From the NCBI GenBank assembly GCA_028692655.1, contig JAQUWY010000004.1, forward strand, positions 933 to 64,932: a DNA stretch of 64,000 nucleotides. Direction: 5' to 3'. Below are positions 1 to 64,000 of this stretch, one piece after another. The notes below the pieces were generated by a model that had not been told where the DNA came from, did not search any database, and saw nothing but the letters and a program-made list of their open reading frames with translations. The position numbers and the translations under genes are program-made. Each line of letters starts with the position of its first letter. Within the stretch, counting starts at the first letter, position 1. Source of the stretch: Candidatus Omnitrophota bacterium. GTDB taxonomy: Bacteria; Omnitrophota; Gorgyraeia; Duberdicusellales; 4484-171.

Positions 1-8677: not shown

Positions 8678-11128
8678 TTAGACTTCTTTTTCTTCCGGTA
8701 TAATCCTGGCAACACTGGAAAGCTTATCCCCTTTTTCCAAGTTAATGACTCTCACCCCTTGGGTGGAACGGCCCGATACTCTTATATCTTTAACTTTGCT
8801 TCTTATAAGAATACCTTTTTGGGTAATGCACATAACTTCATCCTGTGGCTCAACCAAGATGAGAGTTTTCACTTCTCCTATCTTGTCGGAAAGTTTAACA
8901 TTAATGACCCCTTTGCCGCCGCGGGTTTGAAGCCGGTATTCATTGACATGCGTCCTTTTTGCAAACCCATTAGATGTGGCCGTAAGCAGATAAGAATCTT
9001 TCTTTTTTATAGCTTGCTGGATAAGAGCCATCCCGAGAGCAGCATCCGCTTTACCCAGCCTTATTCCGCGCACGCCGCGAGACTGCCTGCCAGTAGAACG
9101 TATATCTTTCAGTTTAAATTTTATCGATAACCCCTTTTTTGTCGCCAGAATAACTTCGTCTTCTTCCTTGCTGACCGCCGCTCCGACTAAAGCGTCTCCG
9201 GCCTCAAGAGTTATAGCGACAATGCCGCTTTTACGAATATTCGAAAATAAATCCAGGGATGTTTTTTTAACCATGCCGTTTTTTGTAGCCATAAAAATAC
9301 AGCTTTCAGCATCAAATCCCTGGACAGCTAAAACCGTATTAACCTTTTCTTTACCGGTAAGATTCAGAACATTGACTATCGCCCTGCCCTTTGAAGTCCG
9401 CGAACCGGTGGGTATTTCGTAAGTCTTAAGGGGGTAGACTTTCCCTTCGTCGGTAAAAAATAAAAGGATATCTTTGCTCGAAGCAACAAACAGGTGTTCG
9501 ACAAAGTCTGCATCGCCAGTGCCCATGGCTGCTACGCCGCGGCCGCCTCTTCGCTGCTGCCGGTACGTAGTCAAAGGTATTCTCTTTATATAGCCTGTCC
9601 CGGTTATACTGACAACCATATCTTCTTCAACTATCAGGTCTTCAACCTCTATCTCTTCTTTGTCCGCTACGATTTCTGTACGCCGGGGGCTGGAAAACTT
9701 TTCTTTTACTTCCTTTAGCTCTTCCTTTATCAGATCTTCCTGTTTTTTCTCTGAGGCCAGTATTGATTTCAAATACTCTATGGTCTTAAGCAGCTGCAGG
9801 TATTCTTCTTCAATTTTTTTCCTTTCTAAAGCACAGAGCCGCTGAAGCTGCATTTCCAGAATCGCCTGGGTTTGAGCTTCTGATAATTTAAATGCTTTCA
9901 TTAAGGCGGCTTTTGCATCCTGAGGACTTTTGGATTTTTTGATTATTTCCACCACCCGGTCCAAAAATTTCAGGGCTATTTTTAAACCCTCTAAAATATG
10001 CGCCCGCCATTGAGCTTTATCGAGCTCAAACCGCGTCCTGCGAACAATCACTTCCTTGCGGAAATTGATGTGGTGGAAAAGCATCTCTTTTAGGTTCAGA
10101 GTCTGCGGTTTGCGGTTAACCAGACAGAGAAATATTGCCCCGAAAGTAGTCTCCATACTGGTGTGCTTATGCAGGCGGTTTAAAATAATATCTACCTGGC
10201 TGTCCCTCTTTAACTCAATGACTATTCTTATCCCGTCCTTATCGGATTCGTCTCTTAAATCGGATATGCCTTCAACTCGCTTGCTGTTGATAAGGTTGGC
10301 TATCTGTTCCATAAGAGTAGTTTTGTTCAGCTGATAGGGAATTTCGGTTACAATAATCTGGGTTTTGTTTTTTTCTCTCTCTATAGTAGTTTTAGCCCGG
10401 ACAGTAAGCTTGCCCCTCCCTTCTTTATACATATTCAGGATATCGTTCCTACCGCAAATAATTCCCCCCGTAGGAAAATCCGGGCCCCTTACGTACTTAT
10501 AAAGCTCTTTTATGGACGCCTGTGGTTTATCAATCAGATAAGCTATAGCGTTGCAGACTTCGTCTAAGTTGTGCGGCGGCATATTGGTAGCCATACCCAC
10601 GGCAATGCCGCTGGCTCCGTTCAAAAGCATATTGGGAATCACCGAAGGCAACACTTCCGGTTCCGTAAGCGAGTTGTCAAACGTAGGGAAAAAGTTAACG
10701 GTTTTTTTATCTATATCCTGAAGTATGTAATCGGTGATCCGTGACATTCTGGCCTCGGAATAACGCATAGCTGCCGGCGGGTCCCCGTCAATAGAGCCGA
10801 AGTTTCCCTGGCCGTTTATCAGCGGATAACGCAGAGAAAAATCCTGGGCCATTCTCACAAGGGCATCATAAACAGCCAAGTCTCCGTGCGGATGATATTT
10901 ACCCAAAGTTTCTCCCACTATTCTGGCACACTTTTTATGCGGCTGGTTGTAGCGCATATGCAGATCGTGCATAGCATAGAGAATTCTTCTTTGCACAGGT
11001 TTCAGGCCGTCGCGCACATCCGGAAGCGCTCTACCGACAATTACACTCATAGCGTAAGAAAGGTAGGATTCCTTCATCTCTTCTTCTAGATACTTATCGA
11101 TTATTTTTTCGTTTATTGGCTCTGTCAT
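8678..11128 (-). CDS. gyrA: DNA gyrase subunit A
   Basis: 816 aa. Includes the active-site region [10 protein letters not shown] and the C-terminal beta-pinwheel repeats. Confidence 0.97.
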
Positions 11129-11171
11129 TTTCTTTTGGCCTCTTGCCCGCGGCTCCGCTCACTACCGCGGA

Positions 11172-13798
<2,627 letters not shown>

Positions 13799-14896
13799 TT
13801 ACATTTTCATTGGGAGGATTAAATACACGTAGTCTTTCTTCCGCAGTACAGCCGGCTTATCCGGCCCGGAGAAATACATACAAACCTCTTCCTCTTCTAA
13901 GTTTTTTAGGGCATCTGTGAGATAGTTAGGATTAAACCCTATATCTAAATGCGAGCCTTCATATTTAGCCTCTACCGCTTCCCGCACCTCTCCCAACTGA
14001 GGTGTGTGTTTGTAGATAACCACCCCTTCTTTTTTTAGTTCCATTTTTACACCCAGGTAGTCAGAAGTTGTTAATATACTAGCCCGTTTTAGTGCAAAAA
14101 GTAATTTCTTTCTATTAATAAAAAGCCTCTCTTTAGTTTCCTGTGGGATATATTGTTTGTAATTAGGGAATTCTCCTTCCAATGGCCGGGCAATAAATTG
14201 CACCCCCTCTATATCAAATCCCACTCTATTATCTTCAGTAAACATATACAAATTTCCTTCCCGTTCTTTTGTTATCTTGTGTAATTCAGCCACAGCTTTT
14301 ATAGGTAGAATAAAAGATATTTTAGTTTTTACCTCTGGCTGGTCGCTAGGTAAATTCTTTTGTATGTAGGCTAAGCGCTTCCCGTCTGTGGCCGCCAAAC
14401 TAATCGCGGACTCACATACCTCAAATAATACCCCGCCTAAAACATAACTATTATCGTCGTACCCCACACAAAAGGATGTAAGCTTAAGCATTTCTTCCAG
14501 GACGTTCGCTTCGAGTTTTATTAGTGACGTCTCTTTTGGCTCTGGAGCTACAGGGAAATCTTCGGCGTTTATTGTATTCACTTTAAATTCAACTTTTTCA
14601 CACCTTATAGAGAGGTTACTCTTTATTGTTTCTACGGTTACATCTCCGGAAGGTAGCTCTCTGATAATAGATAGAAACCTTTTTATGGGGATAGCAACCC
14701 TTCCGGGTTCTTTAATATTGGCTTTTTGTTTTATTGATATAGCCAAATCAAGATCTGTAGTGGTAAGTTTTAGATAGTCACCTTCACCAACAATTAAAAC
14801 ACAACTTAAGGAGGGGATATTTTGTTTTGTTGTGGCGGGACCAAGAACGATTTGCAGCACTGTTACTAATATCTCTTTATTAATAATAAACTTCAT
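13799..14896 (-). CDS. dnaN: DNA polymerase III beta sliding clamp
   Basis: 365 aa with the three-domain clamp architecture, immediately downstream of dnaA. Confidence 0.9.
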   Translation of the reverse strand: MKFIINKEILVTVLQIVLGPATTKQNIPSLSCVLIVGEGDYLKLTTTDLDLAISIKQKANIKEPGRVAIPIKRFLSIIRELPSGDVTVETIKSNLSIRCEKVEFKVNTINAEDFPVAPEPKETSLIKLEANVLEEMLKLTSFCVGYDDNSYVLGGVLFEVCESAISLAATDGKRLAYIQKNLPSDQPEVKTKISFILPIKAVAELHKITKEREGNLYMFTEDNRVGFDIEGVQFIARPLEGEFPNYKQYIPQETKERLFINRKKLLFALKRASILTTSDYLGVKMELKKEGVVIYKHTPQLGEVREAVEAKYEGSHLDIGFNPNYLTDALKNLEEEEVCMYFSGPDKPAVLRKKDYVYLILPMKM

Positions 14897-14991
14897 AGTA
14901 GCTTTAGTAGTATTACCTGTGGAAATTGTTATAAGTGAAGATATTGTATCAAAACCAAAGATAAAAACAAATATTTATTTTTCAAAACCTG

Positions 14992-16326
14992 TTAAAAACT
15001 TTTAATTTCCTGTGAAAGGCTGTCAATAGTAAGTTTAAGCTTGTTATTTTTCTCTATATCCGCCTTCATCTTCTTGCAAGCGTAAAGAATTGTTGTGTGA
15101 TGCTTAGCGCCGAATACCCCCCCTATTTCCGGCAGAGACAGCTCAGTTAATTCCCGGATTAAAAACATCGCAATTTGGCGCGGGAGCACAATGGTTTTAT
15201 TGCGTTTATTTTTTTTTAGCTCTTCTTTTGAAACGTTAAAGTGTTTTCCTACCCGGTCAAGAATATTCTCAGGAGTTATGCGCTTGAAAATTTCTTTTAC
15301 CATATCTTTTAAGATTTCTTTTGCCAAGCTTAAAGTGATGGGTTTATTTTCTACCACAGAATACGCTATAATTCTTACCAAAGCACCTTCTAGTTCCCGG
15401 ATATTGGTGGTGATATTTTCGGCTATAAAAGAAATCACTTCGGGGTCGATTTTAATGGGGTCCTTCTCAAGTTTTTTTTGCAGAATAGCAACTCTTGTTT
15501 CAAAATCCGGAGGCTGAATGTCGACAACTAAGCCCCAGTTAAAACGGGACACAAGACGTTCCTCCAGCTTTGGTATTTCTTTCGGAGGTTTGTCAGAAGA
15601 AACTATAATTTGCTTATGGTAGTCATAAAGAACATTAAAGGTGTGGAAAAACTCTTCCTGGGCGGCCTCTTTGCCGGCTAAGAACTGGACATCGTCGATC
15701 AATAAGACATCTATCTCCCGGTATTTCGCGCGGAATTTATCAGTTGTGCGCGTGCGTATAGAATAGATCAACTCATTTGTAAATTTTTCCGACGAGGTGT
15801 ATTTAACCTTTAAGTTTTGCTTACTGCTTAGCGCTTGGTGCGCGATAGCCTGCATAACGTGAGTTTTTCCCAAACCCACTCCTCCATAAATAAATAAAGG
15901 GTTGTAAGATTTACCGGGTGCGTTTGCGACAGCTAATGCGGCGGCATGGGCCATTCGGTTGGAAGAGCCGATAACAAAAGCATCGAAGGTAAAGCGTGCA
16001 TTGAGGCGTAATGAGTCCTGAGGTTCTTCACGGAAACTTTTTTGTATGGTGCGCAACAATTTGTTGGTTTTACGCTGCAGTAGATTAGGGTTCACTTCCA
16101 GAATAATTTCTAGGTCTTTTTCTCCGCTTTCCTGCAGGGCGTTTTTTATATGGACAAGGTAGTTTGATTCTACCCAGCTTTTGAAGAAACCGTCAGGGGC
16201 TTCCAGCGTGATAGATGACTGGCTTATTTTCTTAACCCCTAAAGGGGCTATCCAGGTATCAAAGGAAGTCTCTCCCAAAAGAGACCGAAGTGTTTCTTTG
16301 CAGGTTTGCCAAATTTGGTCAGTCAT
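14992..16326 (-). CDS. dnaA: chromosomal replication initiator DnaA
   Basis: 444 aa with the AAA+ Walker A motif GGVGLGKTH and the C-terminal DNA-binding domain (VGGVFGAKHHTTILYACKK). Confidence 0.97.
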   Translation of the reverse strand: MTDQIWQTCKETLRSLLGETSFDTWIAPLGVKKISQSSITLEAPDGFFKSWVESNYLVHIKNALQESGEKDLEIILEVNPNLLQRKTNKLLRTIQKSFREEPQDSLRLNARFTFDAFVIGSSNRMAHAAALAVANAPGKSYNPLFIYGGVGLGKTHVMQAIAHQALSSKQNLKVKYTSSEKFTNELIYSIRTRTTDKFRAKYREIDVLLIDDVQFLAGKEAAQEEFFHTFNVLYDYHKQIIVSSDKPPKEIPKLEERLVSRFNWGLVVDIQPPDFETRVAILQKKLEKDPIKIDPEVISFIAENITTNIRELEGALVRIIAYSVVENKPITLSLAKEILKDMVKEIFKRITPENILDRVGKHFNVSKEELKKNKRNKTIVLPRQIAMFLIRELTELSLPEIGGVFGAKHHTTILYACKKMKADIEKNNKLKLTIDSLSQEIKSF

Positions 16327-16538
16327 TATTAGGGTAATTCACACAACTCACAACTTATTCACATTTCCCGGGAAGTGGAAATTATTATACCGTAATATCG
16401 CTGCTTTGCAATGTTTTTTAGCTTTTTGAATGCAAGTGCCGAAGTGATTTTGAGAAAAGAGCGAGGCTCAAAAAAGAACCACCCAGTCAGGATTTTTTCG
16501 GCAAGAGCAGGTAAGGTAATAGAATAAGCTTTTTGTAG

Positions 16539-16566
16539 TTGACACCTATCTATTATATGCTACAAT
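16539..16566 (+). promoter_or_regulatory. sigma70-type promoter upstream of rpmH
   Basis: TTGACA (16539-16544), a 16-nt spacer, then TACAAT (16561-16566), 8 nt before the rpmH ATG. Confidence 0.5.
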
Positions 16567-16573
16567 TTCACCT

Positions 16574-16711
16574 ATGAAAAAGAACTTTAAAACACCTACA
16601 AAAGTTAAAGGTAAGCGCAAGCATGGGTTTAGAGCAAGGAAAGCTACCGCCGGCGGCAGAAAAGTTTTGAAACGGCGAAGAAATAAAGGAAGAGCTAAGC
16701 TTACGGTATGA
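16574..16711 (+). CDS. rpmH: 50S ribosomal protein L34
   Basis: 45 aa, [45 protein letters not shown]. Too short for the ORF track. Its stop overlaps the yidD start (GTATGA). Confidence 0.9.
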
Positions 16712-16914
16712 GGCGGCTGCTATTAGTTTGCTTAAATTGGTATCAACGCTTTTCCAAGCTTTTCAGGCCCCACTGTATTTATATCCCGACATGCTCTGAA
16801 TACGCCAAGCAGGCCTTTAGCCGATACCCTTTATATAAAGCTTTTTATTTAACCGGAAGACGAATTTTGCGTTGTAACCCTTTGTCCAAGGGTGGTTTAG
16901 ATCCTCTACCTTAG
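16708..16914 (+). CDS. yidD: membrane protein insertion efficiency factor YidD
   Basis: 68 aa with the conserved motif [11 protein letters not shown]. Confidence 0.85.
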
Positions 16915-16918
16915 AATT

Positions 16919-18352
16919 ATGGAAAAAAGATTATTTATTGCTTTTTTTGCTACGCTGGTTTTTATGACGGCTTGGATGTATTTTTCGCCTAAACCAATAC
17001 AGGAGAAAATTGCCCAACAGCCGGTCATCTCAGCTAACGCGCCTGAAAATAAATTTTTAAAACCCTCCCAGAATATTCAATTTGAACACCCCGAAGAAAG
17101 CGCTCTGCCAACAGCAAATATAGGAAATGTTTCTATAACTTATTCTCCCAAAGGCGGTTACTTGAGGTTATTGTCCATAAAAGGAAACGCGGAACCCTTG
17201 TTTTTTGAAAATATAGGCTTTAGGCCTGAAGATGAAAATACTATTTATAATGCCGCGGTTGATGGGAATAAGTTGATTTTTAAAGCTGGCGGCGGCAAAA
17301 AAAAGGTTTTTTCATTTAATAAATACCTTTTAGAAATTAATGTGGAGCCTCACCCGGCTGGGCCGATGCTTATTTTTTCTAACAATCTGAAATCAAGCGG
17401 GTTAGACCAAAGATACCAAGAAGTTTTTTCCTCTAAGGAAGGAGCTATCAAGCGGAATGCTCCCAAAAAGACAAAGAACCAAAGCCTGGAGAAGGTGGAT
17501 TTCGCCGGGGCTCGAGATAGATATTACTGTATTTCTCTGGTAAAGGGCAGCTACGATATACAATGGGAAAAGAGCAGCGAAACCGCCGGGCTTTACTTGT
17601 CAAATATCAATGGACCGGTGAGCGTCTATATCGGGCCGCAAACCGAAAAAGAGTTAGAACCTTATGGTTTGCAAAAGATTATGTATTACGGATTTTTTCA
17701 TGCCATAGGGATGTTGATGGTGAAAATCCTTTATATCTTTTACGCTTTGACTAAAAGTTGGGGCTTAAGCATAATTCTATTTGCTGTGACGATCTATGGA
17801 GTGCTTTTCCCCTTTACCATGAAAAGCACCCAAGCAATGCGCAAAATGCAGCAGATACAGCCATATGTGGAAGAGCTAAAAACGAAATTTAAAGATAACC
17901 CTCAAAAAATACAAAAAGAGACTCTCCAGCTATATCGTAAATATAAAGTGAACCCCTTAGGGGGGTGTTTGCCTTTATTTTTGCAGTTCCCTATTTTTAT
18001 TGCCCTCTACCAAGTTTTATTTAGGTTTACAGGCCTCAAAGGAGCTAGCTTTTTATGGATTAAAGATTTGTCTTTGCCGGACAGGCTCATAAAACTGCCG
18101 TTTGACATCCCCTTTTTAGGGCAGTATTTAAACGTTTTGCCTTTGGCCATTATGGTGGTAGGGCTTATTCAGCAGAAGATAACCACTTCCACCAAGGCTG
18201 CTTCTGAACAAAAGTCTATGGGGATTTTCTTTTCTTTATTCTTAGGGATTATTTTCTATAATTTTCCTTCAAGTTTGGTCCTCTACTGGTTCGTTCAAAA
18301 TGCTCTCACTCTCCTCTACCAGTTCCGGATAAGCAAAAAAACTGTGTTATAA
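16919..18352 (+). CDS. yidC: membrane protein insertase YidC
   Basis: 477 aa with an N-terminal TM helix, a periplasmic domain and the C-terminal five-TM 60-kDa inner-membrane-protein domain. Confidence 0.9.
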   Translation: MEKRLFIAFFATLVFMTAWMYFSPKPIQEKIAQQPVISANAPENKFLKPSQNIQFEHPEESALPTANIGNVSITYSPKGGYLRLLSIKGNAEPLFFENIGFRPEDENTIYNAAVDGNKLIFKAGGGKKKVFSFNKYLLEINVEPHPAGPMLIFSNNLKSSGLDQRYQEVFSSKEGAIKRNAPKKTKNQSLEKVDFAGARDRYYCISLVKGSYDIQWEKSSETAGLYLSNINGPVSVYIGPQTEKELEPYGLQKIMYYGFFHAIGMLMVKILYIFYALTKSWGLSIILFAVTIYGVLFPFTMKSTQAMRKMQQIQPYVEELKTKFKDNPQKIQKETLQLYRKYKVNPLGGCLPLFLQFPIFIALYQVLFRFTGLKGASFLWIKDLSLPDRLIKLPFDIPFLGQYLNVLPLAIMVVGLIQQKITTSTKAASEQKSMGIFFSLFLGIIFYNFPSSLVLYWFVQNALTLLYQFRISKKTVL

Positions 18353-18370
18353 ATTAGGGACAGCCGGAGC

Positions 18371-18386
18371 GTTTTCACGTGAAAAC
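18371..18386. promoter_or_regulatory. parS-like palindrome 1 (GTTTTCACGTGAAAAC)
   Basis: Perfect 16-bp palindrome. The central TTCACGTGAA is identical to canonical parS (TGTTTCACGTGAAACA). Confidence 0.7.
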
Positions 18387-18422
18387 GTAAGGAAAAACGC
18401 AATACAGGCATATACTATTTAG

Positions 18423-18438
18423 GTTTTCACGTGAAAAC
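18423..18438. promoter_or_regulatory. parS-like palindrome 2 (GTTTTCACGTGAAAAC)
   Basis: Identical 16-mer, 52 bp from copy 1. Confidence 0.7.
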
Positions 18439-18643
18439 AGCAATACCATTCCAGACAGCGAATCGGTTTTGTGAGTATGCTGACAGCTTGACGCTTTTGC
18501 TATTTTGGATTTGGGTTTTTATGTTCTCGCTGTCTTTTAAATTTTCAGCTTTTCGTTTTCTATTTTTTGGCACATTTCTCCTAAGAAGTTGCTAAAAAGG
18601 CAGAGAACTGTACAGCAAGTAGCAGGATAAACTACAAAAACCT

Positions 18644-18672
18644 TGACAATATCAGTTCCTTGGTATTACAAT
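18644..18672 (+). promoter_or_regulatory. sigma70-type promoter of parAB
   Basis: TTGACA (18644-18649), a 17-nt spacer, then TACAAT (18667-18672). The third parS sits about 10 bp downstream. Confidence 0.5.
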
Positions 18673-18682
18673 AAGACAATGC

Positions 18683-18698
18683 GTTTTCACGTGAAAAC
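18683..18698. promoter_or_regulatory. parS-like palindrome 3 (GTTTTCACGTGAAAAC)
   Basis: Identical 16-mer overlapping the predicted parAB transcription start region. Confidence 0.7.
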
Positions 18699-18736
18699 GC
18701 AGCCACTCTAATATAACAGATTTGAAAACTTCATAA

Positions 18737-19528
18737 ATGAGCAAAATTATAGGCGTTTGTAACCAAAAAGGCGGTACCGGGAAAACTACCACTGCTATTA
18801 ACTTAAGCGCTTATTTAGGCTTGGCCGGCTATAAAACTCTCCTTGTTGATATGGATCCTCAAGGGAATGCTACTTCAGGAGTAGGTTTTGACTCTCAAGG
18901 TAAAAACTCAACTTACAATATCGTTATGGGCGAGGCGGATCCCAGAGAGAGCGTCTATGCTACTCAGTGGCCCAATCTTTTCGTAATACCTTCAGATATT
19001 TCTTTGACTGGCGGGGAAGTGGAATTAGTGGGGGTCTTCCAAAGAGAAATCCGGTTGAAAGAGGAGTTGGCAAAAATAAAGGAAGAGTTTTCCTATATAA
19101 TCATTGATGCCCCACCTTCTTTGGGACTTCTTACGGTTAATGTTTTAGCGGCTTCCGACAGCTTGATTATACCTATCCAATGCGAATATTATGCTTTGGA
19201 AGGAGTATCTAAATTAGTAAATACTATTGAATTAATTCAATCCCGGTTGAACCCCTCCTTAGAAATAGAAGGGATATTGTTAACTATGGCAGATTTTAGG
19301 ACCCGCTTGACTTTACAAGTTATTGATGAAGTAAGAAAGTTTTTCCAGAAAAGAACATGTGAAGTGATCGTTCCTCGCAATGTTAAGCTTGCTGAAGCTC
19401 CAAGTTTTGGCAAGCCCATTCACGCTTATGATCCTGCTTGCGTGGGAGCTAGGGCGTATTTAAAATTAACCGAGAGCCTGCTAAAAGAGAATCTTGAAGC
19501 CGGCCAATTGGCAAAAGAGAGGAGTTAG
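18737..19528 (+). CDS. parA: chromosome partitioning ATPase ParA/Soj
   Basis: 263 aa with the deviant Walker A motif KGGTGKTT. Confidence 0.93.
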   Translation: MSKIIGVCNQKGGTGKTTTAINLSAYLGLAGYKTLLVDMDPQGNATSGVGFDSQGKNSTYNIVMGEADPRESVYATQWPNLFVIPSDISLTGGEVELVGVFQREIRLKEELAKIKEEFSYIIIDAPPSLGLLTVNVLAASDSLIIPIQCEYYALEGVSKLVNTIELIQSRLNPSLEIEGILLTMADFRTRLTLQVIDEVRKFFQKRTCEVIVPRNVKLAEAPSFGKPIHAYDPACVGARAYLKLTESLLKENLEAGQLAKERS

Positions 19529-19529
19529 C

Positions 19530-20363
19530 ATGACCATACAGAGAAAAGTTCTTGGTAAGGGGCTAGATGCCTTGATTCCCAAAAAGACAACCGCAATACT
19601 ACCTAAGGAGTTTGTTTATATGTCTTTGCAGGATGTCTGCCCGGCTAAAAATCAACCCCGTCAATCAATCGATACTAAAGAGTTAGAAGAACTAGCAGCA
19701 TCAATCAAGGAAAAAGGCTTTTTACAGCCGATAATCGTGCGCAAGATAAATGCGCAACAATATGAAGTGGTGGCAGGTGAGAGAAGGTATCAAGCCGCTA
19801 AGTCATTGGAGCTCAAGGAGATACCAACGATAATCAAGGATGTGAATGAAAAGGACGCTTTCATCTTAGCTATAATTGAAAATCTCCAGAGAAAAGATTT
19901 AAACCCTATAGAGGAAGGCCAAGCTTTTAAGCGCTTGATGGAGGAGCTTAATTTTTCTCTGGAAGAAATAGGCCAGTTTGTAGGTAAGGACAAAACCACA
20001 GTGGTTAATTCATTGCGGCTGCTTAAACTGCCGGATATCATTCAGAACGCTCTTCGCCAAGGCAGACTGACCAGGACACAAGCCCGGACTATTGCCGGGG
20101 TGGTAACTCCCCAGGCCCAGGAAAAACTTTTCCACCAGATTTTAAACGGAGCTATGACAGTAAGAGATATTGAAAAGAGTGCCCGCAGTTTGCGGGCCCG
20201 GAAGAAACCGGCTGACCCTTTTGTCTTAGAAGCCGAGGAAAAATTACAGAAAGCCCTCGGGACTAAGGTAAAATTATTTAATAAAAAAAATAATAAGGGA
20301 AGAATTGTCATCGAGTATTACACGCTAAAAGATTTGGAAAGGATTACCAGGAGGATTGGATGA
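19530..20363 (+). CDS. parB: chromosome partitioning protein ParB/Spo0J
   Basis: Start chosen at the ATG at 19530, preceded by AAGAGAGGAG. Shows the ParB-box/HTH (GERRYQAAK) and the C-terminal dimerisation domain. Confidence 0.92.
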   Translation: MTIQRKVLGKGLDALIPKKTTAILPKEFVYMSLQDVCPAKNQPRQSIDTKELEELAASIKEKGFLQPIIVRKINAQQYEVVAGERRYQAAKSLELKEIPTIIKDVNEKDAFILAIIENLQRKDLNPIEEGQAFKRLMEELNFSLEEIGQFVGKDKTTVVNSLRLLKLPDIIQNALRQGRLTRTQARTIAGVVTPQAQEKLFHQILNGAMTVRDIEKSARSLRARKKPADPFVLEAEEKLQKALGTKVKLFNKKNNKGRIVIEYYTLKDLERITRRIG

Positions 20364-20866
20364 AGAACCAGGCGACATTAGTTATCATAAAACCCGACGG
20401 GCTGAAAAAATCTCTAACTGGAAACATACTTAGCCGGCTTTCTGAAACGAAGCTGAAAATAATCGGGGCCAAAGTCCTTCAGGTAAACAAAAGTCTCGCG
20501 GATAAGCACTATCAACACTTAAAAGGCAAGCCCTTTTATCCTGAACTGGAAAAGTATATTACGGGACAGATGCACGGCGACAATAGGGTTATGGCTTTAG
20601 TTTACTGGGGCCCGAATGCGATTTCGAAAATCCGCAGCATAGCCGGAGCTACAAACCCGGAAGAAGCTGACCCGGTTAGTATCAGGGGAGCTTATGGCAG
20701 GATATTGACCAGCGGCCTTTTTGAAAATGTCGTCCATGCCTCAAGCAGTGACGAGGAAGCTGAAAGAGAAATAAAGCTTTGGTTTGGGCCAAGCGAAATA
20801 GTCCAAGAACTCTATCCTGCAAAAAACATAGCTGTCGCTAATGACGAAAGGAGAGTGTGGGAATGA
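20360..20866 (+). CDS. ndk: nucleoside diphosphate kinase
   Basis: 168 aa with the NDK fold and active-site region NVVHASSSDEEAEREIKLWF. Confidence 0.85.
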   Translation: MKNQATLVIIKPDGLKKSLTGNILSRLSETKLKIIGAKVLQVNKSLADKHYQHLKGKPFYPELEKYITGQMHGDNRVMALVYWGPNAISKIRSIAGATNPEEADPVSIRGAYGRILTSGLFENVVHASSSDEEAEREIKLWFGPSEIVQELYPAKNIAVANDERRVWE

Positions 20867-21642
20867 AATCAATGACTGCTTATGCGGCTGCTTCCAGCAA
20901 CAGGGATTCTTATTCTCTGCAGGTAATCATAAGGTCAAACAATTTCAAATATCTGGATATAGCGGTAAGAAATCTGCCGGCAGAGGATATCTTGTTGGAG
21001 GAGGCAGTAAAAAAAGAAATAAAGAGAAAAATTCTCAGGGGTAAAATAGAAGCCTTTGTGTTTATCACCCGGCCGCCGGCCTCTAAAATATGCATAGATA
21101 AAAAAGCTGTAGGAAGCTATGTTTCCCAAATGAGGGCACTGGCTAAAAAATACAACCTCAGCTCAAGCATTCAGATAGGGGATATATTGCGCCTGCCGCA
21201 GGCGGTTTTCTGCGCGGCAAAATCAGCCAGCCCCAGGGAATTGGTAATGCCGGTTTTACGCAAAGCTTTAGCCAGTCTCTTGGAGTTTAAAATTAAAGAG
21301 GGTAAAGCCATAAAAAAACAAATGTTGAGTAATTTAGGAAAGCTAAAAAGAAATACCGAAAAAATCACAAAATATAAACCAGCTGCCGGCGCAAGAGAAA
21401 ACGGCAAAGAAGACATAGACGAAGAACTTTCGCTTATGAAATTTTACCTGGGAAAATTGGGAAAGAAAATTAACTCTAAGGAAAAACCCAAAGGTAAATC
21501 CATAGATTTTTTGACACAGGAAATATTAAGAGAGTTGAACGCAGCTTCCAGTAAGACCAGGAAGAAAACATCTTCTCTTTTAATAGTTGAAGCGAAAAAC
21601 TATCTGGAGCGGATCAGGGAACAGGCCCAGAATATAGAATGA
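20863..21642 (+). CDS. yicC: YicC family stress-induced protein (DUF1732)
   Basis: MKSMTAYAAAS N-terminus and the C-terminal ...ERIREQAQNIE tail typical of YicC. The ATG overlaps the ndk stop (ATGA). Confidence 0.8.
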   Translation: MKSMTAYAAASSNRDSYSLQVIIRSNNFKYLDIAVRNLPAEDILLEEAVKKEIKRKILRGKIEAFVFITRPPASKICIDKKAVGSYVSQMRALAKKYNLSSSIQIGDILRLPQAVFCAAKSASPRELVMPVLRKALASLLEFKIKEGKAIKKQMLSNLGKLKRNTEKITKYKPAAGARENGKEDIDEELSLMKFYLGKLGKKINSKEKPKGKSIDFLTQEILRELNAASSKTRKKTSSLLIVEAKNYLERIREQAQNIE

Positions 21643-22250
21643 AAAAAACAGCGGCAAAAATAATTAAAAAGAAATCAGCCAAGATATTTGTTATCTCAGG
21701 CCCCGGGGGAGCCGGGAAAACTACTCTTGTAAATAAGATTTTCCAGGCAGGAAAAATCCAAGAGGCTTTTATCAAGGGGATAACCGTAACTACCCGGCTG
21801 CAACGGCCGCAGGAGATAGACGGCAGGGATTATTTTTTTGTGAGCAAAGAGGAATTCCTTAGGCTGAGGGCAAAAAAGTTTTTTCTGGAAAGCCAGAAGG
21901 TTCTGGATAACTACTACGGAACACCCAAGCTTTTTTATGATTTGGCCAGTGTTAAAAAAAAGGATCTTGTGCTTTGTATAGACGTTAAAGGGGGAATGTA
22001 TTTGAAAAGAAACAATAAACCTGATAAAATAATCACTCTTTTTATCGGCGCCCCTACACAGCAAGAATTGTATTTGCGAATGGGGAAAAGAAAAGAAGGG
22101 GAAGAGAACATAAAAAGAAGAATTGAATTGGCAGAAAAAGAAACCAAATACGTAAAACTCTACGATTATGCTATTACTAATAAAAGCATCGAAAAAGCAG
22201 CCAAACAAGTCAAAGAGATAATGCTAAAATATGCCAGCCGGCACGCTTAA
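21639..22250 (+). CDS. gmk: guanylate kinase
   Basis: P-loop GPGGAGKTT and guanylate kinase fold. The start overlaps the yicC stop. Confidence 0.88.
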   Translation: MKKTAAKIIKKKSAKIFVISGPGGAGKTTLVNKIFQAGKIQEAFIKGITVTTRLQRPQEIDGRDYFFVSKEEFLRLRAKKFFLESQKVLDNYYGTPKLFYDLASVKKKDLVLCIDVKGGMYLKRNNKPDKIITLFIGAPTQQELYLRMGKRKEGEENIKRRIELAEKETKYVKLYDYAITNKSIEKAAKQVKEIMLKYASRHA

Positions 22251-22325
22251 AGAGTGAGGAGGCAGCCGGCGAATCGGTTTGTAGAAAACCGGCTCTACGA
22301 TACAGAGCCGGCAAAGGAGGAAAAG

Positions 22326-22526
22326 GTGAATCAATTAAACATACCTTTAGAAAAATTGCTTAATGCAAGCGAAGGCTCTATTTATAAAGTAACTTTGCTT
22401 GCTGCCAAAAGAGCTATGGCTTTGGCTGACGGAGAAAAACCTTTGATAGAGAAGGCCAGCGAAAAAATATTGGACAATGCCCTGCGCGAAATTCGAGACG
22501 GCAAGATAAAAGTAAAAGGAAAATGA
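22326..22526 (+). CDS. rpoZ: DNA-directed RNA polymerase subunit omega
   Basis: GTG start preceded by AAGGAGG. IPLEKLLNASEGSIYKVTLLAAKRAMAL matches the conserved RpoZ core. The track ORF begins upstream at 22254 in the same frame. Confidence 0.8.
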   Translation: MNQLNIPLEKLLNASEGSIYKVTLLAAKRAMALADGEKPLIEKASEKILDNALREIRDGKIKVKGK

Positions 22527-22568
22527 TACATAAAGCGGTAAGCGATCAACAACCCAAAAAAAAATAAC

Positions 22569-22620
22569 GGCGGGATGCCCAAGTGGTCTAAGGGGGATGT
22601 CTGCAATCCCGCCCTTTTTT
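22569..22620 (+). terminator. rho-independent terminator after rpoZ (tRNA-like minihelix plus T6)
   Basis: GGCGGGAT...ATCCCGCC forms an 8-bp stem followed by TTTTTT. The 29-nt loop resembles the D-arm and anticodon loop of tRNA-Cys. Confidence 0.5.
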
Positions 22621-22624
22621 AGTT

Positions 22625-22696
22625 GGCGCGGTAGCCAAGCGGCAAGGCGACGGTCTGCAAAACCGTTACACACCGGTTCAAATCCGGTCCGCGCCT
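22625..22696 (+). tRNA. tRNA-Cys (anticodon GCA)
   Basis: Acceptor GGCGCGG/CCGCGCC, anticodon arm ACGGT-CTGCAAA-ACCGT, T-arm ACCGG-TTCAAAT-CCGGT. Confidence 0.85.
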
Positions 22697-22914
22697 GTGT
22701 AAAGTCGATAGTCCATAGACTATAGTCGATAGAAAAATAGGGGATCTAAATTTGGAAAATTAACAGTTTGGCAAAAGGCAATGAAGCTTTTACAGGTTAA
22801 GGCAGAAGAAATTGTGGAAATAATTTCTGAACTACGCAACTCTCTTAGACAAAAATTGTTCTTTCATATATATGGACTATGGACTATTAACTATCGTCTA
22901 TTGACTTTATTATT

Positions 22915-23000
22915 GCCGGAGTGTCGAAACTGGCAAACGATCTGGACTTAAAATCCAGCGCTCCGTAAGGAGCTTGTGGGTTCAAGTCCCACCTCCGGCA
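22915..23000 (+). tRNA. tRNA-Leu (anticodon TAA)
   Basis: 86 nt. Acceptor GCCGGAG/CTCCGGC, anticodon arm CTGGA-CTTAAAA-TCCAG, long variable arm (CTCC/GGAG stem), T-arm GTGGG-TTCAAGT-CCCAC. Confidence 0.85.
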
Positions 23001-23116
23001 GTCTAATTTTGCCTTTGGCAAAATTAGACAGAGCAATTGAGTAATAGACAATAGAACAATAGATGAAATAACTCAATTGCGGTCTATTTTCTATTGCTCT
23101 ATTGTTCTTTTTAGCT

Positions 23117-23200
23117 AGGCATCTCGGATATGTATCCTCGATGCCGATAAAAAATAAGGAATGACCCTGCATAGTTATCTTTTTTATCGGGCGATTAGCT
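23117..23200. repeat. tRNA-upstream element U (about 72 bp) fused to a duplicated 12-nt 5' end of tRNA-Val
   Basis: AGGCATCTCGG...GATGCCGATAAAAAATAAGGAATGACCCT... is about 70% identical to the 23845-23915 element just upstream of tRNA-Asp. It is followed by GGGCGATTAGCT, the first 12 nt of the tRNA-Val at 23388. Confidence 0.6.
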
Positions 23201-23387
23201 TCCCGCACAAACCCCATTTATACGGGACTTTCCGCCAAAAGCGGAATCCCGCTAAACAAATACATCGAGTAGCGGGAAATTCGACCAAACAACTTTTATG
23301 CACCTACGGTTTTAAAAGTTGTGGTCTCATTGAGCAGTTGGTAGTGGTTATTGTAAGCGCAAGGTTTTATAAAAGTGCTAAACTTTC

Positions 23388-23461
23388 GGGCGATTAGCTC
23401 AGTTGGCTAGAGTATCTCCTTGACATGGAGGGGGTCACAGGTTCAAGTCCTGTATCGCCCA
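23388..23461 (+). tRNA. tRNA-Val (anticodon GAC)
   Basis: 74 nt. Acceptor GGGCGAT/ATCGCCC, anticodon arm TCTCC-TTGACAT-GGAGG, T-arm ACAGG-TTCAAGT-CCTGT. Confidence 0.85.
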
Positions 23462-23769
23462 TGTTTTTTTGATGGCATGCCGGCGGTAACCGGCAGCAGG
23501 TTCCCCCGTACCAGAACTCGCTTTGCTCGTTCGGTCCGGGGTTAATTCGACCAAGCAATTTTTCTTCACTTCGTTTGAAAAAATGCGGTCTCATTGAAAA
23601 GTCCTGTATCGCCCATGTTTTTTTGATGGCATGCCGGCGGTAACCGGCAGCAGGTTCCCCCGTACCAGAACTCGTTTTGCTCGTTCGGTCCGGGGTTAAT
23701 TCGACCAAGCAATTTTTCTTCACTTCGTTTGAAAAAATGCGGTCTCATTGAAAAGTCCTGTATCGCCCA
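23447..23769. repeat. tandem array of two 154-bp units, each starting with the last 15 nt of tRNA-Val, plus a terminal third 15-nt copy
   Basis: GTCCTGTATCGCCCA occurs at 23447, 23601 and 23755. The intervening 139 bp are near-identical (one C/T difference) and carry the hairpin core shared with the tRNA-Glu repeats. Confidence 0.9.
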
Positions 23770-23915
23770 TGTTTTATAAATAAAGAAACAATCTTGGTTG
23801 ACATTTATAAATTATTTTATAAAATACATCAAGCAAAGAACATTAGGCATTACGGGTCAATACCCTCAATGCCGTGAAAAAACAAGGAATAACCCTTAAT
23901 GTTTTCATTCTTTCC

Positions 23916-23991
23916 GGGGTCGTCGATTAGCCTGGTTTAAGTCCCCTGCCTGTCACGCAGGTGATCGTGGGTTCAAATCCCATCGACCCCG
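23916..23991 (+). tRNA. tRNA-Asp (anticodon GTC)
   Basis: 76 nt. Acceptor GGGGTCG/CGACCCC, anticodon arm CCTGC-CTGTCAC-GCAGG, T-arm GTGGG-TTCAAAT-CCCAT, discriminator G. Confidence 0.85.
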
Positions 23992-24118
23992 TAGTTTTAT
24001 TTGCTCTATTAAGGTGGGCGGGACAACTCGAGGTTCAAAGTAATTACAGAGCCTAATACATTATTTGGCAATGGTTTTGTTCTTTGGCTAAGCTTCGGCT
24101 TTGCCGAAGATCATTGAC

Positions 24119-24135
24119 AAATCCCAGCGACCCCG
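24119..24135. repeat. 17-nt copy of the tRNA-Asp 3' end (AAATCCCAgCGACCCCG, 1 mismatch) 128 bp downstream of tRNA-Asp
   Basis: Direct repeat of the tRNA-Asp 3' end (the gene ends at 23991). This is the same arrangement seen at tRNA-Val and tRNA-Glu. Confidence 0.6.
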
Positions 24136-24423
24136 CCATGCTTTGCTGTTGTAAAATAATTTCATAGAAGTAAGCTTGCCCGTTGGAGCGTAGTAGTGGT
24201 TTCGTATGGTAAACCATAAAAAATTTACCCTCCGAAGCCCATCATTTTAGTTTTTCTTCTTGTAGAGTGCAGGAGGACCATTGGCTTTGTCAATTTTCCT
24301 TGTAAAATAATCCTTTGCTTTTGTTGTTCCTGAGTTCCCGGCTTTCATCAGCTATGCGAAACCCCAACGAGGATAATTTTGCACGCTCTATTATGGTAGA
24401 AGACTCGCTTATCAAGCAGGATA

Positions 24424-26247
24424 ATGATCAATATCATCAACAAGGAAGATTGTAATGGCTGTTGTGCTTGTGTTGATATCTGTGGTCAAAATGCAATTAC
24501 TCTTAAGATAGACCACGAGGGATTTTGGTATCCAGAGGTAGATAAGAGCCTTTGCATTAGCTGCGGGTTGTGTGAGAAAATCTGTCCGCAAATTCATTCA
24601 GATAAGATAAATAAGCTTAACAAAGAAAATCCTATTTGTTTTGCTGCTTATCATAGAGACAAAGGCGTTCGGTTGGATAGTACCAGTGGAGGAGTTTTTT
24701 CTGCTTTAGCAAATAAGATGTATGATGTTGGAGGTTATATCTCCGGGGCTATTTATGGCAAAGACTTTTCTGTACATCATATAGTGTCTAACAAACGCGA
24801 GGACTTGAGAAAAATAAGAAGCTCCAAATATCTTCAAAGTTCCTGCGAGGGGGTCTACAAAGAAATAAAAAGGCTTCTTGAAGAGAAAAAAAGGGTGTTG
24901 GCTTCCGGCACTCCCTGCCAAATGGCAGCCTTGCGTCTTTATTTAGAAAAGGATTATGAGAGCCTAACCACCTGTGATTTTGTTTGCCGGGGAGTTAATT
25001 CTCCAAAAGTTTTCCGTAAGTATTTGGACGCACTAGAAGAAAGGCACGGTTCCAGGGTGGTTTACGTCAAAGCAAAAGACAAGAAGCATGGGTGGAGAAG
25101 CCTGACCTTTAAGGCCGCATTCGAAAATGGCCAACTTTATTATGGAAACGGCATAGAGGACAATTTTACACGCGGCTATTTAAGAACAGGGTATTATTGC
25201 AGGCCTTCTTGCCTGGAATGCAAATTTAAAAAAATGCCGCGAATTGCTGATATTACAATCGGAGATTTTTGGGGCATTGAAAACGTGGTCCCCTCATTTG
25301 ATGATAATCTTGGTACTTCTTTAGTGATGTGTAACACGGCAAAGGGTTGTGCTGTTTTTGACGCAGTTAAAAATGAGTTACAAATACACAAAGCTACGGT
25401 AAAAGATATTGAGCAAGGAAACCCTCACCTGCGTGTTCCTATCAGCAATCCACAGACAATGCGAAAGGCTTTTTTTTCGGATCTGGAAAATATGACTTTT
25501 CCGAGAGCTGCTGCAAAGTATTTTCCCAAACCGGGACGCAAACTGGGCCATATGAAAGCAAAAATAAAAAAAACCCTTAAAGATGCACGCATTTTTTATC
25601 AAACGATGAAATTTTCGCCCAGGGCTTGGGCTCAGTTTTTCTGGATCAATTTCTTTCGAAGGAATACCGTATCCAAGTTATTAAAAATGCAGGTTATACT
25701 TCCAACACCCTATTGTGTGTTCGATATTCACCCGTCTGCTAAAATTGTTGTAAAAGGCTTAGTTGTTTTTGGGCTCAGCAAAATCCGGGGGTCTCGATTG
25801 GAGACTAGAATGCGCATAGATAAAGGAGCTCGGTTACATTGCAACGGCGGATTCACAATGTATGCTGGAGCAGATATCCAAATTTTCCCAGGGGGGGTGC
25901 TTACTTTTGAAGGGGGGCCTTATGCCGGATGCAATATTCATTGCCAGATTATCTATGCAGATAACATTCGCATCGGGAGAAGTACTTTAATTTCCAGGAA
26001 CGTTACGTTGAGGGATTATGACGCCCATTATATTATTCTAAAAGGTTACAAGGTTAAGGCCCCGATTATAATTGGAGATCATTGCTGGATTGGCGAGGGG
26101 GCTTTAATTTCCAAGGGGGTAACAATCGGAAACGGTTCAATTGTAGCTGCAAGGTCTTGGGTGACCGCCAATAATATAGCGGCAAAAACCCTTATTATGG
26201 GAAGACCGGCTATACCAATCAGGGAGAATATAGAGTGGGAAGTTTAG
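24424..26247 (+). CDS. fusion of a coenzyme F420 hydrogenase/dehydrogenase beta-subunit (FrhB)-like Fe-S protein with a C-terminal hexapeptide-repeat acyltransferase
   Basis: Two Cx2Cx2Cx3C ferredoxin motifs (CNGCCACVDIC, CISCGLCEKIC) and FrhB-like N/C domains. The last 170 aa or so show left-handed beta-helix repeats (GARLHCNGGFTMYAGADIQIFPGG...IGDHCWIGEGALISKGVTIGNGS). Confidence 0.65.
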   Translation: MINIINKEDCNGCCACVDICGQNAITLKIDHEGFWYPEVDKSLCISCGLCEKICPQIHSDKINKLNKENPICFAAYHRDKGVRLDSTSGGVFSALANKMYDVGGYISGAIYGKDFSVHHIVSNKREDLRKIRSSKYLQSSCEGVYKEIKRLLEEKKRVLASGTPCQMAALRLYLEKDYESLTTCDFVCRGVNSPKVFRKYLDALEERHGSRVVYVKAKDKKHGWRSLTFKAAFENGQLYYGNGIEDNFTRGYLRTGYYCRPSCLECKFKKMPRIADITIGDFWGIENVVPSFDDNLGTSLVMCNTAKGCAVFDAVKNELQIHKATVKDIEQGNPHLRVPISNPQTMRKAFFSDLENMTFPRAAAKYFPKPGRKLGHMKAKIKKTLKDARIFYQTMKFSPRAWAQFFWINFFRRNTVSKLLKMQVILPTPYCVFDIHPSAKIVVKGLVVFGLSKIRGSRLETRMRIDKGARLHCNGGFTMYAGADIQIFPGGVLTFEGGPYAGCNIHCQIIYADNIRIGRSTLISRNVTLRDYDAHYIILKGYKVKAPIIIGDHCWIGEGALISKGVTIGNGSIVAARSWVTANNIAAKTLIMGRPAIPIRENIEWEV

Positions 26248-27179
26248 CAAAAAATAATATAAAAAAAGAAAAAACAATTCTTAATAATGGGATTGAAATA
26301 CCGCCTATTATCCTTGGAACAGCCCATCCGTTGCACGACAAAAAACTGGCTCAAGGGAAAGGGAAAATATGCAATTGCCTGATTCGAATTTTCTATAATA
26401 AAATATACAGCAAATTTCTTGTTTTAAAACAGGTAGTAGCCATAGCCGGTGCAATAAAAATGGGTTACAGGGCCATTGACACTTCAGCTGCCTACGGAAA
26501 TGAAAAGTTTATTAAATGGGGAATTAAGCTAAGCGGCATTAAAAGAAGGGAACTATTTATTACCACAAGAGTGAGCAACCAACAACAGTGGAAGGGGCAC
26601 ATAAAAAAATCCTTGTTAGAATCAATGAGAGCGTTGGGAGTAGATTATGTGGACTTATATATGTTTCACTGGCCGGTAACAGATGTTTTTATTGCTACGT
26701 GGAGGCAGATGGAATCTGTTTATGAAGAAGGGCTGGTAAAATACATTGGTGTCGCGAATTGTCACCAACATCATTTGGAAAAGCTTTTAGCAGGAGCTTT
26801 GGTTGTGCCAGCAATTAACCAGTTTGAGATACATCCATTGATGACCCAGAAGCCGCTCATTGCCTATTGTATGTCAAAGGGAATTGCAGTTGAGGCATAC
26901 ACCCCGATAGGCCGCAATCACGAGAAGCTTATGCGTAATGATATTTTGAAAAAATTATCCAAAAAATACAATAAAACAATTCCCCAAATTATTCTAAGGT
27001 GGCATTATCAAAACAGAATAATATCAGTTCCACGCTCCACTAGCTTTAAACACTTGAAAGAAAATCTTTGCATTTTTAATTTTGAACTTACCCCCGAGGA
27101 AATGAAAAAGATAGATTCAATAAATACTGATTTAAGATTAAGGTATAATCCAGACGATTGCGATTTTAACAAGCTATAG
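26235..27179 (+). CDS. aldo/keto reductase family oxidoreductase
   Basis: Typical AKR N-terminus (ILNNGIEIPPIILGT) and MGYRAIDTSAAYGNE. Confidence 0.8.
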   Translation: MGSLAKNNIKKEKTILNNGIEIPPIILGTAHPLHDKKLAQGKGKICNCLIRIFYNKIYSKFLVLKQVVAIAGAIKMGYRAIDTSAAYGNEKFIKWGIKLSGIKRRELFITTRVSNQQQWKGHIKKSLLESMRALGVDYVDLYMFHWPVTDVFIATWRQMESVYEEGLVKYIGVANCHQHHLEKLLAGALVVPAINQFEIHPLMTQKPLIAYCMSKGIAVEAYTPIGRNHEKLMRNDILKKLSKKYNKTIPQIILRWHYQNRIISVPRSTSFKHLKENLCIFNFELTPEEMKKIDSINTDLRLRYNPDDCDFNKL

Positions 27180-27348
27180 AGCCATAGGGTGTCTGGCTTT
27201 CTCAAGGTAGGTTTGTAACATGTGTGTTAAAGAAGGAGTCCAAAATCTGATTAGGATTATAGCAAGAAGCATAAAACTTGTTATATGTTCCATAATTAAA
27301 ATCTCTACCCTGCATTTGAAGAAAGGGAAGAACATAACGAGATATTAC

Positions 27349-27897
27349 ATGTATGAACACTTGTCGAAAGTGCTGATGGAGGCGAGTAGGGAAAACTCGG
27401 GCAACTCAATACTTTCTATAAGCCATTCACAAGGGTTAGCTGAGCTACTAAGTATTAAAAACCCAAAAATCACTCCAGCTAATTTTCCACAGTATAACAC
27501 GCTTGATTTGCCATTCAAAGATAATGAATTTGATTGGGTGGTTAGCGATCAAGTTTTAGAACATATCGAAGGCAACCCACAGAAGGCAATAGATGAATCT
27601 TGCAGGGTTTTAAAGCCCGGTGGAGTAGCTGTCATTACTACATGTTTTATTAACACAATACATGGATGTCCCAAGGATTTTTGGCGTTTTACTCCAGAGG
27701 CATTGCAGTTGTTGTGTAAAGAGTTTACAGAAATTATAGATATGGGAGGCTGGGGTAACCCATACATTTGGCTGCTTATCTGGCTAGGGATGCGGCATTT
27801 TCCAACCCCGCATGCAAAATGGCACCCATTACACATACTAGCAACTATCAAAAAAAGAAGCTGCCCAATTGTAACATGGGTTGTAGCTAAAAAATAA
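27349..27897 (+). CDS. class I SAM-dependent methyltransferase (Methyltransf_11-like)
   Basis: DWVVSDQVLEHIEGNPQKAIDESCRVLKPGGVAVIT. I place the start at the ATG at 27349; the track ORF starts at 27220. Confidence 0.6.
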   Translation: MYEHLSKVLMEASRENSGNSILSISHSQGLAELLSIKNPKITPANFPQYNTLDLPFKDNEFDWVVSDQVLEHIEGNPQKAIDESCRVLKPGGVAVITTCFINTIHGCPKDFWRFTPEALQLLCKEFTEIIDMGGWGNPYIWLLIWLGMRHFPTPHAKWHPLHILATIKKRSCPIVTWVVAKK

Positions 27898-27975
27898 TCT
27901 GCGAGACAACAAGCCAAAAAAATTAATGCAAGAGTTATTGTTGTATATAGAAATAAAACCGTTTAAACTTTAAAG

Positions 27976-29118
27976 ATGAAACCCTTCTCAAAACCAATTT
28001 ATGTTACACGTCCGTTGTTGCCGGATAGAAAAGCCATACATCGTAAACTTGATGAAATATTAGATGCCCAGTGGTTAACCAACCGAGGCCCACAACATAA
28101 ACTTTTCGAGAAAGAAATCACGCGATACTTAAAAGTTCCGTATGTAAGTTTAGTAAATAATGGCACCTCAGCCCTACAATTAGCTTGCCGCGTTTTACGG
28201 CTGACAGGGGAGGTAATAACAACACCTTTTACTTTTCCTGCCACACCACACGCGCTTTATTGGAATAATATAAAACCGGTTTTTTGCGATATCGAAGAGG
28301 CCAGTTGGAATATCGATCCATCCAAGATAGAAGCGCTAATCACTCCGGCTACAAGTGCTATACTTCCTGTACATGTGTTTGGCAACCCCTGTGACACCAA
28401 AGCTATACAGAAAATAGCAGATAAATATAGGCTCAAAGTTGTTTACGACGCAGCACATTGTTTTGGGGTAAAAGTTGGAGAAAAGGGTATAGGAAATTTT
28501 GGCGATGCCTCGGCTTTTAGCTTTCATGCGACAAAAGTATTCAACACCCTTGAGGGAGGAGCCATAACCTGCAAAGACCCAGCTATAAAGGAAAGGATAG
28601 ACTTGGCTAAGAATTTCGGTTTCCAGGGAGAAAATACAATAGTTGCTCCAGGCATAAATGCCAAAATGGATGAATTTCAAGCGGCTTTTGGTTTGGTATG
28701 CCTAAAAATTTTAGCCAGGGAGATAAAAAAAAGAAAAAAATTAACCGCAATATATCAGCAAAGATTAAGTAAAATAGAAGGAATTGATTTTGCAACTAAC
28801 AATAACAGAACGGTTGAGCATAATTATTATAATTTTGTAATCCGTGTGGATGAAGGAGAGTTTGGCAAAAGCAGAGACCAATTATATGAGGAGCTTAAAA
28901 AATACAATATATTTACACGCAAGTATTTTTATCCCCTTTGTAGCCAATTCCAGTGCTACAGAGATAGCTCATCAGTTTTCCCGATAAATCTTCCGGTAGC
29001 AGGAAGGGTGTCTAAAGAGGTCTTAAGTCTTCCCCTGTACGGAGGATTAGCTGAGAGCTGTGTAAGTAAAATATGCGACATCGTGGAAGCATTAAGGAAA
29101 TCTAATAATCAACTGTAG
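27976..29118 (+). CDS. DegT/DnrJ/EryC1/StrS-family PLP-dependent sugar aminotransferase
   Basis: 380 aa with the characteristic layout (DAAHCFG, SFHATKVFNTLEGG) of nucleotide-sugar aminotransferases. Confidence 0.85.
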   Translation: MKPFSKPIYVTRPLLPDRKAIHRKLDEILDAQWLTNRGPQHKLFEKEITRYLKVPYVSLVNNGTSALQLACRVLRLTGEVITTPFTFPATPHALYWNNIKPVFCDIEEASWNIDPSKIEALITPATSAILPVHVFGNPCDTKAIQKIADKYRLKVVYDAAHCFGVKVGEKGIGNFGDASAFSFHATKVFNTLEGGAITCKDPAIKERIDLAKNFGFQGENTIVAPGINAKMDEFQAAFGLVCLKILAREIKKRKKLTAIYQQRLSKIEGIDFATNNNRTVEHNYYNFVIRVDEGEFGKSRDQLYEELKKYNIFTRKYFYPLCSQFQCYRDSSSVFPINLPVAGRVSKEVLSLPLYGGLAESCVSKICDIVEALRKSNNQL

Positions 29119-29302
29119 TTATATTTTACTTTGATTAGGAAAGGTTACGACAACGACGAATGCAATATTTTTTACAATTTCTTGAAGTATTATTAAAGCA
29201 TAAACCTACACCAACAAAATAATTAGACTGTTTAAAAGTAAAAAAGAGAAATCTAGAAAGATACGGAAGCTCTAAGACCAAGATCAATTAAAAAAAAATA
29301 GA

Positions 29303-30040
29303 ATGGGCAAGCACAAGCGGGTTATCGTAATAGTAGACCACATAGAGTTATTTAAAGAATTTGTTGGTATTATACAACGATTAAAAAATAAGGTGTCATT
29401 TTCTTTTTTTTGCAGCCCAAAAAATAGAAATTTCAAGTTAAAAAAGTTCAAAACTTTTGAGGTAAAAAGCTTAGATGTAAACCAATCTCGGAAATGGGTT
29501 ATCGACAATTGCGATTTAGTTATATCGTTGCACTCAAAACAAATCTTTCCAAGTAAGCTAATAGCCAAGAAAAAGTGCGTCAATGTACACCCTGGCTTCT
29601 TGCCTTACAACAGGGGCTGGTACCCACATATTTTTTCTATTATAAACAAAAAACCTACCGGCGCGACAATACATGAGATGACCAATATATTAGATTTCGG
29701 CCCAATAATTGATAGTCAGGAAATCAAAATAAAACCCGATGATACTTCTGCGTCTTTATATAAAAAGATTTTCAAGGTGGAAGTGAAACTCATAAAAAAA
29801 AATATAGAAAAAATCATTGAGGGGGATTATACAACTGTTATGCCGAATACAAAAGGCAATATAAATTATAAAAAAGACTATTATAAACTTTTACCTATTG
29901 ACAGAAATAAAAAAATTAAAGCCGAAAAAATAATAAATAAGATCAGGGCTTTAACACATGGCGAATGCAGGGGAGCTTATTTTATTGATAAAAATAAGGA
30001 AAAGTTTGAAATTAAAGTGAGCTTACGCAGGGTTAAATAA
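29303..30040 (+). CDS. sugar N-formyltransferase-like protein (formyl_transf N-domain)
   Basis: VNVHPGFLPYNRGWYPHIF matches the HxSLLPxxxG motif of Fmt/WlaRD/VioF-type N-formyltransferases. It follows an aminotransferase. Confidence 0.65.
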   Translation: MGKHKRVIVIVDHIELFKEFVGIIQRLKNKVSFSFFCSPKNRNFKLKKFKTFEVKSLDVNQSRKWVIDNCDLVISLHSKQIFPSKLIAKKKCVNVHPGFLPYNRGWYPHIFSIINKKPTGATIHEMTNILDFGPIIDSQEIKIKPDDTSASLYKKIFKVEVKLIKKNIEKIIEGDYTTVMPNTKGNINYKKDYYKLLPIDRNKKIKAEKIINKIRALTHGECRGAYFIDKNKEKFEIKVSLRRVK

Positions 30041-30203
30041 GCCTTACAATTTAAATCAGCTGCGGCAAGAGATTGATGAATACAAAAAATAGGATTTAGG
30101 AAACGAAAATTCTGGGGACTAGAATTGAAAGAATAGAGTTTTGTTCTAACCCCGCGAAAAAACTTTATTTAAAGTGGGCCAGTAAATAAGGAAAACGCTG
30201 ACC

Positions 30204-32228
30204 ATGCATAATAATAAATATGTAATAGGAATCGGCTGTATAGGAAGCGGCGTGGGCCAGGCAATTATTGATTCATTGCGGCTGTCCAGGCTACCTCTCA
30301 GAACAGTCGGGCTGGGAACTAATCCGTTTGCTTATGGAGCCTATGATTGCGATACTTACGACTACGTTAAGAGTATATACGATAAAGGATTTATAGATAA
30401 TTTAATTTCTAAGTGCCTTCAGCATAAAATAGATTTTATTATTCCCGGCATGGAAGATGAAGTTCTGTTGTGTGCTAAGAATGCCCATAAATTTAAGGAT
30501 GCCAAAATAAAGGCAATAGTTTCTGATGAAGCGTTAATATCTATTTGCGTAGATAAAGAGAAAATGGGTAAAGAGCTAAGTAAAATTTGCGATGTATTTG
30601 TTAAGAATTACAATAAAGAAACGATAGAACAGGATATTAAAAACAGAGAAGTTTCTTTTCCTCTTATTGCTAAGCCGCGTGCAGGATACGCATCCAAAGG
30701 GATTGAAATTGTCAGAAGTTTAGAAGATTTAGCAAGGATAACCGATGACCACATCATACAAGAGCTTGCTATCCCGGCAGAGGACGATGTAAACTACCAG
30801 TTCTACATGAATCATATAGAAAAAAAACAAAATCCCCAAGTTTCAGAAATTTCTATTCAGCTTGTTTATAGTCCCGAAGGCCAACTAATGGGGCGCATGT
30901 CTTCATATAATAAATTAAAAAATGGTGTACCTATAGAAATAGTGCCATGCAATAATGAATATATCTGGAGCATTGTCGATCAATTAATCCCCACTTTGCT
31001 CAAATTAGGGATGAAGGGGCCGTTAAATATTCAAGGAAGGCTTACGCGGCAAGGTTTTAAAATCTTTGAAATTAACCCCAGGTTTACTGGAATTACCGGA
31101 TTGCGCGCGCTAATGGGTTTTAACGAAGTGGAGGCTTGTGTAAAAGAATGGCTCGGCATCGATAAAGGGAGAAATTTATTAACCCTAAACTATAACCGGT
31201 TTGGAATAAGGCAAGTAGCTGACAAGTCTATTTCTGTTGAAAGAAATAAAGAGGTGGAATCACTTTCCGTGAAATTAAACGGAAGAAATATCAAGGAGAA
31301 AAAAACAGTTCTTATTACCGGCGCTTGTGGGTATCTCGGGCAAAATCTTATAGCTAAATTATGCAAAGAAAAAATGTTTGAGGTGTGGGCGTTTGATCTT
31401 GATAAAGAAAAAATAAAAATGGTCCACGGGGATAGAACTAAGAATAAGTTTAATAAAGAGGACATTAGTTCCGGAATAATTCAATTAGGGAATGTAGATA
31501 TTTTACTGCATCTGGGGTTTACACGACCATATGGCTTGAGCCAGCAAATCGCCGATAGCCTTAGATTTACAAACGAGTTGTTCTCAAGAGCTGCCTTGCA
31601 CCATATACCAGCTATCATCAATATATCTACACAGAGTGTTTATGGAACAGAAGGCACCTTATCGTTGACAGAAAATACTCCTGTTAACCCTCAGACAATT
31701 TATGCCCAGGCCAAATATGCTACAGAACTATTTCTAGAATCTGCAAAAACAAATTTAAAAACATTATGTTATAGCTCTATAAGGCTTGGGACTCTTGCTG
31801 GAGGAGCAAACGGACTGGTTGAAGTAGATTTTTTGTCGAAGATTGCCAGAAGAGCTCTCAAAGGCGAAACTATTTACATTGTAAGCGGTACACAACGAAC
31901 AGAACGAATCGATATCAGGGACGCAATAGAGGCTATTGTTGCAATGCTAAAAGTAAACCATAGAATATGGAGGCCGGTGTATAATTTAGGTTCAGGCAAA
32001 ACATATAGCCTAAAAGAAATAGCAGAAAAAACAATCAATATCAGTTTGAGATATAACGGGGCAAGAAAATCAAAATTGACTATCGAAAATAAAGAGGCCG
32101 ATATACAGCCAGCTATAGATAGTTCGCTTTTTTATAAGGATATGAATTGGATGCCAAAATTCAGCATTGAAGAGAGCATCGAATCGCTGTTTATTTATTG
32201 GCGGAAATCAGGGTTCCCACAAACATGA
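30204..32228 (+). CDS. fusion protein: N-terminal ATP-grasp ligase domain plus C-terminal NAD-dependent epimerase/dehydratase (SDR) domain
   Basis: The ATP-grasp core (LIAKPRAGYASKGIEIV...FEINPRFTG) occupies about residues 1-340. The Rossmann motif VLITGACGYLGQNL starts the C-terminal 300 aa or so. Confidence 0.7.
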   Translation: MHNNKYVIGIGCIGSGVGQAIIDSLRLSRLPLRTVGLGTNPFAYGAYDCDTYDYVKSIYDKGFIDNLISKCLQHKIDFIIPGMEDEVLLCAKNAHKFKDAKIKAIVSDEALISICVDKEKMGKELSKICDVFVKNYNKETIEQDIKNREVSFPLIAKPRAGYASKGIEIVRSLEDLARITDDHIIQELAIPAEDDVNYQFYMNHIEKKQNPQVSEISIQLVYSPEGQLMGRMSSYNKLKNGVPIEIVPCNNEYIWSIVDQLIPTLLKLGMKGPLNIQGRLTRQGFKIFEINPRFTGITGLRALMGFNEVEACVKEWLGIDKGRNLLTLNYNRFGIRQVADKSISVERNKEVESLSVKLNGRNIKEKKTVLITGACGYLGQNLIAKLCKEKMFEVWAFDLDKEKIKMVHGDRTKNKFNKEDISSGIIQLGNVDILLHLGFTRPYGLSQQIADSLRFTNELFSRAALHHIPAIINISTQSVYGTEGTLSLTENTPVNPQTIYAQAKYATELFLESAKTNLKTLCYSSIRLGTLAGGANGLVEVDFLSKIARRALKGETIYIVSGTQRTERIDIRDAIEAIVAMLKVNHRIWRPVYNLGSGKTYSLKEIAEKTINISLRYNGARKSKLTIENKEADIQPAIDSSLFYKDMNWMPKFSIEESIESLFIYWRKSGFPQT

Positions 32229-32479
32229 ATTTAAGAAAGGAATTCAACTTATTTGCTCGCCAAACGCTAGGTATATAACAGTTGTTTGAATAAACTTCAG
32301 GATACAACTGGTTACACGCGCTTTCTCAATGTTGTCTTATTGTTCAATATTCCAAGAGGCCTTTTAGGATATTTTGGCTTATGTTAAAAGTATAATTTCA
32401 GTTTACATTGATGATTCCTAACCCGAACTATCATATAGTTTAGTAGTTTAATATTAAACAGCCCGGTATTTGGGTTTAA

Positions 32480-33193
32480 TTATTCCTTAACAACAAATGC
32501 TGTTGGTGTCCACAGCCAAGGCAATGTTCTAATTTTAGAATTAGGGAGCAATTCTTTTATTGCCCTCGTTTCACCGGGGCTTATCTCATGGTTGAAAGAA
32601 TCAAACACAAGAATTCCGCCAGGCGTTATCCGCTCCCAAAAATTACGTAAACAGGACGCTACAATATCATATTGTCCAGCATCAATAATAACCAATTTAA
32701 ATTGCAAGTATGAGTTTGTCTTAAAGAAGGTGCCCAGTTCTGTTTTTAAATCCAATTTATGAATATGGATAATGTTCCCTAGTTGCTGCGCGTTTATCAG
32801 CTTCATTAGTCTTTTGTAGTCTTCTTTGTATGAACCCTTTAGAATATTCGGTTCTTCATTTGTCGAGTCCATACCCAAAAACCAATCAAAGCCGTGGACA
32901 AGCGTCAAACTCTCTGGCTCAAATATCTTTACAATTTTGGCTAGCCCAATGGTCCCAAAACCTTTATGGATCCCTGCTTCTGCTATGTGTCCTGCAACCC
33001 CCAGGCTCATTTTGTATAATTCATAAAGGCCGAGAAAACGTGCGATTGTCATGTGTCCTGCAAAGGAAGGGAAATGGTGTATATAGTCATCAAATACATA
33101 TCCTAAATTCTGCATGGCTTTAAGTCCTTTGTAGTAGGATTTTCGCCGGCTATCAAACTTCATTGATTCATATTTTTGATTAATAGGGTTCAT
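32480..33193 (-). CDS. TylF/MycF/NovP-family class I SAM-dependent O-methyltransferase
   Basis: 237 aa. GHIAEAGIHKGFGTIGLAKIV...VIIDAGQYDIVASCL...GGILVFDSF fits the macrocin-O-methyltransferase family. Confidence 0.55.
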   Translation of the reverse strand: MNPINQKYESMKFDSRRKSYYKGLKAMQNLGYVFDDYIHHFPSFAGHMTIARFLGLYELYKMSLGVAGHIAEAGIHKGFGTIGLAKIVKIFEPESLTLVHGFDWFLGMDSTNEEPNILKGSYKEDYKRLMKLINAQQLGNIIHIHKLDLKTELGTFFKTNSYLQFKLVIIDAGQYDIVASCLRNFWERITPGGILVFDSFNHEISPGETRAIKELLPNSKIRTLPWLWTPTAFVVKE

Positions 33194-33475
33194 AATTAAC
33201 CTCTTTGTAGTTATTGGCAGAAACTATTTTCTAGCTACGGGAAGCTAAAACGATAAGATTTTGTGTCAGAACGAGCTACCTCAAAGCAATGTTTATATTA
33301 TCACTATGATTCTTAAGGTGCAATATGTTTTGTCAAATGGATACTGGCCCAGGAGGCCGAACCAAAAGATATTCCTCACTCAGAAAAATTAGACAGTTCT
33401 ACTGTCACGCGAGCTGTTAGGAAACCTACAAAGTAAATATAGTGAAAATTAATTTACTATAATCGGGTTTGGTGA

Positions 33476-35230
33476 CTATTTGGCTGTGACCCAATATCCT
33501 TGGAGATAAAGTGCATCAATACCGCAATCGAGGAAATCGGTGATCGCATCTTCAGGGGTTAATACCATGGCTCGTCCATGGAGATTGAAGGAAGTGTTTA
33601 ATACTACACCGTAACCCGTTAACTGTTTTAATTCGGCCAATACCGAATAAAGAAAAGGCTCTCCTTTTTTTGTAACAAACTGAGGCCGAGCTGTGCCATT
33701 AATATGCGCTATAGCTTCTAAGGCATGGAGGTGTTCATCCCTAAGTTTGAAAGCTGAGGTCATGTGTTTATTTTGATAAGCGGAAACAAAAAGCCGATTA
33801 CATTCCTCAGCTAGCATACTTGGACAAAACGGCTGAAAGCTTTCCCGCCGTTTGATGTGGCCGTTAATACGATTTTTAATTGCTATCCCGCCAGCCGCGT
33901 TAGCCAGAAGAGAGCGATGCCCTAAGGCTCGCGGACCCCATTCTTGTGGCCCCCGGAAAAGAGCCAATATCTTATTATTGAAGATGTGTTTAGCGATACG
34001 TTTTTCACCGTCGGTAATTTTTTCAAATTTAATTTTGTTTCGTTTTGTTTCCAATGCAGACAAAATCTGGTTTTCGGAATAAGACGGTCCCCAAAAAGGC
34101 ATATCATGTTCCTTGATCCAATCGAGATTTTCACCTGCTTCAAGTGCGGCTAAGTAGGCTGCTCCTTGTGCGCTGCCGGAATCGTTCATTGCTGGCATAA
34201 TAAAAATTTGTTCAAAGCCGGCTCGCTCGAAAATAGCTTGATTCATGCTAACATTCCCAAAAATTCCGCCGGCGCACGCTACTTTTCCGCCAAGTTGGTT
34301 ACGCACAGCACGCATATATTCAACTGCTTTATCTTCTAGAAAGGCTTGTATTGTAGCAGCAAAATTCTCTCGGCCTAGCTGATCGCGAAGCGCTGTGAGA
34401 GTGTGTATATTCCAATATTTCAGTAGATAGTTTTCTTTACCTACAATGCTTAAATTTGGCGTAATAGCATATCCCTGCATGAGAGCGTCATATAATTTAG
34501 CACTGGGTGTTCCAAAAGAAGCCAACGCTTCAACTTTGCCTTCGTCCGCGTTGGGGTAATAACCAAGCAAGCGGGTTGCGTTAGCGTAAAGATAACCCCA
34601 TGTCCAGCGCAAATCAGATTTAGCATGTTGTATAACCTTGCCATTTCGTGCATGAAAGACTTTGCTGAAACAGCCATCTCCATAGCCATCCAGCGTTACA
34701 ATGGCACAATCATCAAAGCCGCAATGAAGGTAAGCGCCGACAGCATGACAAGTATGGTGATCATGCAGAGTAATTTTTTTAACCCACGGGAGACGGTTGG
34801 AATTTAATTTTAGCCATGCAGCATCCGTGATTTTTTGATGGCGTATTAAATCAGATTCGGTCAAGGATAAAAATTCCAACCAGCCTTTAACCACATTAGT
34901 TATTTTTGGATCTAGCCTGGAAATCCGTTCCAGTTTCTCTTTGCTCGAGATTAAAGGGTTTCTAAGAATCTCTCGGGCAGGATGTTCTTCAAGGCCAAAA
35001 ACGATTGGCAGCACTTGTCTTAAGCCCTGCAATTCGCTACAGCTGCCAAACGAAAAATGCAATGTATCAAATTTCCGTAAATAATCACCCATTAATGCAA
35101 TATGCCCGCTGTCTCGTTTGATTCGAGTGACACGTTCTAAAGCCAACCCAAATAATGTTTTTGAACTGACGTCAACAATAAAAAGACTTGCATCATGGTG
35201 AACTGGTTTGCACCCGGCGTATCGGCTCAT
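33476..35230 (-). CDS. NodU/CmcH/NovN-family carbamoyltransferase
   Basis: 584 aa with N-terminal HHDASLF and DHHTCHAVGAY motifs and the C-terminal carbamoyltransferase domain. Confidence 0.75.
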   Translation of the reverse strand: MSRYAGCKPVHHDASLFIVDVSSKTLFGLALERVTRIKRDSGHIALMGDYLRKFDTLHFSFGSCSELQGLRQVLPIVFGLEEHPAREILRNPLISSKEKLERISRLDPKITNVVKGWLEFLSLTESDLIRHQKITDAAWLKLNSNRLPWVKKITLHDHHTCHAVGAYLHCGFDDCAIVTLDGYGDGCFSKVFHARNGKVIQHAKSDLRWTWGYLYANATRLLGYYPNADEGKVEALASFGTPSAKLYDALMQGYAITPNLSIVGKENYLLKYWNIHTLTALRDQLGRENFAATIQAFLEDKAVEYMRAVRNQLGGKVACAGGIFGNVSMNQAIFERAGFEQIFIMPAMNDSGSAQGAAYLAALEAGENLDWIKEHDMPFWGPSYSENQILSALETKRNKIKFEKITDGEKRIAKHIFNNKILALFRGPQEWGPRALGHRSLLANAAGGIAIKNRINGHIKRRESFQPFCPSMLAEECNRLFVSAYQNKHMTSAFKLRDEHLHALEAIAHINGTARPQFVTKKGEPFLYSVLAELKQLTGYGVVLNTSFNLHGRAMVLTPEDAITDFLDCGIDALYLQGYWVTAK

Positions 35231-35531
35231 ATGTATAATTTAATTATTTTATTTAGGGTTTACAATACGAAAGTTATTTATTCTATTCCCACCTTTTAAG
35301 TGGATACTTGCTAATTAAACAGTATTATTATCGCTTAAAGCATCATTGTGGCAGAATATAACATATCATAGTTTTTCTTTGGTTTACTGGCAATACCAGT
35401 ATAAACAAATTTTAATATCATTTTTTACTAAAGATGGCTGCAACTATATGTCGATCGCGTGTAATAGTATTACTAATAATAAATTCTGTCAATAGTTAAA
35501 ATGGCGAAAACTATCAAAAAGAGAGGTGCCT

Positions 35532-35654
35532 ATGAGTATTTTACAAAAACAACTATATATTATAATGTTGCAAATCAAGTCTATGTTTTATCTGATTTTC
35601 AACTGCTCTAAGGAAAAGGCTTGTGATTCCAATAATTGTGGTTTACTATACTAA
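35532..35654 (+). CDS. possible small ORF (40 aa) with a Cys-rich C-terminus, upstream of a radical SAM/SPASM gene
   Basis: ATG preceded by AAAGAGAGGTG. MSILQKQLYIIMLQIKSMFYLIFNCSKEKACDSNNCGLLY. Speculative. Confidence 0.2.
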   Translation: MSILQKQLYIIMLQIKSMFYLIFNCSKEKACDSNNCGLLY

Positions 35655-35881
35655 GTATATTAACCGGTCCAGATATTTAAAAATATAAAAGAAGTTAATA
35701 CAGGTCAAACGGCATTAAGGCATGCCGGAAAACATTTCGATTTTAATTAAACAGAAATGGGCAAAAATCAGCGCATATTAAAGAAGTTTTATTAAGTGGG
35801 GATTGCCACACTATGGTGATCTTGGGAGTATAAGTTTAAAAAAGCGGAAGGTGTAGAAAGTTGCAGATCCTCATTTTGTAA

Positions 35882-36933
35882 ATGGATAATCTACTAGCGA
35901 AATACAAAAGGATTAAAAAGTATACCAGAGGCATTATGGGCCATAGGCAGTGGTTTTGGAATGCAGCCGCTAAGGGCGTAGTATTGTTTTTGACGAACAG
36001 GTGTAATTCAAAATGCAGAATTTGCGGTATTTGGCAAGAGGAACCTAAAAAGGATATGCCTGTGGACATGGTGAAGTCTCTCTTAAAAAGCAGGCTTATC
36101 ATACCGGAGCATACTGTGTTTGTTATCCAAGGAGGAGAGGCTATATTGCACCCACGCTGCGGAGAGATATTAACAGCTATTCAAAAAAAGGTTTTAGTTA
36201 TACATTGCTTTCCAATGGGCTCGATAGTCACAAGTTGGTAGAGTTTGTTGAAAAATTCAGCATAAAGAATGTAAACTTGTCTTTGGATGGCCGTCCATCA
36301 ACGTATATGAACGTAAGAGGCGTGGATGGATACGATTCCGTTATAAAATCAATCGAGGAACTAAAAAAAAGAAAAGTGGCAGTAACGATAGCGTATACTG
36401 TTAATCCGTGGAATCGCCGGGAGGACTATACTCATATTCTGGGAATAGTCAAAAGATATGCTATTGGCCTGAGGACAGTTATATATGAAGACGCGAAAGT
36501 CTTTAACGTAGATTTTAAAGGGCGTGTTTTGTGTGACATTCCAGATTTAATGAAAAATGATTTAGAGCAAAAGTTTGTTTTGCTTTATAAAAAATGGCTG
36601 GAAGGCATGAAAATACCGTGCATGAGCATATTTGACAATACTTTTATAATGCCAAACGGTGACGTGCGACTGTGTCATGGCAGTGAGGTAGTATTGGGTA
36701 ATTTGTCAAAGGAGCTATTCGATTCTATATGGACATCAAAGAAGACAAAAAGAATCTTAAAGCAGCACATATTATGTAATAAATGCTACACTTACTGTCA
36801 TAGGAAGTTCGATATTTCTATACTTAATATTCTAAAATTTCTACCCACATTTATTTTAGAAAAGCTTTTTAAAGGTGACGTTAAGCTAATCATAGACGAA
36901 ATTAAACGCAAGGAAAGCGTTCCCTCCCGTTAA
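35882..36933 (+). pseudogene. radical SAM / SPASM-domain protein, frameshifted at an A7 run (36183-36189)
   Basis: Cx3Cx2C motif CNSKCRIC and GGEAILH in the first frame. The downstream frame continues with LLSNGLDS and the SPASM cysteines (CMSIF...CHG...CNKCYTYC). One extra A would fuse the frames, giving ...AIQKKGFSYTLLSNG.... Confidence 0.75.
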
Positions 36934-37229
36934 ACGGAAGCCTCACTTATTAACACTGTATTAGCTCAGGAGGAGCGGTTATCTTTTGCAAAATTTAGCT
37001 TGACCAGCGGTGCATATTAAAGGTAAAATTCAGACAGTAGCAGCTTTAGTAAGCTATAAAATTTAATCTCTCGGAATAAATCCCCGGGCTTTAGCCCGTG
37101 GGATGAATGTAATTGTAATTTTTTACTCGGGAGCAAGGCCATGTATCAAGACTGTAGAGGCCTTACAAGGGATGGATTTAAATATGTAAAACAGGAATTT
37201 GAGTAAATTGAGGATTTTAGAATTAAAAT

Positions 37230-38654
37230 ATGCAACGGAACTTAGTTTTTTTGAAAAGCGTATTTGCTGAAAATAGCAAGGTAACCAAACTAGATTCATT
37301 TTTTAGGTGGTTTAATATTCAGAAGGAGAATGTCGACGTCGAAGTAAACAAAATCCCCTTTAATGATTTAGGCTTGTGGTATTTTGACGCTCAGACAAAA
37401 GCTTTAAAGCATCGAAGCAATAAATTTTTCTCAATAGAAGGCATTCGCGTAGAAACAAATTATGGAAAAATACCTAAATGGGACCAACCAATTATTAATC
37501 AACCCGAAATAGGTTACCTGGGACTCATTGCAAAAGAGTTCGATGGGGTTTTACATTTTTTAATTCAAGCCAAGGTAGAACCCGGTAATATAAACTACGT
37601 ACAACTATCGCCGACTTTACAGGCAACTCGCAGTAACTATACTCAGGTACATAGCGGAAAGAAGCCGTTATATTTAGAATATTTTAAAAACGCTAAACCC
37701 CAAGATATTTTACTGGATCAATTGCAGTCAGAGCAAGGCGCTAGGTTTATTAAAAAACGCAATCGAAATTTAATTATAAAGGTCGATAAAGATATACCAG
37801 TTTACGACCATTTTGTCTGGGTGACATTAAAGCAAATTAAAAAGCTGTTACGGTTTGACAACCTTGTCAATATGGACACTAGAGCCGTTATTTCCGGAAT
37901 TACTTTTGGCTATTTCGAGCCGCAGGTAATTAATTTTTTTACTTTTCTTTACAATTCTAATAAAAACCCTATTAACAAAGCATTTCTAAAGTCAGCATTA
38001 CCAAGCAACAGCTCAGTTAATAGCCTCGAAGATATCATTCACTATATCACACAGCTAAAAAGTACTCTCAACCTTAAAATTACCAATATCCCACTTGATC
38101 AGTTAAAAAATTGGACGTTGGGTGAAAACGAAATTTACCATAATGAGCATAAGTACTTTAAAGTATTGGCTATCGATGTAAAGGTAAAAGGACGTGAAAT
38201 AACAAAATGGAGCCAGCCTATGGTTAAACCTGTTCAGGAAGGGTTATGTGCCTTTGTTTGTAAAGAAATTAATGGTTTGCTTCATTTTGTTGTCCAAATC
38301 AAACTAGAGTGCGGGAATTATGACATTGTCGAGCTTGCACCAACGGTACAATGTCTTACGGGGGATTATCCTCTCGCGAGGGAAGGGAAGCTCCCTTTTA
38401 TTGATTATGTATTAAAAGCTAAGCCGGAACAAATTATTTATAATGTTTTGCAGTCAGAAGAAGGAGGCAGATTTTTTAACGAGCAAAACCGGAATATGAT
38501 TGTATTAGCTAACGACGAAGTGTCAAATGAACTTCCGCCAAACTATATCTGGGTAACTTTAAGTCAGCTGCAAACTTTTTTAAAATTCAACAATTACTTG
38601 AATGTTCAAGCCCGTAGTTTGATTTCAGCTATTTCATTTTATAATGAAAGCTAA
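37230..38654 (+). CDS. NDP-hexose 2,3-dehydratase (duplicated-domain EvaA/TylX3/Gra-Orf27 family)
   Basis: 474 aa with an internal duplication (WDQPIINQPEIGYLGLIAKEFDGVLHFLIQAKVEPGN / WSQPMVKPVQEGLCAFVCKEINGLLHFVVQIKLECGN) characteristic of this family. Confidence 0.75.
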   Translation: MQRNLVFLKSVFAENSKVTKLDSFFRWFNIQKENVDVEVNKIPFNDLGLWYFDAQTKALKHRSNKFFSIEGIRVETNYGKIPKWDQPIINQPEIGYLGLIAKEFDGVLHFLIQAKVEPGNINYVQLSPTLQATRSNYTQVHSGKKPLYLEYFKNAKPQDILLDQLQSEQGARFIKKRNRNLIIKVDKDIPVYDHFVWVTLKQIKKLLRFDNLVNMDTRAVISGITFGYFEPQVINFFTFLYNSNKNPINKAFLKSALPSNSSVNSLEDIIHYITQLKSTLNLKITNIPLDQLKNWTLGENEIYHNEHKYFKVLAIDVKVKGREITKWSQPMVKPVQEGLCAFVCKEINGLLHFVVQIKLECGNYDIVELAPTVQCLTGDYPLAREGKLPFIDYVLKAKPEQIIYNVLQSEEGGRFFNEQNRNMIVLANDEVSNELPPNYIWVTLSQLQTFLKFNNYLNVQARSLISAISFYNES

Positions 38655-39633
38655 AACTATAAATATAGGAGTTATCGGTTGCGCCGATATTGCAGAGAGA
38701 TTTGTAATACCGGCCATTAAAAATTTAACCGACCAATATAAATTAGTTGGTGTTGCAAGCCGGGATCAAGCCAAAGCCTTGCAGTCTGCTGTTAAATTTA
38801 GTCTTCAACCTTACTGTGGCTATAATTCATTACTGGAATCGGGGCAGATAGATGCCGTTTATATACCTTTGCCTAGCGCATTGCACCAAGAATGGGCCGG
38901 AAAAGCATTAAAGCTTGGTTTGCATGTATTAGTAGAAAAGTCCTTGGCTTGCAGTTACAAAGAAGTCCAGTGGCTTAACCAACTGGCTAAAAATGAAGGA
39001 TTGGTTTTGATCGAAAACTTTCAATTCCGTTTTCATAGTCAACTAGCTATAATTAGCAAAATGCTTTCCGGAGGGGTTATAGGAGAATTAAGATGTTTGA
39101 GGAGCTCCTTTGGTTTCCCACTATCTCCTGATCCTGGAAATATCCGTTATCAAAAGAATCTTGGAGGAGGTGCTTTGTTTGATGCAGGTGCATACCCAAT
39201 CAAAATTGCCCAGCATTTTCTTGGCTTGAATCTTTCTGTTGAAGCAGCAAATCTTACATTTGACCATATAAATGAGGTAGATATATGGGGAGGAGCATAT
39301 CTTAAACAAAATAACGGAAAGCTTTTTGCAGAGATTGCTTTTGGTTTTGATAACTATTATCAATGCAGTATAGAATTGTGGGGCAGTAAAGGTACTCTTT
39401 GTGCAAAGCGTATTTTTACCGCACCCCCAGGACATTTTCCCGAAATAATTCTTGAAACGGTAAAGGGTATAGAGACAATACGGCTTCAACCCGATCACCA
39501 TTTTAAAAATATATTAAGACATTTTTATCAGCTTATTATTAACCCTAAAAGTTTAGAGGAAGAATATCGGCAAAATGAAAATCAAGCTAGGCTTATTGAA
39601 GAATTACGAATAAAAGCTTATGAGAAACAATAA
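38644..39633 (+). CDS. Gfo/Idh/MocA-family NAD(P)-dependent oxidoreductase (candidate sugar 3-ketoreductase)
   Basis: N-terminal Rossmann IGVIGCADIAERFVIPAI and the family layout. It sits between the 2,3-dehydratase and an aminotransferase. Confidence 0.75.
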   Translation: MKAKTINIGVIGCADIAERFVIPAIKNLTDQYKLVGVASRDQAKALQSAVKFSLQPYCGYNSLLESGQIDAVYIPLPSALHQEWAGKALKLGLHVLVEKSLACSYKEVQWLNQLAKNEGLVLIENFQFRFHSQLAIISKMLSGGVIGELRCLRSSFGFPLSPDPGNIRYQKNLGGGALFDAGAYPIKIAQHFLGLNLSVEAANLTFDHINEVDIWGGAYLKQNNGKLFAEIAFGFDNYYQCSIELWGSKGTLCAKRIFTAPPGHFPEIILETVKGIETIRLQPDHHFKNILRHFYQLIINPKSLEEEYRQNENQARLIEELRIKAYEKQ

Positions 39634-40705
39634 GCCAATTTTTGTCACTAAGCCTTCATTAGCACCGTTAAAGGAATACACAAAAATCCTTAAAGAGGTT
39701 TGGAGAAGAGGCGTACTTACGCACAATGGCCCTCTAGTCCAGTCATTAGAGGAAAAAATATGCAGGAAGTTTGGCCTTAACTATTTTGTAGCGGTTTCCA
39801 ATGGTACCATCGCTCTTCAGATGGCCATTAAGGCCTTGAAACTAAAAGGTGAAATAATCACCACTCCCTTTACATGGATAGCAACAATAAGCGCTATTAA
39901 ATGGCAAGGATGCCAGCCGGTTTTTTGTGATATCGATAGGCATACTTTAAATATTGACCCAGCTAAGATAGAATCTTTGATTACACCTTTGACAACGGCG
40001 ATACTTCCAGTGCATGTTTTTGGTAATCCTTGCGATATAGAAGGAGTAGAAGCTGTAGCTAAGAAGCATAAACTAAAAGTCATTTACGATGCCGCTCATG
40101 CGGTAGGCTCGACCTATAAAGGCAAAAGTATACTTAAATACGGCGATATTTCAGCTATCAGCTTTCACGCAACAAAGTTAATGAATACTGCCGAAGGCGG
40201 AGGATGTGTTGCAAAAAATCGAAAACTTTACGAAAAATTAAAATGTATTCGTTTTTTCGGCTATAATGACCAAAAGAATATGGTAGAGGAAGGGTTTAAC
40301 GGCAAGATGACTGAAGTTCATGCTGGGCTAGGCTTAGCTAATCTAAGATATTACAATAAGGTGCTTTCCGACAGAAAACATAAGTGTTTGTACTATCGCC
40401 AAAAGCTTTCTTCTCTAAAGTTTATTTCGTTTCAAGAATGTAAAACAAACGAGACAAATTACTCTTATTTCCCGGTTATATTTGATTCCGAAAAGAGACT
40501 TATCGCGGTTAAAAAAAAGCTGAATGCCAAAAGAATATTCCCTCGAAGGTATTTCTTCCCTTCAGTAAATACTTACACGAAGAACGATAACTATCGGCCA
40601 GCTCCTATTTCTGAAAGTATATCCAAGAGAATTTTATGTTTGCCTTTATACTGGGAGCTAAAAGTTGATGAAATGAAAAAAATTATAAAACTAATTTCTA
40701 AGTAG
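39620..40705 (+). CDS. DegT/DnrJ/EryC1/StrS-family PLP-dependent sugar aminotransferase (second copy)
   Basis: 361 aa. DAAHAVGS and SFHATKLMNTAEGG. Paralogous to 27976..29118. Confidence 0.85.
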   Translation: MRNNKPIFVTKPSLAPLKEYTKILKEVWRRGVLTHNGPLVQSLEEKICRKFGLNYFVAVSNGTIALQMAIKALKLKGEIITTPFTWIATISAIKWQGCQPVFCDIDRHTLNIDPAKIESLITPLTTAILPVHVFGNPCDIEGVEAVAKKHKLKVIYDAAHAVGSTYKGKSILKYGDISAISFHATKLMNTAEGGGCVAKNRKLYEKLKCIRFFGYNDQKNMVEEGFNGKMTEVHAGLGLANLRYYNKVLSDRKHKCLYYRQKLSSLKFISFQECKTNETNYSYFPVIFDSEKRLIAVKKKLNAKRIFPRRYFFPSVNTYTKNDNYRPAPISESISKRILCLPLYWELKVDEMKKIIKLISK

Positions 40706-40745
40706 AGGTGTGTTATATTAAATTGCTAACATTTTGTGTAAAGCT

Positions 40746-41417
40746 ATGGAAAAAATAGTAATTTATGGAGCAGGAAACCAAGCCAGAGTTGTAATTGATT
40801 CTGTTGAAAAGGAGCAAAAATATAATGTAATCGGGTTGATTGACGATGAAAAACCGGAGGGAACAGAAGTTTTAGGCTACAAAGTGATAGGAAACAAACA
40901 AAAGTTGTTAAGTTTATTGGGTTCTGGCATCCGCCTTTGCATCATTGCCATAGGCGATAACAAAGTAAGGAAAGAAAAGGCAGAATATATAATGGAGAAA
41001 AGTTTTAGCCTTGTTTCCGTGAAGCACCCGTTTTGTTCAGTTGGCAAAGGGACGTCTATTGGAGCAGGAACGGTTATTTTTCATGGGGTAGTTATAGATC
41101 CTGAGGTATCCATTGGCAAGTGCGTTATTATAAATGATAACACTTTGGTGGGGCACAATAGCAAGATAGGCGACTTTGCTCATATTTCTGCAGGGGTCAA
41201 CTTTGGAGGGGGTTCGGTCATTGAAGAAAATAGCTTTATAGGTATGGGAGTGACAGTTATTCCAAATATACACATAGGAAAAAATGTTTTTATAGGAGCC
41301 GGAAGCCTAATAGCAAGAGATATCCCGGATGACATGAAAGTTATTGGATTTATGCGCAAGACAATGATAAATAGAATAAATAAAGAAGTAAAACCAGACA
41401 ATAAAGAGTATACTTAG
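40746..41417 (+). CDS. PglD/NeuD-family sugar N-acetyltransferase (hexapeptide repeat)
   Basis: N-terminal Rossmann-like IYGAGNQARVVIDS followed by left-handed beta-helix repeats. Confidence 0.75.
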   Translation: MEKIVIYGAGNQARVVIDSVEKEQKYNVIGLIDDEKPEGTEVLGYKVIGNKQKLLSLLGSGIRLCIIAIGDNKVRKEKAEYIMEKSFSLVSVKHPFCSVGKGTSIGAGTVIFHGVVIDPEVSIGKCVIINDNTLVGHNSKIGDFAHISAGVNFGGGSVIEENSFIGMGVTVIPNIHIGKNVFIGAGSLIARDIPDDMKVIGFMRKTMINRINKEVKPDNKEYT

Positions 41418-41778
41418 AATTATTGCCGTCCGGTGATGCCTCGTATTTAATCTAACGCATAAAGCATATTTGTTTTTGTCGAAGTAAGCACAAACTCAAT
41501 TCTCATTATTTAATAAGGCATTTCGGAACATAATCAAAGCCTTCAGAGACTGGGTTGCTTTTATCATGGAAATGCATATTTTAAGTTCGGAGTAAACGCT
41601 TGGTCTGAATTTTGCGAGATAGGGTTTTCTGTAATTGGATCTTGGGCCTAAAACAAAAGCAGGGATAAATAATTCTTATATATACAAAATATTTATTGTA
41701 GTTATAATGAAAATTGCACGAGAGTATTATGTCAATCAATTATTTTAACGGCATTTTCACCACACAATAGCACTATTA

Positions 41779-43623
41779 ATGGGTAGAGTCAGGAATAAGA
41801 TAACCAAAACAAAAGCTTATCTAAACCTAATTAGGTTAAAGAATTTCTTTGACATGGCGGATATGGGTTTTCGCCAGCTGATAGGGCCTGTAATACTTGC
41901 GATTTTAGCATCTTTATTTGAAGGAATTTCCTTTGTATTGGTAATTCCGACCATAAAGGGGATTCTTAGCGGCGATTTTGCATTTGTAAAACAGACACCA
42001 GTATTAAAAGATATCATCAGCATACTTTTACCTTTTTTTAGCCGGCCAAATTCAGCGATATTTGCAATATTGATTGTATGTATTCTCATTTCAGTCTCAC
42101 TGAAAAATTTATTCCAGTATTTATCTTCAGCTACAACTCTTTTCTTGGTTAGGCAATTTGCCCACAACTTGAGAAAGCTTATATTTAAACGTTACTTGAA
42201 CTTCGGCAAACTTTTCTTTGACCAAAACAGCGCCGGCGGGCTTTTCCAGGTTCTAGTAGGATTTAGTCAAAAAATAGCTAACGAAATAAGAATTTTAAAT
42301 GGCGCTTTATATACGCTGTTTACGCTTGTAGCATATATTGTTGTAATGGCATTTATTTCCTGGAAATTGTTGATAGCTACTATTATTATCTTTCCGGTTT
42401 TCCATTGTTCTGTAACCTGGCTTGTAAAAAAAATCAAAGATAGCTCATATTATTTTACACAAGCTTACTCAGAACTAGGAAAAAAAATATCTAACTCATT
42501 GTCATGCATGGCATTAATAAAAGCCTATACAGCAGAGAAACGAGAGCAGGAATGGTTTTCTTATGCAAGTGAAAGAGTAAGAAAATACCAATTCAGCATA
42601 GATAAAAAAATGGCTCTCTTAGCCCCATTCCAGGAGACTATTTTCGTATTTATGATCCTCTTGTTGGTGGGGGCAATAGCTTTTCTGCTTGTGCGTGAAA
42701 AAACAGGAAACCTTGCAGGGTACATAGTTTTTTTTGTGGTTTTAAGGAGGAGTAGCTCAAGCTTTGGAGCTTTTAATAATATCCGTAGTTCTCTTGCTTC
42801 AATAAAGGGGCCCATAAAAGAAGTTATGAAAATGTTCAATAGCCATGACAAGCACATTATGAAAGACGGTACAACAGAACTTAAAAATATAAGCAAAAGT
42901 ATAGAAGTGAAGCGCCTAAGATTTACTTATCCCCAGGGTGCTCGAGTTCTAAAAGATGTTAGTTTTTCTGCGTCCAAAGGTGAAATGGTGGCGGTAGTAG
43001 GCTCTAGCGGAAGCGGTAAGACTACGCTTATAAATATGATAATGCGTTTCTACGATCCCTTAAATGGAAGCATAGCAATAGACGGTAGGGATATAAAAGA
43101 ATTCACTTTTAAATCTTTACGGAGCAAGATAGCTTTAGTAAGCCAGGAAACTTTTCTTTTTAATTCTTCAATCCGATTTAACATACTCTATGGATTGAAT
43201 AGGAAGGTTGAGGAAGAAGAACTTCTTTGCGCGGCAAAAAAAGCGCAAATTTACGACTTTATAATGACTCTGCCAAAAAGGCTGGATACTGAAATAGGAG
43301 ATAGGGGGGTTAAATTGTCAGGCGGGGAAAAGCAAAGGATTTCTATTGCCAGAGCTATTCTCAAAGGTCCGGAAGTCATTATTCTGGATGAAGCAACCAG
43401 CTCCCTTGATTCAATAACCGAAAAGAAGATACAACAAGCGTTCAAAGAACTAATAAAAAATAGGACTGCCATAGTAATCGCCCACAGGCTGTCAACTATA
43501 AAAAATGCCGACAAGATTATAGTTTTAGAAAAAGGCGAGATTGTTGAGCGAGGAACGCTTGAAGAACTTCTCCGTAAAAAAGGGCAGTTTTACTTATATT
43601 GGGAAGAACAAAAGTTCTACTGA
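41779..43623 (+). CDS. ABC transporter permease/ATP-binding protein (MsbA/PglK-like exporter)
   Basis: Six-TM domain plus NBD with Walker A GSSGSGKTT, signature LSGGEKQRISIAR and Walker B IILDEATSSLD. Confidence 0.85.
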   Translation: MGRVRNKITKTKAYLNLIRLKNFFDMADMGFRQLIGPVILAILASLFEGISFVLVIPTIKGILSGDFAFVKQTPVLKDIISILLPFFSRPNSAIFAILIVCILISVSLKNLFQYLSSATTLFLVRQFAHNLRKLIFKRYLNFGKLFFDQNSAGGLFQVLVGFSQKIANEIRILNGALYTLFTLVAYIVVMAFISWKLLIATIIIFPVFHCSVTWLVKKIKDSSYYFTQAYSELGKKISNSLSCMALIKAYTAEKREQEWFSYASERVRKYQFSIDKKMALLAPFQETIFVFMILLLVGAIAFLLVREKTGNLAGYIVFFVVLRRSSSSFGAFNNIRSSLASIKGPIKEVMKMFNSHDKHIMKDGTTELKNISKSIEVKRLRFTYPQGARVLKDVSFSASKGEMVAVVGSSGSGKTTLINMIMRFYDPLNGSIAIDGRDIKEFTFKSLRSKIALVSQETFLFNSSIRFNILYGLNRKVEEEELLCAAKKAQIYDFIMTLPKRLDTEIGDRGVKLSGGEKQRISIARAILKGPEVIILDEATSSLDSITEKKIQQAFKELIKNRTAIVIAHRLSTIKNADKIIVLEKGEIVERGTLEELLRKKGQFYLYWEEQKFY

Positions 43624-43839
43624 CAAACGTTCATATTCGTCTATGTACAGTAACTATACAAATCTGGAGAGGAATGATTTTTCTTGCCGGATAGATGGAA
43701 GCTTGGAGTACAAACAAACTTTTGAGCATGAGAAAAGCAAGCCGTTTCTCTGATACCCAGAGAATATTTCAAACAAAAACTTTTGTAGAGAATCAGATTT
43801 TTATCAAAACTGCTTTCTAATATATAAAGTAAATTTAGT

Positions 43840-44973
43840 ATGTTAAATATAGTACAAATACATACCGACAGTAAATTCATAGATGAAGGAATGAGCCGGT
43901 TCGAAAGTAAATTCTTCAGAAATACTTTAATAATATTTAAGGGTGGCAGGAAATATCATGGGAAGCATAGAGAGATAGCCAATGTGTTTAAAAGAAACCG
44001 TAAGAGCATAAAAAAGATAATAGATATTTGTAGTAATGCCGATCTTGTTGTGTTGTTTGATTTAGACGAAATAAAAAGCTATATTACAAACCGGCTTCCC
44101 AAAGAAACAAAAATTGCTTGGCGTTTTTTTGGACATGAATTATACGGTAGAAAAACTAAGACATTTCTAAGTAAATTAACAATAGAAGCTATTAAAAATA
44201 AGTGGTTTTTTTATCTGTGGCAAAGGTTAAAAAGAAGGCTAAAAAAAATAAAAGGTTACATTAAATGGGGGGTCGATTTCGAAAAGGAATTTAAGATAGC
44301 GCTTAAAAGAGTGGATTATTTTTTATGTACCTCTCAGGAAGAATGCAATTTCCTAAAAAAAATATGGCCGGGTTTACCCCAGTTTATCAGATTTCCAATA
44401 ATAAATAGCATAAAAGCAATTGCCGGTAATTTAGATAAAAGAGGGTTGCCTGTTGTTGTCGGGCACAATAAAATTGTTTGGAATAATCACCTTGAACTGA
44501 TAGAAATTATAGGAAACTCAAATAATAGAAAAAAACATAATTTTTTATTATTATTTAGTTATGGGTTAGAGAATAAATATACAAGAACAGTAAGGGAAAA
44601 GGCAAGCGGGTACCCTGAGATCAAATTTATTGAAAAGTTTATGTCCAAAGAGGAATTTGAAGTTTTTTATTCGCAGGTGTCCGCTTTAGTGATAAATACC
44701 TACAGACAAGCTGGCCTGGGAAATATTTTTCAAGCAATAAAAAACGGAGTAAAAGTGTATTTAAACGGAAAAAATATTGTTTTGCAATGGCTAAAAAATG
44801 AGAGGTTTCTAATATTCACTATTAAAGATTTTGCGAATGACATCGAAGATGACAATTTAGCTTTGGGAAAACAAGAAATTATCTATAATCAAAAACGGCT
44901 GGATAATATGTTGGGGAAACGGTCCATAGAGGATTTTCAAAAAGCAATATACGATAAAATAAATGAATTTTGA
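43840..44973 (+). CDS. WecF-like (TDP-Fuc4NAc:lipid II 4-alpha-L-fucosyltransferase family, GT56) glycosyltransferase
   Basis: Recalled similarity blocks to E. coli WecF: RFFGHELYG vs HIWGADLY, VVVGHNKIVWNNHLE vs ILVGNSGDRSNEHI, and GLGNIFQAIKNGVKVYLNGKN vs [21 protein letters not shown]. Confidence 0.45.
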   Translation: MLNIVQIHTDSKFIDEGMSRFESKFFRNTLIIFKGGRKYHGKHREIANVFKRNRKSIKKIIDICSNADLVVLFDLDEIKSYITNRLPKETKIAWRFFGHELYGRKTKTFLSKLTIEAIKNKWFFYLWQRLKRRLKKIKGYIKWGVDFEKEFKIALKRVDYFLCTSQEECNFLKKIWPGLPQFIRFPIINSIKAIAGNLDKRGLPVVVGHNKIVWNNHLELIEIIGNSNNRKKHNFLLLFSYGLENKYTRTVREKASGYPEIKFIEKFMSKEEFEVFYSQVSALVINTYRQAGLGNIFQAIKNGVKVYLNGKNIVLQWLKNERFLIFTIKDFANDIEDDNLALGKQEIIYNQKRLDNMLGKRSIEDFQKAIYDKINEF

Positions 44974-45055
44974 ATCAAAGCGAGCCAGAAAGAAAGCAAT
45001 AATAGATAGAGCAAGTTGTAAAAGAATTAAATTGGACAGAAGGCAAATATCGGCG

Positions 45056-46207
45056 ATGAAAATAGGAATTTTGACTGTAGACTTGAGCTTTAATTATGGA
45101 GGCATATTGCAGGCTTATGCTTTACAAACTTATCTAAAAAAGAATGGCCACGAGGCCTGGATGATAATTCGTGATAAGAGCAGGCAAAGTCTTGGTTTTT
45201 CGGCAATTTTAAAAACAAGTGTTAACCGGTTATTTGGCGAAAGACCGCCGAGTGCATGGGACAATTTCAACAAAGAATTTATCTGTCAAAATACCAATTA
45301 TTTTATACGTAAATATATCAATCCCATTACTTTTACCGTTGAAAACTCAAATTCTATGAGCTGGCTTGATTCATACAATTTTGACGCTTATATAGTAGGT
45401 AGCGATCAAGTATGGCGTAAAACATTTGGGAAAAATAAAGGTGGTTTCTTTCGAGACAGCTTTGAAAGTGTTTTCTGGTCAAGGCCAATGTTTTTAGATT
45501 TTGTAAAATCCAATAAAGCAAAAAGGATTGCCTATGCCGCTTCCTTTGGAATTGACAAATGGGCGTATGGCCGTAGATCAACAAAGATAATAACAAATTT
45601 ATTGCATAAATTCGATGCTGTATCGGTTCGAGAAGATTGTGGAGTCGGGATTTGCAAAAAATATTTAGGTATAGAGCCGAAGCAAGTCATTGATCCAACC
45701 ATGTTATTGTCTTCTTCAGAGTATATGGAACTTTGCGAAAAAGAAAAAACTTCTCCAAACAAAGGGAACGTGATGGTTTATTTTTTGGATAAAACAAAAG
45801 AAAAAATCGCCGCCGCTGTTGTCTGTAAAAATAATTTAATACCCTTTTTTGTAAAGGATAAAACAAAGTCAGTTAAGACTTTGTTCGAAGGTAAGGTGTA
45901 TCCGCCTGTTACAGACTGGATTAGGGCCTTTTTTGATGCTAAGCTTATTTTGACTGATTCTTTTCACGGGTGTGTTTTTTCTATTCTTTTTAACAAACCA
46001 TTTTTTGTGATGGAAAATGCAATTAGCGGGCCAGCAAGGATACACTCCTTGCTTAAAATGTTTGGGCTAGAGGGCAGGTTAATTCGAGGGCTAAATGAAT
46101 TAACCAATAGTAAACTCCAAGAAAGAGTAGATTTCGGGAAAGTAAATAAAATTCTAAAAATAAAACAGAAGGAAGCGGCGTTATTTTTGCAAAAAGTGCT
46201 AAAATAA
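45056..46207 (+). CDS. polysaccharide pyruvyl transferase family protein
   Basis: MKIGILTVDLSFNYGGILQAYALQTYL N-terminus and PS_pyruv_trans layout. The track ORF starts upstream at 44963. Confidence 0.7.
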   Translation: MKIGILTVDLSFNYGGILQAYALQTYLKKNGHEAWMIIRDKSRQSLGFSAILKTSVNRLFGERPPSAWDNFNKEFICQNTNYFIRKYINPITFTVENSNSMSWLDSYNFDAYIVGSDQVWRKTFGKNKGGFFRDSFESVFWSRPMFLDFVKSNKAKRIAYAASFGIDKWAYGRRSTKIITNLLHKFDAVSVREDCGVGICKKYLGIEPKQVIDPTMLLSSSEYMELCEKEKTSPNKGNVMVYFLDKTKEKIAAAVVCKNNLIPFFVKDKTKSVKTLFEGKVYPPVTDWIRAFFDAKLILTDSFHGCVFSILFNKPFFVMENAISGPARIHSLLKMFGLEGRLIRGLNELTNSKLQERVDFGKVNKILKIKQKEAALFLQKVLK

Positions 46208-46225
46208 TTCACTAATTTAATATAG

Positions 46226-47188
46226 ATGCGCGATCCAAAGATATCAATCATCATTCCTGTCTACAACAGAAGTTTTTTAATACGAAAAACGTTAAAATCC
46301 ATTCAAGATCAATTATACCATAATTGGGAATGCCTTGTTGTTGATGATAATAGTACTGACGAAACGTGGAGTACAGTTTCAGCCTTGGCTATTGGAGATA
46401 ACCGCATAAAAATTTTCCAGAAGCCTAAAGAATTGCCTAAAGGACCTGGAGCTTCTCGCAATTATGGTTTGACTAAGGCAGAAGGGGATATTATCCATTT
46501 TCTCGACTCAGACGATATTTTGGGGAAAAGCCTGTATGAAGAAATAATTTTTTTATTCGTATCCAGAGAAGCAGAAGCGGTAATAACTAGAGTTATATTT
46601 TATGAAAATTCCACTGGTAAAATAAGCTACGAGCCCCCCCCTTTTACAATTAAGAACTTTATCGTAAACGGTTTGATAAACCACGCCTTCTGCACCCCAA
46701 ACATTTTTTGGCGTAGATGCTTTCTAGATAATGCTAAAGTACTGTTTAATGAGAAAATTAGCATGGCTGAAGATTTAGATTTCAATATTAGAAACTTCGT
46801 GCAATCTCCCAAAGTCATTATAAAGAACGATTTATTTATATACGCCAGGAAACATGAAAACTCTTTAACCAGGGGCTGCGAATATATTATACAGAGGAAT
46901 TTAGACTGGCTGGTTGTCTTAAATAATTTAATTGAACTTCTATGTGAGAACAATTTATACAATATTACAGTGTCAAGATACGCAGCAAAACAAGCAAAAG
47001 GATTGCTTATGAACTTGGCAAGGAATAATTATTTCAGCAGAAAGGTATTTAGTCACTGGTTATTCATGAACAGAGAACTGGTCAAAGGCTTCCAACTAGC
47101 AAATCTATTTATTTATAACGCAAAAATACTATTTGTTTCAGCTGTCTCTATTTCTAAAAGATTAACAATTAAGCATAAGCCGGTATGA
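46226..47188 (+). CDS. family 2 glycosyltransferase
   Basis: ISIIIPVYNRSFLIRKTLKSIQDQLYHNWECLVVDDNSTDET, with the DxD region at FLDSDD. Confidence 0.85.
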   Translation: MRDPKISIIIPVYNRSFLIRKTLKSIQDQLYHNWECLVVDDNSTDETWSTVSALAIGDNRIKIFQKPKELPKGPGASRNYGLTKAEGDIIHFLDSDDILGKSLYEEIIFLFVSREAEAVITRVIFYENSTGKISYEPPPFTIKNFIVNGLINHAFCTPNIFWRRCFLDNAKVLFNEKISMAEDLDFNIRNFVQSPKVIIKNDLFIYARKHENSLTRGCEYIIQRNLDWLVVLNNLIELLCENNLYNITVSRYAAKQAKGLLMNLARNNYFSRKVFSHWLFMNRELVKGFQLANLFIYNAKILFVSAVSISKRLTIKHKPV

Positions 47189-47219
47189 TTTAAAATGTCC
47201 GGTGATAAAAAAGTATAAA

Positions 47220-48338
47220 ATGAAAGTAGGTGTAATAACTTTCCATAGTGCTCATAATTACGGGGCCGCCCTTCAAGCGTATGCTCTGAGAACAGCTATA
47301 GAAAAATTAGGCGTATATTGTGAGATGATTGATTATCGGCCGGAAATTATAAGTAGGCATTACCGGTTGCCTGATTTTCGATGGTCTTGTAATTTAAGAG
47401 ATAATTTTAGGAAGTTAAGATATTGCCTTTTTTCTAAAAAGCGTTGTGACTTAAAATACAAAAAATACGAAAAATTTATCACCAAATACCTCAATTTAGG
47501 CCCAAAAAGATATAAAAACTGTAAAGATTTACTTAATAATATACCGGATTACGACATCTTTGTGTGTGGCAGCGACCAAATTTGGAATCCGAATATGACG
47601 GGCTTAGACCCAGTATATTTTTTGTCATTTGTTCCCAAGTTTAAAAGAAAAGTGGCTTACTCGGCAAGTTTTGGCACCTCTTATATCCCCAAGGAGTATC
47701 ATAAAACTTTTAAAAAACTATTAGGAAATATTGAGTACCTCTCGGTACGTGAAGAGCAAGGAAAACGAATAGTAAATTCTTTGGTTGAAAGGGGTGTAGA
47801 AGTCGTTCTTGACCCAACCCTGCTATTAGATGAAGAGGAATGGGAAAAAATTTCTAGACCCTACTCAAACTTGGAAGGGAAAAAGTATATTCTGTGTTAT
47901 TATATCGAAAATAACAAGAGTTTAGAAAATATTTCTAAAAAATGCTCTAAAATAATGGGTATCCCAAGAGTACTGATTAATGCTTCCAATAAAGACAGGT
48001 TTCGCGGTGTTATCCCGGTGTTTGATGCAAGCCCTGCGGAATTTATAAAATTATTTCAAGGAGCTTCTTTTGTTGTTACCAATTCTTTCCATGGAGTCGC
48101 GTTTGCAATAAACTTTAGAAAGCCTTTCTTTCTAGATTTACTCAAAGGGAGGTTTGCTTTTACGAATTCTCGGTTGACTAACATTATAGAGAACTTAAAT
48201 CTTTCAACGAGGCTTGTCAGTAATTTAACCACCATTGATAGGGAATTGTTAGATATGGATTTTGAAGAGATAACAAGAAAACTAAAGATACTGAAAGAGA
48301 AATCTTTGAATTTTTTAAACAAATCAATTTGTGGATAG
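47220..48338 (+). CDS. polysaccharide pyruvyl transferase family protein (second copy)
   Basis: MKVGVITFHSAHNYGAALQAYALRT. Paralogue of 45056..46207. Confidence 0.7.
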   Translation: MKVGVITFHSAHNYGAALQAYALRTAIEKLGVYCEMIDYRPEIISRHYRLPDFRWSCNLRDNFRKLRYCLFSKKRCDLKYKKYEKFITKYLNLGPKRYKNCKDLLNNIPDYDIFVCGSDQIWNPNMTGLDPVYFLSFVPKFKRKVAYSASFGTSYIPKEYHKTFKKLLGNIEYLSVREEQGKRIVNSLVERGVEVVLDPTLLLDEEEWEKISRPYSNLEGKKYILCYYIENNKSLENISKKCSKIMGIPRVLINASNKDRFRGVIPVFDASPAEFIKLFQGASFVVTNSFHGVAFAINFRKPFFLDLLKGRFAFTNSRLTNIIENLNLSTRLVSNLTTIDRELLDMDFEEITRKLKILKEKSLNFLNKSICG

Positions 48339-48389
48339 AAACAGTCCGAAAACCTATTTTTAAAAAGAGGTACATCAACAGCTAAAATT

Positions 48390-49787
48390 ATGCTTTGTAA
48401 AGAATGTATATCGTCAAATTTAGATCCTAATGTAGTTATTGACCGGAATGGAATATGCAATTTTTGTAAATTTTATGATCAGCATAAAAATAAACTCCTA
48501 GATTTTAAGTCTTTAAAATGGAAGTTTGAAAAGCGAATAAGCAAAGTCAAGGCGATGATTTCACCTTCGGGGTATAATTGTATTATTCCATATAGCGGAG
48601 GCAAAGACAGTACGTATATTTTGCAATACATGCATAAGAACTATGGTTTAAAAATTTTAGCCGTTATTTGCGATAATTATTTCATACACCCAGATAAGTT
48701 AATTAATGCTATTGAAATTCTTAAAAGACTAAATATCGAATATACTCATATCAAAATCAGCGAGAATACAGTAAAAAAGTTTTTTGGTGCTTTATTTAGC
48801 AATACCGGCAGCATTTGTGCTGGATGTATGGGGTTTATTTGGACGAATGTTCTAAGGGTCGCAGTTGATGAAAAAATTCCTTCTGTTATCATTGGTGAGT
48901 CTCGCGATCAAATATTTAGAGGAGGATATTATCACAGCTTAGGAATTGTAAGGCCGGATGACTTTGAAAAATTATTACATATTGATGAGCAAGGATTTTA
49001 TTGGAAGTATTATTATGTCCCTACTTTCAAGTTAGCGCGCGAGAAACTTAAATTATTTAAGTGTAACGATAAAGAAATTAAGAGAGAGGTTGCTTTAAAG
49101 CACAGGCATATTGTCAAAGAAAGCATCCCCGACATTATCCCTTTTTTCTTTTACCATCCGCACAATGAATTGAAAATTATTGAAGAGTTGAAAAAAAATG
49201 TTGGCTGGAAAGTTCCTTTAGCCGCAAGTCTTATGTCCCATCCCGACTGTTTGTTTCATGCTACTTGCTATCCAGATGATCAAAATACGATAGGCCATTA
49301 TATTAAAGAAAATGTTGTTACAAGGAAAAAAAGTTTAGAAGAGGTATCAACAAAGATTTCTGATTGGATAGATATAAACGATACGGCTAAATTGGAAGAG
49401 GTATGCTACAGATTAGGCTTAAAGTTAGAGGACATTAAATATAAACATTGGTATAAATATAGACAGGATTTGCGAGAGAGACTTAGAAAGATTAGGGATC
49501 AGCACTTTGCCAAAGGCCAATTTTTTATCCAAAAAACTCCCGAAAAAGCAATATTAACCCAAACTTTTGAGATCAAAGGCAAGCCGCTATTTTTATGCCT
49601 AATAGAAAAAATTAGAAGTTTTGTTATTAGGCATAAGACATTAAGAGGTGTTCTGAAGAAGCATTTACTTAAACATGCATGGATAGCAGATAAGATAAAT
49701 TACAGTAGACAAGAGACAAAATACAAGGAGCTTCTTCGTTACATAGAAAGAGAAAAGACGAAAAAAAGCTTAAATAAAAAGCGCTAA
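48390..49787 (+). CDS. N-acetyl sugar amidotransferase (WbuX/PseA-type PP-loop ATPase)
   Basis: N-terminal Cys-rich zinc ribbon (CKECIS...CNFC) and PP-loop SGGKDST. Confidence 0.65.
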   Translation: MLCKECISSNLDPNVVIDRNGICNFCKFYDQHKNKLLDFKSLKWKFEKRISKVKAMISPSGYNCIIPYSGGKDSTYILQYMHKNYGLKILAVICDNYFIHPDKLINAIEILKRLNIEYTHIKISENTVKKFFGALFSNTGSICAGCMGFIWTNVLRVAVDEKIPSVIIGESRDQIFRGGYYHSLGIVRPDDFEKLLHIDEQGFYWKYYYVPTFKLAREKLKLFKCNDKEIKREVALKHRHIVKESIPDIIPFFFYHPHNELKIIEELKKNVGWKVPLAASLMSHPDCLFHATCYPDDQNTIGHYIKENVVTRKKSLEEVSTKISDWIDINDTAKLEEVCYRLGLKLEDIKYKHWYKYRQDLRERLRKIRDQHFAKGQFFIQKTPEKAILTQTFEIKGKPLFLCLIEKIRSFVIRHKTLRGVLKKHLLKHAWIADKINYSRQETKYKELLRYIEREKTKKSLNKKR

Positions 49788-50975
49788 ATGAAAGTAGCTG
49801 AAAAAGAAAAATGCACTAGTTGTGGTAGTTGCTATAATGTTTGTCCGGTCAATGCTATAAGTATGAAGGAGGATAGAGAGGGGTTCTTAAGGCCTGCGAT
49901 AGATGAAAGGCTTTGCACAAATTGCGGTTTGTGTTCGAAAGTGTGCCCCGAGGTCAGTAATTACGAAGCCAAAGGATTTAAAAAACCTACTGTTTATGCA
50001 GCATGGAATTTAGATGAAGCAGTTCGAATAAATAGCAGCTCAGGAGGTATTTTCTCAGTTCTTTCCGATTATATATTAGAGCAGGGCGGGGTAGTATTTG
50101 GTGCAGCCTTTGATGAAAAACTTAAAGTAAAACATATCCCTGTATTTAGAAAAGAGGAATTGTATAAGCTCAGGGGCTCTAAATATGTTCAAAGTGAAAT
50201 CAATAACTCTTTCAGTCAAGTAAGAGAATATTTGGATGAAAACAAAAAAGTGCTATTTTCTGGTACTCCTTGTCAAGTAGCAGGCTTATTATCTTTTTTA
50301 GGTAAAGATCCCCCTAACTTGTTAACATGTGATTTTGTTTGCCACGGTGTTCTTTCTCCCAAGGTTTTTGTAGGATACTTGCGATATCTTGGCCAAGAAA
50401 ATAATTCAAAGGTAACAAAAATATATTTTAGAGACAAACGTTTTGGATGGGATAATTTTTCTGTACATGTAACTTTTAAAAACAATAAAGAATATACAGT
50501 ATCACCACGTAAGGATAAATTCTTTCGAGGGTTTGCAATGAGTGTTTATTTAAGACCATCTTGTAGTATTTGCCGATATGCTAAGATACCTCGTGTTGGA
50601 GATATCTCGCTTGGCGATTTCTGGGGTATTGGTGAAGAACAGAAGTTTACATATAATACGCACGATGGCGTTTCAATGGTTTTAATAAACAGCACTAAAG
50701 GTGAAGATATTTTTGATTTATGCCGGGATAGATGTTTTATAAAACAGCGCGAGTTAAAAGAAGCTGTTAAAAACAATGCGCACCTGAGTTTGCCGTCAAA
50801 AGCCAGTAAATACAGAACTATTTTTTTCTCGATTTTTAACAGGAAAGGTTTTGCTGCTGCCTCAAAAAAATATTCGGGCAACGGAATAATAAAAAGAATA
50901 GTTACTAAAATCGTTGGTTCAAAAATAATCAAGATTATTGAGTGGGGACGGTTTATGCTATTTAAAAAAACTTAA
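49788..50975 (+). CDS. coenzyme F420 hydrogenase/dehydrogenase beta-subunit (FrhB)-like Fe-S protein
   Basis: Two Cx2Cx2Cx3C motifs (CTSCGSCYNVCP, CTNCGLCSKVCP) and FrhB N/C domains. Paralogous to the N-terminal part of 24424..26247. Confidence 0.7.
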   Translation: MKVAEKEKCTSCGSCYNVCPVNAISMKEDREGFLRPAIDERLCTNCGLCSKVCPEVSNYEAKGFKKPTVYAAWNLDEAVRINSSSGGIFSVLSDYILEQGGVVFGAAFDEKLKVKHIPVFRKEELYKLRGSKYVQSEINNSFSQVREYLDENKKVLFSGTPCQVAGLLSFLGKDPPNLLTCDFVCHGVLSPKVFVGYLRYLGQENNSKVTKIYFRDKRFGWDNFSVHVTFKNNKEYTVSPRKDKFFRGFAMSVYLRPSCSICRYAKIPRVGDISLGDFWGIGEEQKFTYNTHDGVSMVLINSTKGEDIFDLCRDRCFIKQRELKEAVKNNAHLSLPSKASKYRTIFFSIFNRKGFAAASKKYSGNGIIKRIVTKIVGSKIIKIIEWGRFMLFKKT

Positions 50976-50996
50976 CATATTATCAAAAGAATCTCA

Positions 50997-52040
50997 ATGA
51001 TAGTTTATCAACTTAAGAAATATTTTCTAAGAATATTAGGGTTTATAATTAAAAAACTCGATTACCCTTTATATCTTGCCAAAAAAAATACATCTAATAA
51101 ATGGAAGAAAAAATATGGTGGTGAATTTAGGATTGGGATGGATGACCCCGTTTTAAGTATTCTTTTTGACATAACAAGTCGTTGTAACTATAATTGCGAA
51201 TATTGTTCTTCCAGCCAGGTAAGGAACAAAAAGAGACATATCCTTCGATGCCGGGATGCTTTCCAATACTATTCTGTAGAAAAATGGGTGGAAGCATTCA
51301 GGTTAGTGGAATTTGAGTACACACTTACTATATCTGGTGGAGAACTTTTTGTATTAGGGGAAAATTTTCACAATTTTTTAAAAGGTGTAGCCGCTCTGGA
51401 TAATGTTAAGCTTATAACAATATGCACTAACGGGGCGCTAATAACCAAAATGGAACAGCTCGACGAAAAAGTTAGAGAGAAAACAACATTGATGGTCTCT
51501 TATCATCCTACCCAAATTAGTAAAGAGAGTTATGTTGAGGCAATAGACGATGTTTGTTGCCGCGGATGGCATATCGGAATGTTTGTCTACGTTATGGAAG
51601 CCAATCAAGTCGACCAATATGAAGACGCAAAGAAAATGCTTACGGATAGATATGCTGTTGGCTTGCTGGCCAATCCGGATGTAAAAAACAATTGCAAACA
51701 GCAGAAGTTAAAAGCATGCGGGAAGTATATTTCTCGAAAAGACCTGTTTCAAAAAGTAGGATCAACCACCTTCGGAAAGTTTTGTTTTTTCCCAGCTATT
51801 GCATATGAACTGTCAGCAACAGGGATAGCATATCGAGGTTGTACCGGAAAAGGAAAAACAAACTTTATCCATAACAGTAAATCTTTGTATCCCCTTAAAA
51901 GGCCTGTCCCTTGTCCTTTACCCGTATGTTATTGTCTTAATAAATATGCTTTTTTAGAAGATTTTTCTGAACGAGGCCGGGAATTAGACTTAGTTGGGGA
52001 GTATGCCAAGAAAGAAAAAAATATTGTTAATGAAATGTAA
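50997..52040 (+). CDS. radical SAM domain protein with a Cys-rich C-terminus
   Basis: Cx3Cx2C (CNYNCEYC) near residue 60 and ISGGELF. The C-terminal cysteines (CTGKG...PCPLPVCYC) suggest an auxiliary cluster. Confidence 0.65.
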   Translation: MIVYQLKKYFLRILGFIIKKLDYPLYLAKKNTSNKWKKKYGGEFRIGMDDPVLSILFDITSRCNYNCEYCSSSQVRNKKRHILRCRDAFQYYSVEKWVEAFRLVEFEYTLTISGGELFVLGENFHNFLKGVAALDNVKLITICTNGALITKMEQLDEKVREKTTLMVSYHPTQISKESYVEAIDDVCCRGWHIGMFVYVMEANQVDQYEDAKKMLTDRYAVGLLANPDVKNNCKQQKLKACGKYISRKDLFQKVGSTTFGKFCFFPAIAYELSATGIAYRGCTGKGKTNFIHNSKSLYPLKRPVPCPLPVCYCLNKYAFLEDFSERGRELDLVGEYAKKEKNIVNEM

Positions 52041-52084
52041 AAATGTATTAAGGTGTTAACTAATCTTAGCGATAATATTTCGTT

Positions 52085-53272
52085 ATGGATATTTTAATAT
52101 TTTGCAAAAGAATTTACAAAAAAGCCAAAAAATATTTAGCTAAATGTGTTTTCCAAATAAAGGCGAATATGTTTAATTCCATAGTCACTTACTGGGAGAA
52201 AAACGGCTTAGAGCTGGTGTATGTTAATTTTGCAGGAAAAGACAGTTTCAAGCAAGCTATCCTTAGTGACAGCCTCCAAATGTTTTTATTCGATAAAAAT
52301 CATTTATATAACATTTATGTTGGTGAGTTCAGAAAATATTTAAAAAAAAGCGATTACTCTACAATGAAAATCGATGATGATATATTTGCTTTTCCAAATT
52401 TGCATTTTTGGAGCCTAATCAACTTCACCACAAGGTCTTGTTTGCAAAGACGGCATGATAAAACGTATTTTGCAAAGGGTGTGTGTGTAGAGAATAAGGG
52501 CAGAGTTTTTATAGAATCCAAAGAGGCTTTCGGCTTTAAAAACGCATCTTCACAGCCAGTTCCTTCTGCACAGAAATTATCAAATAACACAAACCCAGAT
52601 AAAGTGATAATTACTACGGCATACAATTTTGGGTTTAAGCAAGTCGGAGAGATTTGTGCTTCGCGGATAAGGCAATACTGCGGGCAATACAACATCAATT
52701 ATATTATATTCCAAGCGGAGAAACTTACATCGCGTCCGTATTCTTGGAATAAGCTTTTATTCATGAATTACATTTTAGACAAGTATTTGAAGCCAGATAG
52801 TAACAGCTGGGTTATGTGGATTGACGCGGATGCAGTTATAGTAAATAATAGTTTTGATTTAATTAAACAAGTGATTAAAAAAGTTCCGGTCCAAACAGAA
52901 TTGGTCATTGCCAAGAGTAAATCAGCAGTTAATGCAGGGGTGTTCCTTTTAAGAAACTCTGATTTTATTAGAAAATTGCTGAAACAATGGTGGTCAATGG
53001 AAGAATATGCAACACATTATTGGTGGGAGCAAAAGGCACTTATAAGCTTGATGGATGAGAACTGGGAGAATATAAATGATAAGGTTTATTTTGTGCCCCA
53101 GAATATTTTAAACGCCTATACTTACGGAGTGTATGGCTGCGTTTTCCCCCAAGGTGAATTAAATTCAGAGTCGTTCATTTATCATGTTCCGGCATTGCCG
53201 AGGCGTGAAAGAATAGCGCGAATGCGAAAAGTATTAGCAAAAAGATGCTATCGTGTAAACAAAAAGGTTTAA
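52085..53272 (+). CDS. putative GT-A fold nucleotide-diphospho-sugar glycosyltransferase (GT34/DUF273-like C-terminal domain)
   Basis: C-terminal WNKLLFMNYIL...WVMWIDADAVI...NAGVFLLRNS...WWEQKAL resembles galactosyl/mannosyl-transferase-like GT-A domains. The N-terminal 170 aa or so are unassigned. Confidence 0.45.
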   Translation: MDILIFCKRIYKKAKKYLAKCVFQIKANMFNSIVTYWEKNGLELVYVNFAGKDSFKQAILSDSLQMFLFDKNHLYNIYVGEFRKYLKKSDYSTMKIDDDIFAFPNLHFWSLINFTTRSCLQRRHDKTYFAKGVCVENKGRVFIESKEAFGFKNASSQPVPSAQKLSNNTNPDKVIITTAYNFGFKQVGEICASRIRQYCGQYNINYIIFQAEKLTSRPYSWNKLLFMNYILDKYLKPDSNSWVMWIDADAVIVNNSFDLIKQVIKKVPVQTELVIAKSKSAVNAGVFLLRNSDFIRKLLKQWWSMEEYATHYWWEQKALISLMDENWENINDKVYFVPQNILNAYTYGVYGCVFPQGELNSESFIYHVPALPRRERIARMRKVLAKRCYRVNKKV

Positions 53273-53274
53273 AT

Positions 53275-54423
53275 ATGATACCTAAAAGAAATATTCTAGT
53301 TTTTGACCACATGTTGGTGATTGACAGCTATAAACTATTATATAAAAAGCTAATAGGCTGTTATGGCGTAAATTTATTGGCCATATGCCCTTCTTATGCA
53401 GTTTTAAATTTTCGTAATAATAGAAGAATTAATTCTACGATAAAAGATAACGAAAAAGAATGGATAAAAAAAATTAGGCCAATAGTTCCCATGAGTTCTC
53501 ACAGAGTGTTTTATAATCCCTTAAAAATTATCAAAATATTGAAAAAGGTTTCGTGGGATCTTATATATATAAATGGTGAGCCTGATTGGTTGCTTTCTAC
53601 GGAGATAATCTTTTTATCAAAGTTACTTCGGATGAAATCTAAAATATTGGTGCATACTTCAAGAAGCATTGATTTTACTATTACCGGATTTCCGTATAGA
53701 TTTCCCGGCATTACCAGGTGCATTGATTACTATGTCAGGAAGAATTGTGATGCTTTGATATGCGTCGGCCGGACGACAAAAGAAAGTTTTGAAAAATCAC
53801 CGTTTTCTTTTAAGCATAACAAGCTCTATGCTTTGCCATGGTATTTTGATGTTAACTTTTACAAAAGTCACCGCAGTAAGAAAAAGAATATTTCTATTGG
53901 CTATGTCGGTAGAGTCGAAGACGAGAAGGGTATAATAACGTTTTGGGAAGCAGTTAAAAAATTAGATAATACGATAGATTTCATTATTGCAGGCAACGGG
54001 TCGAGAGCTGATTGGTTGCGAAAGGAAATAGAAGCAATGAATGTGAAGTGCAAATTTATTAGAGATGCATCCCCTGAGGATATGCCGAAGATTTATTCTG
54101 AGATAGATATTCTCATAGTGCCGTCTTTAACAACAAGAACATGGAGGGAGCATTTTGGGCGCGTTATACCAGAGGCTATGGCATGTGAAGCGGCTGTTAT
54201 CGGTTCGGACTCGGGAGAAATCCCTTTTGTTATAGACGGAGCCGGATTGGTGTTCAAGGAGGGAGATCCTGCGGATTTGCTGGCAAAAATAAATTTGCTA
54301 ATCAACGACCAGGGTCTTTTAGAAGAATTAAGAAAGAAGGGTAGGCGTCGGGTATGTGAAAAGTTTTCTGTAGAAGCTGTAGCAACACAGTTTTATAAGA
54401 TTATTGAAGATACGCTTAATTAA
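53275..54423 (+). CDS. family 4 (group 1) glycosyltransferase
   Basis: C-terminal IGYVGRVEDEKGI...ILIVPSL...EHFGRVIPEAMACEAAVIGSDSGEIP is typical GT4. The ATG at 53275 follows the upstream TAA. Confidence 0.8.
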   Translation: MIPKRNILVFDHMLVIDSYKLLYKKLIGCYGVNLLAICPSYAVLNFRNNRRINSTIKDNEKEWIKKIRPIVPMSSHRVFYNPLKIIKILKKVSWDLIYINGEPDWLLSTEIIFLSKLLRMKSKILVHTSRSIDFTITGFPYRFPGITRCIDYYVRKNCDALICVGRTTKESFEKSPFSFKHNKLYALPWYFDVNFYKSHRSKKKNISIGYVGRVEDEKGIITFWEAVKKLDNTIDFIIAGNGSRADWLRKEIEAMNVKCKFIRDASPEDMPKIYSEIDILIVPSLTTRTWREHFGRVIPEAMACEAAVIGSDSGEIPFVIDGAGLVFKEGDPADLLAKINLLINDQGLLEELRKKGRRRVCEKFSVEAVATQFYKIIEDTLN

Positions 54424-54462
54424 TCGTACAAGGTTTTTACAGGCGTGAGATTGAATTAAAAA

Positions 54463-54873
54463 ATGTTAACATTACTTGCAAATAGTACAAATTCTTGTAT
54501 GAAACCGAGTAAATTCCATAATAATAGAGGGTATTTAAATTGGCTTGTATATGATACGATAGATAAGTTTTTAGAAAAATACTCTAAATACTTCAAGGGC
54601 CATTTATATGATTTAGGTTGTGGCGAAGCGCATTATAAAGAATATTTTTTACAATTTGCAGATAGTTACACAGGGGTGGATTGGGAAAAAAGTTTGCATG
54701 ATTCCAAAGCAGATATAATATCTGATTTCAATATTAGAATAGCAATAGACAACGAGGTGGCTGACACTATTGTATCTATATCTGTCTTAGAACACCTATA
54801 CAAACCACAAGTATTCTTGAATGAGTCATATAGAATACTTAAGCAGGGAGGAGCAATAATGCTCCAAGTGCCT
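54463..54873 (+). pseudogene. class I SAM-dependent methyltransferase, 5' portion interrupted by the IS element
   Basis: YDLGCGEAHYKEY...ISVLEHLYKPQVFLNESYRILKQGGAIMLQVP ends in a TGA formed by the first bases of the IS. Confidence 0.75.
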
Positions 54874-54951
54874 TGATCTTCCCCCGAAAAAGTGGACACT
54901 TTGAAGAGTTGGTAGTAGGATAAAACCAGCTCAAGGAAAAGGAGGTGTCTG

Positions 54952-55260
54952 GTGGACGGGGTTAAGCGTAAAATCAAACGCTTTGACAGGGATTTTAAGA
55001 TTTCAGCAGTGAAGATGATCACCGAAGGAGGCCACAGAGCATCGGAAGTGGCCAGAAGCTTAGGGATTCATTCCAACGTACTGTATAGCTGGAAAAAGAA
55101 GTATGCCGACAATGGAGATAAAGCCTTTGTTGGAAAAGGCCATTTAACCGAAATGGCAGCACTCCGTAAAGAATTACGCGAAACACAGATGGAGCGTGAT
55201 ATCTTAAAAAAAGCAGTCGGCATATTTTCAAAAGAAAATCAGAACGGTTCAGATTCATAG
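54952..55260 (+). CDS. IS3-family transposase OrfA (HTH)
   Basis: GTG start after AAGGAGG. KISAVKMITEGGHRASEVARSLGIHSNVLYSWKKKY is a typical IS3 OrfA. Confidence 0.85.
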   Translation: MDGVKRKIKRFDRDFKISAVKMITEGGHRASEVARSLGIHSNVLYSWKKKYADNGDKAFVGKGHLTEMAALRKELRETQMERDILKKAVGIFSKENQNGSDS

Positions 55261-56123
55261 ATCAATGCAGCTCTGATTATCCGCTCGGGATAATATGCCG
55301 GGTACTAAATGTTTCCAAGAGCGGTTATTATCAATGGAAAACCAGGCCTAAAAGCCAACTCCGGATAGACAATGATAAATTGCTCATTGAAATACGCAGG
55401 GTATTCTGGGAGAATGACCGTGATTACGGCAGCCCCCGGGTATGGAATCAGCTGCGCAATAAAGAACACATACCCTGTTCGGTAAACCGTATCGCCCGGC
55501 TTATGCGTATTGACAACCTGGTTGCCGTGCACAAACGTAAATTCCGGGTGACCACTAATTCTAAGCATGATTACCCGGTATGGTCTAATTTGCTGAACCG
55601 TAACTTTATGGTTACCCGGCCCAATAGAGTCTGGGTATCGGATATAACCTATATCTGGACTCATGAAGGCTGGCTGTACTTGGCGGCGATCATGGATTTG
55701 TATTCCCGGGGAATCATCGGCCTGGCTATGGATAAAACTATTGCCGACACTTTGGTTATGCAAGCTATGAAGCAGGCAATTCTCAGGCGCAATCCGGATG
55801 AAGGGTTGATTCTTCACTCTGACCGAGGCAGCCAATATGCCGGTAACGATTTTAAGGCGTTACTTTCCGGCCATAAGTTCGTTGGCAGCATGAGCCGTAA
55901 AGGCGACTGTTACGATAATGCGGCGGCAGAGAGCTTCTTCCATACGCTTAAGGTAGAGCTTATACACCGGATGAAATTCAGGACCCGGGAAGAAGCAAAG
56001 AGAAAAATCTTTGAGTACGTGGAAATGTACTACAACACTAAAAGGGCGCATTCAACGCTGGGTTATCTCAGCCCTTTTGAATTTGAAAATCGGGTTTCTC
56101 AATCTTTATTAACTGTCCACTAA
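55212..56123 (+). CDS. IS3-family transposase OrfB (DDE integrase core), expressed by a -1 frameshift from OrfA
   Basis: The -1 frame opens at the A7G slippery run (55206-55213). It has rve-domain motifs (VWVSDITYI, HSDRGSQYA, CYDNAAAESFF). Confidence 0.8.
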   Translation, partial: SSRHIFKRKSERFRFIDQCSSDYPLGIICRVLNVSKSGYYQWKTRPKSQLRIDNDKLLIEIRRVFWENDRDYGSPRVWNQLRNKEHIPCSVNRIARLMRIDNLVAVHKRKFRVTTNSKHDYPVWSNLLNRNFMVTRPNRVWVSDITYIWTHEGWLYLAAIMDLYSRGIIGLAMDKTIADTLVMQAMKQAILRRNPDEGLILHSDRGSQYAGNDFKALLSGHKFVGSMSRKGDCYDNAAAESFFHTLKVELIHRMKFRTREEAKRKIFEYVEMYYNTKRAHSTLGYLSPFEFENRVSQSLLTVH

Positions 56124-56137
56124 AGAGGGGAAGGTCA

Positions 56138-56458
56138 CCTTGGCAGTGGTGGGTGCATGAAATCCCTTATGATTATTTTAGATATACGCCGTATGGGTTA
56201 AGATACATGTTTGAAAAAGCTGGATTTAAAGATATAAGTATAGAGGCTTTATCTGGTTTTTTTGTTACGTCGATTCTTAAAATAAATTATTTTAGTGCTA
56301 GATTTATAAAGGGGCCCAAACCTTTGAGATGGCTAATTTTATATTTACTTGTCCCCATATGGACTATTTGCCAGTTTTTGGCGCCATATCTTGATAAATT
56401 CGATAAAAATTGGGATGCAGAGGCTGTGGGATATATTGTATTGGCATGGAAAAGGTAG
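56138..56458 (+). pseudogene. 3' portion of the IS-interrupted class I methyltransferase
   Basis: HEIPYDYFRYTPYGLRYMFEKAGF is the typical C-terminal segment of Methyltransf_11 proteins. It is in frame with 54463..54873 once the IS and one CCT are removed. Confidence 0.7.
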
Positions 56459-56500
56459 GAAATCTACAATAATTTTTAATTTTCCTCAAATCTATACTAA

Positions 56501-57703
56501 TTGCATCAGATTTTTCAGGTAAAAGCCAAGTCACCAAACGATTATTGTATGCTTAAAAGGGGTATTTTCACTAAAAAAATTAATTGGATTATAGCAAATA
56601 TAGCAGACGCAGTTGGTTTTAGCCTATTGGATATCTGGAAGCGTGTATCTAAGTGCAGAAATCCCGAAATGACCAGTATAAAAAAAATTTTGGTCATAAA
56701 AACAGATGGAATCGGAGATATTTTGATTTCTCTGGGTTTAACTAGACTGATCAAGAAACTTTATGCCGATTCCAAGGTAGATTATTTAATCCGGCCCAAA
56801 TCAAGCGGAATAGCTAAAATGACACCAGATATTAATAAGGAAATCCAAAGTTGCTCGATATGGCAGGATATAGCCAATGTTTTGCGAATGAGGAAATATA
56901 AGTATGATCTTGTTATTAGTCCCAAGCCGCAAGGATATATTTTTGATCACATGTTAGCGGTTTTTGTGCAGGGTAAACACAGGGTAGGCTATGCTGCAAA
57001 AGGCGGGGGATTTCTCTTAACGGAGGTTGTCCCCTGGCAAAAAGAAAAGAGAATAGACTTATTGATGGCCGACATCGCGCGACTGCTGGGCAGTGCCGGA
57101 AAAAATGAAGGGATTGCGTTATCTATTCCTAGTGAGGGCAGTATTTTTATAGATAAACTTTTTAAAGCCAGTAATATTTCAGATAATGATTTGAAAATTG
57201 GAATAAATATTTTTGCCGGGCATCCGTTTATTTGGCCATTAGGTAGGTTCCAGGAAGTATCCGAAAAACTAATCAAAAATCATAATGCCAAAATTATATT
57301 CATCGGGGATAATGATCATAAGGAAAAAGTCGAAAAAATAATGAGGAAAATATTGTTTCCTACTATCTCTTTTGTTGGTAAGACCAGCATTGTACAGCTA
57401 GCAGCTTTGATTAAGAAACTAGATATTTTAATTACAGTAGACTCATGCCCTAGGCACATTGCCAATGCTGTTTCTACACCCGCAGTCGTATTAAGAAATG
57501 GGGCAAACTCAAATGTCATCTGGGGGGAGTACTGCGAAAATGAGCACTTAATTTTTCATAACGTACCGTGTTCACCATGCGGGAAAAAAATCTGCCCGGA
57601 AGGCAAAAGGATATGTATGACGAGCATTACCGTCGAAGAAGTCTTGGCAGGTATAAATAAGATAATTCATAAAGTCAAAGAGAAAAAAGATATTAATCTT
57701 TAA
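56501..57703 (+). CDS. family 9 glycosyltransferase (ADP-heptose:LPS heptosyltransferase-like)
   Basis: KILVIKTDGIGD and the GT9 two-Rossmann layout. About 55 aa of N-terminal extension are shared with its neighbour. Confidence 0.7.
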   Translation: MHQIFQVKAKSPNDYCMLKRGIFTKKINWIIANIADAVGFSLLDIWKRVSKCRNPEMTSIKKILVIKTDGIGDILISLGLTRLIKKLYADSKVDYLIRPKSSGIAKMTPDINKEIQSCSIWQDIANVLRMRKYKYDLVISPKPQGYIFDHMLAVFVQGKHRVGYAAKGGGFLLTEVVPWQKEKRIDLLMADIARLLGSAGKNEGIALSIPSEGSIFIDKLFKASNISDNDLKIGINIFAGHPFIWPLGRFQEVSEKLIKNHNAKIIFIGDNDHKEKVEKIMRKILFPTISFVGKTSIVQLAALIKKLDILITVDSCPRHIANAVSTPAVVLRNGANSNVIWGEYCENEHLIFHNVPCSPCGKKICPEGKRICMTSITVEEVLAGINKIIHKVKEKKDINL

Positions 57704-57757
57704 ACAGCAAAATATAAAAAGGCAAAATACTCTTGTGTTTAAAAAGTTGTCTATAAA

Positions 57758-58984
57758 ATGATTAAAATACATAACCAAGTTAATAAAACAGTAGCTTTGG
57801 TTTTTGATTGTATTGGTAAAATAATATTTTATTCTGGGAGTTTTTTTGGCTTGTGGGGCATAAAAGCAAATAATCCAGCAGAGATTAATCCACGAAAGAT
57901 TCTTGTTGTAGAAGAAGAACCATTGGGGGACGTGATCACCTCAACGCCGGTTTTCATTGCCTTAAAGCATAAATTTCGTTTTGCTCGTATATCGGTTATA
58001 ACAAACGTTACCGGTAGCAGAATTTTAAATAATAATCCTTATATTGATGAAATCATAGTCGAAGAATGCCCATGGACATATTCGAAACAAATAAATTTAT
58101 TACAGATGGTTAATCATCTACGATATTTGAAACACTATTTAAAATTAATCTACATATTAAAGAAAGAAAGATTTGATTTAGGTATTGAGTTAAGAGGAGA
58201 CATCCGTAATATTATCCTCTTCCTTTTTTTGCCAAATATAAAATATACCTTAAGCTACGATAGAACGGGAGGAGCATATTTACTAAACGAGGCGGTACCT
58301 TTCGATATATCTCAACATATTATAAAAAGAAAAACTAATTTGTTAAAACGAATCGGTATTGAAAAAGCAGACACTAAGATGCAAATATACTACTCCCCCG
58401 AAGATTTTAAAAAACGGGAGGATATCTTTAGGCGTTATGGAATGAAAGAAAATGATTTTTTTACTATTATTCATCCGGGCGCAAGTCAAAAAAATAGATG
58501 GTGGTTTCCAGAACGATATGTTGAAGTGGCTAATTTTGTAAGAAAAAAATACGGAGGTTGTATCATATTGACAGGGACAAAGGAAGAACTGTCTTTAACG
58601 GAAAAGATCTCTAATTTAATGAAGGTTAACGACAAGACTGTAAATCTTTGCGCTAAGCTAACGATTGCTGAAGTTGCCGCGTTATTAGAAAAGGCTGGTT
58701 TGCTTATTTGTCCAGATACAGGCATAATGCATCTGGCTTGCGCTTTTTCAACTCCCACTGTTGCCATTTTTGGTCCGGGTGATATTAATATCTCAGGCCC
58801 GCATCAAAGAAATGTTTGCATTGTACAAAAAAAATGTTCTTGCGAGAGACCGTGTTATTTGCGTAACTGCAAAAGGAAAATAAATGGCATAAGCGCTTGC
58901 ATGGGCATGATAGGTGTTGATGAAGTGATTGGTGCTATAACTTGTCTATTGGAAAATACTAAAAAGAACACGGGAACCGGGTGA
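57758..58984 (+). CDS. family 9 glycosyltransferase (heptosyltransferase-like), second copy
   Basis: KILVVEEEPLGDVITS...IIHPGASQKNRWW...CPDTGIMHLA. Paralogue of the upstream GT9. Confidence 0.7.
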   Translation: MIKIHNQVNKTVALVFDCIGKIIFYSGSFFGLWGIKANNPAEINPRKILVVEEEPLGDVITSTPVFIALKHKFRFARISVITNVTGSRILNNNPYIDEIIVEECPWTYSKQINLLQMVNHLRYLKHYLKLIYILKKERFDLGIELRGDIRNIILFLFLPNIKYTLSYDRTGGAYLLNEAVPFDISQHIIKRKTNLLKRIGIEKADTKMQIYYSPEDFKKREDIFRRYGMKENDFFTIIHPGASQKNRWWFPERYVEVANFVRKKYGGCIILTGTKEELSLTEKISNLMKVNDKTVNLCAKLTIAEVAALLEKAGLLICPDTGIMHLACAFSTPTVAIFGPGDINISGPHQRNVCIVQKKCSCERPCYLRNCKRKINGISACMGMIGVDEVIGAITCLLENTKKNTGTG

Positions 58985-59001
58985 AATAAAAATATATTTA
59001 A

Positions 59002-59363
59002 AAAAGCTATCTTCTGAGAATAGATGCTATAATTAACGATGGGAGATTAAGGGAAGATGTTATCTTTACCGAGTATGTTCCTTCAGGAAATTTGCCCGCG
59101 TTTTATACCAACGCGAGCGTGTTAGTTTGCCCAACGTTATTTGAAGGTTTTGGGTTGCTTTATGCGGAACCAAAGCCTGGCGTGTGCCTGGTAGGTGCTT
59201 CTAATACGAGTTCGATTTTGGAATTAGTCAATCCCGCGCGATATTAGCTAATTTATGCAGTATTAAGGAGATGGTTTCGGCGACGCAGAGAATCGTTGCA
59301 GACAGTGAAATATGGTTGAAACTAATAAGAAAAAAGTTGTGCCGGGCAGGATCATTATCTTAG
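59002..59363 (+). pseudogene. C-terminal remnant of a family 4 glycosyltransferase (frameshifted, no N-terminal domain)
   Basis: ...DVIFTEYVPSGNLPAFYTNASVLVCPTLFEGFGLLYAEPKPGVCLVGASNTSSILELV shows the GT4 C-terminal motif region (PS.yEGFGl...SNtsSipE). It continues in another frame to about 59363 and lacks a start or N-terminal Rossmann domain. Confidence 0.5.
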
Positions 59364-59402
59364 ATAAAAGGCGTATAAAAATGCTAAAAGCTTTCGAAAA
59401 AT

Positions 59403-60224
59403 ATGGTCTTAAATCGAAGGATTAAAATAGCGTATTTCTGGATATTTAAAAAAAAACATAATGTAAGAATAAAAGAACTTTTTTATTTTATCCGAAAGCC
59501 GCGGGTTGAAAGAATAGGTTTGAGGTTTATAAAAAACATCAATTATTCAAATGACTTTAAAATAGTTTCATTTAAGTCAATGCGCAATGAGTTATATTTA
59601 CCTTACAGTTATAGACTAAACGAATTATATAGAATCTGCGCCGAAACTTTTGATACAAGTGACTGGCATCATTATGAAAATGGAGTAGGTAAGGTTAATG
59701 AAAACGATATTGTGGTTGATGCCGGTTCTGCTGAGGGGTTGTTTTCTTTGTCAATAGTCGAAAGATGTAAAAAAGTTTTTGTTGTTGAGCCGAATAGAAA
59801 TTTTATTCGTGCCCTGAAAAAAACTTTTGAGCAGTTTAATCCGCAAAAAGTGGAGCTGTTTAATGCTGCTTTGGGTGATAATAACGTTTTGGCGAAAGCA
59901 ATAGGAAAAGGAATCAGCGGCAGCGTTGTTGAATCAAAAAAAGGCGATATAAAAATAACCACACTTGATAATTTATTGAAAGATAAAGGCAAAATAACCT
60001 ACATAAAAGCTGATTTGGAAGGTTGGGAGATGAAAATGTTAATCGGGGCTAAAGGTATTATTTCAAAGTATAAACCCAAAATTGTGATTACCGCATACCA
60101 TCGCGATAACGAGCAAGGAAAAATGATAAATTTTTTAAAACAAATCGTTCCAGAATATAAATACAGGGTTAGAGGGATTTCGCAGTATTCTGGCAGACCT
60201 ATTCTAGTTTGGTTTTGGGTATAA
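59403..60224 (+). CDS. FkbM-family methyltransferase
   Basis: VVDAGSAEGLFSLSIVERCKKVFVVEPNRNF matches the Methyltransf_21/FkbM signature. Confidence 0.7.
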   Translation: MVLNRRIKIAYFWIFKKKHNVRIKELFYFIRKPRVERIGLRFIKNINYSNDFKIVSFKSMRNELYLPYSYRLNELYRICAETFDTSDWHHYENGVGKVNENDIVVDAGSAEGLFSLSIVERCKKVFVVEPNRNFIRALKKTFEQFNPQKVELFNAALGDNNVLAKAIGKGISGSVVESKKGDIKITTLDNLLKDKGKITYIKADLEGWEMKMLIGAKGIISKYKPKIVITAYHRDNEQGKMINFLKQIVPEYKYRVRGISQYSGRPILVWFWV

Positions 60225-60248
60225 ATAGCCAATGGAAACAGAGCAAAG

Positions 60249-61628
60249 ATGAAAAAAATAATACATACAACAATTTTTTTAATAATAGGGGTATTAATAA
60301 TCTATTTAATAAGCAAAGATTCCGAATCAAGGGCTTCCTGGATTGTTTCTGGTTTATTGACGGTTGTCTTACTTGCTATTTTGCCCGTTAAGTATTTTCT
60401 TTATTTTTTTATAGGCTCTCTTTTCTTTGACCGGTATATCTGGGAGTTTTTAAATTTTAGCATCAGGCCGAGCCAAATCATGGGAATTCTTTTATTTCTA
60501 AAATGGTTATTTGCAGTGAAGCATAAACGCAGTATCTTTAGTAACATTCTATTTATTCCGCTCGTCCTTTTTATAGTTGCAAGTTTAATTTCCAGCATAT
60601 TCAATTCAGGAGACTTGTCCAGAAATTTGCAGCTCGTCCTTCTTTCTGTCGTATTCTTTTGTCCTATTTTCCCAGTGGTAAGCTTGCTTGGTAATCAGAA
60701 AAATTACGAAAAAATTTTAAAATTCTATATTTTATTAGGAGCAGCCATGGCTGTCTATGGATTGATTGCCTACATTTTATTTGTCATGTTTAATATTAAT
60801 ATAGGCGTAATAAATTCTGAATTGGGAGGCAGGATAGTTGGAACACAGCATAATGCAGGAGATCATTTCGGATTGCAGATGATGTTTTTTGTAATTATAA
60901 TGTTCAACTATCTCCATGTGCGTTCTATATTTATTTCAACCAGAAAAATAAAATTATTGCTTTTTATATTTATCCCCGCGATGATGCTATCCTTTAAAAG
61001 GATAGCTTTTATAGGTGTAATTATTTCGTTCCTTTCAAGTTGGCTGGTTTTATGTTCTCAGCATAAAATGATGGTTTTTGCGAAAAAATTTCTGGGATTA
61101 ATAACCGTAGGTTCCATATTAGTTATTTTATTTAATTTATTAACTGTTAAAGAAAACGTTATTATAGATAGAGAAATAGTAACCCGAAGGTATTCTAAAG
61201 ATATAAATGTTCAAACACATTCTATGCAGAGTCGTTTAAACAATTGGGAAATTGGCCTGGAGATATACAAGGAGCATCCCTTAATAGGGAATGGCCCCGG
61301 AACTGCCGAAGGCGGGTTTTGGGTATCAAATGTATTGATACGTACGATGGCCGATACAGGAATCCTAGGGTTGCTTGCTGTAATATTCTTGCTGGTAAGG
61401 ATTTTTATGTTAGGTTTCAGGGCAGTGCGTTTTTCCAACAAAGTTAATGCTGCAGCCATTAATGTTCATGTAGTAGGAATGTTATCGGCATTCATTTCTC
61501 TGGTTTTTGTTAATATGGTAGACGACCAGTTTTTATTGGGCATGTTCTGGTTCCATATCAGTTTAATTGTAGCGACATTTAATTTAGCTATAAAATTGGG
61601 AACACAGACTGAAAGGCAGATAGTATAG
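60249..61628 (+). CDS. O-antigen ligase/polymerase family (Wzy_C domain) polytopic membrane protein
   Basis: At least 10 predicted TM helices with a large loop containing HPLIGNGPG typical of WaaL/PglL/Wzy_C proteins. Confidence 0.65.
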   Translation: MKKIIHTTIFLIIGVLIIYLISKDSESRASWIVSGLLTVVLLAILPVKYFLYFFIGSLFFDRYIWEFLNFSIRPSQIMGILLFLKWLFAVKHKRSIFSNILFIPLVLFIVASLISSIFNSGDLSRNLQLVLLSVVFFCPIFPVVSLLGNQKNYEKILKFYILLGAAMAVYGLIAYILFVMFNINIGVINSELGGRIVGTQHNAGDHFGLQMMFFVIIMFNYLHVRSIFISTRKIKLLLFIFIPAMMLSFKRIAFIGVIISFLSSWLVLCSQHKMMVFAKKFLGLITVGSILVILFNLLTVKENVIIDREIVTRRYSKDINVQTHSMQSRLNNWEIGLEIYKEHPLIGNGPGTAEGGFWVSNVLIRTMADTGILGLLAVIFLLVRIFMLGFRAVRFSNKVNAAAINVHVVGMLSAFISLVFVNMVDDQFLLGMFWFHISLIVATFNLAIKLGTQTERQIV

Positions 61629-61815
61629 ATTTGCCGATGCTACAACGTTGCGGTAACGTATACCCCGGTGAATTGCATTGCCCATTTTGAAGAACTCGGT
61701 TAAAATAGTGCAAAAAATGCATTGGAGATGTTCTTTAAAGCACCCCCCGGTCGTTGTTAGTCTAAATAACTTTTGAGATCATTATACTGTAGGAAATCAA
61801 TAGGGAATATAACCA

Positions 61816-62973
61816 ATGACTTTTAAAACCGATGTGATTAAATTGCTGGTTAATTATTTCTATAAACCTATTTCACCAATTGAAGTCATATTGTATTTAA
61901 CGAATAAGTGTAATCTTAAATGCAAATTCTGTGATATAGGGATAGCAAATATTAAAAAAGAACCTCATCCCTATAGGGAATTGTCTCTTTTGCAATTAGA
62001 TAAGATTGTGAAAGCGATGGTTGCATTAAAGGTAGAAAAAGCTTATATTACCGGTGGAGAACCATTCTTAGCGGAAAATTTATGGTACTTTCTGGATTTA
62101 TGTTGTCGCAACTCAAGGCAAATCAGTGGAATAACTACAAATGGTAATACTTTGAATGCCTTAACAAAAGAGCAGGTAGACATTTTAAATTACGCTAAAA
62201 CCCGGCGCATCATTATTTCTGTAGATTATGCTTCTGCGGATAAACACGATGCCTTCAGGGGTAGAGTTGGGCTTTTTAGAGATATAGAAACATTTCTGGT
62301 TTCTGAAAAGTCAGACAGAATAAAAAGTAATTACTGGATTTCAACAGTAATCAGTAAAGATAATTATAAGGAGTTGCCGGAGTTAATCAAATGGGCTGCT
62401 ACCATTAATAAAATACGACATATAAATTTTCAACCGGTATGCGTCGAGCCTATATTTGTAGATTACAAAAGGTGCAAGACAAGCCAAGATGCTTTATATG
62501 CAAGCGCAGCATTTTTGAATGAACTGGAAACATATATTTCCGCCGCACTAAAAACAGCAGAAGATTACGGCATGTCCACTAGCCTGCCTTTTCTTAAGTT
62601 ATGGATAAAAGAATATTTCAAATACGCAAAAACTGAGGAGTACTTTTTTAAGAAGGTAATGAAAGGCTTTATTTGCTCTAGGCCGTATAATTATCTTTCT
62701 GTTAATTATAACGGGGACATTCTGGCGTGTACTCACATAGGGCCTACAGGGAGTATTGATAAAGGCGATATCATTTCTGTCTGGAGACAATCCGCAGAAA
62801 AGTATAGAAAAAGCTTTAAAAAAGGCGTATATTTTGAGAAATGTAAAAGCTGTTTCTGTGACTTCGGGTCTAATTATAGGGCTTCGCTATTGTATGAGCC
62901 GATGAAGAATATCAAACATGTTTTTGCTGTGATTCCGTATTATATAAATAGACTTTTGAAGAAAACCAATTAA
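61816..62973 (+). CDS. radical SAM / SPASM-like domain protein
   Basis: Cx3Cx2C (CNLKCKFC) at residues 32-39, ITGGEPFL, TTNGN, and C-terminal cysteines (C...CTHIGPTG...CKSCFCDFG). Confidence 0.7.
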   Translation: MTFKTDVIKLLVNYFYKPISPIEVILYLTNKCNLKCKFCDIGIANIKKEPHPYRELSLLQLDKIVKAMVALKVEKAYITGGEPFLAENLWYFLDLCCRNSRQISGITTNGNTLNALTKEQVDILNYAKTRRIIISVDYASADKHDAFRGRVGLFRDIETFLVSEKSDRIKSNYWISTVISKDNYKELPELIKWAATINKIRHINFQPVCVEPIFVDYKRCKTSQDALYASAAFLNELETYISAALKTAEDYGMSTSLPFLKLWIKEYFKYAKTEEYFFKKVMKGFICSRPYNYLSVNYNGDILACTHIGPTGSIDKGDIISVWRQSAEKYRKSFKKGVYFEKCKSCFCDFGSNYRASLLYEPMKNIKHVFAVIPYYINRLLKKTN

Positions 62974-62996
62974 TTCATTAACAAGCCAAAGAAAAT

Positions 62997-64000
62997 ATGA
63001 AGATATGTTTTATTGTTCTCAAAGGGATGCCTTTTGGCGGGGGGATAGAAAAATATACTGAAGAATTAGGCTCAAGGCTTGTTCAAAAAGGCCATGAAAT
63101 CGTTGTTTATGCTATGCGCCATTATGGCGCTAAAGACGGAATTTATAAAGGAATGAAAATTAAAACAGTTCCTACTTTGAGAACCAAAAATCTTGAGAAG
63201 ATTGTAGCCTCTCTCATGTCTACTATTTACCAATATTCGGAGAAGAAAGTAGATATTATCCATTTTCATGCCTTTGGCCCGGCAATATTTAATCTTATAC
63301 CCAGGCTGGCAGGAATAAAAGTCGTAGTACAAGGGCATGGTTTAGAGTGGCGTAGATCAAGATGGAATCCCGGAATAAAGTTGGCTTTAAAGCTGACGGA
63401 GTTTTTTTCGGTAAAGTTCCCTAACCGAATAACTGTTGTTTCTCGTGTCCAACAAAAATATTTGCGTGAAAGATACAATGCAGACAGCATATATATACCT
63501 ACAGGTGTTAATTTTCCGCAACCGGAAGAGCCGGAATTAATAAAACAGTATGGCCTCAAAGGTAATGATTATATTCTTTTTGCGGCTCGGCTTGTTAAAG
63601 AAAAAGGCGCACATCATTTGATCGAGGCCTACAAGCGCCTTAATACCGACAAGAAGCTTGTTATCTCCGGCGACATAGAAAATGAGAGAGAATATAAAAA
63701 GTCTCTCTATAAGCTGAGCGGGAAGAACAAGGATATTATTTTTACCGGATTTATAACAGGAAAAGTTCTACGGGAAGTATTTTCAAATTGTTATATGTTT
63801 GTGTTACCTTCTGAAATAGAAGGTTTATCTACAACTCTTCTTGAAGCTATGAGTTATGGAAATTACTGTCTGGCCAGCGATATACCGGAAAATCTCGAAG
63901 CATTGGGTAGTTTGGGGCACTCTTTCAAGTGTGGGGATGTAGATGATTTGAAAAATAAAATGCAGCACCTAATAGACGATAGAAGCATTATAGAAACGGA
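62997..64000 (+). CDS. family 4 (group 1) glycosyltransferase, 5' partial (continues beyond the window)
   Basis: ATG at 62997 and an ORF open to the window end. GT4 motifs are visible (FAARLVKEKG...LPSEIEGLSTTLLEAMSYGNYCLASDIPEN). Absent from the ORF track because there is no stop. Confidence 0.8.
   Translation, partial: MKICFIVLKGMPFGGGIEKYTEELGSRLVQKGHEIVVYAMRHYGAKDGIYKGMKIKTVPTLRTKNLEKIVASLMSTIYQYSEKKVDIIHFHAFGPAIFNLIPRLAGIKVVVQGHGLEWRRSRWNPGIKLALKLTEFFSVKFPNRITVVSRVQQKYLRERYNADSIYIPTGVNFPQPEEPELIKQYGLKGNDYILFAARLVKEKGAHHLIEAYKRLNTDKKLVISGDIENEREYKKSLYKLSGKNKDIIFTGFITGKVLREVFSNCYMFVLPSEIEGLSTTLLEAMSYGNYCLASDIPENLEALGSLGHSFKCGDVDDLKNKMQHLIDDRSIIET

Follow-up and report, generated by a model that had tools for sequence, protein, structure and literature searches.

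The window analysed here is a 64,000-nucleotide stretch of a Candidatus Omnitrophica genome, in which a surface-polysaccharide (EPS- or O-antigen-like) island begins at 24.4 kb, adjacent to oriC and a cluster of tRNA genes. The island is at least 50 kb long, and the window holds its first ~40 kb. Glycan genes are present all along the stretch from 24.4 to 64 kb, and in locus L001 they run on to GGDEF, PilZ, Poly_export and Wzz genes. The encoded proteins include glycosyltransferases (GT2, GT4, GT9, GT34-like and GT56-like), pyruvyl, carbamoyl, formyl, acetyl and methyl transferases, a 2,3-dehydratase, DegT aminotransferases, a Wzy_C protein and an MsbA-type ABC exporter. An IS3-family insertion (orfA and orfB, 54952..56123, + strand, GC 0.42) interrupts a methyltransferase gene whose halves flank it at 54463-54876 and 56153-56458, and is a mark of island decay and mosaicism. 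A GT4 remnant lies at 59092-59247.

Just four of the 75 window ORFs of at least 100 amino acids contain the spacing C...C..C, and all four lie inside the glycan island. The first-pass annotation had assigned an N-proximal Cx3Cx2C motif to three genes, here called rSAM1, rSAM2 and rSAM3, and we find the motifs CNSKCRIC, CNYNCEYC and CNLKCKFC, respectively, along with GGE motifs. It was likewise correct that none of the ORFs carries a B12-binding domain. The single ORF it had listed at 35882..36933 for rSAM1 does not exist as such, because these 1052 nt comprise two ORFs in different frames (35882-36241 and 36205-36933).

The N-terminal reading frame of rSAM1 (35882..36241, + strand, 119 aa) includes CNSKCRIC at aa 41 and the GGE motif, and scores 30.9 bits against the Pfam Radical_SAM cutoff of 29.5 bits. 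The C-terminal frame (36190..36933, + strand, from GFSYTLLSNG to the stop) encodes a twitch-like domain (SPASM, 37.8 bits) with C247, C265, C299, C302 and C306 in the numbering of the repaired 350-aa protein. The two are split by the loss of one nucleotide in an A7 run (36183..36189, + strand), such that a premature stop ends the N-terminal frame. An identical lesion is present in three other assemblies (GCA_028715335.1 and two Logan assemblies), making four in total, whereas orthologues elsewhere are unbroken; that of locus L024 reads CAA AAG CAA GGT TTT in frame at the site. A -1 slippery heptamer, A_AAA_AAG, is in the 0 frame at the A7 run (36184-36190), and no significant structure is evident downstream of it (z -1.04). 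The 1-nt deletion inactivates rSAM1 in this genome, and the gene probably contributes nothing in this strain.

Adjoining rSAM1 are deoxy-amino-sugar genes for an NDP-hexose 2,3-dehydratase, a GFO-type reductase, a DegT aminotransferase and a PglD-like N-acetyltransferase (37230..41417, + strand). The order rSAM1-DegT-GT56 is found in both L024 (69-71% identity) and L104 (59%), and in L105 (40% identity to rSAM1) the order is ATP-grasp-rSAM-GT4-GT4. The window has its own GT56 (WecF)-like glycosyltransferase gene (43840..44973, + strand; weak WecF match, 43.6 bits), which is the counterpart of the GT56 gene downstream of rSAM1 orthologues, with 23% identity between its product and the L024 protein. 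This arrangement has a precedent in DesI/DesII, a PLP aminotransferase and a radical SAM deaminase that act on TDP-4-amino-4,6-dideoxy-D-glucose (PMC11434129). The genetic logic is the same, in that rSAM1 orthologues lie right beside genes for a DegT-family aminotransferase and a GT56 of the TDP-sugar type, pairing an aminotransferase with a radical enzyme on what would be a TDP-deoxy-amino sugar. DesII is also a fold match of rSAM3 (TMq 0.58), although there is no sequence-level similarity and rSAM1 is a pseudogene in this genome. DesII is not known to have an auxiliary-cluster domain.

The second gene, rSAM2 (50997..52040, + strand, 347 aa), encodes CNYNCEYC at aa 63-70 and the family-invariant residues C263, C282, C306, C311 and C313. 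Its Radical_SAM score of 28.6 bits is slightly under the Pfam cutoff, and we accept it as a radical SAM protein because family conservation and the predicted fold confirm the assignment. A gene for an FrhB-like flavoprotein with a 2x[4Fe-4S] ferredoxin domain (49788..50975, + strand) lies 22 nt upstream, and the gap on the other side of rSAM2 is 45 nt. The FrhB-like flavoprotein is a conserved neighbour, given that the sole close relative of rSAM2 (L023, 53% identity) has such a gene directly downstream; upstream in L023 is a fragment read by eye, and unscored, as a WecB-like C-terminus. Because broader relatives (34-38% identity, in myxobacteria) lie outside glycan loci, a glycan role for rSAM2 draws on the two loci in the window and L023.

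By sequence, rSAM2 is a divergent representative of a small family whose nearest curated neighbour is NCBIfam STM4011, although it falls outside that neighbour. The profile for that family (NF038073, STM4011 family radical SAM protein) matches 32 of 32 aligned rSAM2-family members, with a match over the whole length (profile positions 10-263 of 278), but rSAM2 scores 53.9 bits versus a cutoff of 200 and its locus lacks partner genes of the STM4012-4015 type. The one paper found to name STM4011 gives no description of its function. More generally, no cutoff of a curated NCBIfam family (MoaA, QueE, RiPP maturases, viperin or STM4011) is reached by these rSAM proteins. It is exceedingly improbable that they are housekeeping or defence enzymes (MoaA, QueE, viperin-like or an STM4011 cassette) that reside in the island by chance. 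Window proteins do yield weak matches to MoaA and pVip/viperin, as rSAM2 does to STM4011, and one myxobacterial rSAM2 relative adjoins another large rSAM protein. However, these matches are confined to the common rSAM core, fall well under the cutoffs (MoaA at most 65.8 bits versus 284; viperin at most 43 versus 180), and the partner genes of such systems are absent. None of the three proteins belongs to a housekeeping family. The QueE profile has no match to rSAM1-3 at E <= 0.01, its matches being confined to rSAM2-family relatives (13 of 32 aligned members, best E-value 1.7e-9).

The third gene, rSAM3 (61816..62973, + strand, 385 aa), has CNLKCKFC at aa 32-39, a Radical_SAM score of 66.3 bits and a twitch-like C-terminal domain; C96, C287, C305, C343, C346 and C348 are invariant or near-invariant. 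Genes for an FkbM-family methyltransferase and a Wzy_C (O-antigen ligase/polymerase-like) protein (59403..61628, + strand) lie upstream of it both here and in L012. Downstream is a GT4 glycosyltransferase gene (GT4b, 62997..64000, + strand) that extends past the window end, followed in the same genome by rSAM4, a 320-aa protein of rSAM/SPASM type encoded from about 64120, ~120 nt beyond the window. Of the 13 distinct loci with readable flanks that encode rSAM3 family members (33-66% identity), every one is a glycan locus. In six of them the rSAM3 gene sits beside an rSAM4 orthologue (49-65% identity) and in three more beside another rSAM, and a GT4b-like gene occurs in seven, as does a Bac_transf gene no more than four genes away. 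By comparison, rSAM3 relatives at ~25% identity, used as a negative control, are nearly devoid of such neighbours. The rSAM3 and rSAM4 genes are a conserved pair; elsewhere they share a cassette with genes for a GT4, a priming phosphoglycosyl transferase and often a methyltransferase.

In L001, the gene directly after rSAM4 belongs to the geranylgeranyl-reductase family (TIGR02032, 160.6 bits versus a cutoff of 158.8), which leaves room for a lipid substrate.

One could propose that the rSAM proteins act on a lipid part of the system, be it the polyprenyl-phosphate carrier or a lipid that anchors the polymer, together with this adjacent flavoprotein, for example by C-C or C-H chemistry on isoprenoids. 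A 54%-identical copy of the reductase-family gene follows rSAM3 and Bac_transf in L012, the priming transferase, which charges the lipid carrier, is closely linked to rSAM3, and the rSAM3 and rSAM4 sequences, read by eye, suggest C-terminal helices that are basic and amphipathic. There are also weak matches to the tetraether lipid synthase Tes (56.8 bits) and, in the fold search, to GDGT-MAS. Yet the reductase neighbour is present in just two of the 13 loci, both Omnitrophica-like, the Tes score is far under its cutoff of 450, the TM-score to GDGT-MAS is 0.42, and the commonest neighbours are glycosyltransferases and methyltransferases. We consider a lipid substrate unlikely.

Some or all of these genes might instead be decaying passengers of a hypervariable island, without current function. 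Hypervariable polysaccharide cassettes have been reported for Omnitrophota (10.64898/2026.06.07.730766), and the rSAM1 frameshift shared by four assemblies, the split methyltransferase gene and the GT4 remnant are in keeping with such decay. Moreover, rSAM2 departs from its family at six positions where at least 85% of members agree (including GGEP to GGEL, R141 to T and D143 to C). P0020 shows the same departures, so a subfamily trait is a better reading of them than random decay. Furthermore, rSAM2, rSAM3 and rSAM4 are intact, full-length ORFs that retain all cluster cysteines, and the orthologues and synteny of rSAM3 and rSAM4 are conserved across divergent loci. We regard the passenger reading as quite unlikely.

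The extra C-terminal cysteines noted in the first-pass annotation are indeed conserved, and of its label SPASM/twitch-like the second part applies rather than full SPASM. All the families share the pattern CX12GX4-5C...CXnC(XC), with n from 2 to 4, and because four or five cysteines are invariant, versus the seven of a full SPASM motif, we regard the domains as twitch-like with one auxiliary cluster. In the AF2 models, both of high confidence (pLDDT 93.6 and 87.0), a beta-hairpin separates the first auxiliary cysteine from the second, and a helix comes next; this secondary structure and the cysteine pattern suggest that the conserved residues would ligate the cluster. Foldseek matches for rSAM2 and rSAM3 are SPASM/twitch rSAM proteins (SkfB, BlsE, SuiB, DesII, anSME, MoaA, SpeY and BtrN). 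For rSAM1-3 there is no close solved structure (PDB chain identity at most 21%, TM-scores about 0.6 or lower), and none of these rSAM families has a characterised homologue.

Several carbohydrate enzymes are instructive for comparison. BtrN and SpeY are twitch-domain radical SAM dehydrogenases of aminoglycoside and aminocyclitol pathways that, like the proteins here, carry a single auxiliary cluster in a short domain C-terminal to the radical SAM core, show the cysteine pattern C...G-X4-C, helix, CX2-3C, lack an RRE and have a carbohydrate-pathway context. Both are among the fold matches, yet TMq is just 0.3-0.4 and there is no sequence match at E <= 1e-3. The proteins here are also 70-140 aa longer (rSAM3 adds a conserved region at aa 200-285) and reside in cell-surface polysaccharide loci rather than antibiotic clusters. 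The twitch radical SAM decarboxylase BlsE acts on cytosylglucuronic acid (PMC3715490), a sugar-nucleoside, although in a nucleoside antibiotic pathway. Among the fold matches of rSAM3 it ranks second (TMq 0.59/TMt 0.69), and for rSAM2 it is in the top five. Its sequence match to rSAM3 is weak (E 4e-6) and confined to the core, and identity is 12-16%.

The peptide modifiers SkfB and EpeE are also twitch-type and among the top fold matches.

The first-pass annotation had offered peptide-modifying (RiPP-like) activity as an alternative. We find it very unlikely that the proteins are peptide or protein maturases, whether through RiPP-type thioether formation or epimerisation or through anSME-like maturation of an enzyme whose gene lies in the island or close by. 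The fold class is the same, SkfB leads the PDB matches of rSAM1 and rSAM3 in both sequence and fold, and SuiB, CteB, EpeE and anSME are other leading matches. Weak NCBIfam matches to many RiPP maturases, the MsbA-type exporter and a 42-aa Cys-containing ORF upstream of rSAM1 (35526-35654) could be read in the same way. Nevertheless, the reading is disfavoured because neither a precursor peptide nor an RRE domain turned up. Specifically, RRE/PqqD domains are absent, the N-termini are short and the cluster motif begins at aa 14-63, the gaps flanking rSAM2 are 22 and 45 nt, small ORFs are unconserved and have no room in L024, L105 and L012, the exporter lacks a C39 peptidase domain, and no sulfatase-like target was seen. 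Scores are far under curated maturase cutoffs (e.g. AlbA 47 versus 850, SkfB 43 versus 300), and there are four or five auxiliary cysteines versus seven or eight in SPASM enzymes.

The neighbours confirm the glycan setting proposed at the outset, and a role in sugar or glycan chemistry fits the gene neighbourhoods that each family keeps in other genomes. Because each rSAM adjoins its own sugar-pathway partners elsewhere, the most likely task of these enzymes is to tailor unusual sugars, not peptides. The view that three in one island is unusual was half right. None of the other loci found combines rSAM1, rSAM2 and rSAM3, and each belongs to a separate module, but multi-rSAM glycan loci recur among related uncultured bacteria (four in a row in L035; two each in L012, L024, L013, L015 and L028).

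On balance, we lean towards four different, independent radical enzymes with single auxiliary clusters, serving separate sugar-tailoring modules in an EPS island that is mosaic and has partly decayed. The rSAM1 module would be a TDP-amino-deoxy-sugar branch, with orthologues directly upstream of DegT aminotransferase and GT56 genes, and the rSAM2 module would pair that enzyme with the FrhB-like Fe-S flavoprotein, perhaps its reductant or partner, among pyruvyl and glycosyl transferases. As for mechanism, we infer that SAM would be reductively cleaved at the Cx3Cx2C cluster of each enzyme, and the resulting 5'-deoxyadenosyl radical would take hydrogen from a carbon of the sugar in an intermediate linked to a nucleotide or a lipid, with the auxiliary cluster as substrate binder or electron acceptor. 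The outcome may be oxidation, dehydration, deamination or epimerisation, which would yield unusual sugars without O2.

The radical SAM (rSAM) genes lie in an unbroken glycan island that extends from 24.4 kb to the end of the window and begins only about 8 kb from the likely replication origin. In the origin region (8678-20363) the minus strand encodes dnaA, dnaN, gyrB and gyrA and the plus strand yidC and parAB, and the GC skew changes sign at about 14-16 kb, so the gap between dnaA and yidC (16327-16918) is likely to be oriC. Four tRNA genes (Cys-GCA, Leu-TAA, Val-GAC and Asp-GTC; 22625-23992) stand directly before the first gene of the island at 24424, and this cluster is a plausible island boundary or integration hotspot. 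The island opens with an unusual fusion of an FrhB-like Fe-S/flavin domain to a hexapeptide O-acetyltransferase (24424-26247; 607 aa, 24 cysteines), followed in the first block by an aldo-keto reductase, methyltransferases, a DegT aminotransferase, a formyltransferase, an unusual fusion of an ATP-grasp domain to an NAD-dependent epimerase/dehydratase (30204-32228; 674 aa) and a carbamoyltransferase. The same genome encodes a CofD/YvcK-family protein (5618-6883, minus strand; PF01933, 371 bits) extended at its N-terminus by about 100 aa, and the glycan island contains several FrhB-like (F420-type) domains.

The second block begins with the first radical SAM gene, rSAM1 (35882-36933), and continues with a 2,3-dehydratase, a GFO reductase, a DegT protein, a PglD-like acetyltransferase and an MsbA-type ABC protein. 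A third holds a GT56-like (WecF-like) transferase, two pyruvyl transferases, a GT2, a WbuX-like amidotransferase and an FrhB-like Fe-S flavoprotein (49788-50975), and a fourth holds rSAM2 (50997-52040), a GT34-like protein, a GT4 and a methyltransferase split by an IS3 element. Two GT9 genes, an FkbM methyltransferase and Wzy_C make up the fifth block, and rSAM3 (61816-62973) with a second GT4 (GT4b, 62997-64000) the sixth. Beyond the window the same genome continues with a fourth gene of the radical SAM/SPASM type, rSAM4 (320 aa, about 120 nt past the window end), a geranylgeranyl-reductase-family gene, and then GGDEF, TPR, PilZ, Poly_export and Wzz genes.

Direct reading bears out the N-proximal Cx3Cx2C motif that the first-pass annotation had assigned to the three window proteins (CNSKCRIC, CNYNCEYC and CNLKCKFC). 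The pattern C...C..C occurs in just 4 of the 75 window ORFs of at least 100 aa, all four inside the glycan island, the fourth being the FrhB-hexapeptide fusion, which is not a radical SAM protein. Pfam Radical_SAM (cutoff 29.5 bits) matches rSAM3 at 66.3 bits and the N-terminal fragment of rSAM1 at 30.9 bits, with SPASM matches of 29.0 bits in rSAM3 and 37.8 bits on the C-terminal fragment of rSAM1. For rSAM2 the Radical_SAM score is 28.6 bits, slightly under the cutoff, and SPASM is unmatched; its cluster motif is invariant in 32 aligned relatives and present in 36 of 41 in a wider set, where the others are gapped, and its AF2 model matches radical SAM structures alone. rSAM1-3 thus all belong to the radical SAM superfamily (PF04055), which is defined by Cx3Cx2C and GGE motifs and a partial TIM-barrel core. 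The claim that they lack a cobalamin domain also holds, since Pfam gives no PF02310 (class B, B12-binding) match in any of rSAM1-4; separate B12-rSAM genes are carried by two related loci (L012 and L035).

The extra C-terminal cysteines prove to be conserved, being invariant or nearly so within each family. In the rSAM1/rSAM4 family these are C247, C265, C299 and C302, with C306 added in the rSAM1 branch and four conserved auxiliary cysteines in rSAM4 itself; in the rSAM2 family they are C263, C282, C306, C311 and C313, and in the rSAM3 family C287, C305, C343, C346, C348 and also C96. The pattern common to the families is CX12GX4-5C, a gap, and then C(X2-4)C(XC). The seven-cysteine SPASM motif reportedly reads CX9-15GX4C...CX2CX5CX3C...C, and the pattern found here corresponds to its first half plus a short cysteine pair. 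SPASM domains hold two auxiliary [4Fe-4S] clusters and twitch domains one (PMC10470005). Of the earlier description as SPASM/twitch-like, the twitch part therefore stands and a full SPASM domain (PF13186/TIGR04085) does not, with only four or five cysteines conserved per family against seven. We consider the families to be of the twitch type, with ligands that appear sufficient for one predicted auxiliary cluster.

Structure prediction gives a partial view of the ligands of this cluster. In the confident AF2 models of rSAM3 (pLDDT 93.6, pTM 0.92) and rSAM2 (pLDDT 87.0, pTM 0.86) a beta-hairpin separates the first two auxiliary cysteines (strands 293-296 and 301-303 between C287 and C305 in rSAM3; 269-272 and 277-280 between C263 and C282 in rSAM2) and a helix precedes the last group (319-335, ahead of C343, in rSAM3); the ligation itself is a prediction. 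Foldseek searches of the PDB returned SPASM/twitch-type radical SAM enzymes alone for both proteins, none of them close: SkfB (TMq 0.61), BlsE, SuiB, DesII, CteB and anSME for rSAM3, and MoaA (0.50), TigE, BlsE, anSME, EpeE, SpeY and BtrN for rSAM2. PDB sequence matches are weak and confined to the core. The resemblance to sugar-modifying enzymes is one of fold, with TMq values of 0.42 (rSAM3) and 0.32 (rSAM2) for BtrN (4M7T), 0.31-0.34 for SpeY against rSAM2 and up to 0.58 for DesII against rSAM3, but not one of sequence membership, as no PDB match to 4M7T, 7WZV or 8HZV was obtained at E <= 1e-3.

It might be supposed that these proteins are housekeeping or defence enzymes, given that several such models recognize their cores. 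However, none of rSAM1-4 reaches the cutoff of any NCBIfam model. MoaA scores are 65.8 bits for rSAM3, 31.6 for rSAM2 and 53.7 for rSAM4, where the equivalog cutoff is 284. Neither rSAM1 nor rSAM2 matches a QueE model at E <= 0.01, and QueE is absent from the 25 best matches listed for rSAM3, so that neither housekeeping assignment applies. A clostridial QueE model does match 13 of the 32 aligned rSAM2-family members (best E-value 1.7e-9). The PADLOC pVip profiles match at 40-49 bits over partial profiles only, in the viperin radical SAM core, and NCBIfam viperin scores are at most 43 bits against a cutoff of 180, which places the proteins outside pVip. The best NCBIfam scores are likewise far from membership: N_Twi_rSAM for rSAM3 (81.3 bits versus 170), about 78 bits versus cutoffs of 500-650 for rSAM4, and STM4011 (NF038073) for rSAM2 (53.9 bits versus the subfamily cutoff of 200), a model matched by all 32 rSAM2 relatives with a best E-value of 3.2e-25.

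The three window proteins are rare. Relatives of rSAM1 amount to 18 matches among 5.8 billion clusters, and those of rSAM3 at 35% identity or more to about 27. A word-indexed search found one relative of rSAM2, and a HMMER scan of 1.84 billion representatives gave 175 matches, 79 at E <= 1e-10 and 9 at E <= 1e-30. Profile comparison relates the rSAM3 family to the rSAM1/rSAM4 family from end to end, C-terminal domain included (probability 99.5%, 282 columns), while rSAM2 has the core alone in common with both (166 columns). rSAM1 and rSAM4 are distant paralogues (26% identity, E 3e-23).

Decay is evident in the island, and the radical SAM genes could accordingly be imagined as decaying passengers. 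An IS3-family element (orfA 54952-55260, orfB to 56123; GC 0.42 versus about 0.35 in the flanks), with the canonical A_AAA_AAG frameshift motif at 55207, divides a class-I methyltransferase into 54463-54876 and 56153-56458; a search with a seed of 9 found no terminal inverted repeats. Public contigs of the same organism end within this element. The 419-nt gap between the second GT9 gene (GT9b) and the FkbM gene holds a 51-aa ORF (59092-59247), probably a gene remnant, with similarity to a GT4 C-terminal core (...LVCPTLFEGFGLLYAE...). Against the passenger explanation, decay among the radical SAM genes holds for rSAM1 alone.

The segment 35882-36933 (1052 nt) had been annotated as one ORF, but consists of two ORFs, 35882-36241 and 36205-36933, which overlap and are read in different frames. 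The break is an A7 run (36183-36189), and joining the frames there yields a 350-aa protein that is colinear with its orthologues across the junction (...AIQKKGFSYTLLSNG... in the repaired protein versus ...AVQKQGFNYALLSNG... in the orthologue P0002 of locus L024). The window gene is short of one nucleotide, because the L024 orthologue reads in frame at this site (CAA AAG CAA GGT TTT). The same truncation to 119 aa is seen in GCA_028715335.1 and two Logan assemblies, and hence the lesion is no artefact of a single assembly. The deletion leaves a dnaX-type slippery heptamer, A_AAA_AAG, in the 0 frame (36184-36190), where a -1 slip would exactly restore full-length rSAM1. We considered programmed -1 frameshifting and rejected it: no stimulatory structure was found downstream of the heptamer (z -1.04), the AT-rich window contains 43 copies of the heptamer, the SD-like GGAGAG is placed 17 nt upstream, and the orthologues are in frame. 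We therefore treat rSAM1 as a recent pseudogene, for which leaky rescue or phase variation is possible. Independent Logan assemblies from the same population (L007, L008 and L010) break in the 37088 region, between rSAM1 and the 2,3-dehydratase, which suggests strain heterogeneity at a module junction. Polysaccharide cassettes of Omnitrophota have been described as hypervariable (preprint 10.64898/2026.06.07.730766), and the mosaic, decayed island fits that description.

Comparison loci, most of which are short metagenomic contigs, tie each gene to partners of its own. The three window genes were found together in no other locus. Seventeen distinct loci of the rSAM3 family (33-66% identity) came from look-ups and a single metagenome scan, and all 13 with readable flanks are glycan loci. 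Six loci (the window, L013, L015, L028, L032 and L035) have an rSAM4 orthologue (49-65% identity) no more than two genes from rSAM3, and three more (L036, L039 and the locus of protein P0039) have a different radical SAM gene there. Seven of the 13 have a GT4b-like gene, Bac_transf (the priming sugar-phosphate transferase) lies within four genes of the rSAM3 homologue in seven of the 13, and FkbM and other methyltransferases are frequent nearby. Four radical SAM genes are consecutive in L035 (2729-9681), where the order is B12-rSAM, rSAM3 homologue, B12-rSAM, rSAM4 homologue, GT4 and Bac_transf. As a negative control only, we took relatives of rSAM3 at about 25% identity, which we count as other families; more than 30 of their loci of at least 6 kb contained no glycosyltransferases, and two gave a DegT-like match.

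Orthologues of rSAM1 in L024 (69-71% identity) and L104 (59%) are each followed by a DegT (411 aa) and a GT56 (393 aa). Both partners are present in the window, separated by the 2,3-dehydratase branch, and a more distant relative (L105, 40% identity) has the order ATP-grasp, rSAM, GT4, GT4. The glycan link of rSAM2 comes from two loci. Its sole close relative, P0020 (53% identity), lies on a 2-kb contig (L023), directly followed by an FrhB-like 2x[4Fe-4S] protein that is 32% identical to the window FrhB-like protein, whose gene ends 22 nt before rSAM2; a fragment before P0020 looks by eye, unscored, like a WecB C-terminus. A search with a six-sequence alignment found only myxobacterial relatives (34-38% identity, Kofleriaceae/Haliangiales), none of them in glycan loci, and the wider rSAM2 family is therefore without glycan support. 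rSAM2 and P0020 also depart together from the family consensus (GGEP to GGEL/GRET, IRIDTNG to ITICTNG/ISIVTNG, and H87 to D/N). The pairing with FrhB, the distant relatives outside glycan loci and these common departures together indicate that the two proteins form a diverged sub-branch.

The first-pass annotation had offered peptide modification as an alternative, in which these enzymes would be RiPP or protein maturases. This has not been borne out: Pfam finds no PqqD/RRE match in rSAM1-4, whose cluster motifs start at aa 14-63, no conserved small ORF stands beside the radical SAM genes, and maturase models (among the families considered were sactisynthases and ranthipeptide and darobactin enzymes) score far under their cutoffs, as with AlbA at 47.1 versus 850 and PapB at 49.2 versus 340. 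The small ORFs at 35526-35654 and 61678-61776 were tried as precursor peptides and rejected as unconserved. The possibility that the target is a lipid draws on a geranylgeranyl-reductase-family neighbour in 2 of the 13 loci and on weak similarity to Tes/GDGT-MAS. The neighbour in this genome, an FAD protein after rSAM4 (L001, a locus of the same genome, 9639-10745, or about 65128-66234 in window numbering, outside the window), scores 160.6 bits for TIGR02032 versus a cutoff of 158.8, and a 54%-identical copy follows rSAM3 and Bac_transf in the closest related locus (L012, 12021-13109). A polysaccharide locus is not where such a gene would be expected, and its presence hints that a polyprenyl carrier is saturated.

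We favour the view that these radical enzymes tailor sugars independently of one another and were recruited into a mosaic island, in keeping with their class, their conserved auxiliary ligands and the synteny specific to each module. The steps for rSAM1, rSAM2 and the rSAM3/rSAM4 pair we infer as follows. The rSAM1/DegT/GT56 triad recalls the logic of DesI/DesII, which act on TDP-4-amino-4,6-dideoxyglucose (PMC11434129), although rSAM1 is not a member of that family and the likeness is by analogy. Linkage to the priming transferase and a second-step glycosyltransferase suggests that rSAM3/rSAM4 may act early in repeat-unit assembly, or on a donor used there. The FrhB-like neighbour could plausibly be a dedicated reductant of rSAM2, because in vivo reduction of radical SAM clusters is an acknowledged gap (PMC10470005). 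A bolder joint reading, which we regard as rather improbable, is that the rSAM3-rSAM4-GT4-phosphoglycosyl-transferase cassette would constitute a new membrane radical route acting on the first lipid-linked repeat-unit sugars or on the polyprenyl carrier, with rSAM2 and the FrhB-like protein as a dedicated radical-enzyme/reductase pair. If true, rSAM3/rSAM4 would be the first radical SAM enzymes known to act on Und-PP-linked glycan intermediates.

Most of the known sugar chemistry of radical SAM enzymes comes from antibiotic pathways (BtrN, DesII, AprD4 and BlsE). Twitch-type enzymes in sugar pathways are already known; what is new is the families, their surface-polysaccharide setting and the conserved cassettes, and no description of these families was found in the searchable literature on radical SAM or SPASM proteins in polysaccharide loci, on STM4011 or on Omnitrophota and radical SAM. 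Both the rSAM3/rSAM4/GT4/priming-transferase cassette and the rSAM1/DegT/GT56 triad are compact, lend themselves to testing and could yield new sugar-modifying reactions. The rSAM2/FrhB pairing is relevant to the in vivo reduction of radical SAM enzymes, which is an open question (PMC10470005). More broadly, four uncharacterised twitch-type families with conserved partners in surface-polysaccharide loci suggest that radical enzymes are a routine means of surface-glycan diversification in these uncultured bacteria.
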